A stretch of DNA of 64,000 nucleotides from IMG/VR virus record IMGVR_UViG_3300018481_000019, positions 1-64,000 of that record. One strand, written 5' to 3'. Source of the DNA: a virus. A model generated the notes under the pieces. That model made no database searches. It saw only the letters and a program-made list of their open reading frames with translations, and was not told the DNA's origin. Below, piece by piece: positions 1 through 64,000 of the stretch. Numbering within the stretch: position 1 is the first letter of the stretch; every line of letters starts with the position of its first letter. A program made the position numbers and the translations under genes.

Positions 1-11
1 GACCGGCAGTA

Positions 12-728
12 TTGGTTGCCGAACAATCCGTGAGCATCGCTGACACGGTCACTGAGGCTCCGCCCACTTTCAAAGAGTGGCTCGCCGCCTTTGACGATGG
101 GTCGGGCGAAGTCCATGAGTTCTGGGAACTGGCTCGGTTGCTCGACCCGGCTCCGAGTGAGTACGCATTCAAGGACTACGTCAAGCTGGTCCCTGACAAA
201 AAGCTAGACCTCTTCCTCCGAGCAGAGGCGGCGTGGAAGACCGAAATGGCGGCACATTCCGCTACTCGGAAATCGCTCGGGCTAGAGACGGTTACACCGG
301 AGCAGCACCTAGCCCGAACGGTTTTCAATTGCCTCTACCGGGACCGTACCGGAGCAATGTGCGGACGGGAAGTGGTGCCGGGAGTTGACCGCTGTGTCAA
401 GCATGGTGGGGCGCTGGTCGAACCGGAGGTCCGGCGTAACATCTTGCTCAGTGCCTACGCAAACATCGTGGAGGGGTCGCAGAAGGCGGTTGATGCGCTT
501 CTGGACGTGGTTGAGAATGGTCGGTCGGAAATGGCGCGGGTCCAGGCTGCGAAGGAACTTCTGGATCGCGCTGGCCTCACCGCCGACACCACCATCAATG
601 TGAAAATCTCGGCGGAGATTGACGCAGGGTCTATCTTGCGGGAGCGGTTGGAATCAATGGCGACCAAGATTGAGATAGTCGAAGCCCATGAAGCGTCAGA
701 CCAAAAAGCCCTCTCAGTCGGTAGCTGA
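12..728 (+). CDS. Putative terminase small subunit (start uncertain, at window edge)
   Basis: Directly upstream of and overlapping the large terminase; Cys/His motif C..RTGAMC...RCVKHGG and C-terminal ARVQAAKELLDRAG helix typical of phage small terminases. Confidence 0.6.
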   Translation: MVAEQSVSIADTVTEAPPTFKEWLAAFDDGSGEVHEFWELARLLDPAPSEYAFKDYVKLVPDKKLDLFLRAEAAWKTEMAAHSATRKSLGLETVTPEQHLARTVFNCLYRDRTGAMCGREVVPGVDRCVKHGGALVEPEVRRNILLSAYANIVEGSQKAVDALLDVVENGRSEMARVQAAKELLDRAGLTADTTINVKISAEIDAGSILRERLESMATKIEIVEAHEASDQKALSVGS

Positions 729-2136
729 ACGTTTCTCGACTCTCACCGAGAAGCAGAAGGACAAGCTCACTGAGGGGATCGACCCCAATGACCTTCTCTG
801 GTCGCCTGAGTTCTGGCTACGGCCCCGGCAACTAGAAGCCCTTCACTCCGATGCCTGGATCACGCTGATCCTCTCAGGGCGCGGCTACGGCAAGACACGG
901 ACGCTCTCGGAGTGGGTGCGGGATAAGGCACAGGAGCATCCCGGTTGTCGGATTGCCCTGGTCGGTCGAACCGTGGGCGACGTGCGGGACACGATGGTTC
1001 AGGGCGAGTCGGGAATCCTGGCGGTCCATCCTCCCGAGACTCGACCCGAATACATGCCGTCGGTTCGCAAGTTGGTCTGGCCCAATGGGTCGCTGGCTTC
1101 TACTTTCTCAGCGGAGTCGCCGTCCCAATTACGCGGGCCGTCGCATCACTTCGCCGCCGCTGACGAGTTGGCGGCGTGGAAATTGATACCGGATGATTCG
1201 GGTGCGTCGGCCTGGGATAACCTTCTGATTGGCACCCGTCTCGGTGACAATCCACAAGTTATGGTTGCGACAACCCCGAAACGGGTGCCGCTCATTCGCT
1301 CCCTGGTCAATCAGTCCAAAGATCGGTCGTTCAATGTCAAGATTTTCACCGGGGCGACAATGGACAATGCGACCAACCTCCCGCCCGAATACATCGAACA
1401 TCTCATTCACCAGTACGGCGGGACCGCTCTTGAAAAGCAGGAGCTTTTGGGAATCCTGCTCGACTATGTCGAAGGTGCTCTGTGGCGAGACAAGGACATC
1501 AAGGTTCAGAAGTTGCCGAAGGAGTTCCGCAAGTTTTTGAAAGTGATCGCGGTGGACCCCGGCGTGACCTCCGGCGGAGATGCCACCGGGATCGTGGTCT
1601 GCTACGCATCGACTGATCGTGGTCTTGGAAACCGCAAGGCGTGGGTAGTCGATGATCTGACCGAGCCGGGGCTAGAGCCGGAAGAGTGGGCCAACGTGAT
1701 TGTCGAAGCTCACCGAATCCACACCGGGGCGCTGGTTGTGGTGGAGGGGAATCAGGGTGGCGATCTGGTGAGGACGATCCTGCATCAGATTGACCCATCG
1801 GTTCCGGTTGCCACGGTCCACGCTTCCAAGTCGAAAGCAGCCCGAGCCGAGCCGGTGGTCATGGCCTATCGAATGGACCGGGTTCGGCACACACAGGATT
1901 TCCCGCTGCTCCAAGACGAAATGACATCATGGGAAGAGAAGGGCCGCTGGTCGCCAAACCGGATGGACGCAATGGTTCACGGCTTGCGGGCGCTACTCAT
2001 TGACGACACCGACCTTCTCGGGTTCGGGTCGATTCGATCTTCGACCGAGCGCTACAAGGAAGCGTCGATTACCTTGCCGTCGTTCCGCACTGGTCGTGAG
2101 AAGGTGGGGCTTGGCTCATGGCGGAGGCTGACGTGA
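688..2136 (+). CDS. terL: Terminase large subunit
   Basis: Walker A GRGYGKT, LRGP...Walker B AADELAAW, ATTP coupling motif, nuclease VAVDPG...DATGIVV and C-terminal SPNRMDA. Confidence 0.95.
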   Translation: MKRQTKKPSQSVAERFSTLTEKQKDKLTEGIDPNDLLWSPEFWLRPRQLEALHSDAWITLILSGRGYGKTRTLSEWVRDKAQEHPGCRIALVGRTVGDVRDTMVQGESGILAVHPPETRPEYMPSVRKLVWPNGSLASTFSAESPSQLRGPSHHFAAADELAAWKLIPDDSGASAWDNLLIGTRLGDNPQVMVATTPKRVPLIRSLVNQSKDRSFNVKIFTGATMDNATNLPPEYIEHLIHQYGGTALEKQELLGILLDYVEGALWRDKDIKVQKLPKEFRKFLKVIAVDPGVTSGGDATGIVVCYASTDRGLGNRKAWVVDDLTEPGLEPEEWANVIVEAHRIHTGALVVVEGNQGGDLVRTILHQIDPSVPVATVHASKSKAARAEPVVMAYRMDRVRHTQDFPLLQDEMTSWEEKGRWSPNRMDAMVHGLRALLIDDTDLLGFGSIRSSTERYKEASITLPSFRTGREKVGLGSWRRLT

Positions 2137-2258
2137 AGTGGATTGACGAGTTGACCTTGGGTCAATATCTCGCCGTCACCGTGGCTCTGGCCTGGTGCGT
2201 TTTTGTCGTCGTCTTTGTTGTGCTCTCAATCGGGCTTCTGATTCGATTGCTGACGTGA
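2133..2258 (+). CDS. Small single-TM membrane protein (41 aa, not in ORF track)
   Basis: GTGA overlap with terL stop; MKWIDELTLGQYLAVTVALAWCVFVVVFVVLSIGLLIRLLT. Confidence 0.55.
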   Translation: MKWIDELTLGQYLAVTVALAWCVFVVVFVVLSIGLLIRLLT

Positions 2259-2417
2259 GCGAAGACTGCCCGTTTTTGAAACGTGGCGCTTGGGGGCATA
2301 CCCGGTATCAATGGGTCCAGGCGGCGAACAATCAGTGTGACCATTCCGATCATCGCTACCTAGACGCTCGCCACGTCCCGGTAGAAGCGGAATTGGCAAG
2401 ACTCGACATTAGAGAGT

Positions 2418-2445
2418 TTGACGTAGAATTATTGGCTGCTATAAT
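2418..2445 (+). promoter_or_regulatory. Sigma70/SigA-type promoter TTGACG-N16-TATAAT
   Basis: Exact TATAAT, near-consensus -35, same 16-nt spacer and downstream ACAGACAAGA as the seven minus-strand promoters. Confidence 0.75.
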
Positions 2446-2456
2446 CACAGCCAGAT

Positions 2457-3440
2457 ATGACAACAGACAAGATTCGGACGTGGGACAGAATTCGGTTGGG
2501 CGAGTGGAGCAAGCTCGGTAGACTGACCGAATGGGTTCGTGATCCCGTAGTTGTCTTGGGTGACGAAGTTGCTCAGATGATTCTCGACGGGATGAAGCCC
2601 GAGTTCCCCGTCTGCGCCCCACCGTGGGACGACTTCGTCATTGAGATGCAGCCTTCACCTTGGCCCATCACTGTTTCCAATGGTCCGACCAAGGACGACC
2701 TACGCACCGAATTCGCAACCGGCGTTCTGCTCTCGTTCACCAACATGACCAACCGCTACAAGACGATGCCTCTCTCAGCCGCAGTGCTGGAAGAGGAAGG
2801 CATGAGGTTGATGCGGGCGGTAGATGAATCGGGAGGGTGGGTTCTCGGCTTGGAGATGTTCGCTGATCTTCCCGGTGGAGTGCTCCCGATCTATTGGACG
2901 GCGATGGTGATTGATGCTGGTGGAACGATGGTTCCGGTTGGCTCGGCTTGGTCGTTCATTTCAGATCGCACGGTGACTTCGCCGGGAGTAGATGCGGGAC
3001 GAGAAATTCACGTAGAGGGGGGCAGCGTTCACGTAGATCAGATCGGTGACGTTGTTGACCTTGAAGACCCTGAATGGACGACTATCCAAGCCTTGATGGA
3101 AGCCGGGATGATGGTGGTGTCGATGATTAACTGTTCCAACATCGGATTGGACGACGAGACACCGAGTTACCCACGACCGGAGCGCCGTCGGCTAGAGCGC
3201 AAGGACAAGCCACTGGTCGTTTTCAAAAGACTGCATATCAAGCCTCACAAATCCCATGCCCCTTCTGGCGAGCACGGCGAAGGCGGAGTGGCGGTCCACA
3301 TCGTTCGGGGGCATTTCAAAACCTATACCGCCGAGAAGCCCTTGCTCGGAAAGCACATCGGGACGTACTGGTGGCAGCCAATGTTGAGAGGCACCGAACA
3401 GCGATTCGTTTTGAAAGACTACGAAGTGGATACTGACTAG
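2457..3440 (+). CDS. Hypothetical phage protein with C-terminal H-x-V-R-G-H motif
   Basis: 327-aa ORF; HIVRGHFKTY...YWWQP motif seen in uncharacterised phage proteins; has its own promoter and terminator. Confidence 0.75.
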   Translation: MTTDKIRTWDRIRLGEWSKLGRLTEWVRDPVVVLGDEVAQMILDGMKPEFPVCAPPWDDFVIEMQPSPWPITVSNGPTKDDLRTEFATGVLLSFTNMTNRYKTMPLSAAVLEEEGMRLMRAVDESGGWVLGLEMFADLPGGVLPIYWTAMVIDAGGTMVPVGSAWSFISDRTVTSPGVDAGREIHVEGGSVHVDQIGDVVDLEDPEWTTIQALMEAGMMVVSMINCSNIGLDDETPSYPRPERRRLERKDKPLVVFKRLHIKPHKSHAPSGEHGEGGVAVHIVRGHFKTYTAEKPLLGKHIGTYWWQPMLRGTEQRFVLKDYEVDTD

Positions 3441-3480
3441 CCTCCGATGGGGTGCGAATCCTCACAGGAATGGACCGGCG

Positions 3481-3510
3481 CAAAGCCCTCCGGCGGCGGG
3501 GGGCTTTGTC
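3481..3510 (+). terminator. Intrinsic terminator hairpin
   Basis: CAAAGCCCTCC-loop-GGGGGGCTTTG inverted repeat about 40 nt after the stop of 2457..3440. Confidence 0.7.
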
Positions 3511-3581
3511 GCGTGATATGGTGCTTTCCCTAGACGAGAACTCGACCGCTCGACTGACCGAGAGAGCAGGAGCAAGACGGC

Positions 3582-3935
3582 ATGGCTAGGAAGACGTTCA
3601 AGGGTTACGTCCCGACCGAAGTTCAAACTATCGAACTGGAATCCGCTGATGGGACCAAGTCGATTGAGGTCAAGGGACGACCGGCGGTGGCAGGCTCGGT
3701 GATCTTGGATTTCCTTGCCAAGATCGACACCGACGAACCGGGAACGCTGGCACAAGCCGTCAATGAAATGCTTCATCTCTCCATAGCGGAAGAGTCGTGG
3801 GGTGAGTTCAAGTCTTTCATTGACGACGAGTCGAACGGAATCACGCTCGACATTCTCTCTGAGATTGCCGGGTTCTTCGCGGAGTCCTTCTCGGGAAAAG
3901 CGGGTCTGCCGTCCGAGCCGTCTATGGCTTCCTAG
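3582..3935 (+). CDS. Tail assembly chaperone (gpG-like)
   Basis: Small acidic ORF with RBS, upstream of tape measure; slippery GGGAAAA near its 3' end. Confidence 0.85.
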   Translation: MARKTFKGYVPTEVQTIELESADGTKSIEVKGRPAVAGSVILDFLAKIDTDEPGTLAQAVNEMLHLSIAEESWGEFKSFIDDESNGITLDILSEIAGFFAESFSGKAGLPSEPSMAS

Positions 3936-4198
3936 CAACCAACTGGTCGGCGGCGAGCGGACGGTTCTTCGCTCAGACCGGACGGAGTTTGCGGGACGAG
4001 CGTGCCGATCTTCTCTACGACTACGGCTATTTCTTGCTGACCGAAATGAGCCTTCGCACGGAGGAAGAGGCCAAGGCAATCGCTCGTCTGGAAGACACGA
4101 TGGGCGGGCTGGACTTTGAGGACGCGACCGGGTTCCCCGCTATCGCTCGTCAGTTCGCTCCCGCTGACGGATCAGACATTCCTTTCTACGACGGATAG
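3582..4198 (+). CDS. Tail assembly chaperone, -1 frameshifted long form (gpGT-like)
   Basis: G GGA AAA at 3893-3899; the -1 frame is open from there (SGSAVRAVYGFL...) through the 3989..4198 ORF to TAG 4198. Confidence 0.85.
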
Positions 4199-4204
4199 CC
4201 GCTA

Positions 4205-7200
4205 ATGGCGGAGGTCGTCGGCACCGCCTATGTTCGCATTCGGGCGCTCACCACTGGATTGTCCAAGGACATCAAGGATGGACTTGACTCGGGTATGTCC
4301 GGTATCGACCGAGATGTCGATTCTCAGGTCAATGAAAAGATCACTCAGCGTGTCAAAAAGGGAATGGGCGAAGCTGGTGATGAAGGGGGGAAGAGCTTTA
4401 CCACTCGTCTTCGTGAGGGCATGAAGAAAGGAATGAGTGATACCGACAAGGACACCTCCAAGCGTTTCAAAAAGCTGATAAATAATCTGAAGAAATTCAA
4501 GCTCCCCGGAAGATTCTGGCTCGTAGCTCTTGCCATTCCCGCTCTCGGTGGGGCGTTGAAGCTGGCTGCGTCCTACATCACCACACTGGTCGGGCAGCTT
4601 GGCTACATCGCTACTGCCGCCGTCGGTTTGGGTGGAGCACTGGCGGGAAGCGTTGCTGCAATCGGAGCCGGGATTCTCCCCATCGTTCTCGCATTCAAGG
4701 CCGAGACACCAGCGATGGACGAGTTCACCGAATCAATCCGAGAGCAGGCCGATGCCTGGTTGGAAGTCGGGGTGGCGGCACAAGTTGGGTTGCTCCCGGC
4801 GCTGGATCAAGCGTTTTCAAATCTCGGGGCGCTGATACCGGAAATGACCGAGCTTGCCGGGACAATGGGTCGGATCATCGGTGGCGCGGCTGAAGCCGCC
4901 AGCGAGCTTCTCACTTCTGAATCCGCTCTGGAATCGTGGAGCACTGTGTTCGGGGCATCGGTGGGGGTCTTCCGCTCTCTCATGGACGGCTTGGTCCCAC
5001 TGATCGGGGTGCTTCCGGGGTTCTTTGCCGCTACCGCTCCGCTAGCGATGCAGCTTGCCGAAAGTCTCGGTACGGCGATGGAGAACTTCGCCACCTTTAT
5101 CCAGACCGGGACCGAGAGTGGGGCGCTTGGCGATCAGCTTCAGATTTGGTACGACCGTGCCGAGTCGATAGGCCGGTCGATCTGGAACATCATCGAAGCT
5201 CTGTGGGAGGTCTTCCGAGTTGGGGCTGACGTGGTCGCTCCCCAATTCGCAACCTTGGAAGAGACTACTCAGGGATGGGTCGATTTCCTTCGCTCGGCTG
5301 AAGGGCAAAGCACCCTAGATCGAATTTTTGAAAACGCACTTCCGGTCGCCCAAGAATTCAACGGCTTGATGGGCGACATCATCGACATGATTATCACCCC
5401 TCTTCTCGGGGGCGACACAGAGGGCGTGGTTTCATTCCTTCAGTCTCTTCGCACCGACTGGCTTCCCCTTCTCCAAGACCTAGCAGAAGCACTCGCTGAA
5501 AATCTCGGTCCTAATCTGGAAGAACTTGTTGGCGGGTTCATCGAACTGATTACCGCAATGGCAGAGAGTGGAGCATTAGGAACCTTCACCATGCTTCTCG
5601 GTGATCTGATCGGTGTGCTGGTGGAGCTTTTCCAGCTTCCAGGGTTAGGGGATTTCCTTGGTGTGTTGCTCACCATCCTTCCCATTCTTGGTCTGCTCGC
5701 TGGACCGCTTGGCATCATCATTGGTTTGGCTGAAACGTTGGCCCCTGTGCTCTTTGCTTTGTCTCCCGCAATTCTGTCTGTCGAAGCTGCGCTACTTCCC
5801 ATGATCGGGATAATTCTCGCCGTAATTGCCTTGATCGCTGCAATTATCGTGATCTGGAAAAATTGGGACAAGATCGTCGCCGGGGCGAAGAAGATTTGGG
5901 AGAACTTCACCAAATGGCTCGGGGAGGCATGGGAGACGATCAAGGACTTCTTCGGGGGGATTGGTGATTGGATCGCTGAAGCCTGGACTGCCTTCATTGA
6001 TTTCTTTCAAAATCTCCCTGGTGTGGTCGGTAATGCGCTCGCCACGTTCTTCACTTCGATAGGCAACTTCTTCGCACAGCTTCCAGGCAGAATCGGAACC
6101 TTCCTCTTGGGAGTTGCCACCGCGATCTTGGACTGGATCGGCACCTTGCCGGGGATACTGCTCGGAGCGGCAAGCGCTTTGTGGCAATGGATTCTGGACG
6201 CGGTCCCAATGGTGATTTCCGCCATGACCGATTTTGTCGCCAATGTAATTGGGTTCCTAATCATGTTGCCCATCAACATCGTGACGTGGTTGGTCAAAGC
6301 TCAGATCGCGCTTGGGCAGTGGATTCTCGACGCAATTCCAAAGGTGGTGAAGTGGCTCGGTGATCTGTGGGTCAAGATTTACACATGGATTCTGACCACG
6401 ATCCGCAACCTCATTGTGTGGGGGGTCAAGCTCTTGACTTCCTTTATTCAATGGATCGTGGACGCTCCCGGCAAGTTCATCACTTGGCTTGCGAATGTGT
6501 GGAACGCGATCCTCTCATGGATCGGGACCACGATTTCAAACATCATCAACAAGGGCAAGGAAATTCTCACCGCCTTCATCTCATGGATTGTTGATGCGGC
6601 GAAACAGGCTCCAAGCAAGCTGGCTGAGTTCGCTAATTCAGTTTGGAACTGGATCACCGAGTTCGTCGGTGGACTGCCTGAGCGATTCATCAATGCCATA
6701 ACCAGTTTTCTCAGTTTTGGAAAAGAGCTTTTCAATTCGATCAAAGAGGGAATCACCGGAGCACTTGGTTCCTTTGGAGATTGGGCTTCTCAATTCTTGG
6801 GCAAGATTCGTGACGCGCTGATCGAACATGCGCCGAACTGGTTGAAAGGCCCGATGCGATCCCTCTTTGGGGGTGGGACTCCGGCTCAACCATCAGGAAC
6901 CGCGTCAACGGTATCGACGGCTGCGGCTACGGCTGCGTCCACCATGAGCGCCGGAGTTCGATCTGGGGGTGCCAATCTCTCGGGTGCGGTATCCCCGGTG
7001 ATGTCAGGAGGCGGCGGCGGGGGTATCAGTGGGTTCGCAGCGCCTATGGCCTTTGGCGTACAGAGCTTGGCGCTGGCAGCGGTTCCAACAACAGTGGCGA
7101 TGGGAGTGACCGATCAATTCACCGGACGTGAGTTGAGCGGCATGGCTCCGATCAATCTTGTGGTCACGATTGGTGAGACGGACATCACTGAATTGGTGGA

Positions 7201-7261
7201 CGCACGAATTTCAAGCAATGACAGAGCGACCGCCCAAGCTCTGTGGGTCAAGAGGCGATAA
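4205..7261 (+). CDS. Tape measure protein
   Basis: 1018 aa; N-terminal VGTAYVRIRA, Ala/Gly/Leu-rich, periodic Trp/Phe repeats, follows the chaperone. Confidence 0.93.
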   Translation: MAEVVGTAYVRIRALTTGLSKDIKDGLDSGMSGIDRDVDSQVNEKITQRVKKGMGEAGDEGGKSFTTRLREGMKKGMSDTDKDTSKRFKKLINNLKKFKLPGRFWLVALAIPALGGALKLAASYITTLVGQLGYIATAAVGLGGALAGSVAAIGAGILPIVLAFKAETPAMDEFTESIREQADAWLEVGVAAQVGLLPALDQAFSNLGALIPEMTELAGTMGRIIGGAAEAASELLTSESALESWSTVFGASVGVFRSLMDGLVPLIGVLPGFFAATAPLAMQLAESLGTAMENFATFIQTGTESGALGDQLQIWYDRAESIGRSIWNIIEALWEVFRVGADVVAPQFATLEETTQGWVDFLRSAEGQSTLDRIFENALPVAQEFNGLMGDIIDMIITPLLGGDTEGVVSFLQSLRTDWLPLLQDLAEALAENLGPNLEELVGGFIELITAMAESGALGTFTMLLGDLIGVLVELFQLPGLGDFLGVLLTILPILGLLAGPLGIIIGLAETLAPVLFALSPAILSVEAALLPMIGIILAVIALIAAIIVIWKNWDKIVAGAKKIWENFTKWLGEAWETIKDFFGGIGDWIAEAWTAFIDFFQNLPGVVGNALATFFTSIGNFFAQLPGRIGTFLLGVATAILDWIGTLPGILLGAASALWQWILDAVPMVISAMTDFVANVIGFLIMLPINIVTWLVKAQIALGQWILDAIPKVVKWLGDLWVKIYTWILTTIRNLIVWGVKLLTSFIQWIVDAPGKFITWLANVWNAILSWIGTTISNIINKGKEILTAFISWIVDAAKQAPSKLAEFANSVWNWITEFVGGLPERFINAITSFLSFGKELFNSIKEGITGALGSFGDWASQFLGKIRDALIEHAPNWLKGPMRSLFGGGTPAQPSGTASTVSTAAATAASTMSAGVRSGGANLSGAVSPVMSGGGGGGISGFAAPMAFGVQSLALAAVPTTVAMGVTDQFTGRELSGMAPINLVVTIGETDITELVDARISSNDRATAQALWVKRR

Positions 7262-9636
7262 TGGTTGACACACAGATCATTCGTCCCGATTCCACGGTTC
7301 AGAACACTCCGCCGTGGACAATCACTGGTGGGACTGCTCATGCTGTGCTTGCCGATGAATCGGATGCCACCTTCATCGGAGCTTCCGCTACTGCTAGTGC
7401 CGTTCTCCGTGGCCCGAATCATGTGGTCCCGGTTGACCATGAGCGGCACCGAAGCCGAGTTGGGTTTCGGATTGCTGCCACTTCTGGCACACCGAAATTT
7501 CGGGGTATGGGCGGGGCGGGTGGTCCGCTCTCTTCCTTAGATGTGACTGCGCCAGCGACGGTTAGGGACTACGACACAGAGGTTCCTTGGCAGTTTTCAA
7601 ATCAGCCAACGGCAGATGCCGTCTCTGAGTTTGATCCGGTTCGATTGTCCAGCACCGGCAATGTCCGCTGCTACAAGATGTGGGTCGAAGTTGATTCTCG
7701 ACACAAGCCCACTTTTGAAATTCAGGGATTCCAGGGTGGTGCTGCGATTCCAGACGGCGGGGTCTTCGATGCGACCAATCGTCCGAGATTCCAATTCAAC
7801 AACTGCCAGTACGACGGGCTGACGGCTCGGGCATACACCGTGAAGGTGAGAACGCCTGGTGGCAGTCTGATTTGGCAAATCACCGGAGCGGGAATGCCAA
7901 CGTCGGTGACGGCTCCGGCTCCCATGAGTTATCTCCCGCCGGGAATATACGTCGCTGAATTCACAATCTCTTCCACGATCAGAGGAACGGCGGAGTACGT
8001 CTCGGACGTTGTCACTTACAACTTCTCTGTCACTTACGAGTCGATTGATTCTCAGATCGTTTTGGTCGAACCCAATTGCGAATTGGGCGGCTACATAATC
8101 ACGGTGGAGGTTGGTGATCTTCCTCCACCGCCACCAGCGCCGCCACGTCCCGCTATTACAAGTGCGACCTTGTTCGGAGCGTGGGATGCTGCTTCGCTGG
8201 ACGGAGTATTGGATCATGGAGACTCGGTTGGGATTTGGGCTGACGAAACCGGACTGAAGAAATTCGATGTAGCTGTGTGGGGGCAACCTCCCCCTTCCTA
8301 CGTTCAAGGCGGCCAACCGGGAAGTCTCAATGAACTGAGCGGAATCAAATTTGAAAACGGTCAAGCCATTCGTGGGAACATGGGGGTCGCCAATCACCCG
8401 CGGACGTTCTTCTACGTCATGCACACTCCGCCCCACGACGACAACGTTTTTACGTACCTATACGGGGCAGATGGTTCAGGGTGGGTTCACTTAGCTTCGT
8501 GGAACTCCCCGGCGAATCGGTGGGTTTTTGGAACCAACCAATTCAACTACATCGACTTCTCCGAAGCAGGGTTCCACGATTCCCCGCATCTCTTCACCTT
8601 TGTTCATAAAGCGACCAACCCATATGTTCGCGTCGATCAGTCGCAAAAGTCAACGGCGGCGAGCATGGTGATGGATACTGGTGGCGGTCGTTTCCAATTG
8701 GGTGAGACAACCAATATCGCCGGTCCCAATTTCATTATGTATGAATTGCTGGTCTATGAGGGCGAAGTCTCACCCGCTGACATCGACTTGATCGAAGACT
8801 ATCTCTTTACCAAATGGTTCACCCCGCTCACACCGGCAGAGATACCGGAAATGACCGTGATGCGTCACGATCTGATAACGGGTGGCTTGGAGCCGGTTCG
8901 TGGGTTGACCAATTTGGAGCCAAACACGAATTATCGAATCGTGGATTACGAAGCACCATCCAATCACGAAGTTGCCTATTGGCTCTACGAAGGCGGTCCC
9001 ACTTCTGAGGTTCCAATCGGCGGCGGGACTCTTCCAACTGCCTATCTTCAAGATGCTTGCACCGAACAGATGTATCTTCGCTGGCTTTTGAATCCGTCTG
9101 TGATCGCGAGCAACTTCTGTCTGGGGCCAATCGGTGAGTTGTCCTATGCGCCGCGCTCCGGTGTATTCCCTGTGATCGGGCGAGCCGATCCGGTGGTGGT
9201 CAATGACCGGCAGGAGACGGCTCGGGGAACGCTGCGCTTCATCGGGCAGACCACGGCTGAAGTCAATCAGCTTCGCAAGATGCTGACCAAGGATGCCCAA
9301 CCGACCTTGCTCACAATCCATGAGTCGTACATGCTCGGAAGGGAAGGGCAGCTTTATTTTCAACCGCTCGCGGTGAAGGAAGAGTGGCTCAATCCCGACA
9401 ACCGGATTCCGATGCACGCTCTCACCGTGGACTATGTTGAGATTGCTCCACCGGCAGGGACCGCGCCTTTGGAGCCGCCGCCCACCGGGATTCAGTTTGG
9501 GGCCGGGGGATGGATTGTCTGGGACACAGACCCGCCCACCGGAATTCCGCACGGTGATCCTCTCGACAAATGGCAGAGCTTTCAGCACTTGCTCTCGTCG
9601 GACCACACCTTTGAGTCGGCGCTGTATGACATATGA
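7261..9636 (+). CDS. Minor tail / distal-tail protein with an inserted LamG-like carbohydrate-binding domain
   Basis: TAATG overlap with TMP; Pro-rich linker, then AWDAASL...W.D.TG...ELLVYEG..S...IEDYLFTKW (LamG/ConA-like); C-terminal VIGRADPVVV typical of actinophage tail proteins. Confidence 0.75.
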   Translation: MVDTQIIRPDSTVQNTPPWTITGGTAHAVLADESDATFIGASATASAVLRGPNHVVPVDHERHRSRVGFRIAATSGTPKFRGMGGAGGPLSSLDVTAPATVRDYDTEVPWQFSNQPTADAVSEFDPVRLSSTGNVRCYKMWVEVDSRHKPTFEIQGFQGGAAIPDGGVFDATNRPRFQFNNCQYDGLTARAYTVKVRTPGGSLIWQITGAGMPTSVTAPAPMSYLPPGIYVAEFTISSTIRGTAEYVSDVVTYNFSVTYESIDSQIVLVEPNCELGGYIITVEVGDLPPPPPAPPRPAITSATLFGAWDAASLDGVLDHGDSVGIWADETGLKKFDVAVWGQPPPSYVQGGQPGSLNELSGIKFENGQAIRGNMGVANHPRTFFYVMHTPPHDDNVFTYLYGADGSGWVHLASWNSPANRWVFGTNQFNYIDFSEAGFHDSPHLFTFVHKATNPYVRVDQSQKSTAASMVMDTGGGRFQLGETTNIAGPNFIMYELLVYEGEVSPADIDLIEDYLFTKWFTPLTPAEIPEMTVMRHDLITGGLEPVRGLTNLEPNTNYRIVDYEAPSNHEVAYWLYEGGPTSEVPIGGGTLPTAYLQDACTEQMYLRWLLNPSVIASNFCLGPIGELSYAPRSGVFPVIGRADPVVVNDRQETARGTLRFIGQTTAEVNQLRKMLTKDAQPTLLTIHESYMLGREGQLYFQPLAVKEEWLNPDNRIPMHALTVDYVEIAPPAGTAPLEPPPTGIQFGAGGWIVWDTDPPTGIPHGDPLDKWQSFQHLLSSDHTFESALYDI

Positions 9637-10958
9637 GGTTCGTCCACGATTACTTGGCAGGAGACACCGCTTCTCGTAATTCCGTCCGCGATCAGATCAA
9701 TTCCACCGTGCGGGGTACTCACCAGTCTGAAATCAAATTATGGACGACTGAATACAGTTCTGCCGCTTGGCGGGAGCACCCTTTGGTGGACGACACCGGA
9801 TGGAAGGAAGTCACTTACGAGATAATGAGCGGCGACATCTCCGAGCACTTGGGCGAAGCGATTGCCCGAGAAATGAGTTTCCAAGTTGCCTCTGAGTATT
9901 GGGACGATCCGCTCGACGCACTAGAAGAACTCTCGCCGTATCGAACGATGGTGGCGGCGGCTCGGGGAGTTCTCTTGCCACAAGGAAGGATTCTCTGGGT
10001 TCCGCTCGGGGTCTATCGGGTGTGGAGCGTGAGCACTGGCGGGAGCGGCGGTAGCACACAAATTTCGGTGCAGTCGTACAGCATGGAAGTCCAAGTGCGT
10101 GAGGCTCGGTTCATCAATACGCCGGTCGCCGGGACGGGGCCAAGTCATGTGGGGGCGACTTCCATTGGAGGCGTGATTCAAAAACTGCTCGACGCTGCGT
10201 TTCCGAAAGACGAGTTAGACGACTTCGTTCCCTATGACGTGGTGTCCGACGGACTCGGGATCGGGCCGGAGGACTACCTGTTTCCCGCCAAGACGATTCT
10301 CACCGACGACCGGGATCGGTTGGAACTGATTCTCCGGCTTCAGGACGACCGCAATGTGTGGGGGCGATTCGACCGGGCCAACCACTATCGAATCGACACC
10401 ATGCCCGTTCCCTCTGACGAGCCGGTTTCGTTTCCGGTCGATACTGGTGACAAGGGAGTCTTGGTTTCATACAGCAAAGAATTCACCAGGGACCACGTCT
10501 ACAACGCTGTGCTCTGTTTCGGGGAGTACGGGGCGACGACTGCGAATGCTCCGAAAAAGGCCGTTAGCTGGTTGGCGGTTGATGGGCCGGGGGTTCCCTT
10601 TTGGAATCCAGATTCACCGACTGCTTGGGATGGGCCATACGGCTACGTGCCGAGATTTCAAAGAGTGGACTTTCTCCCCAACAACGCTACCCAAGCAACT
10701 CAGATTGTTCGGAACACGGCAGAGTCGATCCTTGCCCGCTCTCTGGATTTCAAAGCCGGTATATCTTTTGATGCAGTTCCCAATCCGTTGTTGGAAGCTG
10801 GTGATGTGGTCGAAGTCCATTTCCCGACCGGGCTGAGGTTTGGGCAAACCGAGCCGGTGGTCGAACAGCACTTGATTACCAGTCTCAGTATCGGGCTTGG
10901 GGCGGACTCGTCCTTTTCGGCTGACACCATCGCCACCGTCATTCAGGATGCGACGTGA
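9633..10958 (+). CDS. Minor tail / baseplate hub protein (DUF5047-like)
   Basis: WVPLGVYRV, VYNAV, GPYGYVPRF, VPNPLLEAGDVV motifs and position. Confidence 0.75.
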   Translation: MRFVHDYLAGDTASRNSVRDQINSTVRGTHQSEIKLWTTEYSSAAWREHPLVDDTGWKEVTYEIMSGDISEHLGEAIAREMSFQVASEYWDDPLDALEELSPYRTMVAAARGVLLPQGRILWVPLGVYRVWSVSTGGSGGSTQISVQSYSMEVQVREARFINTPVAGTGPSHVGATSIGGVIQKLLDAAFPKDELDDFVPYDVVSDGLGIGPEDYLFPAKTILTDDRDRLELILRLQDDRNVWGRFDRANHYRIDTMPVPSDEPVSFPVDTGDKGVLVSYSKEFTRDHVYNAVLCFGEYGATTANAPKKAVSWLAVDGPGVPFWNPDSPTAWDGPYGYVPRFQRVDFLPNNATQATQIVRNTAESILARSLDFKAGISFDAVPNPLLEAGDVVEVHFPTGLRFGQTEPVVEQHLITSLSIGLGADSSFSADTIATVIQDAT

Positions 10959-12397
10959 GGGATTTCCTACCCAACGGTCGTAGAGCGCTGGTCGCAGAAC
11001 TCAATCGTCGCGACCGGCTTCCCTTTGTTGAGAGCGATCCGGTTCGGCTCCACGTCGGAACAGTGCTGGCGCTGGTCGATGGGAAGGCCACCGTCGAATT
11101 GCAGGGGCGGACCTTGGAGGAAGTCCCGCTGCACGGTGAAGCGGCGGTTGATGATGGGGTCTACGTCCTCTTCGCCGGGAACACCACTCTTGTAATCGGG
11201 CAGAGCGGCGGTGGCGCTCCGCCAGTGGTAGGTCCGTTCGGGGAAGTAACGGTGGCGGTTGCCGCTTCTGATGCCAACGCTATTTCCAAGTCGAAAGCTG
11301 ATTTGATCTGCGACGGCACTGACGATGATGTAACGATCCAAGCCGCCTTTACCATGCTCGGCACTCAGGGTGGCAAGGTGGTTCTTTCGGAAGGCCACTT
11401 CCACTTTGGGACCGTCGGGGTCACTACTCCCAATGTCAATTTCCATCTTCAGGGTGCGGGTCAGGGGGCAACTGAAATCATCTCTGACACCCTTGGCACC
11501 GCCTTTCTCATTCGCATTGGAACCAGTGTCAATGAGCAAAAGCAACAAATGGTTTCTGATCTGACGTTGCATGGAGCGGACAAGGCGGTCAGTGGGATCA
11601 CCACCATTCAAGCCGTGAATAACACGGTGAGGTTGGAGAATCTAGTTATCCATGACTTCACCAGTCACGGGGTCAACACACTGGCTCGCCCTGCCGGAGC
11701 ATGGAAGTTCAGACGGTGTCATTTCTACGCCAATGGTGGAGCGGGATCATCGGGCCGGGAAGCGAACGTCGATTACATCGACTGCATTTTTCAATCGAAT
11801 GCTGGTGGTGGACTCGGGATTCAACAAGACGGAGCCGGACACATCACCGACTGTCTCTTCTGGTCGAACACTGGAAACGGAATCAGTTCCGGTAACGCTA
11901 TCTCTCAGGGATTTTCAAATTTCATCATCTCAAACAACATCTTCCTGTCTAACACTGGTTGGGGCATCAACATTCAGGATGGGAACTACAACCAGATTTC
12001 CGACAACATCTTCTCGGGGAACACCAGCGGTTCGATCAGCTTTGGTGCTGGTGGGTTCGGTGTAGCTCACAACGGATTTGTAACCGGAAACAATCAGACC
12101 GGCACTGGAACCTTTGTCTCAATCTCGTCTGGCTCGGATGCTCACGTTGCCTGCAACGTAATCAACGGCGTGCTTTCAAATTGTGGTCCCGGTGTTGCGC
12201 CCACGCTTGGCTTCACGCACATACAGGCGGTGGCTTCCGCGCTTTGGACAATCAATCATCCTCTGACTTTTCAACCAAATGTTGCCGTTGTGGATTCAAC
12301 GGGTGAACAAGTAGAGGGAGAAGTGATCTATGTCGATTCTGACACAGTTACCGTCGGATTTTCAGCCGCATTTACCGGAACCGCATATCTCTCATAG
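10955..12397 (+). CDS. Tail protein with right-handed beta-helix (pectate-lyase-like, candidate depolymerase)
   Basis: ADLICDGTDDDVTIQAA..GGKVVLSEG.F followed by parallel beta-helix repeats (ISNNIFLSN, ISDNIFSGN); C-terminal WTINHPL..PNVAVVD domain. Confidence 0.8.
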   Translation: MRDFLPNGRRALVAELNRRDRLPFVESDPVRLHVGTVLALVDGKATVELQGRTLEEVPLHGEAAVDDGVYVLFAGNTTLVIGQSGGGAPPVVGPFGEVTVAVAASDANAISKSKADLICDGTDDDVTIQAAFTMLGTQGGKVVLSEGHFHFGTVGVTTPNVNFHLQGAGQGATEIISDTLGTAFLIRIGTSVNEQKQQMVSDLTLHGADKAVSGITTIQAVNNTVRLENLVIHDFTSHGVNTLARPAGAWKFRRCHFYANGGAGSSGREANVDYIDCIFQSNAGGGLGIQQDGAGHITDCLFWSNTGNGISSGNAISQGFSNFIISNNIFLSNTGWGINIQDGNYNQISDNIFSGNTSGSISFGAGGFGVAHNGFVTGNNQTGTGTFVSISSGSDAHVACNVINGVLSNCGPGVAPTLGFTHIQAVASALWTINHPLTFQPNVAVVDSTGEQVEGEVIYVDSDTVTVGFSAAFTGTAYLS

Positions 12398-12406
12398 GAG
12401 CACTAC

Positions 12407-13771
12407 ATGAGTCGGAAGTTTCTCACCCACATTGACCTTGCCAAGAACGAGATTCAAAACGGGGTGGCTCAGAACTTGGCGGCGGCTCCATCGTCTCCGG
12501 TCAAGGGCCAGTTCTATTTCAACAGCACTGACAATATCTGGTACTGGTGGGATGGGACTGTTTGGAATCCGGCTAAGTCGGGCGCTCCCGCTTTTGGAAA
12601 CGTCGTTCCAGAATCCACGTTCGGTGGAGCGTCGGCTAACGGCGTACTAAGTACCGTTTCTCGTTCCGATCATGCTCACGGAAATCCGGCCCACGATGCG
12701 GCGGCTCACTCGGCAATTCCACTCTCGGCACTGGCGGCGGCTACTGCCACGATCAACATGGGTGGGTTTCGGATCACCAATGTCGGTGCGCCGACCGCTG
12801 GCACCGATGCCACCACCAAGGACTACGTAGACAATCTCGCCGCGGGCTTGGCCTGGAAGGACTCGGTTCGGGCGGCGACCACCGCCAACATCACCCTCTC
12901 GGCTCCGCAGACCATCGACGGAGTCGCCGTGATCGCCGGGGATCGGGTGCTGGTCAAGAACCAGACCACTCCATCTCAGAACGGTATTTACATCGTCGCC
13001 GCTGGTGCTTGGACCCGAGCCACCGATGCTGATTCTGAGGCGGAATTGCTTAGTTCCACCGTGTTCGTTCAGGAGGGAACTACTCAGGCTGATACGGCCT
13101 GGACAATGACCGCCAACGCGCCGATCACGGTGAACACCACCGCTCTGCCGTGGGTGCAATTCGGTGGGGCGGACATCTACACCGCTGGCGCTGGCATGAC
13201 ACAGACCGGCAATGTCTTCGATGTGATCGCGGGCAATGGATCGCTGGTCGTCTCTGCCGATTCGATGGTGGTCGGCTACTCCGCTTCCGGTGGCGATGCT
13301 GGATCGTCTCTGCTTCCCGCTCGGGGCGATCACGCACACGGAGCGACCTATGTGCCGCTGGCTCGGACCATCACCACCAATGCTCCGTTGACTGGCGGCG
13401 GGCCGCTGTCCGCCAACTTGACGCTCGACGTTTCGACCTTCACATCGGGTGCTCGGGGCGTGGTCCCGGCTTCCGGCGGGTCGGCTAGCCAGTTCTTGTC
13501 GGCGGACGGTTCTTGGAAAGCGGTTCCTCTCGACACCACGGCGGGCGACATTCGCTACGGACGCAAGTTCAGCCAAGCCGTCGGTGGTGCAGTCTCGGTG
13601 GCGGTGACACACAATTTCAACACCCGAGATGTAGAGGTTCAGGTCTATCGGGTTGCTGCTCCCTATGACACGGTCGAATGCGATGAAGAGCGCACCGATG
13701 CCAACACCGTCACGCTCCGCTTCACCACCGCTCCCGCCGCTGGCGAGTATCGGGTGGTCGTAATCGGGTGA
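12407..13771 (+). CDS. Tail fibre / virion structural protein
   Basis: [43 protein letters not shown]...NGIY motif; C-terminal [10 protein letters not shown] domain. Confidence 0.8.
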
Positions 13772-14985
13772 GTCGGAATTCTCTGACTCCGGTTGTTCTT
13801 CCCGCCTATCCAGTGGCGGCGATGGAGGCAACGCCTAAGCAGTACGTCGATGAACAGATCGCGGCGGTCGAACTCATGCCTGGTCCCGAAGGACCGGCAG
13901 GGCCAGAGGGTCCACAAGGCGATCCTGGGCCGCAGGGAGCAACCGGGAGTACCGGGGCTGACGGTCCCGAAGGTCCGATTGGTCCGATAGGGCCGGAAGG
14001 ACTTCAGGGACCAGAAGGACCGGAAGGGCCAGCGGGACCGCAAGGCGATCCCGGTCCCGAAGGCCCGCAAGGTCCGGCGGGAGAAGTTCCCGCTGGAACC
14101 TATTTGGAGTTGGCGGGCGGGACCATGACCGGCGACATCATCCTCGCCAGTGATCCCGATGCTCCAATGGAACCAGCGACCAAGCAGTACGTCGATGGGC
14201 TGATGGAAGAGGCCGGTGTCCCTCACATCATTGATGAAGCCGAGCCAGTCGATCCGCCAGATGGATTGCTCTGGACTCACCCAACGGAAGACGCAACGGT
14301 TCCGGTCATGGTTCCTATTGGGTCGATCATCATGTGGGCGGGTGATGCCTCTAATGTCCCGATTGGGTGGCTGCTTTGTGACGGCTCCCCACTTGATCCG
14401 GTGGCTTATCCCGACTTGACGACTCTGCTCGGAAGCGCCTTCGGAGTGACACCAGCGCCGAACGGCTATCCGGTCGGGACCACGCTGCTTCCCGATATGC
14501 GGGATCGGTTTGTGGTCGGGGCCGGGACCACCTACTCACGGAACTCTCAGGGTGGATCGGTCAACGTCGGACAGCACTCTCACGCCATGCCTCATACCCA
14601 TGACGTGAATCCGCCGAACACCGAAACGACTGGCGATTCGGTGACTCACACCCACACCATGACCGACCACACGCACACAATGGCTCACACCCATGCCATT
14701 GCCGGGTCGTTCATCTCTGATGTGTCTGCCACCGGATCGGCGGCTCGCTTTAGGAGCACTGGCTCGTTTCCGACTGAAGGCTCGTCGGCAGCGAACACCG
14801 GGAATCCGACCAACCCGCAGACTGGCGGTCGTTCAGCAGGCCACACTCACGATGTAAATATCGGACAGTTTGAGTCTTTGGGAACGAACACAGCCAGCAC
14901 TTCCAACAACGCTACGGCGGGACCGGCTAACGACAATCGGCCTCCCTACATCGGCCTTTTCTACATCATCAAGGCAGGCCCGTAA
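13768..14985 (+). CDS. Collagen-repeat tail fibre with tail-collar domain and His-rich tip
   Basis: (GPE/GPQ)n repeats; collar [18 protein letters not shown]...LPDMRDRF; HxH repeats; [12 protein letters not shown] end. Confidence 0.85.
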
Positions 14986-15989
14986 TGGCAGTGACAAGAA
15001 TTTGGGACGCGGATAACGGGGCATGGCGACTCGTCGGCGGGACGGTTGGAGCAGAAGCATCGGGAGCGGGGCTGTACCTCCCCGTTTCGGGCGGGACCAT
15101 GACCGGCCCCCTGCTTTTGGAAACCAATCCTGTTGCGCCGGAGCAGGCAGCGACCAAGGCGTATGTTGATTCGGTTGCGGGCGGCGGTGGTGGGGCGCTT
15201 CCCACCGGATTGATTTCAGCCTTTGGCGGTGACACTCCGCCAACGGGTTTTCTCATGTGTGACGGCTCTTTGGTTTCCCGAACCACCTATGCCACTTTGT
15301 TCTCCGTGATCGGGACCGCGTATGGGGTGGGTGATGGTTCGTCTACCTTTGGACTTCCTGATCTTCGCCAGCGATTTCCTCTTGGTAAAGCGGTATCGGG
15401 AACCGGAGCAGTTCTTGGTGTAACAGGCGGTTTCATTGACCACGACCACACCGGACCATCCCATACTCATACCGGCCCGAGCCACACCCACACCGGCCCG
15501 AGCCACACCCACGATCTAGGAAACTCAACTTCCAGCGGGGCGACCACTTCGACGGCGGCGGGGAGTCACGGTCATGGCAGGGCAGCGTTCAACACTTCAT
15601 CCGATTCCCACGCCCACACCTTCTCCGACTCCGGTACTGATTCGTTTGGAACTGGCGGGCCGAGTAACTCGGTGGGGAGCCTTGCGGGTGGCGGTTCCGC
15701 CTCCGCTGGCGGTCTGACTCACACCCACTCCGGCTCGGTATCAGTCTCAGTTAGCGGCACCACTTCATCGGATAGCCACGCCCACTCCATTCCGGCGTTC
15801 AACACCGATGTTGAGGCGGCACACAGTCATTCCAACCCGGCTCACGTTCACGATCTGGGATCATCGGTGGCGGCAGGGACCGGAGCAACGGGAGCAGGAG
15901 GAACCGGAGCAACGGGAGCAGGAGGAACCGGACTAACCGGGCAAAGGAATCCTCCCTTCCAGACCGTCAATTTCATCATCAAGACATAG
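14985..15989 (+). CDS. Tail-collar tail fibre protein with His-rich tip
   Basis: PTGLISAFGG..PTGFLMCDG..VSRTTYATLFSVIGT.YG.GDGSSTF.LPDLR; (GPSHTHT)n; PPFQTVNFIIKT end. Confidence 0.88.
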   Translation: MAVTRIWDADNGAWRLVGGTVGAEASGAGLYLPVSGGTMTGPLLLETNPVAPEQAATKAYVDSVAGGGGGALPTGLISAFGGDTPPTGFLMCDGSLVSRTTYATLFSVIGTAYGVGDGSSTFGLPDLRQRFPLGKAVSGTGAVLGVTGGFIDHDHTGPSHTHTGPSHTHTGPSHTHDLGNSTSSGATTSTAAGSHGHGRAAFNTSSDSHAHTFSDSGTDSFGTGGPSNSVGSLAGGGSASAGGLTHTHSGSVSVSVSGTTSSDSHAHSIPAFNTDVEAAHSHSNPAHVHDLGSSVAAGTGATGAGGTGATGAGGTGLTGQRNPPFQTVNFIIKT

Positions 15990-15997
15990 GAGGAATC

Positions 15998-16192
15998 ATG
16001 GACGAAGACCGAGTTGTCGATGGAGAAGTCTCAGCACCGGATACCGTGTTGGAAGGATTGGTCAAAGAGAACCAGCTTTTCAAAAGTTGGATCATCGGAC
16101 TTGTGACCAATTGCGAAGGTTGCACCGAAGAGGCGACCAGATGGGTTGAGTCGATGGAGCCGATAAAGCAGTTCGGACATCCCGAGTCGTGA
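15998..16192 (+). CDS. Hypothetical protein
   Basis: AGGAGG RBS, 64 aa, CxxC. Confidence 0.6.
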   Translation: MDEDRVVDGEVSAPDTVLEGLVKENQLFKSWIIGLVTNCEGCTEEATRWVESMEPIKQFGHPES

Positions 16193-16461
16193 AAGACTTT
16201 TTGAATTCCAGATCGGTCGTAGAAGTAATGACCCTGGTTTTCACGTTCTTGATCGCGTTCGTGATCGTGTTCTCGGCAGTCACGGTGGTTGTTTCAGAAA
16301 TCATCAATCCAGAGGGCGACACCACTCAGGTCATTGACGGGTTGACTTCGATCATCACCGGAATCCTGGGTGCGCTACTTGGATTGCTGGCAGGCAAGTC
16401 GGAAGCGGTGAACACGAAACCCCCTCCGCCCGATATTGAAACTCATGTGGAGCCAATATGA
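16189..16461 (+). CDS. Two-TM membrane protein (holin candidate)
   Basis: Two hydrophobic segments, GTGA overlap. Confidence 0.55.
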
Positions 16462-17060
16462 CAGCCACCCGAGCAATCAGTTTCTTGTCGCTGCTCTGTG
16501 CAGGAGTGATCGTCGCTTTGCTCGGGCTATATACCTACCAAGCGATTGCCCAATCCCCGACTGAAGCCCAGGCTCCCATCACTGAAACGACGACCACTGC
16601 CACTAGCAATACGGCAAGCACGACTTCCAGCACGATTCTCACAGGCACGACGGGGATTGATAGCAGCACCACCACGGCACCGTCCACTTTCCTGCAAGGC
16701 CCAATGGGTCCAGCGGGACCACAAGGCGAGACGGGGCCACAAGGACCGGCAGGACCGTCCGGGCCACAGGGCGAGCCGGGGCCAAGAGGGGCGACGGGTG
16801 CGACCGGAGAAACGGGTCTATCGGGCGATGATGGGGCAATCGGCCCGCAAGGTGAAGTAGGCCCGCCGGGGCAACCGGGACCGGCAGGCCCGACCGGGGA
16901 ACAAGGACCGGCGGGACCGACGGGACCGCAAGGTGAAACGGGAGCGCAAGGTCCGCCGGGTGTCGGTTGCCCGCCGGGATTCTCACTGGTTGCGGTTGGC
17001 GTTCACCAGCGAGTGCCAGTCGATCAAGACCTCACCATCTATGTTTGCGCTCTCGGGTAA
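16458..17060 (+). CDS. Membrane-anchored or secreted Thr-rich collagen-like protein
   Basis: N-terminal hydrophobic helix, Thr/Ser linker, about 30 Gly-X-Y triplets, C-terminal CPPGF...VC. Confidence 0.75.
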
Positions 17061-17237
17061 AGGACGTTCGATGATCGACGGAGCGGTTCGACCGTCGGGC
17101 GGAAGCCGAATCGGTTCAATGTCGGCAAGGATCAGTGTGAGCAAAATCAGCCAAACAACAGCCACCACCACAGCCAGGACGCTTCTCATGGGTTATGGTG
17201 CAGTGAACGACGACAAGCTGGCAGGAGGGTAAACGCT

Positions 17238-17393
17238 GTGTGGGGTGAAAACGATCTGGACAAGGAACCAACTCAGCCGGTAGAAGAGGAAGAGCCGGAG
17301 CCTGTACCCGAGCCTCACCCACCAGAACCAGACGACTTTGATGAAGACCCGGAGCCGTCCGAACCCGACGCTCAGGACGAAGAGGAAGAGTGA
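17238..17393 (+). CDS. Small acidic Pro/Glu-rich protein (51 aa, not in ORF track)
   Basis: GGAGG RBS, GTG start, MWGENDLDKEPTQPVEEEEPEP... Confidence 0.5.
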   Translation: MWGENDLDKEPTQPVEEEEPEPVPEPHPPEPDDFDEDPEPSEPDAQDEEEE

Positions 17394-17396
17394 CTC

Positions 17397-17486
17397 ATGG
17401 TTATCAATCTCGACTCCATTCTGAAGATCGTCGCAATTGTCGCTCTGATCTTGGCGAGCATTTGGCTCGCCGTCACTATTTGGTAA
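17397..17486 (+). CDS. Small TM peptide (29 aa)
   Basis: MVINLDSILKIVAIVALILASIWLAVTIW, purine-rich RBS. Confidence 0.45.
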   Translation: MVINLDSILKIVAIVALILASIWLAVTIW

Positions 17487-17595
17487 TCGCTATCTGACAA
17501 AAGCGGTGGCTATGCTCATCGCCAGACCGTCCTAGACCTTGACTCCGATCTGACCGCTGACTCACGGAACGCTCGGAGAAGGGACAGGATTCAGA

Positions 17596-18342
17596 ATGGT
17601 CATGCTTCACAACACGGTCGTAGATGCTCCCGACCTACTTGCCACGAAGCACAATCTCATGGACACGGGATTCAAGGACGTTCCCCAGGATCGGTGGGAG
17701 AACGGGATCACTTTCAACCCGCAGGGTTGTTTCAACGTATTCGCGATGGAAGTGGATTGTCCGCCCGAGCTAAAGGACGAACCCGACCAAGAGTGTCCCG
17801 ATGCCGTCACCTTCCTTCCCTTCATTGTGGAATTTGGTGTCTCGTACATGGGCCATGAGGAAGAGGGCGAGCTAGAAAGCGAGTTACGGGCCAAGACTTC
17901 CGCCGCAGTCGAAAGAGCGATTTGGAGTGGAGTCACAGTGGGAACTTCGACCAATCCCAAGCTCAGTGACGGGGATGCGCCAACTCCCACCGCTACCGCT
18001 CCCCGAGAGATGCTTGCGGTTCTGGAAGCCGAGCTTTACGAAACCGGGATGCAGGGCGGCACCATTCACATGAGCGTTTTCGACGCGGTCATGGCTGAAG
18101 GCGCAATGGATGAAGTCAACGGCAAGCTCTTTTCAAAAGTCACCGGGAACCCGGTTGTAGTCGGTAACTATCCGAAGGGATCGGCTGCAATTCACGGTGG
18201 AGAAATTGACGTGTATGCCTCTGAGGAATTCACGTTCGCTTCCTATGAGGATCGTCAACAGAATCGAATCATCTACAAGGTGGAGCGACTAGTGCTCGCC
18301 GTGTGGAACCCCTGCCATGTTTTCAAAATCGCCGGAGCATGA
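17596..18342 (+). CDS. Capsid-associated protein, likely cluster-B-type major capsid pentamer protein
   Basis: RWENGITF..GC, PFIV, AVERAIWSG, G.IH, GNPVVVG.Y, ERLVLAVW.PC pattern recalled from cluster B-like pentamer proteins. Confidence 0.6.
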   Translation: MVMLHNTVVDAPDLLATKHNLMDTGFKDVPQDRWENGITFNPQGCFNVFAMEVDCPPELKDEPDQECPDAVTFLPFIVEFGVSYMGHEEEGELESELRAKTSAAVERAIWSGVTVGTSTNPKLSDGDAPTPTATAPREMLAVLEAELYETGMQGGTIHMSVFDAVMAEGAMDEVNGKLFSKVTGNPVVVGNYPKGSAAIHGGEIDVYASEEFTFASYEDRQQNRIIYKVERLVLAVWNPCHVFKIAGA

Positions 18343-19982
18343 AGTTTTTTGACGAGAACGGTGGGCGAACACCGCCGCCGGTCAATGCTCACCGAGCGAT
18401 GCAGGGTGCAGCCAAGGTGCTCGACCTCACCAAAGCTCGGGATGAAGCCCGCCGACCGGAGGCATGGCAGACGGCGGCGTGGCAGTTCTACGACGCAATC
18501 GGTGAGCTTCACTTCGCGTTCAATCTGATCGGGCAAGTGCTCTCTCGGATTCGGCTCTATGTGGCGATAGCCGATGATCCCGACACCGCTCCGATTCGGA
18601 GCACCACCTTTGTCGAAACGCTTTCCGAAGAGCATGACGTGTGGCCCGAGAACACGGCGACGATTGTGGAGAAGGCCGACGACGTTTTGGAAGACCTGAT
18701 TATCAATTCGCCGGGGCAGGGCGGGGGCTTGCTCCGTGAACTAGGGATCAATCTCTCGGTGACGGGTGAGGGCTACTTGGTTCGCGAAAAGCAATGGTCG
18801 ATTGCCTCCACCGACGAATTGAAAAAGTCGGACACTGGCACCGGCTACGTGATTCAAAAATCCCGCAAAGCCAGTTCGGTCAACGGAGCCGAAGACAAGA
18901 CCAACCTTCCGGCGAACGCCTTTGTCGCTCGCATCTGGCGACCACACCCCCGCTACTCGGCTGAAGCCGATTCCTCCATGATCGGTGTGCTGGATTCGTG
19001 CGAACAGTTGATGCTTTTGGAACAGGCGATTCGGATGATGACACGCTCCCGCATGAATGCCGGAGTGATCTTCATTCCCGATGGATTGAGCGCCGGGATA
19101 GACGACGACAACCCAGAGAGTGTCGAAGAGGCACTAATCAACGCCGCTATCTCCCCGCTGGAAGAGGAATCGGCAGCGACATCGGTGGTGCCGCTGGTGG
19201 TCACTGGTCCGGCGGCTCTCGGCAAGGAATTGAAAAAGATCGACCTTGGCAGGCCGGTTGACGAGCAGATGGTTCAGCTAGCCGAAACCACTTTGGACCG
19301 GATTCTGCAAGGGATCGACGTTCCGAAATCGGTGGTGCAGGGCTTGTCCGATGTCAAGTTCGCCAACGCGATCATCATTGACGACAACCTCTACCGGGCG
19401 CACATCGAACCGCTGGCGCTGATGATTGTCGATGCGCTCACGACGGTCTATCTCCGTCCGGTTTTGAAAAAGCAGTTCCCCGAAGAGGTCGCGAAAGACC
19501 AGACCATCTTGAACCGTCTGATGGTTTGGTTCGATCCGAGTGCCATTGTCACCCGACCGGACAAGAGCACGGCAGCGAATGAGGGCTACGACCGAAACAT
19601 TCTTTCTGAAAAGGCGTGGCGGGTGGCTCGGGGCTTCAGCGAATACGACGCGCCGACTGAAGACGAGCTTCTCACCAAAATGGCTCTGACTCGGACCCAG
19701 ATTCCGCCCGACATCACTGCCGCTCTGATCGAACGACTAGCTCCCGATTTCTTCGCATCGCTCCGAGAGGCAGGCCAAGAGGAAGCCGGTATCCCCGACG
19801 ACATCTCGTCGCTTCTGGAAGGCGGGACGGTCAATGAAGAGGGCGTGAGTGGGATGGACGAACTCGGGGCGATGTTCCAATCCGAGACACAGCCCGCCGG
19901 TGGCCTCAGTCCAAGCGATGAAGCCATGCAGGGCGGGGAAGTTCAACCGGGAGGAAATCTCCCACCAAGGGGTAGGCCGTGA
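18339..19982 (+). CDS. Portal protein (cluster-B-like)
   Basis: WQTAAWQFYDAIGELHFA..LSRIRL, LSVTGEGYL, RIWRPHPR...ADS; ATGA overlap with the upstream gene. Confidence 0.85.
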   Translation: MKFFDENGGRTPPPVNAHRAMQGAAKVLDLTKARDEARRPEAWQTAAWQFYDAIGELHFAFNLIGQVLSRIRLYVAIADDPDTAPIRSTTFVETLSEEHDVWPENTATIVEKADDVLEDLIINSPGQGGGLLRELGINLSVTGEGYLVREKQWSIASTDELKKSDTGTGYVIQKSRKASSVNGAEDKTNLPANAFVARIWRPHPRYSAEADSSMIGVLDSCEQLMLLEQAIRMMTRSRMNAGVIFIPDGLSAGIDDDNPESVEEALINAAISPLEEESAATSVVPLVVTGPAALGKELKKIDLGRPVDEQMVQLAETTLDRILQGIDVPKSVVQGLSDVKFANAIIIDDNLYRAHIEPLALMIVDALTTVYLRPVLKKQFPEEVAKDQTILNRLMVWFDPSAIVTRPDKSTAANEGYDRNILSEKAWRVARGFSEYDAPTEDELLTKMALTRTQIPPDITAALIERLAPDFFASLREAGQEEAGIPDDISSLLEGGTVNEEGVSGMDELGAMFQSETQPAGGLSPSDEAMQGGEVQPGGNLPPRGRP

Positions 19983-22495
19983 CTGATACCAGAGTCGATC
20001 TGTATTTGGAGTGGGAGCAAGCTCTGAATGAGCCGGAGGTCGATATAGCTCTGGTTGCCAGTTTGGAAACCCAGGCTCGGACGATGGGACTCGACCTCTG
20101 GAAGATCAACAATTTCATGCTCAATTCGATGTCGGTGAAGAGCAGCGATCTTCCTTCACCGGAGGAAATGGCGACCCTGAGTCCTGAAGCCGCCGAGTTG
20201 GTGAGAGGACTCACCGCAGCGATGCCGTGGAATGAGCAGCTTCATCCCCGCGGCTGGCATGGGCAGTTCATCGAAGTGGGCGATTTCGTGGAAGTCTTCG
20301 GAAGAGCGCGCCGACACCCCGGCGGAAGAGGCCGGGTTCGGCACATCAAATCTGATGGGAAGCTAGTTGTCGAAATCGACCGTGATCCGAACGGCTCGCC
20401 GGTCCAAACTCGGGTTGTCACCGTCGATCCCGCCGGTGTCCGACCTATCGGGGTCAAGGCGGAGATTGCCAAGCCGCGTCGGTCGCTCACAGAAGTCGGC
20501 AACGATTTTCTGGATCGGGCTGCTCAGATATACGGAGAAGCTCCGATACCCGATTGGATAATGCGCTGGTACGAGAGCCTCATGCGTACCGCCATTCCCA
20601 AGGAAATGCGTGGGCCGCGTCTCTATCCCCGCACTGCCGCGGTCACTTTTGATCCCGAGCTTCACCCGCGGGGCCGGGACGGGAAGTTCATCGAATCCTT
20701 TGGCCTGGTCCGTCTCTTCGACTTCATGGATCGAAAAGGCAACCGGCACTCAGAAGGATTTGGAAAAGTCACCGATATCACACGCGATCCCCGAAGTCCA
20801 GGGAATCCCGACATCGAAGTGGAGCTTCCCGAAGGCGGTCACGTCACGGTCAAGCCGAACCAAGTTTCATCGGCTCCCGATGTCAAGGGTCGGATCAATC
20901 GTGACCTCACTGATATCGAAGCGGCGGAGGAAATAACCGACATCGAAGCGGCGGAACGACTCATTGCCGAGAGGCCGGTCGAGAGGCCCGGAGAGGTTGA
21001 CGTAGAAGAGGACATCGAATTTGCCGACACCATCTACAACACGTCTCGGGACGTAGGCAATCTCCAAGTCGGGGATGAAATCATTCTCCCCGGTGACATT
21101 CCTGGGACCATTGTCGAATTTGAATTCCCTGGTGATCGTCCTGACTCAGTCCGGGTCCACACCGACGGCGGCACCTATCACGGCAGAACCACCGACGTTC
21201 TTCCCAACTTCCGGCCTGGTGAGGAAGTCAATCCCATCGGTGAGCCGGTCATGGAAAAGCCGGGGGAAGCCGGTTCCAAGACCAATCCGATAAAGACCTC
21301 TGATCCGCTGGAAGCGGTCAAGGCGCTACGGGACGGCAAGCACGTCGAATTGGAATCGGTCGATCAAGTCTCGACCTTGCTCAATGAGCTTGCCGATATC
21401 GCGAATGAGGCCAAGGCCGCTGGTGAGGAAGCGCCCAACTACGACCTCTGCCTGGTGTCGGTGCCAGGGACCAACCTCTTCTGTGCCGAGTCCAAGGGCA
21501 TCCCGAGAATCGAAATGCCGCAACTCAGTGGCTTCCCGGTGCCGGGTTCCAAGGCCGACGATCTTCCCCGCACTGAAGAGGGCGGAGTCGATATCGGACC
21601 CGCCTTCATGGATCATCTCCGCAGCCAGGGTGTCGGGGTCACTGAAGAGCGTCGGTTGGCTTCACATCTGAAGGCTTCCCAATCCGAACTGATCGGCTCC
21701 AAGATTGCCGGGATGATGCGGGCGATGGACTCGGGGAACGAATTCGCCATTCGCAACATTCGGGAGAATCCGATCTTTGTCACCAGCGACGGTTACGTGA
21801 TTGATGGACACCATCGGTGGGCTTCAGTTGTCGGATGGGACGCACTGGAAGGCGGCTTGGACGATTACGACATGCCAGTCCGTGTAATTGATATGGACAT
21901 CATGGAAGTCCTTTCAGAAGCCAACAAGTTCGCCAACGATTTTGGAATCCCCCAAGTCTCTTCATCTGACGTGGGACCGGAAATCAAGCAAGTGAATTTG
22001 CCGTCCGCTCCGTCCGCACCAGCCACCGATAGGCCATTTGAAAATCTGAGCGATGCCGAGCTTCAGCGAACCTATGCCAACACAGTTGATCGCTTGGTGG
22101 GCGATATTGATGATCCTCAGTTGATCGAATCTCTCGGACTTGATGTCGAATATATCCGAGATGAATTTGAGGCTCGGGGTTTGTCAAGGCGCGAAGGCGG
22201 GGATCGACCATTTCGCAATTTGAGTGACGATGAACTTCAGGATGCCTACCAACGCACGGTCAATCAATTGATCGAAGATTTTGATGATCCACAATTGATG
22301 GATTCCTTGGAGCTTGATGTTAAGTATTTCCGTGAGGAATTGGAGTCTCGGGGGTTGTCACGTCAAACGGACTCAGAGTCCTTCCGGCAGAGGAACGTGG
22401 ACTTAGACCTAGCGGAGCTACGGCGACGAGCGTATGGAGACGCGGCTATGGCAACGGAATCGACAAGAGCCGCCGAGATGAATCGCCGTGAGTGA
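19979..22495 (+). CDS. Head-associated polyvalent protein 1: two HPRG modules + ParB/Srx-like domain + tandem C-terminal repeat
   Basis: WNEQLHPRGWHGQFIE and FDPELHPRGRDGKFIE; LKASQSEL...PIFVTSDGYVIDGHHRWA (ParB-like). Confidence 0.75.
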   Translation: MTDTRVDLYLEWEQALNEPEVDIALVASLETQARTMGLDLWKINNFMLNSMSVKSSDLPSPEEMATLSPEAAELVRGLTAAMPWNEQLHPRGWHGQFIEVGDFVEVFGRARRHPGGRGRVRHIKSDGKLVVEIDRDPNGSPVQTRVVTVDPAGVRPIGVKAEIAKPRRSLTEVGNDFLDRAAQIYGEAPIPDWIMRWYESLMRTAIPKEMRGPRLYPRTAAVTFDPELHPRGRDGKFIESFGLVRLFDFMDRKGNRHSEGFGKVTDITRDPRSPGNPDIEVELPEGGHVTVKPNQVSSAPDVKGRINRDLTDIEAAEEITDIEAAERLIAERPVERPGEVDVEEDIEFADTIYNTSRDVGNLQVGDEIILPGDIPGTIVEFEFPGDRPDSVRVHTDGGTYHGRTTDVLPNFRPGEEVNPIGEPVMEKPGEAGSKTNPIKTSDPLEAVKALRDGKHVELESVDQVSTLLNELADIANEAKAAGEEAPNYDLCLVSVPGTNLFCAESKGIPRIEMPQLSGFPVPGSKADDLPRTEEGGVDIGPAFMDHLRSQGVGVTEERRLASHLKASQSELIGSKIAGMMRAMDSGNEFAIRNIRENPIFVTSDGYVIDGHHRWASVVGWDALEGGLDDYDMPVRVIDMDIMEVLSEANKFANDFGIPQVSSSDVGPEIKQVNLPSAPSAPATDRPFENLSDAELQRTYANTVDRLVGDIDDPQLIESLGLDVEYIRDEFEARGLSRREGGDRPFRNLSDDELQDAYQRTVNQLIEDFDDPQLMDSLELDVKYFREELESRGLSRQTDSESFRQRNVDLDLAELRRRAYGDAAMATESTRAAEMNRRE
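22028..22363 (+). repeat. Two tandem ~58-aa repeats in the C-terminus of polyvalent protein 1
   Basis: DRPFENLSDAELQRTY...FEARGLSR and DRPFRNLSDDELQDAY...LESRGLSR. Confidence 0.9.
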
Positions 22496-25400
22496 TCTTG
22501 AACTTCACGGTCTTGAAATCTCTGAAGACAATGTTGAGAAACTTCAGGAGATGCTTGGCGATCCCGAGCGCCGCTGGTATGGACTCCGGCGGCTGAAGGG
22601 ATTCCAAACCGTCGGTTTGGTCGCCGGTTCTTATTGGAATCCCGAACTCCATCCGAGAGGACCGGACGGGAAGTTCATCGAAAAGTGGGGTTTCGTTCGC
22701 TGGCTTGTCGATGGGCTGTGGCAGCGGGGTCGTGTCGAGAACCTTCTGCCCGACAACAAGATCATTGTCGCGCCCGATGGTGGTGGCGATGAAGTCGTGC
22801 TTTCGACCAAGCAGACCTACGCCTTGCCCACTCCCAAGGGCCAGTTGGTAAATAGCCCGGACCCGACTTCGTACTCGGTTCCGACCCATTGGGAAAAGAC
22901 CGGCGAGCAGGGTGGCTCCAATCCCGGTGGCTTCTACACGTCGCAAGAGAAGATTCCGGTTCGCTCCACACCATCGGTGGAACAGATTCAGCAAGTGGTA
23001 TTCGCTGGCGGTGACACAGGGGAATTCGATGAGTACGACTGGAAGGAGATGGAGGACACTTTCAAAAAGGCGGGGGTCGGGCAACCGGATCGCTACATCG
23101 CTCACTACACCGGAGCCGACGGCAAGTCTGAAGTCCTCTTTAGAAATGGTGCTGATCCACTCACGGTGGAATGGGATGCAGCGACTAAGGCCAATGATCT
23201 GAAGCTGTGGGTCACGACCTCTGAGCTTGCTCTAGGGGAAGCTCGGGTCAAGTTGACTCGGGGCATGGACGTAGAGGAAGGGACTCAGTTTTACGTCAAG
23301 CAGACCAAGTCGGTGAATCACGCCGCCAATGAGATGCTCGCCAATGAGCTTTACAAATTGGCCGGAGTCCCGGTGCCGGACCTCTACTTTGGACAGCACC
23401 AGACAGTTGCCTCCAAGATTTTGAAAAGCTCCGATCCCGACGGCATCGCCCCTCAGATGTTGAGCAAGGTCAAGGACGATTCCGCCGTGCTCGCTCAGAT
23501 TCGACCGAATATGGCGGTTGATGCGTGGCTCGCCAATTGGGACGTAGCGGGCATGACTTACGACAACATCATCGTGGTCGATGGAATCCCCTACCGGATC
23601 GACACCGGAGGCTCGCTGGAATACCGAGCGCAGGGCGGACCCAAGGGCGGAGCGTTCGGGCATGAAGTAGGGGAATTGAAATCCTATCTCAACACCAGTC
23701 TGAATCCTTCTGCCTCCACCGTGTTCGCCGGGATCACTCCCGACGAACTCCGCTCGGGAGCCGAGAAGGTGGCAGCGATCAGTCCGCGAAAGATCAAGGA
23801 TATGGTCCGCTCCGCCGGGATATCTGATGCCGTCGGCAACACACTGGTCGCCCGTCGAGAAAGCATCATCGAACAAGTCGGGGTCCACGACCCCTACAAG
23901 ATTTACGTTCCGCCGCAATTGACCAAAGTGACAAAGGGAACCGTTCCCGAAGAGAAGTTTTGGAATCCCATTGACGACCAGTGGCAACCGGGCATCCTGC
24001 TCAAATCCTCCGCTGATGCCCGCCGCCAAGTGGAAGGGCAGATCATCTCGCTCTACGGGAAGGGCGATCCCGAGCTTGCTCCAATCAAGGGCGACTTGAT
24101 TGTCGTCGGGTCGCAAGACGCCTTCACCGGCATGTTCCGTGTCACCGACGACAGCGAGTCGATGCTAAAGGCGGTGTCGGCCCTTGACCCGGACAACAAG
24201 ACGGAATACGAGCTTTATACCCCCGACGTTCGGATCGTTTCCGAAACCGATCCGGCGGTAGAAGAGGTCCGGTCGGCCTACACGCAGCATCGTGTGGCGA
24301 CGGTCAATGACCAACTGAAGCTCCACACGCTTGACTCGGTTTTCGATGTCGCCGTGCAGAACAAGGACGTGTCCAAGCCCCCGGTCTATCTCGTCCCGCA
24401 TACCTACGGGAGCGAAGGCGACGCGATGTTCAAGATGCAGCCAGGGCAATTCCTCTTCCACGGTTACGAAGACTTTGAGGGCGAGCACAAGGTTGTGTAC
24501 CGGATCAATGGGACTACCGCTGATTCCATCTCCATGACCAATGTGATTGATGGGAAGGAACGCATTCTCAGTTGGGACGAGTGGGTCGCGGACTATGAGC
24601 CGTCTCAGTGGAGCATCCCCGACGACTACACGCAAGATCAGACTCTTGCCCTCTTGCAGCGGGACAAGCTGATTTCGACAGAGGACAACCTAGAAGCGAT
24701 TTCCCTTGAATACCCATACGCCCTTGATGAATACGGGGAGGCCGTCGATATTTCGGTGAATCCCGATCTACCGGGTCCGTCGGCAAGCCTGGAAGAACTC
24801 GGCGCGGTTCCCACCATGACCAACGACTACGGGATTCACAACGATATTCCCACCGGGGAAGTCGTTCCTTTGAACGACCTCTTGAATCTAGTGACTGAAT
24901 CACTTGATATGGATTCGATCAATGCGATGCCGGATGGAGTGCTAAATGTCGAAACTCCGCTCCATGAATTCTTGGGTCAATCGGTGATTATCGGCAATCC
25001 AGATGCCAAAAGAATCAACCTTGGCTACACAGAGGATTACCGGGGATTGTTCTACGTGGACGGGATTGAGGTTCGGAAACGTGCCTACGGTCACGGCACT
25101 GTTATCACCACGACGATGTCGATGATCGCTCCCAATGGGCAGCGGCAGTATCTTCGGGTGGAGGAAGGCAAGACCTTTGGCGAGCAGGTAATCACTATCG
25201 CTACCGCTCTTGATGCGTCGATTCCCTCACCACCACCGTCACTTCGGGAGAATGGCGACATCGTCCTAGAGAAACAGATCATTGGGCGGTGGGAAAAGGG
25301 CGGGACGTGGCGGGCCGAGATTTTCCCCGAGCACTCCCTGACTGGAACAACCAAAATCGTTCAGGCGTATGCCAAATACGAGATGCGTGACCGGATTGTC

Positions 25401-28400
25401 AAGCACGTCATTCCTCTTCTGCAACCGACCGAATTGGTTCCCAAGTCGGGTAAGACGGAAGGGTCCAAGGATGCGATTCTGAGCAAGGCCGTTTTCAAAA
25501 GACGTGAAGACTTCCCGGCAGGATCATGGGTCATAGCTCCCGATGGGTTTACCGGCGTGGTCGGTGTCACCGACAGTGGAATTGGATCAAATGCTTCCTT
25601 CCTCAGTCGCTTCCCCTCCGCGGTACGGGTGACAAATCCAGTGGACGGCAAGACCCGGATCATCAATGCCAATCTGCTTCTGCCCACCGAAGCCCCTGAA
25701 GTCACCGAGACGGAATCAGACTTGGTGTCGCTGAGTGAGGTCAAGGCCATGACCGACTCGGGCGCTCCGTTCTTCCCGCTGAAACTGAAAGACGGGACCG
25801 ATCCACGCATCGGTCAGTACGTCCGAGCTTTCGGGCCTGGGGAAAAGATCACTGAGGGAACGATCAATTGGGTCGGCCCGCCCGACGGCAAGCAGGCCAA
25901 GGTTGCTCCGCTGCTTTCCATTGTGACAGCCGATGGGAAAATCGTTCGGAAAACCCTGAGCAAGACCGTGTTGCTGAAGGACGTTGAGGGCGCACCGACT
26001 CCACCCATTGCCGAGAGTGGTCTTCCCGAAGACACCAAAGCCGCGGTCGAAGCCGTGATCGGATTCACGCCGGAGGCTACGTCGGACATCGGCATGAAGT
26101 ATGTCGCTCCCGATGGGAAGACTCTGGCGCAGCCGCAATGGGAAAAGGACGTGTGGCTCGGGAAGTCTCCCAAGCGCACGCTCACCAAGGACGGCTACGC
26201 GCCCCGAGCCGGGATGCGAGTGCAGACCAATAAGGGCGAAGCTCTGGTGATCCTGGGATTTGAGGACGTTTACAAAAGACCCAACAACGTCCAGACCTTG
26301 AATCTGACCACAGGCCAGACCCGAACCAGAGTGGTGTCGGCTCTGACTGTGGATCACGCCGCCGAGCTTGGTGATGTCGAATACGGCTCGCTGGACTACG
26401 TCCGTGGGATCACGCTCACTTCAGAGCCGGATGCAACGCATCCGTCGTTCACCGAGCACCTTCCCAATGGGACCATCATCTATAAGGCGACTGCTTCCAA
26501 GAATTACTACACCGGGGAGGCGTACCGGAAGATTGACGAGTATTTCTTCATCACTGAAACCGGGCAGATTCAAAAAATGGGAGGCGGCGGGCATCTGTCT
26601 CAGCAACAGGCGATGCACTGGATAGCCGAACTTTCTCAAATGGGGCAAATGAGCAAGGTCGCCGTCATTGACGAGAACTCCCCCAACTTCGGCGGGTACA
26701 CCAATGCCGTTGAGAAGAATCCTGCGGCGTTCGTCGTTTACAGTCCTTCAGAATTGACCCATGAGGAAGCTCTGAGTGGTCATTTCCTAGAACTGACCGG
26801 AGTGTCGGTCAAGGGTGCGGAGATTGCGGCTCCGATTCCAAAGGACAATCTGGTGAGCGTCCTTCCCAAGCCCGCCGATGCCATTGATATGACTGAGGAC
26901 GAGCTTGTCCCTGACCCGCCACCGATTACGGGAACGGTGGGAGCGGTAAACGACAAGCCAGGAATCCTTCCGGTGAAGTCGGTCACTGAAGCGGGTCTTG
27001 AAATCCTGAGTCAGAAATTGGAAACCAGTCCTGGCTCTGGTTCCGAGTACGCCTTTGGGGATCAGGAATACATCGAAGACATGCTGGTCCGTGCTCAGAT
27101 TGCCAAAGACGTGAAGAGCGGGAACGAGTATGTCGAGTTCCATTTCAGAATGTTGGAAAGCAAGGCAGAAGCGACCTCTGACCGATTGGTCACTGCCGGG
27201 AAGAACGTCACCTACGGGAAGTGGCAAGAGCGCCCGGAGCCGGTGCGGGGTAGTCATTTGGAAATCGGGGATGCCATTTCGGTTCGGGTGTCGTCGGTGT
27301 CCGATGCACTGAAGCCGTCGAATGGGACTGCTCCCAATGCTCGGGTAATTGCCGATCCGGTGCTGCTTGGAGCGGATTCCAAAGGCGTGCCGATCTATCG
27401 GGTCACGGTTGCCTCCGCCGATGGGACTACCGGAGCGATGGACGTACAGGAACGAGCCTTGCCGTCGATCAAGGTCTACGACTGGAATCCGGCGGCGGTT
27501 GCCACGATGGACACCAGCGCCACAGCCAAGCTCACTTCCAAAGCGATCACTAACGGGTGGCGTGAGGTTGGTGATCTTGGCTACGACTTTCACGGAAAAT
27601 ATGCCAGCAAATCCCCGGTGGTTTCGATGGATGAAACCGGAGCCAAGCTGATCGACGGCGACAGCATTCACATGGGAGCTACCGGCGACCAGGGCAAGCC
27701 GGGTGCCAGGACGCAGGGACGACGACTGGAACGGACTTTCCCCGATGGGTCATACGTTCGTTATAACGCAATTCCCTCTTCGATCAGCGGCACGTCTCAC
27801 GGTGGCAACGGCGGTTCGCCTGGTGAAGCTCGCCGGTTCAATGAGGCGGGACAAGTCACGATCAGGGTTCCCGTTTCATTGGAGTACGACCCTGAAGCAT
27901 TTCAGGCTTCGGTAAGCAGGGCTATGGAGGCAGTCGGAATTCCGCCCGACAAGCAGGGTCCACCCACTGACGAGCACCTTGCCGTCTTCGCGCTCAACAA
28001 GCTATTCAAAACTCATGCCGCCGACTTCGCCCATCGCAGTTCTCCGGTGACTCAGCCGAGTACCAATGATCCCAAGCTGATCGAAGTCCTGGCTCGGATG
28101 GACAAGGAACTCATGCCGATTCTCGGTAGGCCGGTGACGTTGGACGACATCTCCATTCACGTTTTCAGTGATGGTCGATTCACCGCTCTTCTCAGCGCTG
28201 AGGTTGCTTCCGCGATCAGCAAGCGGCAAGGGAATCAGTATTACCAGCACTCGGGAGTGAGTACCACCGACAAGATTGTCGAATTGCTGGCGGGGCCGAA
28301 CCCCGGACTCATGGGCGGAACCGAGCGGTATTCGATGGGACTCTTTTTCAAAGGCGCATCTACCGAACGGGATATGACCAAAGGCTCGGGCAATCGTGTC

Positions 28401-28898
28401 TATCTGAAGCCCAGGCAGACCGAGAGCGCTTATGGCGGCGTGCTGGTTTACAGCGCCGATGCGATCAACCGATCCCTGGACATCTACAACAACTACTCCG
28501 ATGGGTTCGGGGCGCGGGCCGATGTGAACCGGCTTCTGACTTCCGGCGGCGGTCACGAAACGATGATGAAGGACAAGATCGAAGTCGAGCAACTTGCCTA
28601 TTACATGGCGGACGGGCCGAGTACCCGAACAGACATCATTGATCGGGTGAAGGCCAAGGGCGTGACTCATATCAACGGTCGTCCCATAGAGGAAATCGTC
28701 GTGGTCAATGCTCCGGTGGCAATCGGCTCGCCCGAGTTTCAAAAGTTCGGGACCACGTTGGGAACGGAAGTGACGGTGGCTCAGATTCTTGGAATCAAGA
28801 CCGGGGCCAAACTCCCCTCCGAGACACCAGAGCCGTCGGAGCCAGCGGATTTGGAAGAGGTCGTGATTCCTCCCGGCGGGATAGAGGGACCGTTTTGA
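22488..28898 (+). CDS. Head-associated polyvalent protein 2 (2136 aa): HPRG module + HipA/PI3K-like kinase + further uncharacterised domains
   Basis: WNPELHPRGPDGKFIE; GGSNPGG loop, YVK..ANEMLANELY, DAWLANWD....DN, IDTGGSL kinase motifs. Confidence 0.75.
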   Translation: MSDLELHGLEISEDNVEKLQEMLGDPERRWYGLRRLKGFQTVGLVAGSYWNPELHPRGPDGKFIEKWGFVRWLVDGLWQRGRVENLLPDNKIIVAPDGGGDEVVLSTKQTYALPTPKGQLVNSPDPTSYSVPTHWEKTGEQGGSNPGGFYTSQEKIPVRSTPSVEQIQQVVFAGGDTGEFDEYDWKEMEDTFKKAGVGQPDRYIAHYTGADGKSEVLFRNGADPLTVEWDAATKANDLKLWVTTSELALGEARVKLTRGMDVEEGTQFYVKQTKSVNHAANEMLANELYKLAGVPVPDLYFGQHQTVASKILKSSDPDGIAPQMLSKVKDDSAVLAQIRPNMAVDAWLANWDVAGMTYDNIIVVDGIPYRIDTGGSLEYRAQGGPKGGAFGHEVGELKSYLNTSLNPSASTVFAGITPDELRSGAEKVAAISPRKIKDMVRSAGISDAVGNTLVARRESIIEQVGVHDPYKIYVPPQLTKVTKGTVPEEKFWNPIDDQWQPGILLKSSADARRQVEGQIISLYGKGDPELAPIKGDLIVVGSQDAFTGMFRVTDDSESMLKAVSALDPDNKTEYELYTPDVRIVSETDPAVEEVRSAYTQHRVATVNDQLKLHTLDSVFDVAVQNKDVSKPPVYLVPHTYGSEGDAMFKMQPGQFLFHGYEDFEGEHKVVYRINGTTADSISMTNVIDGKERILSWDEWVADYEPSQWSIPDDYTQDQTLALLQRDKLISTEDNLEAISLEYPYALDEYGEAVDISVNPDLPGPSASLEELGAVPTMTNDYGIHNDIPTGEVVPLNDLLNLVTESLDMDSINAMPDGVLNVETPLHEFLGQSVIIGNPDAKRINLGYTEDYRGLFYVDGIEVRKRAYGHGTVITTTMSMIAPNGQRQYLRVEEGKTFGEQVITIATALDASIPSPPPSLRENGDIVLEKQIIGRWEKGGTWRAEIFPEHSLTGTTKIVQAYAKYEMRDRIVKHVIPLLQPTELVPKSGKTEGSKDAILSKAVFKRREDFPAGSWVIAPDGFTGVVGVTDSGIGSNASFLSRFPSAVRVTNPVDGKTRIINANLLLPTEAPEVTETESDLVSLSEVKAMTDSGAPFFPLKLKDGTDPRIGQYVRAFGPGEKITEGTINWVGPPDGKQAKVAPLLSIVTADGKIVRKTLSKTVLLKDVEGAPTPPIAESGLPEDTKAAVEAVIGFTPEATSDIGMKYVAPDGKTLAQPQWEKDVWLGKSPKRTLTKDGYAPRAGMRVQTNKGEALVILGFEDVYKRPNNVQTLNLTTGQTRTRVVSALTVDHAAELGDVEYGSLDYVRGITLTSEPDATHPSFTEHLPNGTIIYKATASKNYYTGEAYRKIDEYFFITETGQIQKMGGGGHLSQQQAMHWIAELSQMGQMSKVAVIDENSPNFGGYTNAVEKNPAAFVVYSPSELTHEEALSGHFLELTGVSVKGAEIAAPIPKDNLVSVLPKPADAIDMTEDELVPDPPPITGTVGAVNDKPGILPVKSVTEAGLEILSQKLETSPGSGSEYAFGDQEYIEDMLVRAQIAKDVKSGNEYVEFHFRMLESKAEATSDRLVTAGKNVTYGKWQERPEPVRGSHLEIGDAISVRVSSVSDALKPSNGTAPNARVIADPVLLGADSKGVPIYRVTVASADGTTGAMDVQERALPSIKVYDWNPAAVATMDTSATAKLTSKAITNGWREVGDLGYDFHGKYASKSPVVSMDETGAKLIDGDSIHMGATGDQGKPGARTQGRRLERTFPDGSYVRYNAIPSSISGTSHGGNGGSPGEARRFNEAGQVTIRVPVSLEYDPEAFQASVSRAMEAVGIPPDKQGPPTDEHLAVFALNKLFKTHAADFAHRSSPVTQPSTNDPKLIEVLARMDKELMPILGRPVTLDDISIHVFSDGRFTALLSAEVASAISKRQGNQYYQHSGVSTTDKIVELLAGPNPGLMGGTERYSMGLFFKGASTERDMTKGSGNRVYLKPRQTESAYGGVLVYSADAINRSLDIYNNYSDGFGARADVNRLLTSGGGHETMMKDKIEVEQLAYYMADGPSTRTDIIDRVKAKGVTHINGRPIEEIVVVNAPVAIGSPEFQKFGTTLGTEVTVAQILGIKTGAKLPSETPEPSEPADLEEVVIPPGGIEGPF

Positions 28899-29698
28899 GA
28901 ACCAATCTGAAGACCTTCCCCTTTCACCCGGCGACTTTGGAAATGCACTCCAAGGACGGCAGGGTTCAGTTTGAAATCCAGCGCAATTTCAACTGGTGGG
29001 AAGAGAAGGGGCCGGATTACTCCCACTTCGCAGAGCGTGATCTTGGTGGCGATGGGATCAAGAACATCGAATTCAACCGAATTCTCAATGACCAGCATGG
29101 ATTCTTTCAGGCAACAACACCCGATGGAATACGGGTGATTGTCCGACCCTATGACGAATACGATCCGGTGAGAGCGGACATAAGCCGGATTCCGTGGCCC
29201 AAGTCCGTTATCCAAGACGTGATGATGGGAGAAGCAGAAATCATGCTCAACGCACTCGTAGACGACAACGGAGATGTGGCGACTCTGATGCTGGACACGC
29301 CGTCTACGTCATACCTCCGCTACACCGGAGCCTGGTATCTGATGCCCGATGTCGAAGCGATCAGCGACTACGACATCGTCATGGTCGAAGACGAAGCCCT
29401 GGATATGTACGACCCTGCCGATCAGACCGGCAAGTCGGTGAAGATCACTTCGATGCCGATAGCGCCGGAGGACGACTTCCGGGTTCAAGTCCGCTACTCG
29501 GGCGAGCCGGATGCCGATGCTCTGAAACCACTAGTCACGGAAACCATCGTGGCATCGCTCAGTATCCCCACCATCGCCAGTGCTCGCGATCTTCCTGCCG
29601 CCATTGAGTTCGCCCAAACGCACCCCGACTTCCAGTGGTATGTCGAGCGTCGTGCTCGGTCGCTTGGAATCGAAGAGGGTTTCCCTTGGAATGACTAG
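28895..29698 (+). CDS. Head-region hypothetical protein
   Basis: TTGA overlap; C-terminal IASARDLPAAI...YVERRARSLG resembles a small helical domain of actinophage head proteins. Confidence 0.6.
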   Translation: MRTNLKTFPFHPATLEMHSKDGRVQFEIQRNFNWWEEKGPDYSHFAERDLGGDGIKNIEFNRILNDQHGFFQATTPDGIRVIVRPYDEYDPVRADISRIPWPKSVIQDVMMGEAEIMLNALVDDNGDVATLMLDTPSTSYLRYTGAWYLMPDVEAISDYDIVMVEDEALDMYDPADQTGKSVKITSMPIAPEDDFRVQVRYSGEPDADALKPLVTETIVASLSIPTIASARDLPAAIEFAQTHPDFQWYVERRARSLGIEEGFPWND

Positions 29699-31691
29699 CC
29701 AGCGCACCTTTCCCCGGCCTCCGGCATTGGAGACTTCGCATCTCAGCGAAGCTCCGGTGCTGGACGAACTAGAGCTTGTCGCTTGGCATGACACCGATGC
29801 GGCGACGTGGTCGCGTCGAGTTTTGAAAAACGAGCAGCGCAAGGTTTTGAAGCCAATGCTCGGTGACAGTCCCAAGCTCCCCCAAGGATTGCTCGCCGCA
29901 GGAACCGACTCTCTGGTGATTGGACTAACCCGAGATGGGTTGCTGTGGGAGGACGGGAAGTGGGTCGAGAATGACGAGATGTGGGGAGCCACCACTCCCC
30001 TCTCAGCCGATGATGTGGCATTCGTCGCCCGAGCCTTCACTGAGGGCTGCGATTCGGTGTTGTTCCGGCCCTACTTCCCGTTGGCCTGGATTCCAGAAGA
30101 GCCGGTGGTTGCCGCTGCGCCGGAGAAGCCCGCGGCTCCGTCGCCTTCCAAGCTCCCGCCGGGAGCCAAGCTGGTTGCCATTGTGGACGATCTGGACAAG
30201 AGCGCCGTTTTGGAATTGATTGCTCTCGCGCCGGGGCCGGTACTGCTCCGCCGTCACGACGGCAATTGGTTTGAGGACGACGACTGGCTGATTCCACTGA
30301 GGTCGATTGATCCACCACCCATCGTGGTTTTGGAAAAGGACGTGGGCGACGACGTAATCAAGCAAGTCGATGAATCCACGAAGGGTATGGACTTTGTACC
30401 CAAGGTGGTCAAGTCGAAGAAACTTCGTTCGTCGGCCTTCATGGAATTGGACGACACTCTCGGGCAGATCGAAGAGCAGTTGATTCTCCGAGCCGCCGTC
30501 ACCCCGGAAGGGATCAAGGGAACCGAAAAGCTGAAGCGGTACTGGACCGTGGGCGAAGGTGGACTTTTGAAAATCCGGTGGGGAACACCGGGATCGTGGA
30601 CCCGTTGCCAGCGGCATCTCCGCAAATACATCGGGCCGAGAGCCGCCGGTTACTGCACCAATCTCTGTCAGCGAATGGGCGGGTTCGGGGTGGCTTGCCA
30701 CGTCGGGGTGCGGGGCGATGCCGCTCCACTGATCGGAGTTGGCACCTACACCCCTGGCATGTTCAAGCTGAAGCCAGAGAAGGGTGGCAGGACTCCCTAC
30801 GCCCGAGAGGACCGAAAGACCACCCGGACTCTCAGCGATGCCGAGATAGAGCAGCGTCGGGAAGCGGCACGGAAATCGGCGGAGGCTCGTCGCAAATCAA
30901 CTTCCGAGAGCCGGTCTGAGGCATGGCGGAGTTCGTCCTTGTCTCAGAAGGTGAAAATGGCTGCGGCGATAGAACTCGCTGCCATTCGCCGCAAGGAAGA
31001 ACTGCAATCTCTAATCAGAGGCACCGACGATCCGCTGAAGCGAGCGCAGTATCAGGGCGAGCTTGACGACATCAACAACATGCTCTCAGCCAAGGACGAA
31101 TGGCTCCGCAATCAGAGATACGACGAACTAAAATTGGCGGACAAGCAGATTGATGATGTTCAGAATCAGTTGGATCGGGTGCGGGAGGGTTTCAAAAGGC
31201 AGACCGATTCGCTCACCGAGCGGAGGAACGCTCTTGATCTTCAGATCGAAGCTGCCCGCAATGCGTCCAGCAAGGGCCGGGAATCCGCCCAAGCTGCCAA
31301 TGAGCGGGAGCGAGCGGCAGTCGGTGATCTTCGCTCCGAAGCTGCATCACTGCGAGAGCGGGCGGCGAACACCACTTCTGAGGTTCAGCGAATTCAGTTG
31401 ATGGATCAGGCGCGACGGCTCAGTGACGAAGCCGGGGTGAAGGAAGAGGGCATCAAGCGGTACTCGGATGCCAATGCCCAAACCATCGACAAGCTGGTGG
31501 CGCAGAGACGCGGGATCAGCACCCAGATCAGTGACATCAATTCCCAACGGACAAGGAAGGTCGCTGATATGAATGTCAATTTGAAAAAATTGCGGGACAA
31601 GCGCTCGGGCCTCACCAAGCAGTATCAGGATGCCTCCGAGTACCTACGCCGGAGTCGATCTACCGGAGCACCGGGGCAGTTCTTCATATGA
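29691..31691 (+). CDS. Head-region protein with LKRYW..GEG..KIRWG.PG domain and long coiled coil
   Basis: KLKRYWTVGEGGLLKIRWGTPGSWTRCQRHLRKY...GYC.NL motif recalled from cluster-B-like head maturation proteins; C-terminal coiled coil of about 280 aa. Confidence 0.65.
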   Translation: MTSQRTFPRPPALETSHLSEAPVLDELELVAWHDTDAATWSRRVLKNEQRKVLKPMLGDSPKLPQGLLAAGTDSLVIGLTRDGLLWEDGKWVENDEMWGATTPLSADDVAFVARAFTEGCDSVLFRPYFPLAWIPEEPVVAAAPEKPAAPSPSKLPPGAKLVAIVDDLDKSAVLELIALAPGPVLLRRHDGNWFEDDDWLIPLRSIDPPPIVVLEKDVGDDVIKQVDESTKGMDFVPKVVKSKKLRSSAFMELDDTLGQIEEQLILRAAVTPEGIKGTEKLKRYWTVGEGGLLKIRWGTPGSWTRCQRHLRKYIGPRAAGYCTNLCQRMGGFGVACHVGVRGDAAPLIGVGTYTPGMFKLKPEKGGRTPYAREDRKTTRTLSDAEIEQRREAARKSAEARRKSTSESRSEAWRSSSLSQKVKMAAAIELAAIRRKEELQSLIRGTDDPLKRAQYQGELDDINNMLSAKDEWLRNQRYDELKLADKQIDDVQNQLDRVREGFKRQTDSLTERRNALDLQIEAARNASSKGRESAQAANERERAAVGDLRSEAASLRERAANTTSEVQRIQLMDQARRLSDEAGVKEEGIKRYSDANAQTIDKLVAQRRGISTQISDINSQRTRKVADMNVNLKKLRDKRSGLTKQYQDASEYLRRSRSTGAPGQFFI

Positions 31692-32128
31692 GCTATTGGC
31701 TGCGTTTTGAAAACCACCGTGAGCCGGTCGAAGTTGCCAGTGGATACGGTTTCAAGGCACCGAAATCGTGGGGCCGGATGCTCCGAATGGAGGAAGCAGA
31801 TGATGTATCTGGTGGCGATTGCTGCCCCGATTTGGAAAACGATCCCCTGGCGGACCTAGAGCGCCAGCTTCAGGATGAAGAATCCAAGCTCTCGGAGTTG
31901 ATTGGCTCTACCGCCGAGATTCAAAAGGAAATCGGGAGGTACGACATCAGGATTCTCACTGCCAGTGGGAAGGACCGGCGGGCCATGCTCGCCAGCGCAC
32001 GGTTTTTGAAAGTCCAACAATTGCACGACATGGAAGCCCGGAACCAGACAGAGATAGACCGTCAGCGAGCAAGGGTCGCCAGTTTGCGAAGGCTACGATC
32101 CGAGAAGAGAAAGGACTTGTCGAAATGA
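31688..32128 (+). CDS. Coiled-coil hypothetical protein
   Basis: ATGA overlaps on both sides; heptad-like C-terminal half. Confidence 0.6.
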   Translation: MSYWLRFENHREPVEVASGYGFKAPKSWGRMLRMEEADDVSGGDCCPDLENDPLADLERQLQDEESKLSELIGSTAEIQKEIGRYDIRILTASGKDRRAMLASARFLKVQQLHDMEARNQTEIDRQRARVASLRRLRSEKRKDLSK

Positions 32129-33042
32129 CCGATCTAGCTGGCGAACTTCTGCCAGACGGTGTGTATGAGGGCTATGCCGAATGGGGCATGGTGCGGGAGG
32201 ACATCGGCGCGATTCTGGCGGCGGGGTTCCCGGTCAAGCCACCGAAGCAGTGGTTTGAGAATCCCAATTTCATGCGTCTCTCGCCATTGACCGTGGAAGG
32301 CTCGGGACAAGTGATGGGCCACGTCGCATCGTGGAAGCAGTCGCACATCGGCATGAGTGGATCGGTGCGCGCCCCCAAGTCGAAGTCGAAGTACGCCTTT
32401 TTTAAGACCGGCGTGGTGGAGACGGACGATGGTTCGTTCCAAGACGTAGGGCAGATCACTCTCACCGGGGGTCACGCCCCATTGGACGCGACCACCGCCG
32501 ATGCCGTAGCCCACTACGACAACACCGACTCCGCCGTGATGGACGTGAATGTCGGTGAGGATCGGTTCGGAATCTGGGTTGCCGGAGCGCTCCGTCCCAA
32601 CGTTGACGAGACGAAGCTGCGAACGATTCGGGCTTCCTCCGTCTCCGGCGACTGGCGACCGATCAACGGTGGCTTGGAACTAGTCGCGGTGTGCGCGGTC
32701 AACGTTCCCGGCATTCCGATCCCCCGAGCCAAGATCGCATCGGGTGTCCCGATTGCCCTGGTTGCCGCCGGAGTGGAGCCGTTGGTCGATCTGGCTCTGG
32801 AAGAGAATCTCGGCCTCAGCATTGATGAAGAGATTCGGGCGGGGCTGAATGAGGTCTACGACCGTCTGGAAGCCATTGAGTCCAGGCCGGACATCACCAT
32901 GACCGCCGCAGAGCGACGTGACGCTATCTCTCAGGCGATCAATGACACCGCCACGGACAGAGAGGCTCGGGCCGAGTCACTCCGTAGGAACGTCCACAGG
33001 GACGCTTACGCCGCTTCTCTGCGGAGCCGAGTCCATTCGTGA
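32125..33042 (+). CDS. Capsid maturation protease (cluster-B-type)
   Basis: PP..WF.NP, GHVASW...HIG, AHYDNT, GED.FGIWVAGALRP, SGDWR...LELVAV.AVNVPG.P motifs. Confidence 0.8.
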   Translation: MTDLAGELLPDGVYEGYAEWGMVREDIGAILAAGFPVKPPKQWFENPNFMRLSPLTVEGSGQVMGHVASWKQSHIGMSGSVRAPKSKSKYAFFKTGVVETDDGSFQDVGQITLTGGHAPLDATTADAVAHYDNTDSAVMDVNVGEDRFGIWVAGALRPNVDETKLRTIRASSVSGDWRPINGGLELVAVCAVNVPGIPIPRAKIASGVPIALVAAGVEPLVDLALEENLGLSIDEEIRAGLNEVYDRLEAIESRPDITMTAAERRDAISQAINDTATDREARAESLRRNVHRDAYAASLRSRVHS

Positions 33043-35996
33043 CCCAGAATCGGGCCAGGGCGGTGCCAAGCACCGCTCTGGTCGCTGCTCGCTCATGGGA
33101 AGCCGAGCTTCACCCGCGGGGCCGGGATGGGAAGTTCATCGAAAAGCTCGGCATGGTCAAGCTCTTCGACTTCGTCCATCCCCGCTCTAAGGAACAGATT
33201 TCAGAATCGACCGGCGTAGTCAAGAACATCTTTGGCGGCGACCGCATCATGGTGGAACTACCCGATGGGGTGACGGTCCCGGTCAAGTCCAACCAGATCG
33301 AATCGCTTGGCGAGAAGGCACGACTCACCCTGTATCGGGGTGAAGGCGATCTGGACAATCCGTCGTACTACACGCCGGAGTCAGGGGAAGCAGGGGGATG
33401 GTGGACGAGCGACCGTGATGCGGCAGACCGATACGCCAAGGGTGTTCCTGGGGGGAAGGTCTACGAAATCGAAGTCGAAGGGTCAGAGGTAGAGCCAAGG
33501 GGTGCTCATTACTTCATCTCTGACCCGACGGTTCGATCAAGGCGACGATTGACCGACTCCGGCGCTCTTTACCAAAACGAGAATTTCCTAGACACCGTCA
33601 AGCAAGTCGATGCCGCCGAATTCCACAAGGGATTCGCTGAAGCTCGCCAGGGTCGGTACGGAGCCTTCCTTAGTGATTTCGATGAAAGCCACTTCGCTCA
33701 GGAAAATGTCGATGTCTACTCGGCGTTCGACGGGAAGGTGGGTGCGGCTCTCACTCGCCATGAGGACGGTCGAGTTGAAATCGGTTCCCTCTATGCCTTG
33801 GAGGGAGCGCCACCTAAAGCCGGGATCGACCTACTCCGATATTTACTGGACGAAAAAGGGGTCAATTGGCTCAACAACTTCGATGGGCCACTGACCGATA
33901 TGTACGAAGCGAACGGGTTCAAGGTCGATACCTCTGATCCCTGGAACGAAGAGTATGCGCCGGATGGATGGGACTATGAGCGGTTTGACAATCCCGCATA
34001 CATTACAATGTCCCGTAAAATGGAAAGACCTGTAAGGGGAGCAGCAAGTGGTAGAAGCATTGACACCGGAACAACTGGAACAGATTCGGACGAGTCTCTA
34101 CGCCAAGACCGAAGCACGGCTCGGCAAGGAATGGGTCGCGTCCCACCAAGAGTTGATGGACGAGCAGTTTCAGATGATGCAGGACTACGGGCTTCTGGAC
34201 GAAGTCCTCTTGGAGCCGACGCTCTAACAGCATCGGTCAGAGTGGAGGCGATGCGCGCCTTCGTTCACAATCCGCACACGGTCTTGGTGTCTTTCACCGC
34301 CGCTGACTGGAACCCCGACCTTCACCCGAGAGGTCACGACGGCAAGTTCATTGAGACGCTTGGCCTGATTCATCTCATTGATATGGCGGGCTTTCGCCAC
34401 GGTCAGAGGGGCGACAAGCGGGTCCAGGGTCAAGTCCAAGAAATCATCCCCGACCCTGACGACCCCGGCAACCCGATCATTCGGGTGAAAATGACCGATC
34501 CCCGATGGGACGCTTCTGCATTCGGGGAGACATTCGATGCTCGGAGCTACCAAGTCTCGGCTCGGGAACCGGGCAAAGCGACGATTCCAAAAGAGCCAGT
34601 TGTCGATCTAGCGGGCGAACTGTTGCCTGACGAGCCTCCGTCAGTTACCCCCATAGCGACCGACCTTGTCCCGTCGATCACCGAATCCGACATCGGGGTT
34701 GGAATGGCTCTGGCTCCAATGGCGAAGCCTGGTGGGTGGGACGGGTTGTCGCCAGCGGCAAAGCAATCGTGGATCACGGATCAGATGCAGGCGGACCTCA
34801 GTGCGTTTCGGGGAGCGCCCACAGTTTTCAATTTGGAAAGCACTGATCCTGAAGTCGCATTCAATCTCGCCAACCGATACCGGGAGCTAACCGGCATCGA
34901 CACGCCGACCGCGCTGTGGGTCGATGGGGTTGTCACCAACGCATCGGCTCATTTGATGAACGACGAATTGGTCAAGCCGACTTCAGCGATTGCCGTGGCC
35001 CATCCCGGCACCAAGCACCCTGGCGGCATTGGCCCGATCACGAACCGCAAGGCCATAGTTTTGAATCAAGTTCACTTCCAAGACGACAAGACGTGGGCCA
35101 AAGAGAAGGCCATGAGTTCTGGCGGGTCGTTTCCCTGGTCGGTCGGCTCTACCCAAGGCGATTACACGGCGACGATGGTGCATGAGTTCGGACACCACCG
35201 GCAGTTCCGGTATCTGGCGGAGACGATGCTGGAAGCTGGTCAGCCGTTTTCAAAAGTGAGACATGCCGACGGTTTCGGCCTCATGCCGGATTCTTCTAAT
35301 TGGCCCGAAGTCCAGGCGGCCCGGTATGAGATTCAAAAACTGGCTCCCTCTCAGTACGGGTTGAGCAAGTCTTCAGAGGCATTCGCTGAAGTGTGGGCCG
35401 GAGTTGTTACCGGCTACGTCCCGATTTCACCTGAATTGCAATCTGCGTGGGACTCATGGCATCTCGGAATGGACATTCCCGGTCAGATGCCGCCGACTCG
35501 GTACACCCCCGACGAGCTTGTCGATTATGGATCACTCGCTCCCGAAGAGCTAGATGCGTATTGGGCTGAGGCTTCTGCCCTTTTGGAATTGCCGGGAATG
35601 CGTGAGCACTACCCCCAAACCGCTGCGCTCTACGACTCATGGGCCGCTGGAACGGTCTACGCCGAGTCCGACTTCGGGGAGCCGATTGAGTTCCCGAGCG
35701 AGAGCTTGGAACTTGAACCAGCGTTGATGCAGGCTCGGTCGGTTCAGGAAATCAAGGCCACCAATTTTTCGGAAGTCGAATCCTTCATACGAGAAGCAGA
35801 GAAGACACAGGGCGGCGCGTGGTCGTTCTTCCCGACATTCGGCTCGGTAGACATAGTGCGAGCAGCAACACCGTCTCAAATTCCTGATGATTATTACAGC
35901 CCATCAAGTAACCGAATTTTCTACAAGGGCAAGTGGCAGACTTTCACCCCGGCAGCAATTATCCGAGAGCAGAACAGAGGGATGGGGTCCGATTGA
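33039..35996 (+). CDS. Head-associated polyvalent protein 3: HPRG module + ART-like + GNAT + HPRG module + zincin metallopeptidase
   Basis: WEAELHPRGRDGKFIE; LYRG...WWTSD...A..YA...VYEIE; IGSLYA...G..LL...FDG.L..MYEANGF; WNPDLHPRGHDGKFIE; HEFGH...YG...SEAFAE. Confidence 0.78.
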   Translation: MTQNRARAVPSTALVAARSWEAELHPRGRDGKFIEKLGMVKLFDFVHPRSKEQISESTGVVKNIFGGDRIMVELPDGVTVPVKSNQIESLGEKARLTLYRGEGDLDNPSYYTPESGEAGGWWTSDRDAADRYAKGVPGGKVYEIEVEGSEVEPRGAHYFISDPTVRSRRRLTDSGALYQNENFLDTVKQVDAAEFHKGFAEARQGRYGAFLSDFDESHFAQENVDVYSAFDGKVGAALTRHEDGRVEIGSLYALEGAPPKAGIDLLRYLLDEKGVNWLNNFDGPLTDMYEANGFKVDTSDPWNEEYAPDGWDYERFDNPAYITMSRKMERPVRGAASGRSIDTGTTGTDSDESLRQDRSTARQGMGRVPPRVDGRAVSDDAGLRASGRSPLGADALTASVRVEAMRAFVHNPHTVLVSFTAADWNPDLHPRGHDGKFIETLGLIHLIDMAGFRHGQRGDKRVQGQVQEIIPDPDDPGNPIIRVKMTDPRWDASAFGETFDARSYQVSAREPGKATIPKEPVVDLAGELLPDEPPSVTPIATDLVPSITESDIGVGMALAPMAKPGGWDGLSPAAKQSWITDQMQADLSAFRGAPTVFNLESTDPEVAFNLANRYRELTGIDTPTALWVDGVVTNASAHLMNDELVKPTSAIAVAHPGTKHPGGIGPITNRKAIVLNQVHFQDDKTWAKEKAMSSGGSFPWSVGSTQGDYTATMVHEFGHHRQFRYLAETMLEAGQPFSKVRHADGFGLMPDSSNWPEVQAARYEIQKLAPSQYGLSKSSEAFAEVWAGVVTGYVPISPELQSAWDSWHLGMDIPGQMPPTRYTPDELVDYGSLAPEELDAYWAEASALLELPGMREHYPQTAALYDSWAAGTVYAESDFGEPIEFPSESLELEPALMQARSVQEIKATNFSEVESFIREAEKTQGGAWSFFPTFGSVDIVRAATPSQIPDDYYSPSSNRIFYKGKWQTFTPAAIIREQNRGMGSD
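34048..34227 (+). CDS. Nested +1-frame 59-aa gene inside polyvalent protein 3 (candidate immunity or partner of the GNAT domain)
   Basis: AAGGGGAG RBS then GTG; MVEALTPEQLEQIRTSLYAKTEARLGKEWVASHQELMDEQFQMMQDYGLLDEVLLEPTL*; the host frame here reads as an R/G/S-rich linker. Confidence 0.65.
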   Translation: MVEALTPEQLEQIRTSLYAKTEARLGKEWVASHQELMDEQFQMMQDYGLLDEVLLEPTL

Positions 35997-35997
35997 T

Positions 35998-36270
35998 ATG
36001 ACCAGTGTGCTCACGCCGATGTGTTACTCCTGCCTTCATCTCCGCACCACGCTCCCCGACGGCAAGCTCCCCTGCGCTGCGTTTCCCTATGGAATCCCTG
36101 ATGAAATTCTGGACGGGCAAACCGACCATCGACTGCCGGTGGAGGGCGACGACGGGATTGTCTTTGAGCAAGACCCGGACCTTCCCGAGCCTCCGTTCGA
36201 TTCCTACCCGTTCGCACAGGCGGTTGTCTCGTCGCTTAGGATGCGAGTGCATGGACGGCCAGACCTTTGA
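35998..36270 (+). CDS. Small Cys-rich protein, CxxCxH...CxAFPxGIP family (candidate immunity protein)
   Basis: CYSCLH...CAAFPYGIPDEILDG..DH..P..GD.GIVFE pattern, recalled as lying downstream of phage head-associated (MuF/ART) toxin genes. Confidence 0.7.
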   Translation: MTSVLTPMCYSCLHLRTTLPDGKLPCAAFPYGIPDEILDGQTDHRLPVEGDDGIVFEQDPDLPEPPFDSYPFAQAVVSSLRMRVHGRPDL

Positions 36271-36466
36271 CTTTGGACCGCATAGACACAGACACGCCGA
36301 CGGAAGAGAGTGCAAAGGCACCCTCCGGTATTACAGGGTGAAGGAAAAGCTGGTGCTCAGTCAACGGACATCTCATGTGGTTACCACCGTCAGTCAGTTT
36401 TCAAATCCCGACCTCATGGCCCGATGCGACGAGTGCGGAATCGCGGGCGTACTAGTGGAGCGATAA
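36251..36466 (+). CDS. Small putative Zn-binding protein
   Basis: H...C...CxxC, 71 aa, abuts the endolysin start. Confidence 0.5.
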   Translation: MDGQTFDFGPHRHRHADGRECKGTLRYYRVKEKLVLSQRTSHVVTTVSQFSNPDLMARCDECGIAGVLVER

Positions 36467-37102
36467 ATGGCGAGCAGCACACAAGTCAGAACGTGGTGGT
36501 CGAAGTACCGCTGCCGACCGGAGCGATTCGTGAAGGTGGCCTTCCCCGGCGACGGCAAGACGTGGCAACTCTCGGTTGCGTCTGAGTCGGCTCCGATCTG
36601 GCGAGCGGTTTCACAGATCATGGCGAGCGAGCCGTATCTGTTTTTGGAAAGCGCGGGAGGCACCTACAACTGTCGTCCGCCGAGTCTCCATGCCTATGCC
36701 TTGGCTATCGACATCAATCCGTCGAAGAACCCGTATCGGAATCCGCCGCGGCACAACTACCCGAGCACCTTCATTTCACGAATGGAGGGAATCAAGGCCA
36801 ACGGCAAGCAAGCCGTTCAATGGGGCGGTCGGTGGCCCGCGGGGAATCCGCCAGACACGATGCACTGGCAGATCAACGTCGCACCGGCAGACGTGAAGAA
36901 TGTCACTTGGGACAAGAATGGAGATGAAGATATGGCGAACGGACCCAACGGAGAACCCAATTGGGACGAAGTTTCAGATTGGGCGCAAGCGGCATGGACC
37001 GACGCTCACAAAGCGGGGCTGCTCAATGAGAACTCCCACCCGAGAGACAGCCTGGAAGTCGAGCAGTTGATGGTCTACTTGAATCGGGCCAAGGTCATTT
37101 GA
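36467..37102 (+). CDS. Endolysin, M15-family peptidase with SLH-like C-terminus
   Basis: GTYNCR..SLHAYALAIDINP...WGGRW...DTMHWQ; C-terminal VSDWAQAAW..A...GLL....P...L...QL..YL.R. Confidence 0.85.
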   Translation: MASSTQVRTWWSKYRCRPERFVKVAFPGDGKTWQLSVASESAPIWRAVSQIMASEPYLFLESAGGTYNCRPPSLHAYALAIDINPSKNPYRNPPRHNYPSTFISRMEGIKANGKQAVQWGGRWPAGNPPDTMHWQINVAPADVKNVTWDKNGDEDMANGPNGEPNWDEVSDWAQAAWTDAHKAGLLNENSHPRDSLEVEQLMVYLNRAKVI

Positions 37103-37239
37103 ATCCCTGGCTCGCCTTCGCTCTTGGAATGATCTTGGGCGCGGGCCTGCTCATGGGAATTAGTCTTGCCGTCGCTGCCGGAAGGGGCAGGGAATGGGAG
37201 GAAGGCCAGAAACCCCCCGATGATTCGGGGGGTTTCTGA
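37099..37239 (+). CDS. Single-TM protein after the endolysin (holin candidate, 46 aa, not in ORF track)
   Basis: TTGA overlap; MNPWLAFALGMILGAGLLMGISLAVAAGRGREWEE... Confidence 0.5.
   Translation: MNPWLAFALGMILGAGLLMGISLAVAAGRGREWEEGQKPPDDSGGF
37207..37238. terminator. Hairpin terminator, possibly bidirectional
   Basis: Perfect 14-bp inverted repeat CAGAAACCCCCCGA-TGAT-TCGGGGGGTTTCTG. Confidence 0.85.
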
Positions 37240-37307
37240 TTGGTTTAGGCCGATTGAGCGGCGGGTAGGGTCGGCGGAGTTGTCGCGGCCTCAGAAAAGA
37301 GGACGCA

Positions 37308-38258
37308 ATGAGACGAACCGTCGCATTCCTTACCGCTGTGTTGGTAGTGATGTTGCTCTCTCTGACGGCTACCGCCCATCATCGACCGTGGCACACCCGC
37401 GGCACCACCACCACCACAACTACAACTACCCGGCCCACGACTACAACTACCCGGCCCACAACTACAAGTACCACCCCCGCTGGCGCGTGCGACACCACAC
37501 CCGATGGTGCGCCGAGCGGAGCATCCGTTCGTGGTCCCGCCACTATCACGACGAGCCAGACCATTTCCAATGTCGTCTTCGACGGCACTCACAGCGATGA
37601 TTTAGTTCGGGTCTATGGCTCTCATGTGATTTTCAATCATGTGACATTCAGAGGAACCGGCACCGGCTCCACCGGACATACGGTGGAAGTGAAGCGGGGA
37701 GGCTCAGTCGAGATTCGTAATTCGCTTTGGAATGGTCAGCCCTCAGAAGACTCCATTCAGTTTGGCGGTCCCAATGGCGATCAGCACGCCGGTCACTCGG
37801 TAATTCGGTGCAGCACGATTGGCGGCGCACCAGACGAAGATCACGCTGATTTCAAAGTGAGCCAACCGGGAGCGGTCGTGGACTTCATCGACAACCGTTT
37901 TGCCACGGTGCCGACGGGGGGAAGGACAATTCAAAACGACGGAAGCGTCGGTAGGCAGAACTTCATCCGCAACACCGGACTGGCAAACGTGCTTTTGGAA
38001 AACACCGTCGCTGGCTCTTTGGTCGGCAACAGCATTGGTCAGTTGTACGTCTACAACGCAAGGGATTGGCTGATTCAAGGGAACACCATCACCCGATTGC
38101 AGAACGGTGTAGCCGATGGACGCAACCCGAGCGGCATCTTCTACCTAGCGAACACGATCAGTCAGTTCGTGTTTTATGGCGGGTCGTGTTGGGCGACCGG
38201 GAACTCGTTGGCCTTATCCCAATGCGCGGTCGGCTCCCCTGGTTGGTATCCGAGATAA
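37308..38258 (+). CDS. Secreted Thr-linker / beta-helix protein (moron-like)
   Basis: Signal peptide MRRTVAFLTAVLVVMLLSLTATA, poly-Thr linker, parallel beta-helix-like repeats. Confidence 0.75.
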   Translation: MRRTVAFLTAVLVVMLLSLTATAHHRPWHTRGTTTTTTTTTRPTTTTTRPTTTSTTPAGACDTTPDGAPSGASVRGPATITTSQTISNVVFDGTHSDDLVRVYGSHVIFNHVTFRGTGTGSTGHTVEVKRGGSVEIRNSLWNGQPSEDSIQFGGPNGDQHAGHSVIRCSTIGGAPDEDHADFKVSQPGAVVDFIDNRFATVPTGGRTIQNDGSVGRQNFIRNTGLANVLLENTVAGSLVGNSIGQLYVYNARDWLIQGNTITRLQNGVADGRNPSGIFYLANTISQFVFYGGSCWATGNSLALSQCAVGSPGWYPR

Positions 38259-38287
38259 CAGAAAGCCCCGAAAATCGGGGCTTTCTG
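38259..38287. terminator. Bidirectional hairpin terminator at the convergence of the two arms
   Basis: Perfect 13-bp inverted repeat CAGAAAGCCCCGA-AAA-TCGGGGCTTTCTG. Confidence 0.88.
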
Positions 38288-38670
38288 ATTCCACGGCCCA
38301 CGGCCTTGTCTTAGCGACTCACCGTGATTGTCCACTCTTCCGCGAAGCGCTTGGTCAGCTTATCGAATGTCGTCCACGGTCACAGGCTCAGATTTGGGCC
38401 AGAGCGTGTTGATGTGTTCGATTGCCTTCCAGAGAGCAGGCCATTGCTGGCGGTGACGGACGATCATCATGCGGTGGTATCTCGGATTCACGCCTTCGTC
38501 ACGAATAGCCCTTACTAGTTCGGACACTGCTTCCGCTAATTCCGATGAAGATAGCTCCTGGCTTCCACTCGGGACATTGCTCGCCGCATACGGCATAAGA
38601 GATTCCTTGATGGAGGGCGCGGGAGTAGATGTAGAGGTCGATTCCGGTTCCACACCAGTAGCACCGTGGG

Positions 38671-38910
38671 TCATTCTTGGAACCATCCTTCGTTCCTCTG
38701 AACGTCCTTCGCCCTTTCGATTTGCTCTTGCCGCCAGCGCCATTCGTGGGGGTTGAGGGGGCCGCGGGGGTCGGGGTCGTCAATGTCTCCGATGAATTGG
38801 GGTTGTCTCTGTCTCTTGGCGTAGTCAATTTTCTCCCACAGTTGAATCATTATGACGAGCAGTCCGCCCAGGATGCAGGCTATGGCGATGAACCACAAAA
38901 AGTCAGTCAT
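38671..38910 (-). CDS. Small membrane protein
   Basis: GGAGG RBS, N-terminal TM helix. Confidence 0.55.
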   Translation of the reverse strand: MTDFLWFIAIACILGGLLVIMIQLWEKIDYAKRQRQPQFIGDIDDPDPRGPLNPHEWRWRQEQIERAKDVQRNEGWFQE

Positions 38911-39068
38911 GTTTCCTCCGGTACTGCCGCCTTGTCGAGCCATTCCACCAGCTTGTCCAAATCAACCGACACAGAACCTACGCCTCCGGCAAGCTCGCGT
39001 AGCGAGTTTTGCAAGTCGGTGAGACTTATCCACTTCTCTTGGTGGAAGTTGACGTAGCGGAGTCTCAT
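38907..39068 (-). CDS. Hypothetical protein (53 aa)
   Basis: ATGA overlaps on both sides; MRLRYVNFHQEKWISLTDL... Confidence 0.5.
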   Translation of the reverse strand: MRLRYVNFHQEKWISLTDLQNSLRELAGGVGSVSVDLDKLVEWLDKAAVPEET

Positions 39069-39262
39069 TCCTTGGTCTGAGCGTCCTTGATTGCGAGCAC
39101 GATCAAGTCAATACGTGATAGCTCGGCGGCTTTGGCCCGTCCTGCGCTGGAACCGGAAGCAACTTGTGATCTGTCCGCTTCCTTGTAAATGCGCTCCCGC
39201 TGTGCTTGGAGCAGATCATTCAGGTACTTGGCCTGGTGATCTTCGACGGTGATGATTTTCAT
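39065..39262 (-). CDS. Hypothetical protein
   Basis: ATGA overlaps, MKIITVEDHQ... Confidence 0.55.
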   Translation of the reverse strand: MKIITVEDHQAKYLNDLLQAQRERIYKEADRSQVASGSSAGRAKAAELSRIDLIVLAIKDAQTKE

Positions 39263-39405
39263 TCCGTGCCTTCCGTGTCTGTGTCTGTGTCTGTTTCTTC
39301 TCGCCACCAGCGGAGCCGGTTGAACCCTTTGATCGCAAGGTCCGCTCCGACCCAACCAATGACCAGGGCCACGATTAGAATGGCCCATGACTCCCATCCG
39401 TCCAA
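39259..39405 (-). CDS. Small membrane protein
   Basis: GGAGG RBS, TTG start, one TM helix. Confidence 0.5.
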   Translation of the reverse strand: MDGWESWAILIVALVIGWVGADLAIKGFNRLRWWREETDTDTDTEGTE

Positions 39406-39443
39406 TCGGGCCTCCGAGTAGGGACGGCGATCATAGCGGGTTG

Positions 39444-39689
39444 CTACTCCGGTTTCACGTCGATCAATTTCATGTAGCTGAGACTCCACACCACGTAGCC
39501 GAGAACATCGTCCCAAAGCTCGTCGGGCATCTTTTGAATCAGCTTCCAGTAGTCGTGGGCTTCGGGATGATCGCTCCCTTTTCGGAAGGCGACGTGGATT
39601 CCCTCACCGAGAATCGACTTCCATTCGTCCGGTGTGTACCGAGTGGGTTCTTCCTCTACCGATGATTTTCCGATGTCCATTTCACTCAT
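39444..39689 (-). CDS. Hypothetical protein
   Basis: Tightly packed in operon. Confidence 0.6.
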   Translation of the reverse strand: MSEMDIGKSSVEEEPTRYTPDEWKSILGEGIHVAFRKGSDHPEAHDYWKLIQKMPDELWDDVLGYVVWSLSYMKLIDVKPE

Positions 39690-40102
39690 TCTCGTTCTCC
39701 GTTCTGTTGTCTGGCGATCTTGCAGGCTTTTGAAATCGGGACCACCTTGGAACTCGGCCTTCCGGTCACGGTGTTGAACACCCGAGCCGTGGTCTTAGTT
39801 TCCCGAACCACGGCATAGGTCGGAAGCTCGGACGGCATCTCAGATTGAACAACGGGACAGTTGTAGGTTCCGGTTGGTCTGCCCCTGTTATTCGGAGCAA
39901 GGTTGGATAGCGCCTTGCCTCTAACCGACTCCATCTCGTCGGGGTCGGTGCTTGCCAGCAAAGCGGCTAGTTCCTCCGGCCCGATCTGCTCGGCTTGCCG
40001 TGCAGATACGGTGTTGACACCCCACCACGTTTGATCGGTCGCACCCAATGATCGTTTGGCTCGGTAGTAGCCAGAGCCGCCAGATGGGTAGGCGTGGCTC
40101 AC
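39686..40102 (-). CDS. Hypothetical protein
   Basis: GTGA and ATGA overlaps. Confidence 0.55.
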   Translation of the reverse strand: MSHAYPSGGSGYYRAKRSLGATDQTWWGVNTVSARQAEQIGPEELAALLASTDPDEMESVRGKALSNLAPNNRGRPTGTYNCPVVQSEMPSELPTYAVVRETKTTARVFNTVTGRPSSKVVPISKACKIARQQNGERE

Positions 40103-40467
40103 AATGGAGCGCCCTGCGTCCAAGTCAGATCGAACCAATCTTCATCTTGGTAGCGGTCTTGTTGCAGACGAAAGTGCGCCGCCCACACCGCATAGAGCAT
40201 TTTGTGGCGGTCGTCCTCACCCTTGTCGATGTTGTCTTTCACCGACTCGTAGTCGAGTTCGTATGCCTCTCGTTTGAGATAGTCCGCAACCACCGCTCTC
40301 GGAACTGTCTTGCGAAAGCGATAGTCGCTCCCGGCGAGTTCCTTGATGTCGTCGGGGCCAAAGGCATCGACCAAGTCCTCACGGACTCGGGACTTCACCA
40401 TGAGGTACGCCGAGTTGTCCTTGTGCTTCACGATGGAGAAGAACCCATCCTTGGTGAAAATCCACAT
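40099..40467 (-). CDS. Conserved hypothetical phage protein (MWIFT..GF.SIV family)
   Basis: MWIFTKDGFFSIV...R..EDL...SDY.FR...DY...K. Confidence 0.7.
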   Translation of the reverse strand: MWIFTKDGFFSIVKHKDNSAYLMVKSRVREDLVDAFGPDDIKELAGSDYRFRKTVPRAVVADYLKREAYELDYESVKDNIDKGEDDRHKMLYAVWAAHFRLQQDRYQDEDWFDLTWTQGAPL

Positions 40468-40688
40468 CAGCTTTTCCTCAGAACCGCATTCATGGCGCTC
40501 TTGATCGTGTTCATCTGCTCCTGATAGGCGGCATCCCACTCTTTTGCGCTGGAACCGTCTGCCGCATCCGACCGGCGTAGCTTGGCCTGCCTGCCCTTTA
40601 TCAAGTCGTACTGTCGGCTCAGAGCCGTGTCGATCATCCTGATTTCCAACTCAGTTAGTTTGACCGTCTTTGTTTTTGTGTCACTCAT
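40467..40688 (-). CDS. Hypothetical protein
   Basis: TGATG overlap. Confidence 0.6.
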   Translation of the reverse strand: MSDTKTKTVKLTELEIRMIDTALSRQYDLIKGRQAKLRRSDAADGSSAKEWDAAYQEQMNTIKSAMNAVLRKS

Positions 40689-40700
40689 GTTTTCTCGCTT

Positions 40701-40964
40701 TCAGTCGTCGGTGGGTCGCCAAGCCTGGTTGACCCAAGCGTCCCATTCCATTGCTTGCTTCTCGGCCTGAGCCTTTTGCTCCTGCCAATATTTCAGTCGA
40801 TAGCTGGCGATGGATACCAGAGCATCCAGGGCCAGAATCACCACCATCCCAAGGACGAATATCCGAGATGGTGTGTAGTCGGTGAAGATCATTTTCAATG
40901 CAGTATAACCCCAAGCAAGGGTCAGTGCAACATTCACGATGATGCCAAGTTTGTTTCGGTTCAT
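40701..40964 (-). CDS. Two-TM membrane protein
   Basis: Two hydrophobic helices, GGAGG RBS. Confidence 0.6.
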   Translation of the reverse strand: MNRNKLGIIVNVALTLAWGYTALKMIFTDYTPSRIFVLGMVVILALDALVSIASYRLKYWQEQKAQAEKQAMEWDAWVNQAWRPTDD

Positions 40965-41887
40965 ATGTCCTCCGGTAGTAGTTGGTCCGCCAGTGACGGC
41001 GGTTCGGACGTGTCGATTGTGATTGGGAGAATCGCGTGCTCTTTCAAAACGGCAGCGAAGCTCTCTAGGGCTTCCGCCGCCTTTTCCATTCCCTCAGTCG
41101 CCTCTTTCAATCCGATGGATTCCTCCACCACTTCATCGAAGTCGTCGGGCTGCTCGGGAATGTCTTTCACCGCTGCTTCCATCGCAGCCAAGTCAGCCAG
41201 TTCACTCACCAAGAATTCAATCTTGGGAGATGGAGTTGAATCCAGATTCGCTATCGCCTCTTCGACGGTGGCAGCGTCGTACCAAAAGGAAGATGCGCCC
41301 TCCGGTGTTGAAATGGGGGCGGAGTCGGCGTAGATGCCGACTCCCAAGCCCTTCATCGCTTCGTCTTTGGTCGGGTAGGCCCACCCGTTGTTCTTGGCGC
41401 AAACCGGCCCGTACCCGGCGAAGATGCTCCGCTCGTCGGTCAGATGGGCGGCACAATTGATGCAGATGCCGTAGGTCTTGCCGAACTTGGCGGCTTCCTC
41501 AGCGGGCATCCGAGTGGCCTCACTCAGACCTTTCAGCCCCCGCTTGCCCTGGTACTCAAAGCCCCAGGCTCCGTCAATCTCTTTCAGGAAGGAAGCGACG
41601 ACATGCCCGTTCCGAGTCCGGTAGACCTTGACCGCCACTCCCGTCTCGGGGGAGATGTGCATTCCCTCCGGCACGTCGGCGTAGACCGGCTTGGGCTTCT
41701 CGACCTTGGGCTGCGCCAGAAGCCATTCGATGCGCTTGCTGGCTTCCTGCTTGGTCATGGTGTCGGAAGCGACTTGGGCCTCAACGTGGGCCTTGACCTC
41801 CGGGGTGAGTGACCGCTGCTCTATGAGCGAGACGATGAAGGCGATCTGCTTCTCGGTTGCGTAGCTTTCGGGCGGGGAGTATGTCAT
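40961..41887 (-). CDS. DUF6011-like Zn-finger protein
   Basis: ATEKQIAFI N-terminus; GICINCAAHLTDERS...GYGPVCA; own promoter. Confidence 0.75.
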   Translation of the reverse strand: MTYSPPESYATEKQIAFIVSLIEQRSLTPEVKAHVEAQVASDTMTKQEASKRIEWLLAQPKVEKPKPVYADVPEGMHISPETGVAVKVYRTRNGHVVASFLKEIDGAWGFEYQGKRGLKGLSEATRMPAEEAAKFGKTYGICINCAAHLTDERSIFAGYGPVCAKNNGWAYPTKDEAMKGLGVGIYADSAPISTPEGASSFWYDAATVEEAIANLDSTPSPKIEFLVSELADLAAMEAAVKDIPEQPDDFDEVVEESIGLKEATEGMEKAAEALESFAAVLKEHAILPITIDTSEPPSLADQLLPEDI

Positions 41888-41917
41888 AGGCGGTCCTTTC
41901 TCTTGCCTGACACTCTG

Positions 41918-41945
41918 ATTATAGCCCGCTGAAAATCTAACGCAA
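41918..41945 (-). promoter_or_regulatory. Early promoter TTGCGT-N16-TATAAT
   Basis: Member of the repeated promoter family. Confidence 0.8.
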
Positions 41946-42332
41946 ATCCAAATCCGAATTATTTGGAGAAATTTCGTGGGCGATCAATTGGCCCATCGCG
42001 TCCAGATCGTTCCAAGGAAGGTTTTTGAATTCCAGCACCATCGCCGTTGGGGGTTCCAACTCAGCCACGATGAACTTGGCTCCGTCGGAATATCCAAGGT
42101 CGATCAGCCAGCGCATCTCGGAATCGGATTCGGCCTCCATGAAGGACCGGCGTTCAACCGAGAGGTAGATCGGAAACAGAGAACTCTCGGTCACGTAGGC
42201 GTGGTAGCCCAAGTGAACGAGAGTTCTCGCGAGTATGTACGCCTTGGCGGACGGGTCTTTCAAATCACCGATGGAGAGCCGGTAGACCATATCTGCCGCG
42301 GTAACGGCATTACTTGGCGGTCTTGCTGCCAT
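41937..42332 (-). CDS. Hypothetical protein (start uncertain)
   Basis: Open frame with normal composition. Confidence 0.55.
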   Translation of the reverse strand: MAARPPSNAVTAADMVYRLSIGDLKDPSAKAYILARTLVHLGYHAYVTESSLFPIYLSVERRSFMEAESDSEMRWLIDLGYSDGAKFIVAELEPPTAMVLEFKNLPWNDLDAMGQLIAHEISPNNSDLDLR

Positions 42333-42612
42333 TGGTCTTGTAAGCACGCGGCTCGTATCCGATGGAAACGAGTGCTTGCTGCACCCAACCGATTGAGTAG
42401 CCGGTTATCTCGGCAATCTCTTTCAGGGTGGCTCCGTTGTTCTTGGCGGTCATTGCCGCCTTGACGAGACGGCCCTTGGCGGAATCGACATCTCTTTCCA
42501 GCTTCGTGATGTTCGTTCGCTCACTCTTCAGCTTGGCGAATGCGTTCTCACGTCTGCCCTCTCGGGCTAGCTCGGCCTTGGTCTTGGTTTCAGTGGTCAT
42601 GTAGGTGTTCAC
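42310..42612 (-). CDS. HTH DNA-binding protein
   Basis: A...GATLKEIAEITGYSIGWVQQ. Confidence 0.75.
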   Translation of the reverse strand: MNTYMTTETKTKAELAREGRRENAFAKLKSERTNITKLERDVDSAKGRLVKAAMTAKNNGATLKEIAEITGYSIGWVQQALVSIGYEPRAYKTNGSKTAK

Positions 42613-42662
42613 CCCCTTTCGGTAAATTGTAGTCCGCTTGAATCACTACCGCTAGGGGCAAT

Positions 42663-43295
42663 TCAAAACGGAGGTTTGTCGTCTCCGTCAGGGTCTTGGT
42701 CTTCGTCTAGCTTCGGGATGGGCGGCGGTGCTTCCTCTTCCGCTGGTGGTTCCGCTGGCACCGGCAGAGGAACATCTGCACTTGCATCGTCGGTGTGCAG
42801 AGGTATCGGCGGTGGCGGAGGAACGTCGGCGGCAGTAGCGGCTCCGGCGAAATCGGGAGCGGGCGGAAGTTCGTCTTCACCCCCTGGTGGGTGCAAGCTC
42901 TTGACCTCAGTGCGAGTGTCACCTTCCCAATCGCGGTGTGACACATTGGCTACCACGGAACGGCCCACCATCAAACGAGCAAGGTCTTCCGGCGATGGGT
43001 TGTTGTCTCTGAGAAATGCTTCTGTGAATCCGAGCGAGCGAAGCGCCCGGAGGAACATGCGGCGATGTCCCGGCTTGGATTCGTGATTTGGAAAAACGAG
43101 ATTGTTCCAGAGGTACTCGTCGTCATACGGCCCACCGTCCACGACCAGCACCATTTCGATCATGGTCTTGCCGGTAGCGGCGGGCGATACCGTGGCTTCC
43201 TTCACCCGAGTCAGAATCTTTCCAATGGGAATCAGATCAGCCGGTGCTCCGGTGGGGCTTGCCTCCCCCAAAATGTCGGACCAATTGAACGTCAT
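42663..43295 (-). CDS. DUF669-like single-stranded DNA-binding protein
   Basis: TGKTMI...V..GPY....LW.NL; acidic Pro-rich tail ending PPF; downstream of a Sak4-like ATPase. Confidence 0.75.
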   Translation of the reverse strand: MTFNWSDILGEASPTGAPADLIPIGKILTRVKEATVSPAATGKTMIEMVLVVDGGPYDDEYLWNNLVFPNHESKPGHRRMFLRALRSLGFTEAFLRDNNPSPEDLARLMVGRSVVANVSHRDWEGDTRTEVKSLHPPGGEDELPPAPDFAGAATAADVPPPPPIPLHTDDASADVPLPVPAEPPAEEEAPPPIPKLDEDQDPDGDDKPPF

Positions 43296-44047
43296 GCGCT
43301 TCCTTCCTCTTCTGGTTCGATGTGCCGCATTGTCGGGAACACCGTTTCGATCATCTCTTCCAAGTGCGGGTCGTTCACGATGGGCGGTATCGCTCCGCCC
43401 AATCTCTGCCCTGCCTCAAACTGCGTGGTGCGTCGGGTGAGCAACCGGCGCTTCTCGACCAGCAAGTCGCTTCCAGGGTCCGACTCCAACTCGACGTAGA
43501 GATAGCCGGTCAGATCAAGGAAGTAGGGCATAACGTCCTGCAACTGACCCTGGACGAATGGCGACCACATGCCGTCCCGGTTGCGAGCCATTGCGGTGAG
43601 CACGATGCACTGCACCGGCTTGGTGGGGTGGACGGTCAAGTCCCTGATATCGCGGATCAGTCCGGCGACCTCACGGAAGGCATCGCCCCACTGTTGCAAC
43701 TGCAACTGAGAGCGGCCCGAGATTCCTTCGATGTAGCGCTGTTGCAACTCGGAGATGGAATCCACGATGAAGGAATTGAAAGGGTGTCGCCCCGACGCGA
43801 GCCATTGGTACGCCTTCTGGACCGTGTCCCAATTCTTCGTCGGGACAACGGCGGTGTCCCACGTCCCGTCGTCTACGGGCGGCTCTTCCTTTGCCGGGTT
43901 CCAAGCAATCCGATTGATGGGGAGGAATCGGGCTGCGGCCTCCACGTCCATGTAGAGACGTGGTGCGGGCGAAGTCACTGCCAGGGTGCTCTTGCCAGAC
44001 TTGGAGGCTCCGTAGATCAGGAATGAAATGCTTCGGTCTTCGCTCAT
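43292..44047 (-). CDS. Sak4/AAA_24-like recombination ATPase
   Basis: IYGASKSGKST, DVE, IVDSISE, LTA motifs. Confidence 0.85.
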   Translation of the reverse strand: MSEDRSISFLIYGASKSGKSTLAVTSPAPRLYMDVEAAARFLPINRIAWNPAKEEPPVDDGTWDTAVVPTKNWDTVQKAYQWLASGRHPFNSFIVDSISELQQRYIEGISGRSQLQLQQWGDAFREVAGLIRDIRDLTVHPTKPVQCIVLTAMARNRDGMWSPFVQGQLQDVMPYFLDLTGYLYVELESDPGSDLLVEKRRLLTRRTTQFEAGQRLGGAIPPIVNDPHLEEMIETVFPTMRHIEPEEEGSA

Positions 44048-44067
44048 TCTCTCGCTCTCAGGTCAGG

Positions 44068-44937
44068 TCAAGATTCTGAATCACTATAACGATCATGTTT
44101 GCCCCCTGTGACGAACTTGACATTCAGATATTCCAGAGCCGCTTCCGGCGAATCATCAGCCAGAAGGCACGGCTTCCGATAGTCGCACCAGGCACAGTGT
44201 TGCCCCGGCGACGGGTAGTTGCTCTCTTCGTCAATGGCTCTCAGCATGTCAGTGACGATGCGTTCGATGTTGACGATTCGATTCGGAGTGGCGGTGGCGG
44301 TGCCGGGAATCGGGAAGCGATGAATCTCGGGGTAGCGCCCCTTGACCAAGATGGTGTTGGCGGCATGAGGCATCGGTTCGTCAGGGTTGGCGAGAGATTC
44401 GATCCCCATGTAGACGTGGTGCTGGTAGCTGTGCTCTAGCTTGGCCCTGGTCCCGTTGTCGAGCCGACCCACGGTTTTGAAATCGTTGAGCAAGAGGAAG
44501 CCCGAGTCCACGTAACGGAACTTCACATCGACCTTGCCCCGGAGCAGGACATCTCCACCGAGAATGGGAGCTTCGATCTGCTCTTCGACGGCGACCACTT
44601 CCAAGCCGTCGTCCTCACCGGACTCGGCAATCCACTCGACGTAGCGCTCAATCAGCTTCCGACCGATCACGGTTTCCTTGTAGAGCGCGTCGATTTCCCA
44701 CGGAGCGGCGGCATGGTCTTCCTGCCACGCCATATCCTTCGCTGAGAGAGCGTTGAATAGCCCTACGGGGTCGTCGGTGTGACCTCCGTACAAGAACTCC
44801 AAAGCCTTGTGAACTCGGCTTCCTAGCGCTCTTGCGCCGTGTCTGACCTCTGGCGGGTGGAAGTCGTGAACGTAGTTCCAGGCCCACAGCCGACGGCAAG
44901 TGAGGAAGTGGTCGATGTCCGAGAAGGTGAAGATCAT
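44068..44937 (-). CDS. Cas4-like / PD-(D/E)XK exonuclease
   Basis: C near N-terminus, GSRVHKALE, LRGKVD...DFKT, Q...Y, C..C.Y...C. Confidence 0.85.
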   Translation of the reverse strand: MIFTFSDIDHFLTCRRLWAWNYVHDFHPPEVRHGARALGSRVHKALEFLYGGHTDDPVGLFNALSAKDMAWQEDHAAAPWEIDALYKETVIGRKLIERYVEWIAESGEDDGLEVVAVEEQIEAPILGGDVLLRGKVDVKFRYVDSGFLLLNDFKTVGRLDNGTRAKLEHSYQHHVYMGIESLANPDEPMPHAANTILVKGRYPEIHRFPIPGTATATPNRIVNIERIVTDMLRAIDEESNYPSPGQHCAWCDYRKPCLLADDSPEAALEYLNVKFVTGGKHDRYSDSES

Positions 44938-45034
44938 TCTTGTGGGGGCCAAGGCCAGAAGTACCCGACGAGACACAGCACCACAATCTCGGTCACGAAC
45001 CAGATCAGAAGAATGTGGCTTTTCAAAAAGTTGC

Positions 45035-45250
45035 TCATACCGGCACTGCCTCTCTCACTCGCTCGGGCCACAATTCAGACGGACAGCCGCAATCGGCTAG
45101 AGCCTTGGTCGCTTGACCCATTGCGGTCCATCCCGCCAGCGGGTCGCCATTGTCTCGCAGACAGTGGGCTTTGAAAATTCCTAGCTCGGCTTCGATCATC
45201 CGAGCCTTGTGCTTGTTGGTCGAAGCGTGAGACAGACGTAAGAGATTCAT
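45035..45250 (-). CDS. Hypothetical protein
   Basis: ATGA overlap. Confidence 0.45.
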   Translation of the reverse strand: MNLLRLSHASTNKHKARMIEAELGIFKAHCLRDNGDPLAGWTAMGQATKALADCGCPSELWPERVREAVPV

Positions 45251-45411
45251 TTGGTGGTGTTCGCAATGAGCATTTTCCAAAACTCCAAGGCCGCTGCCTC
45301 AGCGATCTTCACCGAGAACCCGGCATCAATCATTTTGGCCTTGAATCCCGCCACCAACGCGACGACTCCCTCTGTCGCATCTGCCATTTGTGCAAAACTG
45401 TCAGTGTCCAT
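45247..45411 (-). CDS. Hypothetical protein
   Basis: MDTDSFAQMADA...DAGFS..IAE. Confidence 0.55.
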   Translation of the reverse strand: MDTDSFAQMADATEGVVALVAGFKAKMIDAGFSVKIAEAAALEFWKMLIANTTK

Positions 45412-45586
45412 GCTGTTCCAATAGCCATTCGTGGTACTTGTCTCGCCACTGAATCGCGGCCTCTTGCCACCCTTCCGTCTTGTCCAGTCCATCCCATCCG
45501 GCGTTAGCGATGATGCCCCAGGCTTCGTAGAGCAAGCTACCTTCGATGCTGGTTTCTGACGGAACGGAATCTCGCTCACGCTTCAT
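45401..45586 (-). CDS. Hypothetical protein
   Basis: AWGIIANA...W..AA..WRD.Y pattern. Confidence 0.55.
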   Translation of the reverse strand: MKRERDSVPSETSIEGSLLYEAWGIIANAGWDGLDKTEGWQEAAIQWRDKYHEWLLEQHGH

Positions 45587-46742
45587 CAGGCAACCTCACC
45601 GGCATCATTATGAATCGAACGCTCGGGTCTTTAGGACCGCTGATTCGGAACATGGTTTTCGGCTCGGAGAATCGAAGCTCAACTTCATCGCCGGTCAGCG
45701 ATTGAATAACGGGGCGGAACAGATCGACATTCAGACCGATGGTGAGAGGGAGTCCGGGCCACTTGCCACTGATATGTTCCGAGCTATCGCCAAGCTCGGT
45801 GCGAGTGGCGAGTACGTCCGCCCCTGGTGCTTCCGCTTCCAATTTCAACCTCATGGGAAGGTGAAGCCCGGTGAGGACTTGCGCTCGGTCACAGGCGGCG
45901 AGCAGTTCTGACTTGTTGGTGGCGAAGACCCATCCGTCAACCTTGTCGTCGGTTTCCAAAATGGTTTTGTAGCTCGGGAATTTCTTGGAGCTACGAAGCG
46001 TGCTGATCGCATTTCGCCCCTGGCGAAAGGTGACTCGGTTCCGTTCCACCACCACTTCGACATCGCCACTTCCGGTCAGCACTTTTTCGGCATGGCGGAA
46101 GATGGTTGCGGGTATGACTGCCGACTCGTCAAATTCAAAAACCACTCCGCTGTCGATCACTCCGATGCGGAATCCATCGGTGGTCACTATCTGCCCGTTC
46201 TCGGTTCCGTTTTCAAAAAGCACCAACTCGGCTTTGGGAACCGCCCCGAGATACCCGATGATCTGCGAGAGCCAATTGAGCGGGAGCTTGAAATCAGCCC
46301 GCTTCCTAATAGAGATTTCGGGAAAGGCGGTGGCATCGCCATACCGCAATTTGAATTTGGGTCCGTGCTCGCTCTTCAGTTCCACGGTCCCGTCACTGGC
46401 GGTCAAGGTGACTGCCCCGTCGGGCAAGGTGCGGACGGCCCGAGCAGTCTCCGGTGGAAGCAGGCTTTTGAAACCGGCTCCGGCTCCGACTTCAGCGCCG
46501 AACGCCGTCTTGATGGTGAGTGTTGAGTTGGTGCCAGTGAGAACTACCCATCCGTCAGTAAACATTTCCAAGTGAATCTGACGATAGGTGTCGATCTTGG
46601 AAGACAGGGCCAACTCGACCTTGTCCAAAGCAGCGCTGAGTTCTTCCTGAGTAGTGACGAGTTTCACAGTCTGAGTCCTGTCCGATTCAAGACGACTGAC
46701 TATACCGTCCGTAGAGAGCCGGGGTGCTGCCAGCGAAGCCAT
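45576..46742 (-). CDS. dnaN: DNA polymerase III beta sliding clamp-like protein
   Basis: TTDGFRI, FPSYKTIL, IGLN, C-terminal FIMMPVRL; 388 aa. Confidence 0.85.
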   Translation of the reverse strand: MASLAAPRLSTDGIVSRLESDRTQTVKLVTTQEELSAALDKVELALSSKIDTYRQIHLEMFTDGWVVLTGTNSTLTIKTAFGAEVGAGAGFKSLLPPETARAVRTLPDGAVTLTASDGTVELKSEHGPKFKLRYGDATAFPEISIRKRADFKLPLNWLSQIIGYLGAVPKAELVLFENGTENGQIVTTDGFRIGVIDSGVVFEFDESAVIPATIFRHAEKVLTGSGDVEVVVERNRVTFRQGRNAISTLRSSKKFPSYKTILETDDKVDGWVFATNKSELLAACDRAQVLTGLHLPMRLKLEAEAPGADVLATRTELGDSSEHISGKWPGLPLTIGLNVDLFRPVIQSLTGDEVELRFSEPKTMFRISGPKDPSVRFIMMPVRLPDEA

Positions 46743-47080
46743 TCATCGGGGGTCATTCGGACCAGGGCGGAGCAAGCGCAATCGGGTTGGTGACACGCTC
46801 CCCGAGACTCAGAACTGATCTTGATTCCGGCATGGGACAAATCGGGGTGGTAGCAGTTTCGACACCAAGCATGGCCGCCCATCGAAGAGCGGGCGATCAC
46901 GAATTCAAGCGGCTCTTCCATCCGATAGCTCCAACTGGATTTTCTCAATCAATCGTTTCTCAGACACCGCTTCGTTCTTGTGCTCACGGTCGAGATGGGA
47001 GAAGGTGAGCACGCCCTCCAAGACCAGATATCGCTCATTGAGAAGACGACTCAGATAAGCACGATGGTTGCTTGGTAAGT

Positions 47081-47329
47081 TCATTCCCCGACCAACTCCC
47101 AATCTCGGTGTTCGATTGGTTCCAAGGTCACGTCCACTGGCGGACCTTTGACGATGTGGTCTTCATCGACTTTCAAAAGTGCGTCCGCCAGTGTGGGCCG
47201 GAAGGCTCCGCTCGGAATCTCGACGGTGAGTTTGATCGCCACTTCTCCGCCGTGCAGGACCGGCACTCGCTTTTTCACCAGGCGAGAGACACCCCGCTCG
47301 TCGCATACCAAGTAGACCGTTGACTTCAC
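47081..47329 (-). CDS. Hypothetical protein
   Basis: GGAGG RBS, GTG start. Confidence 0.55.
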   Translation of the reverse strand: MKSTVYLVCDERGVSRLVKKRVPVLHGGEVAIKLTVEIPSGAFRPTLADALLKVDEDHIVKGPPVDVTLEPIEHRDWELVGE

Positions 47330-47444
47330 TGTTCCTCCCGTCTGCGCTTCTCGTTCATCTGTCTTACGGCGAGCACGATCATAAGCACAACCAATGTCCC
47401 GAGCGTGATTGCGATGCCGACAAGCATCCCCTGTGTGAATTCAC

Positions 47445-48110
47445 TCAATGACACTCACCCCTGTTCCACGGCGACCAGTGACCCCAACCCCCATCATCGT
47501 AGAGCGCCTTGCTGATCGAAAGGTTGACATCGGGGTTGAAAAGATCGGATTCTGAATAACCGAACTTCCCGGCCCAACTCGGGAGCACTTGCATGAGTCC
47601 CGATGCGCCGGAACTTGAATTTTGAGCGTTGGGATTGCCGCCCGATTCGTGTTGCATGAGGCAGAGAGCAGTGTCGGCAAGCCCCGCTCCGAAGTAGGAA
47701 GTCACCAGGCCGCGCCACTGTTCCACACCATCGCCCATACCGCTGTCTGCGGGCTGTTCCGGCTCTTCGCTTACCTCTGGCTCAGGCTCCGGTTCCGGCT
47801 CAGGAGCGGCCTCAGAAGCCGTCTCAGAGGCTTCCAAGGTCACTGGCTCGGAGACGATTGGCTCATGGCGAGTCTCCCGCATGACCTCCATCTCTTCTGC
47901 CGTCCGGTCCCGCTCGGTGACAATCGGGGGAGCGGGAATCGGGGGAGCGGGAATCGTGGATTCGGGAAGGACTGGTAGTCGAACGATTTGATGTCGGGAA
48001 GCCAAGATTGGCTCGGGACTGATGTGATCGTCTGCCAAAAGAGAACTGCCACCGGCAATGCCGACGGCAGCGACGAACGTGGTGAGCGCAGCAATGATCG
48101 CTTGTCTCAT
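47445..48110 (-). CDS. Secreted lytic transglycosylase (SLT/Rpf-like)
   Basis: Signal peptide, Pro/Glu linker, catalytic HESGGNPNA, GASGLMQ, FNPDVN, GWGHW. Confidence 0.88.
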   Translation of the reverse strand: MRQAIIAALTTFVAAVGIAGGSSLLADDHISPEPILASRHQIVRLPVLPESTIPAPPIPAPPIVTERDRTAEEMEVMRETRHEPIVSEPVTLEASETASEAAPEPEPEPEPEVSEEPEQPADSGMGDGVEQWRGLVTSYFGAGLADTALCLMQHESGGNPNAQNSSSGASGLMQVLPSWAGKFGYSESDLFNPDVNLSISKALYDDGGWGHWSPWNRGECH

Positions 48111-48358
48111 GGATTTTCTCCTGATTGGGGATTGGGGGTTGTTCTCAGAGGCGTTTTAAGCCCCGTTTTGAAATGGGCCTGAACAACTAGGCCCGGAAAA
48201 TCAGCGTCGATCAGAGTAGTGGGCTTGGGGCAAGGGTTGTTCCCTGGTGCGAATCCAGTTGACAACCCATGAGATTCCAGCGACTACGGAAGCGAGCGCC
48301 CCGACGATCAGAGTGAGTCCGACCAGCACCACAAAGAAAGCGGCATTGACAAGCCACA

Positions 48359-48574
48359 TCACTTGCTCAGATCATCGGGAAGCAAGGCGCGGACAAGGAC
48401 GTTTTCCATGCGGGTCACTTCCTCACTGAATCGCAAGAGGAAATTGAAAAGCGTTTCGTTCATCTCCGTGGAAGCTCGCAGCATCTTTTCAGCCGCTTCC
48501 GCCATTTGACTCGCGGCTCGCCGGATTCCTTCATCATCGACGTGAATCATTTTTCCATATTCACCAAACGTCAC
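48359..48574 (-). CDS. Hypothetical protein
   Basis: GTGA overlap. Confidence 0.5.
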   Translation of the reverse strand: MTFGEYGKMIHVDDEGIRRAASQMAEAAEKMLRASTEMNETLFNFLLRFSEEVTRMENVLVRALLPDDLSK

Positions 48575-48861
48575 CCCTGCCCCTTTTGCTCTAGCCCGAT
48601 GAATTCAAGACTCATTCCATTGGCATTGGCGATAGCTCGCATGTGGATGAAGATATCAGCCAGAGCTTCGTGCAGCTTGTCCGGTTCGTAGCCGTGCAGG
48701 GCGATGCCCGCCATGCCGTCGTCGGCGTAGAGCAGAGACACGTACCGATCACCCTCTTGTGACTCGGGGTGCAGTTGAGCAGCGTCATTCATCGCCCCGC
48801 CGATTCGGGTGAGCCGGTCCTGTGGCTTGTCGTGCGGGACGACGGGTTCTTTAGGCATCAA
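48571..48861 (-). CDS. Hypothetical protein
   Basis: Packed in operon. Confidence 0.55.
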   Translation of the reverse strand: MMPKEPVVPHDKPQDRLTRIGGAMNDAAQLHPESQEGDRYVSLLYADDGMAGIALHGYEPDKLHEALADIFIHMRAIANANGMSLEFIGLEQKGQG

Positions 48862-49165
48862 TCAGGCTCTTGACAAGCAGACTCTTGATGTAGCCAACTC
48901 CCCAACCCAAGTTACGCCGACAATTGGAGCACTGGCGAAATCCACGATCAACAAGTTCGCCCCTGGCGGCGAGATGGGGTTCGCCCCAAGTGGGGTCGTC
49001 GTAACCGGGGGTGTGATCGGAGATAGTCGAAAATCCGACCTGCCAGCAAAGCGGCTTGTCACCATCGACGGTGTCGTGCCAGATCAGACGATGTCCGTAG
49101 ACCAGCACTTGCTCTTCTCGCCAGTTCTTCCAACCGAAAGTGACGAAACTCGGGTCCACGCTCAC
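48851..49165 (-). CDS. Hypothetical protein with C...CxxC
   Basis: GTGA overlap; H...LC...CSNC. Confidence 0.5.
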   Translation of the reverse strand: MSVDPSFVTFGWKNWREEQVLVYGHRLIWHDTVDGDKPLCWQVGFSTISDHTPGYDDPTWGEPHLAARGELVDRGFRQCSNCRRNLGWGVGYIKSLLVKSLIDA

Positions 49166-49821
49166 AGCAACCTACTTTCTACCTTGACCGATATCTGCCA
49201 TGCCACACCGTTTTCGTCCACTGCAATCCGAGCGCCCTCTTGGGTTCGGGCGACAATTTTCAATCCGGTCCCTTCCTCCAAAGCCGAGTCGGGAATCGCG
49301 TTGGCGAGTTCGGGATTGATCGCTGGCGAGTCCTTGGGATTCGGGTTGTAGTAATAGACCCCTGGTGAAAGTCGCTCGACGTGAGGGTCGTCACGAACAA
49401 GGGCGACCAAGCTGGAACTGATCTGCTTCCGAGTCAGCGTCATTTCAAATTGCTCGACCAGCTTGTTTGAAATGGCCTCAGTGGTGATGGGCTTGCCTTC
49501 GTTCCGAAGTATGGAAACGACCTTGCCCTTCTGACCCGAGACTCGGTTGGTCACTGCGGTCACGTCTCCGGTATCGGATTCCAAATTGTCGGGCCGATAG
49601 GCGTACTCGCCGGGAGCAATCCGAATGATGCCGGTGTTCTCTCGGTCGCCCCGCAATTGAGAGAGGGTCGCTGAAATGCTGGTCGGCGGAGTCGTCTCTA
49701 GTTGCGGCTTCGCTTGCAAGTCCCGCATCGTCACGCCTTCTGGCGCGGCCTCTTCCACCAACCGCTTGATGGTGGTGACAAGAGACTCGCCTTGCCGCTG
49801 CTCTCGGTCTAGGTCTGTCAC
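49162..49821 (-). CDS. Protein with two tandem winged-helix-like domains
   Basis: SISATLSQL...RIAPGEY and QISSSLVAL...RLSPGVY internal duplication. Confidence 0.65.
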   Translation of the reverse strand: MTDLDREQRQGESLVTTIKRLVEEAAPEGVTMRDLQAKPQLETTPPTSISATLSQLRGDRENTGIIRIAPGEYAYRPDNLESDTGDVTAVTNRVSGQKGKVVSILRNEGKPITTEAISNKLVEQFEMTLTRKQISSSLVALVRDDPHVERLSPGVYYYNPNPKDSPAINPELANAIPDSALEEGTGLKIVARTQEGARIAVDENGVAWQISVKVESRLL

Positions 49822-50195
49822 TGATTCCTCCTGAATAGCTCTTCGTGAAGCAAGCCACGATGGTCGTTAGCTCCCTCCACCTTGTAGTTGCCGTCGTAGC
49901 GATACTGCCGGGACACCATGCGGTAGCTGTATTCATTCCGTCCGTAACCGACGACGCATAAGTCGATGCGCTGAGTTTTGCATCGCTGGCAAGTGAGCAC
50001 CCGAGCCGCATCGGGATTCCAGGGGTGCCGTCTTGCTCTAGCTCGTAGATCGGTGTCAGCTTTGGCGACCGGCCCAACGTAACTCACCATCCAGGCGTGG
50101 CCGATAGTGCGGCATTCCAGAAAGGCTTCGTCGTACTCGGTGAGCCGACGGGCAACGTCAACGATTTCCTGCTCGTAGCTTGTCTCGGTCGTCAA
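49818..50195 (-). CDS. Zn-binding hypothetical protein
   Basis: CRTIGHAW...CQRC.T.R...RQY.Y..NY. Confidence 0.65.
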   Translation of the reverse strand: MTTETSYEQEIVDVARRLTEYDEAFLECRTIGHAWMVSYVGPVAKADTDLRARARRHPWNPDAARVLTCQRCKTQRIDLCVVGYGRNEYSYRMVSRQYRYDGNYKVEGANDHRGLLHEELFRRNQ

Positions 50196-50226
50196 ATGTC
50201 TTGGCCTTCCGTCTAGGTGCGACAAT

Positions 50227-50439
50227 CTAGTCCGTTGAAATCTCTTTGGCGACTGATGTGCTGCGTGCGAGCTTGTCAGTGTGAATGAGCCGCACGCCCA
50301 AGTTTTCACAAGGTCGCATTGGGTGGTCACGGAGCTTGCCGCCGCAAGAGGCACAGCGAATGATTCCGAGTCCTTTGAAATTGTGATCGCCGTAATGCTC
50401 ATTGCGCTCGCCGTTCCGTTTGATCTTGTTGTTAGGCAT
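50227..50439 (-). CDS. Small Zn-finger protein
   Basis: CASCGG...H...C. Confidence 0.5.
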   Translation of the reverse strand: MPNNKIKRNGERNEHYGDHNFKGLGIIRCASCGGKLRDHPMRPCENLGVRLIHTDKLARSTSVAKEISTD

Positions 50440-50855
50440 TACTCGGGACCGAACCCGACTAGATGCCGGAGCACGTCACCAAAGCGGGCCTCATGCAATA
50501 GGCGACGACCATTTAATTCGCCGCAGGCGCACTCTTCGATCTTGATGGAGATTCCGTAGTTGTGGTCCGAGTCATTGAACGTCCCGGCGAATTGGTCCCA
50601 CTCGTCCTCACGAAGATCGCTCCACTTCACGACCGAGCAGAGTTCATCCTCAGTCCCGCCGGGACGTAGGTGGTAGGTGGCCTCAAAGTCGTATGGCCCC
50701 CCGTAGTAGCCAGTGCGAGTGTCAATGTCGTCTCCGAGTGTCACCCATCCCCGCTCAATGACGTACTGCGCGACCGCGTCTTTGAATTGGTCTTGCCAAG
50801 TAGTTGTTGGCTTCTCCAATCCGTCAGCAAGTGCTTCCATCGCCCAATCGCTCAT
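50439..50855 (-). CDS. Hypothetical protein
   Basis: H...C...CACG; TAATG overlap. Confidence 0.6.
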   Translation of the reverse strand: MSDWAMEALADGLEKPTTTWQDQFKDAVAQYVIERGWVTLGDDIDTRTGYYGGPYDFEATYHLRPGGTEDELCSVVKWSDLREDEWDQFAGTFNDSDHNYGISIKIEECACGELNGRRLLHEARFGDVLRHLVGFGPE

Positions 50856-51024
50856 TCTTCCTCTTCTCCGGCAGGCTCGCCCTCACCGTCAGCGTGACGA
50901 GCGAGATGCCGTTCGATTGCCTGCTCAAAGGTGGCAATCACTGTCCCGTTGGTCGAGTCCGGTGTTGTCCGGTGCGTCCCGTCGGGATAGTGAAGCCACT
51001 CGTCTCTCGGTGTTACGTTGGTCA

Positions 51025-53103
51025 TTAGTACCTTCCCCGCTTGCTGGTGAATGCTTTGTCGAGAGCCTTGGAGATTTCATTCACCAAGACCATCGGGATT
51101 TCGTCTTTGCTCAGATGCCGCCAGTTGATTTCTACGCCCTCTGTGTTCTCAATCGACCGCTTCCGCTGATCGACCCACACAATCGCAACCCCGGCCTTGG
51201 CGAACTTGTCCATCCAGATCGCCCGACGCTCTGGCTCAAAGGTGTTGACCAACTCGTTATCCGAGATGATTACGAGCACCTTGGCTGCGTCCGGTGTGCT
51301 GGTCAGTCCGAGTGCTCCGTCCAGAGCCGCCATTGCGATGTCGAACTCTTCGACTCCACCGTTGGCAGTCCGCTCCCGAACTTCGGATGGAACCTCACCA
51401 GGCTTTAACACCGCTTCGATGTAGGAGCCGAACGTGACCGCTGCGGTCTTGGCATTGATACGGTGGCCCGCCTTGCCCACGATGTAGGCGGCGCTGGCAA
51501 CCATTCCCTGCGCCCAGGACATTGAGCCGGAAGTGTCGGTGGCGATTCCCACGACTGCCGGTGGGCCGAAAGCGTGCTTCCGCTTTTTGTCCACCCAAGG
51601 CTTCGCCGTGGTCATGCGACCCTGCGCCCGCTCCGCCGAGCGCCGTACTGCTTCCCGGCTCTTCAACCGTCCGGTGGGAATGTCGGTCAGAATCTTGGTG
51701 CCAGCGATGGTGGGAACCATCATCGTCTCCAAGTGATTCGCCAGCTTGTTCGATGCCGCCACTTCCTGTGGAGTCGGCTTCCGCACGTTCCATGAGTGAC
51801 CGTCGTAGTTCTGGTTTTTTTCAAAAACGTCTTTGACCGCCTTTCGCTGATCGGCAACGTCCATCATCGGAGTCTCGGTCAGCTTGTCGCTCTCGACCAG
51901 TTCGACAATGGCCTTGCGAAACGATGCCATGCCGTCGTCGGTGGCAACCGAAGTCTCGCCTTCGACTTCGACAACCGGCAGATCGTCAACGTCGGTGAAT
52001 TCGCCTTCGCCCTCACCAGGCTCGTCCTCAGACTTGCCCTCACCGGCCTTGTCGGGCTTGCCCTTACCAGGCTTGTCGCCCTCACCCGTATCGTCGCCGT
52101 CGCCGTCGCCGTCGCCTTCGCCCTCTTCGCCGTCGTCGTCGCCCTCACCATCGGAGCCTTCACCGTCGGCCTCTTCGTCGTCGGACTCGTCGTCGGACTC
52201 GCCGCCGGAGCCTTCGCCCTTCTCGGACTTTTCCTTTTTGGTCTTGTGGCTGCAACCGCCTTCACCGTCGCCGCTGCCCCCATCATCACTCTTGATGTCC
52301 AGGGCTTCGTTCCACTGAACCGCCAGTTCGACCAGTCGATCAAACCCGTCGGTTCGGTGAGCGTCGGTTGCCATTGCTTCGTCGTAGATGTCGCTCAGTT
52401 CGTCCATCAGATCGTCGCCAAGGTGCGCCCTCAGTGCGTTGTCGATGGGAGCGAACTCTTCTGCCGTCAGCGTGCCAGCGGCAGTCCTCCCCTTGACCAG
52501 CGCCCAAACCGCCATTGCGTGACCCAAGCTCTCGTATTTCTCCGGTGTGTCAGCGAGCAGGATTTGGGCAATGGCCCTCAGATATTCCTTGACCCTGAAT
52601 TTGGGTTGCTGCGGGTTGTGAGCATCGACCACCCGTTTTTCGATACGCCCTTCCTCAAAGATCATCAGTGTGTTGATGATTGCCGCCGGAGCCTTGAAAT
52701 CTGCGCTCGCCCAATCCGAGTGCTTGGAGTGACCGCCCTCATGGAGCAGCAATCCGGCGAGCGCCTTGCGAACCCGGTTCACTTTCTTGGTTCCCTCATG
52801 GCTTCCGGCGTGCCGTGCCTTTTGAGAAACCCACCGTTCCAAGCCCGCCGCCGCGTTGACCAACTCAGTGTCGGTCGCACCGCTGGCTTTCAAAAACTCC
52901 CCGACGTGGAGGGTGATGTCGGCGTATCCCGGCGTGTACCAACCCATCGCCGGAGCAGGACCGTCATTGGCATCGACCTTGACCAAGACCCCCCTGGAAT
53001 CCGAGCGGACTCCCAAGGAATGCAGGGTTTCGTTCAGGCTGCTTTGCAGTGCCGTCCGCTGTGGGTCGGTGATGATGGGCGGCTTGACCGCTGTGGTGGT
53101 CAT
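51025..53103 (-). CDS. VWA-domain protein with N-terminal HExxH metallopeptidase-like domain and acidic linker (CobT-like)
   Basis: LHEGGH...FEEGRIE; D/E/G-rich linker; MIDAS DTSGSMS, VIISD. Confidence 0.88.
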   Translation of the reverse strand: MTTTAVKPPIITDPQRTALQSSLNETLHSLGVRSDSRGVLVKVDANDGPAPAMGWYTPGYADITLHVGEFLKASGATDTELVNAAAGLERWVSQKARHAGSHEGTKKVNRVRKALAGLLLHEGGHSKHSDWASADFKAPAAIINTLMIFEEGRIEKRVVDAHNPQQPKFRVKEYLRAIAQILLADTPEKYESLGHAMAVWALVKGRTAAGTLTAEEFAPIDNALRAHLGDDLMDELSDIYDEAMATDAHRTDGFDRLVELAVQWNEALDIKSDDGGSGDGEGGCSHKTKKEKSEKGEGSGGESDDESDDEEADGEGSDGEGDDDGEEGEGDGDGDGDDTGEGDKPGKGKPDKAGEGKSEDEPGEGEGEFTDVDDLPVVEVEGETSVATDDGMASFRKAIVELVESDKLTETPMMDVADQRKAVKDVFEKNQNYDGHSWNVRKPTPQEVAASNKLANHLETMMVPTIAGTKILTDIPTGRLKSREAVRRSAERAQGRMTTAKPWVDKKRKHAFGPPAVVGIATDTSGSMSWAQGMVASAAYIVGKAGHRINAKTAAVTFGSYIEAVLKPGEVPSEVRERTANGGVEEFDIAMAALDGALGLTSTPDAAKVLVIISDNELVNTFEPERRAIWMDKFAKAGVAIVWVDQRKRSIENTEGVEINWRHLSKDEIPMVLVNEISKALDKAFTSKRGRY

Positions 53104-53567
53104 TCCGCCCTCCAAGTCTCGTCGTCAATCTTGCCGAACAGCCGGTTGTTCCGGGTGCCGCCGTCGTAGCGAGCGGTCGGCTTCTGCTTGGAGGCGATTG
53201 CCTCAATGTCGGACTCGGTCAACTGCACCAGTGTCGGGGTTCCCCGCATGACCGCTCCGATCTTGTCGGACTCGGACGATGCGATCAGCTTCCGCACTTG
53301 CTCTCGGGCATCGGCGTGGCTGAGGAAGGCGTACTCGGACCACCTTGCCTTTTTGCTGCCCCGCTCCCGCTGGTAGAGATAGACGTTGGGTCCGGTGAGG
53401 AACACTTGCACTTGGCTGTGAATTTGTTTTGAATCACGGTAGAACCGGACGTACTCGACGTGAAGCCCGTAGGCATCGACTCCGTCGTGTCGGTCGATTC
53501 TCTCCGCTTTGATTACTTTGGTTTCTGTGGTCATGGGCATCGCCCCTTTCTTGTCTTTGTCTGTCAC
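53100..53567 (-). CDS. Hypothetical protein between the AAA and VWA genes
   Basis: Own promoter; ATGA overlap with the VWA gene. Confidence 0.65.
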   Translation of the reverse strand: MTDKDKKGAMPMTTETKVIKAERIDRHDGVDAYGLHVEYVRFYRDSKQIHSQVQVFLTGPNVYLYQRERGSKKARWSEYAFLSHADAREQVRKLIASSESDKIGAVMRGTPTLVQLTESDIEAIASKQKPTARYDGGTRNNRLFGKIDDETWRAE

Positions 53568-53572
53568 TCAGG

Positions 53573-53600
53573 ATTATAGCGGGGTGTAATCGCTATGCAA
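53573..53600 (-). promoter_or_regulatory. Early promoter TTGCAT-N16-TATAAT
   Basis: Repeated promoter family. Confidence 0.85.
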
Positions 53601-53616
53601 GTCCACCCCGCTCGTC

Positions 53617-54606
53617 TCAGAAGGTCAGAACCTTGGGAGACTTCCCGAACACCGACTTGATCGCCTCTTCGACGTATACCCGATCTTCGGGCCGACTCAT
53701 GGAGACGAAGTTCTCCAAGGCGACATCTTCACCGAATGTCTCTTCGATGTTTTTGAAAGCGATCACTTCCCGCAACTGTGGCGGAGCAGAGACGATTCCC
53801 GACTCGGCCTTCTTGCCCAAGTTCCGTGCCACTTCCACGATGTTCGCTGGAACACCGAGCTTGGCTGCGATCTTCCAATCGGTCTGCATCTCGACGTGGA
53901 CTGCGAACCGGCTCAGAAGGGCTTCCGACATCACCGCTCCCGGCACGTTCGGGTTGGTCGCTCCGAACACCAAGAACCCAGGCTTGGCAGAAACCTTGCC
54001 CCGGTCAGGGTTTGCCGTGACCGAGATTTCGTTTCGCCCGTCCATCAGTGAGTAGACCACCGACAATTGCCGTGGGTCGATCAGCGCAATCTCGTCAATG
54101 AGCAGAGGCCAACCGTTGTCGGCTGCGACCAGCGCCGGACCATCGACCCAAAGGTAGGTGCCGTCGGGCTGCTGGACGTAAGAGCCGATGAAGTCCGCTG
54201 CTTCCGTCTCAATGGAGCCGAGCACCGTGACGACGTTATCCAGAGCCGCTTCGACCAAGGCGGTCTTGCCGGTTCCGGGCGGGCCGTAGAGCAGGAGGCT
54301 CAGTCCCTTGTCGTAGCTCGTCTCCACAAAGGCCACGTCCTGAAACGTGGAGTCGCCCACCTTGACCGTTCTCGGCAAGTACGCCTCACCGTTGGGCCGC
54401 TGGTAGGACTTGTGCAGTGGCTTGATTGCCTTGACCGACTCGACGGCGGGTGCCGACGGCTCGGTTTTGCCAGAAACGAATTCCTTCCCTGGCACGTATG
54501 TTTTGAGTAGATCAGCGTCGAATCGTTTCAGCGCCGAGTCTGTTTCCAAGAGAACACTCATTGGCTCACTTCCTTTCTTTGTTGCCGTTGTTGTTTCCAC
54601 AGTCAC
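53617..54606 (-). CDS. MoxR-family AAA+ ATPase (CbbQ/NirQ/CobS-like)
   Basis: GPPGTGKT, WVDGP, LLIDEI, ATNP, EALLSRF. Confidence 0.92.
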   Translation of the reverse strand: MTVETTTATKKGSEPMSVLLETDSALKRFDADLLKTYVPGKEFVSGKTEPSAPAVESVKAIKPLHKSYQRPNGEAYLPRTVKVGDSTFQDVAFVETSYDKGLSLLLYGPPGTGKTALVEAALDNVVTVLGSIETEAADFIGSYVQQPDGTYLWVDGPALVAADNGWPLLIDEIALIDPRQLSVVYSLMDGRNEISVTANPDRGKVSAKPGFLVFGATNPNVPGAVMSEALLSRFAVHVEMQTDWKIAAKLGVPANIVEVARNLGKKAESGIVSAPPQLREVIAFKNIEETFGEDVALENFVSMSRPEDRVYVEEAIKSVFGKSPKVLTF

Positions 54607-54607
54607 G

Positions 54608-54635
54608 ATTATAGCGCCGTGAAATTGGAATGCAA
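54608..54635 (-). promoter_or_regulatory. Early promoter TTGCAT-N16-TATAAT
   Basis: Repeated promoter family. Confidence 0.85.
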
Positions 54636-54983
54636 ATCGTAGATGCCACTGGCTTCCGCTTCATCAGCGCCGCGCATGGCTTCGTCCATCTCCCGCTCCC
54701 ATTTCTGACCCTCCGCCGATTCGTCGCGGTGCATCTCGGCGGCGACCATCATGGCTTCCAGGGGAGTCGAGAAGGTTCCAATTTCCCGGTCCCAAGGGTC
54801 AATGTAGGAACCGCCCCACTCGCTGAGATGGAAGTCTCCGGTGTCGGTGTCGTGATCGACTCGGAAGGTGCCTCCCGAGTAGTTGCTTTCAAAGGCGACC
54901 CAACCGAAGTCGCCGGGACCGAGCGTGTGGATATTGATGTCCTCAGTCCAATGGAGTCCAAAGTGCTTTCGTTTCTCGGTCAT
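54609..54983 (-). CDS. Hypothetical acidic protein
   Basis: AGGAGG RBS, ATGA overlap. Confidence 0.6.
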   Translation of the reverse strand: MTEKRKHFGLHWTEDINIHTLGPGDFGWVAFESNYSGGTFRVDHDTDTGDFHLSEWGGSYIDPWDREIGTFSTPLEAMMVAAEMHRDESAEGQKWEREMDEAMRGADEAEASGIYDLHSNFTAL

Positions 54984-55372
54984 ATCAGCCTCCTAGCCAG
55001 TGAGCCGCGGGACTCTTTGAGGAACCAGGCAATCCACTCTTTCTGTTTCTCGGCCTCTTCCGCCAGACGACCTCCTGTGCCGTACACGTCGCCTTGCAGT
55101 CGGGTGTAGAACGCTTTGATCGGACGGAGCGCCTTGTCGATTTCGGCTTCCGTGACATCGACTGGCTCCCACCGATCAACGCTTGTGAGAAGAGTTTGGA
55201 GATTCTTCGCTGCGTTCGATGGGACGTTCCATACATGCCACCCGTCGCTGTTCCGATTGGTGAAGGCGGCAAGCCGGTCGAGAACCATCGCACCGTCGTA
55301 GAGATTTGGAGTCTCGGGATTTTTGAATCGACGTAGAGCCTCTTCGATGTCCCACTCATTCATCCAACTCAT
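54980..55372 (-). CDS. Conserved actinophage-type hypothetical protein
   Basis: MNEWDI...PNL...NSDGW..W..P..AA..L pattern. Confidence 0.7.
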   Translation of the reverse strand: MSWMNEWDIEEALRRFKNPETPNLYDGAMVLDRLAAFTNRNSDGWHVWNVPSNAAKNLQTLLTSVDRWEPVDVTEAEIDKALRPIKAFYTRLQGDVYGTGGRLAEEAEKQKEWIAWFLKESRGSLARRLI

Positions 55373-55596
55373 ATCAATTTCGCCCTCTCTGCCAGCAACT
55401 TGTCTACGGCAACCTTGCGGGATTTGATTGCTCCGTTGGTCGGGCCTTGCCAATCACCGATGGTCAGTGAGTACGTCCAGGGCCAGCCGGTCAGTCGGGG
55501 AGTCGGGTTCTTTCCGACCACGCCTAGCTCTTCGCCGGTATCCCCGTCTGTCACGACGTAGGTGTTGCCACCGAAGTTGTGGAGTTTGATGTTCAT
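55369..55596 (-). CDS. Hypothetical protein
   Basis: AGGAGG RBS downstream of a promoter. Confidence 0.6.
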   Translation of the reverse strand: MNIKLHNFGGNTYVVTDGDTGEELGVVGKNPTPRLTGWPWTYSLTIGDWQGPTNGAIKSRKVAVDKLLAERAKLI

Positions 55597-55639
55597 AGGC
55601 GGACCTCCTGTCCTGTCTGTGTCTTGTCTGTCACTCAGA

Positions 55640-55667
55640 ATTATAGCGTCCTGAAATTGCAATGCAA
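55640..55667 (-). promoter_or_regulatory. Early promoter TTGCAT-N16-TATAAT
   Basis: Repeated promoter family. Confidence 0.85.
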
Positions 55668-55669
55668 AC

Positions 55670-56146
55670 TCAGGACGCTACTTTCCAAAAGTCCGGTGGG
55701 ACTGCGAGCCTGCGTGGAGCAAGCGCTCCCCGATGGGCATTCCAGAGGATTGCCCCGATTCGTCCGTTGCCGTCAGCGAACGGATGAATCTCTTGGAACC
55801 GCTTGTACCACTCGTCGGCGCTCAGGGTGTCCCAAGCATCGACCAGCAATTCGATCTGCCGGGGAACCTCCCGCCAGGAAACTCCCCTTTCAAATCTGTC
55901 ACCGACCACGACATCGCGATTGCGATAGCCGATGGGGTCATTGGTGCGTGGCTCCACGATGCTCGCCAGTTTTTGAATCTTCTCGACTGTGGGCGGGAGC
56001 ACAACATCGCTCCACTTCTCCCAATCAATGAACTCGTCGTAGGCGTAGCCCCAACCGGCGACCAACCAGGCGACCGACATCTCGCCGCTCTTCTGGCGCT
56101 CGCACTCGGCAGCGGCCCATTCGACAACGTCTTTCCATGCGTTCAT
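55670..56146 (-). CDS. Fic-domain protein
   Basis: GYR...V.VG; FQEIHPFADGNGRIG. Confidence 0.9.
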   Translation of the reverse strand: MNAWKDVVEWAAAECERQKSGEMSVAWLVAGWGYAYDEFIDWEKWSDVVLPPTVEKIQKLASIVEPRTNDPIGYRNRDVVVGDRFERGVSWREVPRQIELLVDAWDTLSADEWYKRFQEIHPFADGNGRIGAILWNAHRGALAPRRLAVPPDFWKVAS

Positions 56147-56364
56147 GTTTTCTCCCTTACGATTTGCCACGCCTCATATTCGATGGTGATTGGTTCGTCG
56201 GCGGCGAGAAAGTGCCGCATCAAATCTCGGGCGGGTCGATGATCGACCGCTATCCAAACCTTCGTGGCCCCGAGCAGATCATCTTCGATGCCCCGGTTGA
56301 TTTCAAAAGTCCAGATGGTGCCGTGATCTTCGTACTTCCCGGTGAGTTCTCCGGCGAATGTCAT
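56143..56364 (-). CDS. Hypothetical protein
   Basis: ATGA overlap. Confidence 0.55.
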   Translation of the reverse strand: MTFAGELTGKYEDHGTIWTFEINRGIEDDLLGATKVWIAVDHRPARDLMRHFLAADEPITIEYEAWQIVREKT

Positions 56365-56366
56365 GG

Positions 56367-56753
56367 TCACAATCCCTCCCGATCTGCGTATTCGACTTCC
56401 TCTTGGGTGTGCTCCAAGTCCCACGGACCCCAATGCCCGTAGGTGACGCAATTCAAAAACGCTTCCTGCGGTTCGTAGATCACGACTTCGTCCGGGTCGA
56501 TTTTCCCGAGCTTGTAATACATGACCTTGGGCATGGTGACTTCCCTGCCGTTCGATGGGTCGATCACAACCGGGATTGAAAAGCCGTCAATCTCTTCTGC
56601 GGTTTCGACCCAGGCGTGGATGAACCTCATGCCTTCGATGTCACCCTGCCCTGTCGGGTAGCCGTGGACGATCTGATAGCTGTCCTGCTCTTCCTTGGGC
56701 TTGTCCATGACGAACTTCACCGCTGCGTCGAAGCAGTCGCCGCCGGTAGCCAT
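56367..56753 (-). CDS. Hypothetical protein, possible papain/transglutaminase-like fold
   Basis: GDCF..A...VHG...HAWVE...IDP: Cys-His-acid arrangement. Confidence 0.55.
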   Translation of the reverse strand: MATGGDCFDAAVKFVMDKPKEEQDSYQIVHGYPTGQGDIEGMRFIHAWVETAEEIDGFSIPVVIDPSNGREVTMPKVMYYKLGKIDPDEVVIYEPQEAFLNCVTYGHWGPWDLEHTQEEVEYADREGL

Positions 56754-56940
56754 TACCTCAGTCCCATTTCGTACAAGCACGATTCGCACGTCGGCAAGTC
56801 GGTGACTTCGGCGTACCGTGGGTCGGCAACTTCGTTGCATGGTGAGTAGCCGTAGGCCACATCGCTCACTGCGTTGCGCTCGCAATACTCAACGGGCGGC
56901 AGCTTCCAGACAACACCAGGGCTGCGCCAAGGTGGGGTGC

Positions 56941-57099
56941 TCATTTGCCCTGCAATTCGTAGGTGACGACCAGCAAAGCAGCCATAGCTTCCCGAGCCTC
57001 ACGGACCTTGCCGGTCTTGGTGCATTCGGTCCACTGGCGAACCAGGGCTTCCCGCTTGGTTCTGAGTTCCATTATCTGTCTTGATGTCATGGGCATCAT
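56941..57099 (-). CDS. Hypothetical protein (52 aa, not in ORF track)
   Basis: Directly downstream of a promoter; MMPMTSRQIMELRTKREAL... Confidence 0.5.
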   Translation of the reverse strand: MMPMTSRQIMELRTKREALVRQWTECTKTGKVREAREAMAALLVVTYELQGK

Positions 57100-57126
57100 C
57101 CCTTTCTCTTGTCTGTGTCACTCACA

Positions 57127-57154
57127 ATTATAGCGTCGTGAAATTAGATTGCAA
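57127..57154 (-). promoter_or_regulatory. Early promoter TTGCAA-N16-TATAAT
   Basis: Repeated promoter family. Confidence 0.85.
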
Positions 57155-57382
57155 ATCCTTCGGGGGCGGACGGCGGCTTCTCGCCAGTCTCCGGGTGCTC
57201 TTTGGTGATGGTTCCCCAAGGGACGTAGAACGATTCCTCCGTTCCGTCGAGCACGACCAGTTTGTTGCGGCTCCCCTGTGTCGCGGTGATGAAGGTGGCG
57301 GAAGCGGTCACGCCCTCATAAGTGACGAATATCCGGTCGCCCCTCCTGCACGTCGGGCCGAACTCAGGAATGGTGGTGGTGG

Positions 57383-57565
57383 TCAAGCGAACGCTCCGGC
57401 AGGGGCGAACGTGGGGAACGACCGGCTCGCGGCGGAGGCAACGGCCCGGACACAAGAGACGCAGACGGTGACGACTGCTCCCCATCCGGTAGATGTTCGT
57501 GCGGTTTTGACTGTCTCAGTCGGTGGTTTGGGAGTGGCGCACTCGGCGCAAGTGGCTTCGCTCAT
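57383..57565 (-). CDS. Small Zn-finger protein
   Basis: CAEC...CVSC; GAAAGG RBS. Confidence 0.55.
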   Translation of the reverse strand: MSEATCAECATPKPPTETVKTARTSTGWGAVVTVCVSCVRAVASAASRSFPTFAPAGAFA

Positions 57566-57597
57566 GGCGGTCCTTTCTCTTGGGGGGAACACTCAGA

Positions 57598-57625
57598 ATT
57601 ATAGCTTGGTGTAATTGCTATGCAA
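57598..57625 (-). promoter_or_regulatory. Early promoter TTGCAT-N16-TATAAT
   Basis: Repeated promoter family. Confidence 0.85.
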
Positions 57626-57675
57626 TTCTGATTAGTGGAAAATTTCCCACTCTTGGTAAGGACCGTTTTGAGAAC

Positions 57676-57720
57676 GAAGAAACCCCCCGGAGGTTGGCAG
57701 ACCAGGCGGGGGGTTTCTTC
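57676..57720. terminator. Hairpin terminator
   Basis: GAAGAAACCCCCCG...CGGGGGGTTTCTTC, 14-bp inverted repeat just after the stop of 57738..58034. Confidence 0.8.
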
Positions 57721-57737
57721 CGTCGTGCGTCGAGAGG

Positions 57738-58034
57738 TTAGCCGGTTTCGGCGGGCTTGCGCTCTCGGAGTGCTTCGATGTGTGAGATTGCGATTTGCTC
57801 GGCAGTGACTTGCTTCACTTCTCCGTAGCGATAGAGCCACGCCTCCTGAGCCGCTTCCTTCCACTCTTCCTTGTAGATGGATAGAATGTCGAGCAGATGG
57901 TCAAGGTCGAGTGCCGCCGTCTCTCGGTACTTGTCACGGAAGTAGTTCTGTTCCTCCCACCGACCCTTACCAAACCGTCTGTCGAAGCAATCCTTCGCCA
58001 GCGCTTCGATCAGCTTTTCACGAAGCTCGCTCAT
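57738..58034 (-). CDS. Hypothetical protein
   Basis: Normal composition, followed by a terminator. Confidence 0.6.
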   Translation of the reverse strand: MSELREKLIEALAKDCFDRRFGKGRWEEQNYFRDKYRETAALDLDHLLDILSIYKEEWKEAAQEAWLYRYGEVKQVTAEQIAISHIEALRERKPAETG

Positions 58035-58386
58035 AGTGCATCTCCATCTCGGTCAAGTCGATTTCGTGGTCGTGACCCTGGCAGACCCAACGGTCGTGGG
58101 TGCCGCCGTCCTCAGTGATTTTCCAGCATGTGTTGTTGTCTTCGCTCATGTCTTCTCTCTTTCTTTTTGAAAACCGCCCACTATGGGAATGGGCGTTCCG
58201 TCTCTGGATTTGACCCGAGACAAGTGATACTCCCCGCACTGGTCACAGACGTAGCTATGGAGTAGCCACCCATGTTCCTCCTGTTTTCGGAGGCGGGCCT
58301 GTTCCGCCATGTGCTCGGTGGGGTAGTGATTCTTGGTTCTGCATGACTGCGTTCTGAATCTTGGCGGTATCAAGAGCAACCTCATT

Positions 58387-58674
58387 TCAGAGAACTTTCA
58401 TTTCGTGAGTCAACACAATCGGTCGGTATGTCACTTTGTAGTGGGTGTGGTGTTCTCGGCAGTCTCCATCGCAAAGTCTTTCGACTGACTTGTAAGCGAG
58501 ATTCCCGTCCGATGCAAGGTTGAGAACCATTGCGTAATTCTGAGCATGGTCTTCGTCAAAGAACTCAGCGATGGGACATTCGCCCTCCGTGGTGTTGTGC
58601 TCGGACATCGGCTTGTCGTGAAGCGTCACGACCCACCCACCGATCAGATCATTGGATTGGGCGTAGTAGGTCAC
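58387..58674 (-). CDS. Hypothetical protein
   Basis: NDLIGGW...IAEF pattern. Confidence 0.55.
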   Translation of the reverse strand: MTYYAQSNDLIGGWVVTLHDKPMSEHNTTEGECPIAEFFDEDHAQNYAMVLNLASDGNLAYKSVERLCDGDCREHHTHYKVTYRPIVLTHEMKVL

Positions 58675-58837
58675 TCTTCCTCCAAGGTGAGCTTCACCGT
58701 CTCACCGGGAACGAGAGGGCGCATCACCGCCACCGGAACCCCGGCGTGATAGATGATGAACGACTCCCCGGCTTTGAGCCGGTCCATGTATTCCTTGCCC
58801 TTGCGTGAGAGCAGGGACCAATTGGCGTAGGTGAGGT

Positions 58838-59197
58838 TCATTCCTCTTCACCGCCTCCGCCGGTCACGGCATTGATCGCGTCGATCATGGCATCAACCCG
58901 AGCCACATCATCGGCATTGAGAGTTTGCAGGGAAGTGAATATCGGCATCCCGTTGATTCCTCTCGGACCCGCCTTGTGCATCCATTCAAAAATCATGCCG
59001 TGCGACCCGCCCTCTTCGGTCGGCTCCAAGAGCTTGACCAAGTCGTCAATGGCGGGCTTGTCCATGAAGGCGAGCGGCATGAACACCATCGTCATTAGAT
59101 TCGGGTCAGGAAGCATCCGGTCACAGAACACCGAGCCGGACATCAGGCCGAGAGCGATGTCACGGATTGACTTGTCGCTTTTTGAAACGTAGGTCAT
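58838..59197 (-). CDS. Conserved hypothetical phage protein
   Basis: VFMPL...AGPR.INGMP.F.S pattern. Confidence 0.65.
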   Translation of the reverse strand: MTYVSKSDKSIRDIALGLMSGSVFCDRMLPDPNLMTMVFMPLAFMDKPAIDDLVKLLEPTEEGGSHGMIFEWMHKAGPRGINGMPIFTSLQTLNADDVARVDAMIDAINAVTGGGGEEE

Positions 59198-59400
59198 TCG
59201 TGCCACGCTTCCTTGATCTTGCTCCAAGCGTTCTCCATCGCTCGTCCGACCGCCGTGTCACGGCGACTCGGCGCTGTGATTTGCTCGTAGGTGTCGGTCT
59301 GCCAATGGCTGATCGCTTCACCAAGAGCTTTGAACTGTGGCTCGGTCAGAGTGATGGTGATGGTCCGCTGCTTGCGTCGAGTCGGTGGTGCAATTTTCAT
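59194..59400 (-). CDS. Hypothetical protein
   Basis: ATGA overlaps. Confidence 0.55.
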   Translation of the reverse strand: MKIAPPTRRKQRTITITLTEPQFKALGEAISHWQTDTYEQITAPSRRDTAVGRAMENAWSKIKEAWHE

Positions 59401-59672
59401 GGCACGACCCTGTCGAATTCCTCTGGCAGTTCCAGAACCAAGTATCTCTTTAGAGCGTTTCTCTTGTTCGGCTCATAGTCGAGCACGTCCCATTCCCAAC
59501 CGCCGTGCTCGTCCTTGAAGTCGATGGTCTTCTCCCCGACGACTTGACCGCCAAGGCTCTCGGCCACGGCGACGATGTCGAAGATGGTGGTGGGTCGTCC
59601 GTAGAACATGGCATCGGCTTCGACACCGGCTCGCAGTTCGTGGATAGTTTTGACTGTGTCTTTCGGTTTCAT
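59397..59672 (-). CDS. Hypothetical protein
   Basis: AGAGG RBS, ATGA overlap. Confidence 0.55.
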   Translation of the reverse strand: MKPKDTVKTIHELRAGVEADAMFYGRPTTIFDIVAVAESLGGQVVGEKTIDFKDEHGGWEWDVLDYEPNKRNALKRYLVLELPEEFDRVVP

Positions 59673-59760
59673 AGGTGCCTCTCTTTGATTAGGTATCTCA
59701 ATCCGGCTCCGAGATGTGCGAGCAGATGCCACACACCACGGACCAAGTCTCGGAGGAATT

Positions 59761-61527
59761 TCATTTTGAAAGCATCTCCATCAAGTCCTTGTCTCGCAAG
59801 ACTTCCTGCGCTCGTTTTTCCTTCGATGAAAGTCGGGCCAACTGGCCTTCCTCCACCGTATCTTCGACCAAGTAGTCAACGTACCGAACGGTTTCGTGCT
59901 TCTCGGAGCCGATTCGATGCACCCGATCTTCGGCTTGGGTGTGGACCGTGTAACTCCACGACCGGACCAGGCGGACCATCGTGCTCGCTGCGGTGAGCGT
60001 GATTCCCTCACCCCCGGCTCGGGTCAGGAGGATGAACGGGACTTCGCCTTTTTGAAAGGACTCCATCGCCGCTTCCCGATCTTCCCCGGTGACATCGCCG
60101 GTAATCATGGTGTAGCCGATCTTGGCCTTGGTCATGGCTCCGGCGGCTAGCTCCAAGAGCTTGCGGGAGTCCGAGAACACGACGACTTGCTGCCCGTCAT
60201 AATCCCCGTCGAGCACGTCTTCCATGAACGAATCGACCTTCGGTGAGTTCTTCGCGTCCATGTGGAAGACACCCTCTGTGTCGATGTGACCGGCGGCGTT
60301 GGCGATCTGCACCAAGCGACCGGCCTTTTCCAAAACCGAGCCGACGGCAATCACGTCTTCCCCGTCCAGTGTCGATGCGAACATTCGCTTTTCGACATCG
60401 TCGTACAGCTTGCGGTGCTTCGCCGGGAGCGTGACCCATCTCGTCTCGTAAATTTTCTCGGGAAGGAAGGGCAGTGCCGCTTCCTTGGTGATACGGCGAG
60501 AGCGAGCGTCAAGGTTCCCAAAGAACTCGTCGGCCCGTCCGGGGTTGATGCCAAGGATTTCCCGAGCGCCCCAATAGTTGAACGTGACATTGCAGTACCG
60601 CTCTATGAATCCGGTCTTCACCGGGTACTCGTCGGGTGCGATGAAGCGGAGCAGGGACCAAAGGTCTTCCGGCGTGTCCTGAATCGGGGTGCCGGTCAGA
60701 CCGATGATGTTGTCCGCTTCCTTGGCGAGATGCCACAGCGCCCGAGTCCGCTTCGACTTCGGGTTCTTGATGCGGTGAGCTTCGTCAGCGATCAGAGTTT
60801 TGAAAGCGATCTTCTGCAACGGGCCGTCGGTCTTCTCGGCCTCCGTCAGCTTCACCGTCGGGAAGGGAGCGTGACGGCTCCGCAAGCGGGCGGTGTCATA
60901 AGAGATGATGTAGAAATCGGCAATCTCAGCGAGCAGGGCATCGACCACCATCGGGCTTCCTTCCACGATCTGCACGGTGGCACCGGGGAAGAATCCTTTG
61001 ATTTCAGTACGCCATGTTCGGAGCATGGACTTGGGAGCCACGATCAGAACCGGGAAGATGTCTTTGCCGTCCGTGGCGGACTCCCCGGCGAGAGCGGACA
61101 GGCCAGCTAGAGCAGTACGGGACTTGCCCGCTCCCGTCTCGTCAAAGAACAAGTAGCGACCGGCGACTCGGATTAGCTCGGCACCAACCTTCTGATACGG
61201 GTACAACTCAGCGAATCCAGGTAGTGTCAAATCTTCGATGTGTGCGGGCGGTTCCTCAATGAGACTGCGAAGTGCGCGGAGATACGCCTTAGTTGCGCCG
61301 GTTTTCTTGCCCCATGCGGTGAGCACGTCACCAAGAACAAGGTCAGCGCCGAACTCTTCACGGAGCGCAAGTGCGGAGGGCCATGAGAGCGGGACGGTCC
61401 AGACTCGGTTGTCGGCATCCCACTTGGCACCGGGAACAGCCTTGACACTTTCTTTGAGTCTGAAATCCGTTTCTACGACGATGCGACCGGGATGGGAGTC
61501 TCGGTAGATTTCAGCTTTGGTCTTCAT
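59761..61527 (-). CDS. SNF2/SF2 DNA helicase
   Basis: DETGAGKS, DEAH, LTGTP, GEGITLT, QAEDRVHRIG. Confidence 0.95.
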   Translation of the reverse strand: MKTKAEIYRDSHPGRIVVETDFRLKESVKAVPGAKWDADNRVWTVPLSWPSALALREEFGADLVLGDVLTAWGKKTGATKAYLRALRSLIEEPPAHIEDLTLPGFAELYPYQKVGAELIRVAGRYLFFDETGAGKSRTALAGLSALAGESATDGKDIFPVLIVAPKSMLRTWRTEIKGFFPGATVQIVEGSPMVVDALLAEIADFYIISYDTARLRSRHAPFPTVKLTEAEKTDGPLQKIAFKTLIADEAHRIKNPKSKRTRALWHLAKEADNIIGLTGTPIQDTPEDLWSLLRFIAPDEYPVKTGFIERYCNVTFNYWGAREILGINPGRADEFFGNLDARSRRITKEAALPFLPEKIYETRWVTLPAKHRKLYDDVEKRMFASTLDGEDVIAVGSVLEKAGRLVQIANAAGHIDTEGVFHMDAKNSPKVDSFMEDVLDGDYDGQQVVVFSDSRKLLELAAGAMTKAKIGYTMITGDVTGEDREAAMESFQKGEVPFILLTRAGGEGITLTAASTMVRLVRSWSYTVHTQAEDRVHRIGSEKHETVRYVDYLVEDTVEEGQLARLSSKEKRAQEVLRDKDLMEMLSK

Positions 61528-61681
61528 CGTTTCTCATTTCCACACTGACTACTTCGACAATGTTCTCCCGTTGTCTGTCTCGGGCATACGCCTTGGCTCG
61601 CATCTCAGCGACCCGCCCATCGAAAACGCGTTCGATCAACTCGTCTCCCTTGCGAACGGTGACTACCCACTCAGCTTGCAT
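61511..61681 (-). CDS. Hypothetical protein
   Basis: Fills the gap upstream of the helicase. Confidence 0.5.
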   Translation of the reverse strand: MQAEWVVTVRKGDELIERVFDGRVAEMRAKAYARDRQRENIVEVVSVEMRNDEDQS

Positions 61682-61847
61682 CGGGCCTCTCTTCCTCATA
61701 GCCGTCGAACCAACCATCGCCTGCGGTGTCTTCCCGACGGCAGTGGGTTTGGGCCTCTTCCAGAGTCAGGCCGGTGGCAACGACCTCAGCCTTGCCAGCT
61801 TCGTCCCGTCGGAATCGAATGATTTTGTATGTCTTGTCTGTGCTCAT
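61671..61847 (-). CDS. Small conserved phage protein (58 aa, not in ORF track), probably leaderless
   Basis: MSTDKTYKIIRF...TGLTLEEAQTHC...WFDGY; ATG 7 nt after TATAAT. Confidence 0.7.
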   Translation of the reverse strand: MSTDKTYKIIRFRRDEAGKAEVVATGLTLEEAQTHCRREDTAGDGWFDGYEEERPDAS

Positions 61848-61854
61848 GTGTCTG

Positions 61855-61882
61855 ATTATAACGGGCTGTAATTGTTATGCAA
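61855..61882 (-). promoter_or_regulatory. Early promoter TTGCAT-N16-TATAAT
   Basis: Repeated promoter family. Confidence 0.85.
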
Positions 61883-62282
61883 GTCTCATTCTGCGTTCGG
61901 CTAGTAGGGCGTGGCGGAGGGCATCCCGAGCATGGGGTCCGGTCACGGATCGGAACAGGCCAAGCTCGCGGAGATGCTCATTGGTGAAGGCATTCTTGGC
62001 ATCGGCGGCGGGTTGCAGAGTGAAGGGAATCCGCCAGCGATGCGATAGGTACATGGCGATACCGGTCACGTACAGTGCCTCCGGTTGCCGACTCAGTTTC
62101 ACCGACCGTGCGGTAATGAAGTAACGCTCTATGGCAACGGCATCGGCTCTTGGCATGAAGCCTTCCAAAATTCCGTCACCGAGCAGTTCATCAAAGGTCA
62201 GTTCGGTGTAGTCGAGCACTCGGCTGTGTTCGACTAGACAGAGTCCGGTGGTGCCGCCGGGGTCGATGCCAAGCGTTCTCAC
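61875..62282 (-). CDS. RuvC-like Holliday junction resolvase
   Basis: TLGIDPGGTTG, VAIE, HARDALRHA; GTGA overlap with the HNH stop. Confidence 0.85.
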   Translation of the reverse strand: MRTLGIDPGGTTGLCLVEHSRVLDYTELTFDELLGDGILEGFMPRADAVAIERYFITARSVKLSRQPEALYVTGIAMYLSHRWRIPFTLQPAADAKNAFTNEHLRELGLFRSVTGPHARDALRHALLAERRMRLA

Positions 62283-62752
62283 CGACGGTTGGCCCGCTGC
62301 TCCGTCGGTGTCGCCCACCGGCAGTTCCCAGGCTCGTAGTTGCCGTTGGGGTCAATGCGATCAAGTGAGTAGTAGGCCACTCGGCTTGTCCAGTCTTCGG
62401 GACTAGGCGGACGTTCACCAACATCAGCGATGAAGTTTTTGAATCCACCATGCCCTAACCAATGTTCGCTCACTCTGATCCCGCGACCGCCGTAGTCCAT
62501 GAAGTCCTTGATGTTTGGATTGAGGCATCGGTCGAGCATCGCCCGATAGACCCGATAGAGAGGATGGTTGTTCTCAGGGGAGTTGCACTTGCTACTTGCT
62601 CCATTCCTCAAATTGTCCGCAAAGACAATTACAGAGTTTCCGCATTCACACCGGCACAGCCACCGAACCTTGTGATACTTCCCACCATTCTCCGCTCTGG
62701 TTATCGCAGTCAATCGTCCAAACTTTTGCCCGGTCAGATCATTGACTCTCAT
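62279..62752 (-). mobile_element. Free-standing HNH homing endonuclease
   Basis: DLTGQKFGRL, WLCRCECG, YGGRGI, SLDRIDPNGNYEPGNCRWAT; more AT-rich than its neighbours. Confidence 0.88.
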
Positions 62753-64000
62753 AGATCAGCCCATGTTTTTCCCGGTCCTGAAATGGAAGCTGTCAGCGGC
62801 ACCATTAGATCGGTGTGCGTCATAGAGGCAAGCATCACCCGCTTGGCCTCTTCGACGTACTTCTCGGGAATAGAAAGCAACACTTCATCGTGAACGGGGA
62901 TCAGCATGTAATCCTCCATCCCGGCGTGACCGAGAGCGAGCAGGGATCGCTTTAGGTATTCGGCAGCAGCGCCTTGAATCTTGAAGTTGGTCGCGGCATA
63001 CAGGGTGGCGGGGTCAACGGGCAAGAACCGGCCTCCGAGAGTCATAACCCCGCCGGTTGCTCGGGCCTCTCGTTCGATGGTCTTTTGCAAATGGAACAGA
63101 GCGGGGTAGGACTCCCTCACTCCCATCTTGACTTCCGCCATGCGCTCAGTTGGGACACCGGCTCGCACCGCCATTGTCTCAATTCCAGCACCGTACAATT
63201 GCGAGTACCAATAGGTCTTCGCCATGTTGCGCCGGGTGTCGGACTTTTCGATGGTGGGGTCTTTGAAAATCTCCCGAGCAGTCTGAAGGAAGAAATCACC
63301 GCCAGCGAAAGCCTCACCGAGCGCCTTGTCTCCGGCGAGCGATGCAGCGATGCGGAGTTCGATCTGCTCGTTATCGACCGACATCAGCACTTCATCTTCT
63401 CGCAGGGGGAGCACGGCTTGTCGAACCAACCGGGACTCGGGGTCGGAGTTGGGCTTGGGCAGAGTTTGTAGCGCCGGGGAACGGATGCTCATGCGTCCGG
63501 TGCGAGCGGCAACGGTGTCGATGGAAGGATGGATGATTCCATCGTGATTGAAAGTGAGGAAGTTGGCGAAGTAGGTGGAAGCCAACTTCTCGGTCTTGCG
63601 TACCCGCATTACCGAGCGGGCTACGTTGGCTGAGTCCCGGTCGCCGTAGGCCACGATCTTTTCCAGCGTCGGCTTATCGACGGCGATACGTCCCTTCTCG
63701 GTGCGCTTGGTGAGCAGCGAGCGGTCGGTGTTGGTGATGAACCAGCGGCCTAGCTCGTCGGGACTTGCCAGATTCACAATGCCCCGGTACGAGAGCTTCA
63801 GACCTTCAGCCTCCGAACTGAGTTCAGCGAATTTCATTCGTGAGAAATCGCCGTCGATCCTCATGCCGTTGTGCTCCATCTGATTCGATAGCGAACGGAC
63901 TCCCATCTCCAAGTCGTAGACCGGCGACTGAATCACTCTTTGAATCTCGGGTAGCTCGTAGATGCGGCTTGTCAGGATCACGTCGAGTGCGGCGTAGTAG
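62749..64000 (-). CDS. polA: Family A DNA polymerase (5' part outside the window)
   Basis: Exo III YAALD at the edge, RTGRMS...LQ, motif A DNEQIELR, motif B R..AKTYWYSQLYG, motif C VHDE. Confidence 0.95.
   Translation of the reverse strand, partial: YYAALDVILTSRIYELPEIQRVIQSPVYDLEMGVRSLSNQMEHNGMRIDGDFSRMKFAELSSEAEGLKLSYRGIVNLASPDELGRWFITNTDRSLLTKRTEKGRIAVDKPTLEKIVAYGDRDSANVARSVMRVRKTEKLASTYFANFLTFNHDGIIHPSIDTVAARTGRMSIRSPALQTLPKPNSDPESRLVRQAVLPLREDEVLMSVDNEQIELRIAASLAGDKALGEAFAGGDFFLQTAREIFKDPTIEKSDTRRNMAKTYWYSQLYGAGIETMAVRAGVPTERMAEVKMGVRESYPALFHLQKTIEREARATGGVMTLGGRFLPVDPATLYAATNFKIQGAAAEYLKRSLLALGHAGMEDYMLIPVHDEVLLSIPEKYVEEAKRVMLASMTHTDLMVPLTASISGPGKTWADL

Follow-up and report, generated by a model that had tools for sequence, protein, structure and literature searches.

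A short dyad-symmetric word, TTTSAAA, is over-represented throughout the genome of a G+C-rich phage and its close relatives

Chi and DNA uptake sequences are asymmetric, strand-biased words that are properties of the cell's genome. The proteins phi29 p6, Rok, and Lsr2 coat or organise whole genomes via low-information preferences for A/T-rich or bendable DNA. Type II restriction-modification sites, such as those of the TTSAA type, are depleted in phages exposed to such systems. In cyanobacteria, HIP1 (GCGATCGC) and the alternate highly iterated palindromes are words of 8 bp, rich in G+C, that belong to cellular genomes and co-occur with a cognate methyltransferase (PMC4390886). The stoperators of cluster A mycobacteriophages are asymmetric 13-14 bp sites, oriented with transcription and present in about 20-35 copies per genome, which are read by the immunity repressor of these temperate phages (PMC9283540, PMC6550527).

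The window analysed here comprises 64,000 nucleotides and corresponds to positions 1-64,000 of a phage record of 93,817 bp, designated G000, for which genes were called within this analysis. A preliminary description of the window listed 16 perfect copies of TTTTSAAAA (S being G or C) and five of TTTTSSAAAA, with a zero-order expectation of about 0.1 for the former. All of these copies were recovered (Table 1). The window contains exactly 16 copies of TTTTSAAAA (recomputed zero-order expectation, 0.16; dinucleotide shuffles, mean 0.58 and maximum 4) and five of TTTTSSAAAA (shuffle mean, 0.22), and the whole record contains 23 copies of TTTTSAAAA and none of the reversed AAAASTTTT. The enrichment of the 9-mer was thus confirmed but not its status as the basic unit, since the 9-mer is the strongest form of an enriched 7-mer, TTTSAAA, which prefers T or A at its outer positions. 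Variants differing by one base at the outer position were enriched if they carried A or T, mirror images behaving alike (ATTSAAA, 3.3x; TTTSAAT, 4.2x), and depleted if they carried S (CTTSAAA, 0.47x; GTTSAAA, 0.63x). Inner variants were mixed (small numbers), and TCTSAAA, TTGSAAA, and ATTSAAA were at or above expectation, indicating that one-off variants are not generally depleted. No information was detected outside +/-4 bp of the word, either in G000 or in a 41-kb relative, G013. The reversed AAASTTT was depleted (2 vs 6.4 expected; single window copy at 62720). The two-S forms TTTCCAAA and TTTGGAAA were present in 25 copies vs 3.1 expected, and the one-S and two-S spacings are both enriched.

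Table 1. Copies of the word in the window and the gene of a candidate reader (positions are those of the window).
Feature	Position	Strand	Remark
TTTSAAA (starts)	68, 1536, 2275, 3221, 3314, 3410, 4465, 4815, 5327, 6005, 6534, 7595, 7714, 8350, 10656, 10748, 11913, 12174, 16078, 18131, 18321, 19463, 22037, 23060, 23420, 25493, 28346, 28737, 28970, 29822, 30566, 31190, 31580, 31706, 32005, 35248, 36399, 37850, 39729, 41042, 42258, 44476, 45021, 45170, 46211, 46467, 47171, 48167, 49443, 49466, 50374, 51819, 52888, 53752, 54887, 55888, 56301, 58166, 59181, 59765, 60051, 60799, 63262		7-mer, n=63
TTTSSAAA (starts)	6716, 12593, 15116, 20062, 20759, 27257, 28936, 30329, 31831, 34832, 36643, 37994, 43087, 45274, 45953, 55682, 60327, 63084		n=18
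TTTTCAAAA	3220..3228		inside gene 2457-3440, reads V-F-K
TTTTGAAAA	5326..5334		reads F-E-N; 7-mer retained in L053
TTTTCAAAA	16077..16085		
TTTTCAAAA	18130..18138		F-S-K frame
TTTTCAAAA	18320..18328		within overlap of two genes
TTTTGAAAA	19462..19470		
TTTTGAAAA	23419..23427		7-mer conserved at orthologous G013 position
TTTTCAAAA	25492..25500		7-mer conserved in G013
TTTTGAAAA	29821..29829		7-mer conserved in G013
TTTTGAAAA	30565..30573		
TTTTGAAAA	31705..31713		7-mer conserved in G013 despite differing flanking residue
TTTTCAAAA	35247..35255		7-mer conserved in G013
TTTTCAAAA	45020..45028		intergenic
TTTTCAAAA	46210..46218		inside minus-strand clamp gene
TTTTCAAAA	51818..51826		
TTTTGAAAA	58165..58173		intergenic
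TTTTGGAAAA	6715..6724		two-S form
TTTTGGAAAA	30328..30337		two-S form
TTTTGGAAAA	37993..38002		two-S form
TTTTCCAAAA	45273..45282		two-S form
TTTTCCAAAA	60326..60335		two-S form
Candidate reader (putative), 219-aa protein	49162..49821	minus	winged-helix domain at residues ~90-165

The excess withstood synonymous-codon shuffling, the null model by which the preliminary description had proposed to challenge it. In the whole record, 23 copies of TTTTSAAAA were observed vs 5.6 +/- 0.7 in the shuffles (5 being fixed non-coding copies), and 102 copies of TTTSAAA vs 28, or 33 if codons were shuffled within genes. Inside genes, codon shuffling reduced the number of TTTSAAA copies from 84 to 8.1, a difference of about 10-fold. 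Non-coding DNA harbored 20 copies vs about 0.6 expected from base composition (about 30-fold), at a density 1.6-fold higher than in genes. Overall, the word occurs roughly once per kilobase; the spacing analysis that had also been proposed revealed an even spread over the genome (spacing CV of 0.85) but no helical phasing between copies. As had been noticed, the codons used by the word are A/T-rich minority codons (TTT, 27% of Phe; AAA, 27% of Lys; TCA, 12% of Ser). Compatible positions were nonetheless often occupied, the word being written at 28 of the 40 F-[QE]-[A-starting codon] positions, 39 of the 102 xxT-[FL]-K positions, and 17 of the 40 xTT-S-[KN] positions. Peptides compatible with the word were only slightly enriched (40 vs 30 in amino-acid shuffles). 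Copies occur between genes as well as inside them, irrespective of gene strand and in all three frames, and the central base shows no bias with respect to the sense strand (42 C, 40 G). Together with the codon shuffles, the non-coding density, and the conservation at orthologous positions despite a differing flanking amino acid, these results support the earlier view that the signal resides in the DNA rather than in the peptides.

In G000 and in G013, as in the genomes that carry HIP1, one palindromic word is present many-fold above expectation both in genes and between them, and its positions turn over while its density is maintained. HIP1 is a G+C-rich 8-mer, whereas TTTSAAA is an A/T-rich palindrome of odd length whose centre is degenerate, and the phage that carries it is G+C-rich and lacks a recognisable methyltransferase. 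Stoperators also consist of many copies of one short word scattered across the genome, including inside genes, and protein binding is their feature; TTTSAAA differs from them by its length (7-9 bp), its symmetry, its copy number (about 100), and its presence in a phage in which no repressor or integrase was recognised. A stoperator-type site was rejected on the grounds that both strands of the word read alike except at the centre, which is unbiased. Like TTTSAAA, Chi and uptake words are short, dense, and evenly spread; selection maintains them because they are read by a machine wherever they lie on the chromosome. A Chi-like asymmetric protection word was rejected, TTTSAAA being symmetric (53 TTTCAAA and 49 TTTGAAA on the plus strand). 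The word is also unlike the phage palindromes AGTACT (jumbo coliphages), GGCGCC, GCGGCCGC, and ACGGCCGT by its odd length, S centre, A/T richness in a G+C-rich genome, and setting among sequences purged of most other palindromes. To our knowledge, none of phi29 p6, Rok, and Lsr2 uses TTTSAAA.

The excess is clade-specific. It is common to relatives from several metagenomes that have 74-92% identical terminase or portal proteins, including G013 (43 copies of TTTSAAA vs 7.1) and 11 short contigs. More distant relatives, whose terminases are at most 53% identical, lack it; Gordonia phage GMA2 and phage DSL-LC01 are among them. The conservation of sites in relatives, a further test proposed at the outset, was borne out: 10 of the 28 orthologous sites were kept between G000 and G013 vs 1.8 expected after stratification by amino-acid conservation (z = 7), although two thirds of the sites differ and retained sites cannot be told from sites repeatedly created anew by a persistent bias.

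The genome is GC-rich and avoids most 6-bp palindromes, TA steps (odds of 0.42), and A/T runs (0.33-0.57 of expectation for runs of 5-7 bp); TTTSAAA might be a by-product of such avoidance. TTCGAA and TTCGAG are absent, and TTT is therefore forced before GAA or GAG; likewise, TTTAAA and TTAAG are avoided, forcing TTC before AAA. Codon-swap chains that capped 380 or 837 avoided words, along with TA steps and A/T runs, at their observed levels relaxed to about 38-41 copies of TTTSAAA (20 fixed) and about 6 of TTTTSAAAA (5 fixed). Under these constraints, about 18-21 coding copies are expected instead of about 8, to be compared with 82-84 observed. Thus, avoidance explains only a small part of the excess. 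In addition, G013 has the same excess with a different set of avoided words, since it tolerates palindromes lacking in G000 (ATCGAT x25, AGGCCT x17, ACCGGT x11). An origin in codon, peptide, promoter, or hairpin needs fares no better: compatible peptides are barely above amino-acid shuffles, a sigma-70-type promoter (-35 TTGAAA) was rejected as TANNNT was found 16-19 bp downstream from 1 of 154 TTGAAA (background, 0.5%), and hairpins were rejected as the flanks lack complementarity. The by-product explanation is thus largely refuted and is hardly credible. Membership of longer repeats was also rejected, as was a depleted type II restriction-modification target, TTSAA being enriched in G000 (284 vs 216) and 39 other palindromes, of 6 bp, being absent.

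Copies might also have accumulated unread if a short-patch repair or conversion enzyme, linked to a host or phage methyltransferase or of another type, turned near-cognates into TTTSAAA. HIP1, which TTTSAAA resembles, has been proposed to originate from methylation-dependent mismatch repair (PMC4390886), and this likeness points in the direction of such an enzyme, as do the high saturation of compatible positions, the turnover of sites between relatives, the higher enrichment in non-coding DNA, and the depletion of CTTSAAA and GTTSAAA. However, the phage encodes no recognisable methyltransferase or repair nuclease, the near-cognates TCTSAAA, TTGSAAA, and ATTSAAA are not depleted, and the enrichment is limited to one phage clade. 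Production of TTTSAAA also needs changes towards A:T, whereas known short-patch systems (Vsr-type repair) convert towards G:C. We consider this origin unlikely. The same holds, to the same degree, for a word owned by the host, which could serve as a Chi-like signal of identity or protection to an end-processing nuclease, be the site of a host nucleoid protein, or be an adopted oligonucleotide signature. No phage-encoded reader is evident, and a word that is identical from either DNA end would suit a linear phage genome, but Chi and uptake words are orientation-biased, unlike TTTSAAA, and distant relatives infecting Actinobacteria have no excess. TTTTSAAAA is present at 46 per Mb or less in the five bacterial genomes with related terminases that were counted, vs 245 per Mb in G000; the terminase matches in bacterial contigs were at most 50% identical and came from non-actinobacterial genomes. 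We know of no bacterium with a TTTSAAA-type word.

A specific reader would be dispensable if the word served as a TA-free soft hinge, needed at some density for bending, packaging, or unwinding, its T-tract and A-tract meeting at one flexible CA/TG step. In TTTCAAA, TTTGAAA, TTTCCAAA, and TTTGGAAA alike, a run of pyrimidines gives way to a run of purines and one CA/TG step is present, the enrichment of both spacings is in agreement with this possibility, and the genome is otherwise poor in TA steps and A/T runs. No enrichment (0.92x) is seen for Y4R4 junctions in general, the copies show no helical phasing, and a purely physical need would predict neither a sharp word nor conservation at orthologous positions, making this explanation improbable. 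More improbable still is a role in priming or initiation by the phage PrimPol-helicase, for which the word would be spread over both strands and concentrated near an origin. Five copies do lie within 913 bp, in a 1.7-kb repeat-rich non-coding region adjoining the PrimPol-helicase operon (genome 80.4-82.1 kb), and the spacing of one per kilobase may resemble Okazaki fragment lengths. By our estimate, the cluster is not significant once the number of windows is corrected for, and known primase sites, of 3-5 nt, are shorter than TTTSAAA. The primase of GMA2 differs from that of G000.

The approximately 10-fold excess over the needs of the proteins and of codon habits indicates that some factor probably reads TTTSAAA on DNA. 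The explanation that we tentatively prefer is that a DNA-binding factor acting genome-wide recognises TTTSAAA as a dyad word of 7-9 bp, in keeping with the dispersed binding or bending sites of the preliminary description. According to this model, TTTSAAA, preferably in the form (T/A)TTTSAAA(A/T), would be a compact dyad-symmetric word on double-stranded phage DNA, and the factor, most likely binding as a dimer or via two equivalent domains, would act not at particular genes but along the whole chromosome, where sites are roughly 1 kb apart. Selection for the word would override codon preference wherever the protein sequence permits. The role of the factor would probably be architectural or protective, by coating or compacting phage DNA or by marking it as own. 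The enrichment of both spacings is unusual for a rigid dimeric site and counts against this reading.

The reader, we infer, is most likely encoded by the phage clade. For the ParB-like protein named at the outset, ParB_N (PF02195) was searched in all six frames of the whole record and had no match (E <= 0.001), while the controls matched. Pfam detected no HTH in small proteins at E <= 0.01, and Pfam and PHROG searches no methylase, ParB, Lsr2, HU, or clear HTH. Methyltransferase families were likewise absent among the Pfam matches to the proteome (about 14 genes, mostly structural or very small, being left unscanned), as were integrase and repressor families by Pfam or PHROG, most small proteins matching no family. 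The sole recognisable candidate is the protein encoded by 49162-49821, which has a weak HARE-HTH Pfam match (E of 5e-4). Its AlphaFold2 model (pLDDT of about 80 at residues 100-160) matches generic winged helices with Z of 8-10 (histone H1 globular domain, BlaI/MecI, Fur, and Rok), the match to Rok (Z of about 9) being tied with many others; Rok uses a winged helix, as this protein may. No homologue was found among 50,697 phage records; the protein is present in G013 (41% identity) and absent from GMA2, although several further small proteins are just as clade-specific. The protein is thus a weak candidate for the reader, the link being circumstantial.

A short word that is dense and under selection implies a machine by which it is read, and the upkeep of an A/T-rich word in a G+C-rich genome that purges palindromes, TA steps, and A/T runs implies that the pressure is strong and specific. 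It is conceivable, if rather doubtful, that the clade possesses its own chromosome-marking system, in which a clade-specific protein, possibly that encoded by 49162-49821, would read TTTSAAA about every kilobase and coat, compact, or shield the DNA. If so, phage DNA would be told from host DNA without DNA modification, alongside the deletion of restriction sites, and the word would be a sequence-encoded self label of a virus, of a kind not yet described. The reader, once found, would be either a new phage protein that organises DNA or marks it as self or a host system, also new, whose demands phages have to meet. TTTSAAA also provides a simple metagenome signature for this uncultured phage lineage, and possibly for its host.

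All coordinates that the preliminary description had assigned to TTTTSAAAA (S being G or C) and its two-S forms were correct, and the excess that it reported was sustained. The window, which spans the initial 64 kb of the phage record, contains 16 copies of TTTTSAAAA and 5 of TTTTSSAAAA; dinucleotide shuffles yielded 0.58 copies of the former on average (4 at most) and 0.22 of the latter. In the whole record (93,817 bp, rated complete, G+C content of 57%), TTTTSAAAA occurs 23 times and its reversed form, AAAASTTTT, never. For the shorter forms, 102 copies of TTTSAAA were detected in the genome, 63 of them in the window, with two copies of AAASTTT and none of TTTAAA in the whole genome. Words of the TTTSAAA family were at the top of the list of over-represented words when all 7- to 8-mers were compared with codon-shuffled genomes. 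The enriched unit is TTTSAAA.

The motif had been proposed to be a signal at the level of the DNA rather than of the encoded peptides. Synonymous codons were shuffled in the 114 genes called within this analysis, which account for 88% of the genome; non-coding DNA (12.5%) holds 20 TTTSAAA copies. Genome-wide shuffles retained 28 copies of TTTSAAA, including the 20 fixed non-coding copies, versus 102 observed, and 5.6 copies of TTTTSAAAA, including 5 fixed copies, versus 23 observed. Shuffling within genes led to the same result (33 and 6.3 copies, respectively), ruling out gene-specific codon usage as the cause. The counts of both words were therefore outside the shuffled distributions. On the sense strands of genes, TTTSAAA was observed 84 times versus 8.1 in codon shuffles, with C or G as the central base in 42 and 40 copies, respectively. 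All three reading frames are used (28, 17, and 39 copies), and the positions at which the protein permits the word carry it in 28 of 40, 39 of 102, and 17 of 40 cases. The word relies on minority codons, since TTT represents 27% of the Phe codons, AAA 27% of the Lys codons, and TCA 12% of the Ser codons. A peptide cause was ruled out, as tripeptides compatible with TTTSAAA are only about 1.3-fold more abundant than in amino-acid shuffles. Together, these results indicate that the signal lies in the DNA, as had been proposed.

The genome avoids numerous restriction-type words to an extreme degree, and some of these bans push the sequence towards TTTSAAA. The 93.8-kb genome lacks 39 of the 64 six-base palindromes (e.g. 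GTCGAC, GCCGGC, CGATCG, ATCGAT, TGATCA, CTCGAG, GGATCC, and CTGCAG), and CGCG, GGCC, and TTAA are strongly depleted. Many asymmetric words are also nearly absent with respect to expectation, including CCTCG (2 observed for 285 expected), GATGGC (0 for 78), CTCCTC (0 for 69), AAGAAG (4 for 71), GGGGAC (0 for 60), and TTGAAG (13 for 84 by the Markov expectation). Since TTCGAA and TTCGAG are absent, Phe-Glu has to begin with TTT. TA dinucleotides are under-represented (odds of 0.42), and uninterrupted A/T runs are found at 0.57 (5 bases), 0.41 (6 bases), and 0.33 (7 bases) of the level expected from codon shuffles; depletion of TA and of A/T runs may be a means of evading a silencer or nuclease that seeks A/T. 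Depletion was also observed for the Shine-Dalgarno-like AGGAG/CTCCT (56 versus 189), CCTCC, and CCTC, and may here result from a mix of avoidance of internal ribosome-binding sites and of restriction. CCGAGC/GCTCGG was strongly over-represented (223 versus 95 in codon shuffles), as were its longer forms CCCGAGC (86 versus 28) and ACCGGAGCA (13 versus 1.1).

The contribution of avoidance was evaluated with codon-swap Markov chains in which the count of any avoided word was never allowed to rise, with 380 words and TA as constraints in one chain and 837 constraints including A/T runs in the other. Both chains led to approximately 38 to 41 copies of TTTSAAA and 6 of TTTTSAAAA, counting the fixed non-coding copies. 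Avoidance thus raises the coding expectation for TTTSAAA from about 8 to about 20, for 82 to 84 observed, and neither chain explains most of the excess. A 41-kb metagenomic relative, designated G013, has a partly different set of avoided words and contains palindromes that are absent from the phage (25 copies of ATCGAT, 17 of AGGCCT, and 11 of ACCGGT), with the same TTTSAAA excess. The pressure on TTTSAAA is independent of which restriction sites the lineage avoids.

Symmetrized profiles of the 102 sites of the phage and of 43 sites of G013 carry information only within 4 bases of the center; at the fourth position, T is favored (0.50) and G disfavored. TTTSAAA is therefore not a piece of a longer repeat. 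The flanks are non-complementary, which means that the sites do not sit at the tips of extended palindromes, and hairpin or cruciform centers were ruled out at all sites but one. The exception is a perfect, terminator-like intergenic hairpin, GGTGAGCGGGT-TTTGAAA-ACCCGCTCACC. One-off variants with an outer A or T were enriched 3- to 4-fold in a symmetric manner, and those with an outer C or G were mostly at or below expectation, with the exception of TTTSAAC (2.0-fold). The two-S form was about equally enriched, almost only as TTTCCAAA/TTTGGAAA (25 versus 3.1), and spacers of at least three S were not. General pyrimidine-purine junctions showed no enrichment, ruling out a preference for such junctions. 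A promoter function was also ruled out, since TANNNT was present 16–19 bp downstream at only 1 of 154 TTGAAA copies. The spacing and periodicity analysis suggested in the preliminary description detected neither regular spacing nor helical phasing; the copies are evenly distributed (coefficient of variation of the spacing of 0.85; variance-to-mean ratio of 0.70 in 5-kb bins). The closest pair in the genome (49443–49472, 23 bp apart) is located inside the gene of a winged-helix protein considered below.

No nucleotide match to the phage was detected among 50,697 phage records. The terminase and helicase are 36–45% identical to those of Gordonia, Microbacterium, and Arthrobacter phages and phage DSL-LC01, the best terminase matches being from actinophages (45% identity), and a search of bacterial genome contigs matched only distant prophage terminases. 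Two putative lysis genes directly downstream of the structural module had no match in the phage database. Close relatives, with a terminase or portal 74–92% identical, comprised eleven metagenomic contigs of 5–13 kb and G013. Contigs of 76–96 kb encode close homologues; a polymerase-based search for longer relatives found none, and a metagenome search only fragments of less than 3 kb. The eleven contigs and G013 all carry the signature, with 0.3–1.25 TTTSAAA per kb, a single AAASTTT in total, and the same TA depletion (odds near 0.4); G013 has 43 copies of TTTSAAA versus 7.1 in its own codon shuffle. Relatives with at most 53% identity do not: three distant contigs (L054 to L056) have 0–1 copies in 15–19 kb, Gordonia phage GMA2 (103 kb) has 9 copies versus 4 of the reversed word, and DSL-LC01 (129 kb) has 11 versus 12. 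The excess is thus restricted to a single lineage of phages. A literature search found no published description of the word.

Conservation of individual sites, another check suggested at the outset, was assessed with G013 as the long relative, using protein-guided codon alignments (28 kb aligned). TTTSAAA was present at the same place in G013 for 10 of 28 phage sites (10 of 32 in the reverse direction), compared with 1.8 expected from all other 7-mers stratified by the number of overlapped codons with an unchanged amino acid (z = 7; none of 200,000 simulations reached 10). Five of these sites persist despite a differing flanking amino acid. Same-place sites may reflect either retention or repeated re-creation under persistent pressure. 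Two thirds of the sites are lineage-specific, indicating that the density of TTTSAAA is maintained with turnover.

Features discussed in the text (L006 and L007 are stretches of the phage record)
Feature	Location	Strand	Description
Stretch of 1.7 kb without a convincing gene	L007:360-2140; genome 80,360-82,140 (beyond the window)		Between divergent operons; adjoins the PrimPol-helicase operon
Hairpin with TTTGAAA at its tip	L006:9545-9576; genome 71,562, spanning ~71,545-71,576 (beyond the window)		Intergenic
Candidate reader of TTTSAAA	49162-49821	-	219 aa; weak HARE-HTH match

Dispersed binding sites for a DNA-binding protein had been proposed, with ParB-like and helix-turn-helix proteins as candidates. 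A Pfam search of about 100 of the 114 proteins, with PHROGs for ten of these, revealed no methyltransferase, ParB, Lsr2, HU, WhiB, integrase, or repressor, and a six-frame search for ParB_N was negative whereas positive controls matched. The ParB part of the proposal was therefore not upheld. In contrast, GMA2 has two methylases, WhiB, and tRNAs; the phage has no tRNA and no Rfam match, and WhiB was not found in two MAGs examined. The replication module is ordinary (PolA, PrimPol-helicase, SNF2 helicase, clamp, RecB-like nuclease, and Sak4-like ATPase). One candidate is a protein with a weak HARE-HTH match (49162–49821), modeled from 8 sequences (mean pLDDT of 62, about 80 over residues 100–160). 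Its modeled winged helix matches many such domains at Z scores of 8–10, among them those of BlaI/MecI, Fur, and Rok and the globular domain of histone H1. A search of the phage database for homologues of this protein was negative, but G013 and several metagenomic contigs of 92–96 kb encode it, and it is one of seven early proteins common to G013 but not GMA2. On its fold and distribution, it is a candidate for the factor recognizing TTTSAAA, and nothing more.

The 84 bp at the end of the record (93,734–93,817) exactly repeat positions 234–317 of the window, and about 290 bp at both record ends align with relatives. Although labeled linear, the record therefore seems to wrap around, as a terminal repeat or a circular permutation.

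Several alternatives to a phage-encoded reader were considered. A HIP1-like origin, driven by an enzyme (PMC4390886), appears unlikely; no methyltransferase was found in the protein searches described above. A word or reader belonging to the host is similarly doubtful: in five bacterial genomes that encode related prophage terminases, TTTTSAAAA reaches at most 46 copies per Mb, versus 245 per Mb here. In every enriched form, a T-rich pyrimidine run precedes an A-rich purine run, with a single CA/TG step. A flexible hinge acting without any reader is improbable. The non-coding region at 80 kb contains direct repeats (CCTCAACGGAGC three times with a spacing of 65–70 bp, TGAATTCTTCTGCAAGG twice, and TTGCAGGGTAATTCCTG twice), three GAAC-N4-GTTC boxes similar to the LexA sites of Gram-positive bacteria, and five TTTSAAA copies; it could serve as an origin or a control region. 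The presence of five copies in this repeat-rich region beside the PrimPol operon suggested a priming or initiation word, which we nonetheless consider quite improbable. It is very improbable that TTTSAAA arose as a by-product of avoidance or of codon, peptide, promoter, or hairpin requirements.

Our results show that TTTSAAA is a short and symmetric DNA word with sharp boundaries, and that the pressure holding it at high density, partly at fixed positions, is strong enough to override codon preference. The simplest mechanism, to which we assign a little less than an even chance, is that a DNA-binding factor recognizes TTTSAAA and works along the whole chromosome. In its preferred form, this predicted factor would be an architectural or protective protein encoded by the phage.

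Follow-up and report, generated by a model that had tools for sequence, protein, structure and literature searches.

A recurrent HPRG domain precedes diverse enzymes in the head operon of an actinophage-like virus and may mark virion cargo

Five repeats encoded in the head operon of an uncultured, actinophage-like virus with a 94-kb genome are copies of one uncharacterised protein domain of ~90 residues, which we name the HPRG module. We give a little better than an even chance to the idea that this module is the shared handle of virion cargo in a GodonK/Forza-like actinophage clade, whose enzymes would be taken into the capsid, separated by cleavage and injected together with the DNA. In the following, the window is the whole stretch of the viral genome that was analysed, 64 kb in length. 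Each module comprises a flexible L-T-A-[AG] stretch, a knot of the form [WF]-[ND]-[PE]-x-L-H-P-R-G-x-D-G-[KR]-F-I-E and a five-stranded barrel ending in K-A-R-L.

A six-frame scan of the entire window returned exactly five occurrences of HPRG..G[KQ]FIE, with the motif histidine codons at nt 20243, 20663, 22650, 33111 and 34323, all of them in frame and spread over the open reading frames 19979-22495, 22488-28898 and 33039-35996, which code for P0001, P0002 and P0003 (838, 2136 and 985 aa; Table 1). An earlier note on this DNA had placed five copies of [WF]xxxLHPRGxxG[KQ]FIE at ~20228, 20648, 22635, 33096 and 34308, and the scan agrees, these coordinates being those of the W/F five residues before the histidine. 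The strand-rich segment it described after every motif, ending in KAEI, KGRI, KGQL, KARL and KATI, is likewise seen, with a length of 60-80 aa, as is the succession of copy 1, a short segment (a spacer of ~55 aa) and copy 2. Twelve alignment columns are invariant among the five copies; their codons are unlike one another, except that copies 2 and 4 have 41 nt in common with one mismatch. HMM searches place the modules of P0001 at aa 80-162 and 220-308 (local HMM) and those of P0003 at aa 16-97 and 420-518. The peptide DLAGELLPD is found directly after copy 5.

Table 1. Head-operon genes, module copies and kinase-like payload in the 64-kb window.
Feature	Coordinates	Strand	Evidence and layout
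Terminase	688-2136		
Portal protein	18303-19982	+	phrog_776 2.5e-88; Pfam Phage_portal 6.3e-6; directly 5' of the first module gene
P0001, 838-aa polyvalent protein	19979-22495	+	helical leader, copy 1, ~55-aa spacer, copy 2, ParB-like (DGHHR) region, duplicated C-terminal helical segment
Module copy 1	20204-20482	+	LTAA..WNEQLHPRGWHGQFIE + barrel, end KAEI; module HMM 64 bits, E 8e-19; barrel-only HMM 25.3 bits
Module copy 2	20633-20905	+	RTAA..FDPELHPRGRDGKFIE + barrel, end KGRI; module HMM 106 bits; copy used for AF2
P0002, 2136-aa protein	22488-28898	+	short leader, copy 3, HipA/CtkA/PI3K-like kinase at aa ~125-470, then ~1600 aa more
Module copy 3	22614-22865	+	LVAG..WNPELHPRGPDGKFIE + barrel, end KGQL; module HMM 59.5 bits; barrel-only HMM 31.7 bits
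Kinase-like payload behind copy 3	22860-23987	+	AF2 pLDDT 75.6
orf267, conserved head-operon gene, 267 aa	28895-29698	+	synteny; homologue or C-terminal piece joined to modules elsewhere
orf703, conserved head-operon protein, 703 aa	29580-31691	+	long C-terminal coiled coil; phrog_6439 at aa 308-369
Prohead (head maturation) protease	32125-33042	+	phrog_18402 8.9e-57; 4-nt overlap of its stop with the start of P0003
P0003, 985-aa polyvalent protein	33039-35996	+	copy 4, ART-like + GNAT-like block, R/G/S-rich linker, copy 5, HExxH metallopeptidase-like region
Module copy 4	33072-33332	+	LVAA..WEAELHPRGRDGKFIE + barrel, end KARL; module HMM 70 bits; barrel-only HMM 36.4 bits
Module copy 5	34290-34598	+	FTAA..WNPDLHPRGHDGKFIE + barrel, end KATI; module HMM 109 bits; barrel-only HMM 76.2 bits

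The earlier note had made its case depend on similarity beyond the 15-aa motif, and this was found: a barrel-only profile, built from 156 modules from outside the window with the motif columns deleted, recovered all five window barrels over the full barrel length (87.5, 76.2, 36.4, 31.7 and 25.3 bits). The search with a module profile that the note had advised matched 337 cluster representatives at E ≤ 1e-3, of which 117 reach E ≤ 1e-10, mostly covering profile positions 1-89, and Pfam identified payload families in the proteins found. Across 171 instances the H, P, R, G, D, G, F and I of the motif are kept at 87-100%, while amino-acid identity across the family is only 30-50%. Searches with all three window proteins returned no Pfam, NCBIfam or PHROGs model for the module, nor was there one in any of the four libraries searched; in the literature searched we found no description of the motif, only unrelated papers. 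The module is virtually confined to viruses, a pattern scan having located it at 2 loci in 185,579 species genomes, both of them in MAG bins, versus 50 loci in IMG/VR. With one 88-aa module as query, tblastn over 50,697 phage records gave nothing at E ≤ 1e-3; this search is evidently insensitive, since GodonK gp67 and Forza gp78 have the module; copy 5 together with the zincin region likewise had no tblastn match in phage records.

An AlphaFold model of a single module had also been proposed, with the suggestion of a possibly SH3/KOW-like fold, and the AF2 model of copy 2 fits this suggestion. It has a pLDDT of 86 overall and of 85-94 in the motif itself, with the L-T-A-[AG] stretch as the low-confidence part, and shows a small barrel of five strands (32-39, 45-57, 67-71, 77-80 and 85-87). 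Its fold matches comprise KOW4 of DSIF/Spt5 (Z 8.5), Tudor domains (Z 7-8), NusG KOW, PhnA-like proteins and ribosomal eS4, a resemblance that is generic, with a best Foldseek E-value of 0.016 and Z-scores of 7-8 being common background for small barrels. By its model, the module belongs to the KOW/Tudor/SH3-like small barrels as a fold class. Sequence membership in the KOW or SH3 families was not detected by Pfam on the window modules, and among 106 homologues there was one KOW match (5.4e-4) and one SH3_16 match (8.6e-4). Since the net charge of the module ranges from -4 to +7, a simple DNA-anchoring role is not indicated, and this candidate was dropped.

As the earlier note had stated, the three module genes lie downstream of the portal gene and on either side of the maturation protease gene, and the identities of portal and protease are backed by PHROGs matches. 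The modules are coded among virion and packaging genes, with portal, protease and terminase all in the window, and IMG/VR relatives share the gene order portal, module genes, orf267, orf703, orf146, protease, module gene. In the IMG/VR loci used for gene context, module ORFs mostly stand directly behind the portal (about 24) or the protease (6), with some 10 more ≤10 kb downstream of the portal, in keeping with the expected link of homologues to head operons. The portal is 40% identical to that of Gordonia phage GodonK (tblastn), and GodonK gp67 and Forza gp78, each encoded immediately after the respective portal gene, are among the 20 distinct loci to which tblastn traced relatives of P0002; module and kinase form the conserved post-portal core. 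Judging by its sequence, orf703 is a candidate scaffold whose true start probably lies near 29695.

Within this framework, the unit of module and payload behaves as a cassette that is gained and lost. Four relatives (L007, L008, L013, L014) are without the block of copy 4 and ART/GNAT, and their counterparts of the 985-aa protein begin at the equivalent of copy 5; the L002 homologue of P0001 has a single module and rearranged blocks. Modules also occur in one polypeptide with the protease (P0025, P0035, P0135, P0062), with MuF (P0121, P0144 and ORF 90969-93533 of the virus genome) and, in six proteins, with a piece of orf267 (P0055, P0056, P0058, P0082, P0128, P0146), and the N-terminal part of orf703 is joined to the protease in L005, L043 and L049.

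The module is nearly always N-terminal to the payload. Among 136 representative proteins, 100 have a first module that begins no more than 75 residues from the N-terminus, 29 contain 2-3 copies, and the stretch behind the last module has a median length of 446 residues. Pfam matches in 106 module proteins include Zeta_toxin (21) and ART-PolyVal (4), as well as GNAT families, PARP, ParBc_2, Peptidase_Mx and Phage_Mu_F. In the window, copies 2-5 had been described as preceding a ParB-like domain, a kinase, an ART-like and GNAT pair and a zincin, and of these assignments the kinase is substantiated by its fold. The model of this payload matches H. pylori CtkA (Z 12.6), HipA (11.3) and PI3K gamma (9.6; VIA), with weak Foldseek E-values of 2e-3 to 8e-3, and the lysine, glutamate, D..N loop and D-x-G of a kinase are present as K147, E158, D228, N236 and D248-x-G250, invariant in 20 homologues together with N226, which supports its assignment as a HipA/CtkA/PI3K-like kinase. 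The other three calls rest on strings and leads, with which the Pfam matches of homologues agree: the DGHHR string and phrog_2859 (aa 489-654), a family of unknown function, in P0001; language-model leads from the ESM Atlas (GNAT, ART-PolyVal) in P0003; and, in the same protein, an HEFGHH string with a sub-threshold Peptidase_M10 match. A sequence search of four payload regions against the PDB gave nothing useful, only TPR-like noise. Polyvalent proteins are large single chains in which at least two conflict or enzymatic domains of unrelated kinds are joined, and correspondingly P0002 has the kinase fold and ~1600 further residues, P0003 the ART/GNAT lead and the HExxH region, and P0001 the ParB-like region.

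The earlier note had further proposed that the module replaces MuF, which it could not recognise. P0001-P0003 indeed yield no Pfam match to PF04233, or to any model over the modules, at E ≤ 0.1. MuF is nevertheless present in the same genome: beyond the window, ORF 90969-93533 contains a MuF-like region (Phage_Mu_F at 24.8 bits, under the Pfam cut-off of 29.6 bits), a marginal sixth module (E 0.024, with 7.6 bits from the barrel-only profile) and a zeta toxin domain. The cultured relative Forza encodes a separate MuF-like gene product, gp75, and other phages have the MuF-module fusions mentioned above. The module as a substitute for MuF is therefore ruled out, whereas the other half of the proposal, a portable domain ahead of diverse payloads, is borne out by profile, fold, head-operon linkage and cassette behaviour. 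A literature search on MuF and zeta toxins in phage capsids retrieved no paper.

A possible cleavage signal precedes the modules. The pattern [ILVMF][TVLAIS]A[AGS] precedes 117 of 163 modules (72%) at a distance of ≤11 residues, as compared to 3.5% of control windows, and in seven homologues of the major capsid protein the variable N-terminal arm ends in I-[LTV]-A-G-[GA], precisely at the start of the conserved fold. In fused protease-module forms, the tail ...ASLRxRVH...PLTAG...HPRG corresponds to the sequence that is divided in the window by the stop/start overlap at 33039-33042. The density of [ILVMF][LVT]A[AG] is 2.4 per 1000 aa in head proteins versus 0.7 in other proteins, a 3.3-fold enrichment that is only suggestive because the pattern was picked post hoc, with the module proteins already in view. 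The L-T-A-[AG] before the modules, resembling the arm/fold boundary of the major capsid protein, suggests processing by the protease. A T4-type targeting peptide, short, N-terminal and ending at an L/I-x-E site, is not what we find here, but a folded domain of ~90 aa with L-T-A-[AG] upstream. The motif also occurs without the barrel: in giant proteins W-D-E-x-x-HPR-x-x-x-G-[RK]-F recurs 6-16 times between ART-PolyVal-like units, followed by G/S/A linkers, and the post-portal kinase protein of L057-L059 has it in barrel-less form. In this short-motif class, L-T-A-[AG] is found in only 5 of 75. From these occurrences, the HPRG motif appears to be the functional core of the module.

Packaging, a docking partner, cleavage and ejection are the elements that we infer for the cargo reading. 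Enzymes for delivery (kinase, ART, GNAT, nuclease, peptidase, zeta toxin) would be produced late, either as polyproteins of the portal-protease operon or in fusion with a head protein, be it MuF, the protease or a different one; module or motif would dock them onto a common partner within the procapsid; the prohead protease would cleave at L-T-A-[AG] just before each module, yielding separate cargos that begin with the HPRG module; and these would exit with the DNA on infection and act on the host. The proteins to which modules are joined, protease and MuF, are known as prohead residents, and the fusions count in favour of this reading. On the other hand, the module may not be needed as a loading tag, because a protease or MuF partner could itself target the fusion proteins, and a module that is tag and processing junction in one fits the evidence at least as well as a pure loading tag. 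In the literature searched we found no virion proteomics of a module-carrying phage. A bolder proposal, which we entertain tentatively and would sooner bet against, is that the HPRG motif, with or without the barrel, is a general and transferable address label of phage capsids, recognised by a conserved component of the head, with L-T-A-[AG] as the accompanying protease code. If so, anything behind the motif would be packed, cut free and injected; this would explain the interchangeable arsenals of injected enzymes in a large phage clade, including the motif-only giants with up to 16 units, and would make it possible to load proteins of choice into phage heads.

It is conceivable, though in our estimate unlikely, that the module is a processing junction and nothing else, with motif and upstream L-T-A-[AG] recognised by the prohead protease or in autoprocessing, the barrel merely presenting the site, and targeting left to leaders, MuF, protease or orf267 parts. 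The repeated bare motifs between domains of the giant proteins, with their trailing linkers, would be accounted for in this way, as would the position of the module at the joint behind protease, MuF or orf267 in fused proteins and the enrichment of L-T-A-[AG] before modules, with its likeness to the major capsid protein boundary. However, where the first module lies close to the N-terminus, as in the 100 of 136 proteins, there is just a short leader to remove; a conserved, folded barrel of ~70 residues exceeds the needs of a cleavage site; the invariant residues sit in the structured knot, outside the flexible stretch; and the short-motif class mostly lacks L-T-A-[AG].

Two further explanations dispense with capsid loading. 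The barrel could work after delivery, as an adaptor guiding the enzymes to a hub that they share in the host, for instance the ribosome, RNA polymerase or nucleic acid, and its top fold matches (KOW of Spt5/NusG, ribosomal eS4, Tudor) and the weak Pfam KOW match in one homologue point in this direction. HipA-like kinases, GNAT, ART and zeta toxins are families that include members attacking translation or envelope synthesis, which would suit such a hub. We nevertheless consider this decidedly improbable: it leaves the fusions behind prohead protease and MuF and the strict linkage to the head operon unexplained, a ParB-like nuclease and a zincin are unlikely to have one host hub in common, charge is not conserved, and the fold matches are at background level. 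Least credible to us, and close to dismissal, is a recombination handle that does nothing biochemical by itself and is kept mainly as homology for shuffling effector cassettes among genes and phages. The near-identical 41 nt of copies 2 and 4, the copy-4 and ART/GNAT cassette that is missing from close relatives, and the reordered, one-module homologue of P0001 in L002 are what one would expect of such a handle, but the remaining copies encode the same residues by different codons, so that selection acts on the module protein. The invariant window columns and the strongly conserved motif residues also speak against it, and at 30-50% amino-acid identity most sites are too dissimilar for homologous recombination.

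Phage proteins injected with the DNA govern the first minutes of infection, in which they counter defences and take over the host, and to our knowledge the way in which such proteins enter the capsid is understood mainly for T4, P1, N4 and a few others. The window proteins are like the polyvalent proteins described by Iyer et al.: very large, multidomain, coded among virion genes and equipped with conflict domains, which in that survey include ART-PolyVal, zincin and ParB-like nuclease domains (PMC5512222). Those proteins are predicted to be packaged and injected, and processing by peptidases has been proposed (Iyer et al. 2017, J Bacteriol, PMC5512222). By comparison, the HPRG module has no match among Pfam LPD or other models, and here one repeated module stands ahead of each payload, and also alone at N-termini; neither an HPR motif nor SH3 or KOW is named in the text of PMC5512222. 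MuF polymorphic toxins have a conserved N-terminal head-associated domain and variable C-terminal toxin domains (Jamet et al. 2017, BMC Biol, PMC5576092), and no motif, linker or cleavage site is described in the text of PMC5576092. ORF 90969-93533 has exactly this layout, from MuF-like region to zeta toxin. Unlike in MuF- or portal-fused effectors, however, MuF is encoded here in a separate gene and does not head the three window proteins, and the conserved part is a small barrel of ~90 aa with the HPRG motif, repeated within proteins. As the module is almost absent from bacterial genomes, its carriers are not typical prophages, unlike the phages of MuF toxins.

The internal proteins of T4 and Alt carry an N-terminal capsid targeting sequence that is removed by the prohead protease gp21, and this cargo is ejected with the DNA. 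The HPRG module would resemble it as an N-terminal element tied to prohead entry and cleavage by the head protease. The T4 tag, however, has ~10 residues, is unfolded and is removed, whereas the HPRG module is folded, has ~90 residues and would stay with the cargo after a cut at L-T-A-[AG]; the two are not similar in sequence, and the T4 cleavage motif is L/I-x-E. The module matches Spt5 KOW4 (PDB 5oho) in the size and the five strands of its barrel (5oho_B: Z 8.5, rmsd 2.4 over 62 residues), but sequence identity to KOW/Tudor/SH3-like barrels (5oho; NusG KOW 2xhc) is ~14% and the N-terminal HPRG knot has no counterpart there. In the Dar antirestriction system of P1, as set out in the abstract of PMC12810830, a set of defence-countering proteins enters the heads during morphogenesis with dedicated adaptors and in an ordered fashion, to be freed at infection: DarA and Hdf are bound to the inner capsid surface, and DarB and DdrB are packaged. 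DdrB combines ParB-like and zincin domains (PMC5512222). We found no homology of the P1 Dar proteins to the HPRG module, and the abstract of PMC12810830 describes no shared, repeated tag domain. The HPRG module, absent from the libraries searched, is a marker by which candidate cargo can be picked out, both among the proteins of uncultured phages, where it occurs in hundreds, and in the cultured, tractable Gordonia phages GodonK, Forza and Sixama, and L-T-A-[AG] offers a possible cleavage motif for a family of prohead proteases that has been little studied. If the tag suffices for loading, injected effectors could be found from sequence alone.

In a six-frame scan of the window, HPRG..G[KQ]FIE came up exactly five times, always in frame and always within one of three large genes, which encode proteins of 838 aa (copies 1 and 2), 2136 aa (copy 3) and 985 aa (copies 4 and 5) and lie downstream of the portal, the first two before the protease and the third after it. 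The motif positions, copy order and K[AG]x[IL] endings in the earlier note were correct, and homology past the motif, which it had set as a test, was borne out. A search of 1.84 billion cluster representatives with a profile made from the five copies gave 337 matching proteins at E<=1e-3 (117 at E<=1e-10), with most matches covering profile positions 1-89, indicating that motif and barrel travel together; a barrel-only profile, rebuilt without the motif columns and without any window sequence, still matched all five barrels of the window along their entire length, at 25-88 bits. In an AlphaFold2 model based on a 35-sequence alignment, copy 2 comprises five strands, with the HPRG stretch itself ordered (mean pLDDT 86, core 94-96). 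Structure searches returned KOW4 of DSIF (Z 8.5), Tudor domains, NusG KOW and PhnA-like barrels, none of them outstanding (best Foldseek E 0.016). Model and matches thus predict a small barrel, assigned at the level of the SH3/KOW/Tudor class rather than to a named family, in agreement with the earlier SH3/KOW-like guess. Pfam, NCBIfam and PHROGs hold no model for the module, and the BFVD structures closest to it belong to uncharacterised proteins of the Gordonia phages Sixama and GodonK.

The window covers the first 64 kb of one virus contig of 93,817 bp (GC ~57%). The genes of this virus for portal, terminase, protease and major capsid protein are distant kin of their counterparts in the Gordonia phages GodonK and Forza. 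When 50 IMG/VR loci were searched with local profiles of the head proteins encoded in the window, the gene order proved conserved: orf248, portal, module protein(s), orf267, orf703, orf146, protease, module protein and orf153 (orf genes are named by length). In these loci, the start of a module ORF directly follows a portal gene in ~24 cases and the protease in 6, with ~10 more such ORFs <=10 kb downstream of the portal; GodonK gp67 and Forza gp78, annotated as hypothetical proteins, each carry one module and come immediately after the portal. The orf703 product, a candidate scaffolding protein, combines a block rich in Cys and Trp (RYWTVGEGG...GYCTNLCQRMGG; phrog_6439, function unknown) with a coiled coil of ~300 residues behind it; loci L005, L043 and L049 encode its N-terminal part as a fusion with the prohead protease. 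Two genes between the tail block and the portal place tail genes before the portal-protease block, an unusual order; the capsid and major tail genes lie on the opposite strand, far from that block.

Positions of features in the window and, where stated, in the genome beyond it
Feature	Position	Strand	Remarks
Terminase gene	688-2136		
Tail-fibre-like and collagen-repeat genes	14985-17060		Phage Tail Collar domain in the former
Portal	18303-19982	+	phrog_776
Kinase-like domain	23265-23927		in 2136-aa protein
orf703	29580-31691		
Head maturation (prohead) protease	32125-33042	+	phrog_18402
DLAGELLPD, protease residues 3-11	32131-32157		
Stop/start overlap, 4 nt	33039-33042		protease/985-aa gene, different frames
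DLAGELLPD, directly after copy 5	34599-34625		
Major capsid protein gene	genome 71588-73609 (L060:88-2109)	-	beyond window
MuF-like/zeta-toxin ORF, 854 aa	genome 90969-93533 (L016:2970-5534)		beyond window; MuF-like region, module, Zeta_toxin

Some representative proteins carry the module as a fusion, downstream of one of three kinds of head protein: the prohead protease (P0025, P0035, P0135 and P0062), a MuF-like domain (P0121 and P0144) or the C-terminal piece of orf267 (six proteins). Where protease and module form one chain, the protease tail ...ASLRxRVH... continues via ...PLTAG... into HPRG, a sequence that the stop/start overlap in the window splits between protease and 985-aa gene. Since prohead proteases and MuF are procapsid components, these fusions point to module proteins inside heads, for which they constitute the strongest indirect evidence. 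The earlier proposal that the module replaces MuF is contradicted by the same genome, in which the ORF at the contig end has a MuF-like region (Phage_Mu_F 3.9e-5, 24.8 bits, under the Pfam cut-off), and by Forza, which has a separate MuF-like gp75. The ORF continues with a marginal sixth module (WQPRDSIGRWVEVGD...KGRL; E 0.024 genome-wide, barrel alone 7.6 bits), whose HPR has diverged to QPR, and with a Zeta_toxin domain (3.1e-15); were the genome circularly permuted, it would stand just before the terminase gene.

The profile matches include 171 full modules, with the consensus A-A-x-[WF]-[ND]-[PE]-D-L-HPRG-[RKH]-DG-[KR]-FIE-x-x-G-x-V ... KARL, and a further 76 instances in which only the motif is present, W-D-E-x-x-HPR-[GD]-E-x-G-[RK]-[FW], with Gly/Ser/Ala linkers behind it. 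The bare motif is repeated 6-16 times between ART-PolyVal-like units of giant proteins (up to 7334 aa), and in the L057-L059 lineage, which shares the portal family, a post-portal kinase protein carries it instead of the full module. Judged from these sequences, function appears to centre on the motif, to which the barrel seems to have been added as a platform.

Among 136 representative proteins, the first module begins <=75 residues from the N-terminus in 100, 2-3 copies are present in 29, and a median of 446 residues follows the last module. Pfam searches of 106 module proteins yielded Zeta_toxin (21), AAA_33 (12) and ART-PolyVal (4), besides several GNAT families, PARP, WGR, ParBc_2, Peptidase_Mx and Phage_Mu_F, the set known from phage polyvalent proteins (PMC5512222). 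The sole verified payload in the window is the HipA/PI3K-like kinase previously suggested behind copy 3: residues 125-500 of the 2136-aa protein are modelled (pLDDT 75.6) with a HipA/CtkA/PI3K-like kinase fold (Z 12.6 to CtkA, 11.3 to HipA), and the catalytic Lys, Glu, D..N and D-x-G are invariant in 20 homologues. The other proposed payloads stand as leads, from language models for the ART-like and GNAT domains, from a DGHHR string and phrog_2859 for the ParB-like one, and from a HEFGHH string and a sub-threshold M10 match for the zincin. Homologues of the kinase-like domain, 32-37% identical, occur inside large proteins, some annotated 'ADP-ribosyltransferase', of unrelated ~90-kb phages of Pseudomonas (Dolphis, Jeremy, Touem01), Yersinia, Aeromonas, Morganella and E. 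coli; in Dolphis, the domain lies in a 1222-aa protein not adjoining annotated head genes.

A pattern scan of one genome per species (185,579 prokaryotic species) found just two loci, both in metagenome bins, so the module belongs to viruses that rarely or never integrate. In the close relatives L013 and L014 (78% identity), the post-protease protein starts at the equivalent of copy 5, so the block of copy 4 and ART/GNAT-like region was either gained by the window's phage or lost by these relatives. The L002 homologue of the 838-aa protein has one module, not two, and its blocks are ordered differently. Copies 2 and 4 have 41 nt in common across the motif, with one mismatch, and the codons of the other copy pairs differ.

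In 117 of 163 full modules, the 11 residues ahead of the W/F include the pattern [ILVMF][TVLAIS]A[AGS], usually as L-T-A-A/G, against 3.5% of control windows from the same proteins; before bare motifs it is not enriched (5 of 75). In the copy 2 model, this stretch forms the low-confidence N-terminal part. The major capsid protein has an N-terminal arm of ~240 residues, consisting of a conserved acidic helix and a long Pro/Glu/Ala-rich low-complexity stretch, and in seven homologues the variable acidic/proline-rich arm stops at I-[LTV]-A-G-[GA], exactly where the conserved fold starts. In HK97-type phages, this boundary is where the prohead protease removes the arm. These observations support, but do not prove, cutting by the protease just upstream of each module; the enrichment of the pattern in head proteins is a post hoc result. 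DLAGELLPD, found both in the protease and after copy 5, may serve as a second short peptide, for docking or cleavage. In L013, the matching position behind the module holds DLSKELLPE, and LADELLP and LSAELLP form the ends of two small ORFs near 88-90 kb of the genome.

We lean, if only slightly, towards the module being the common handle of capsid cargo. Polyproteins or head-protein fusions would enter the procapsid, the protease would cut at L-T-A-[AG], and each freed enzyme would start with an HPRG module and leave with the DNA. A module that is purely a processing junction appears unlikely, and a KOW-like adaptor that targets the host rather improbable. That it is a recombination handle we consider very improbable.

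Polyvalent, head-associated and injected effectors are, as a general idea, already known (PMC5512222, PMC5576092). What appears to be new, being undescribed in the libraries and papers searched, is the HPRG module with its motif, its placement ahead of every payload and the L-T-A-[AG] site that goes with it.
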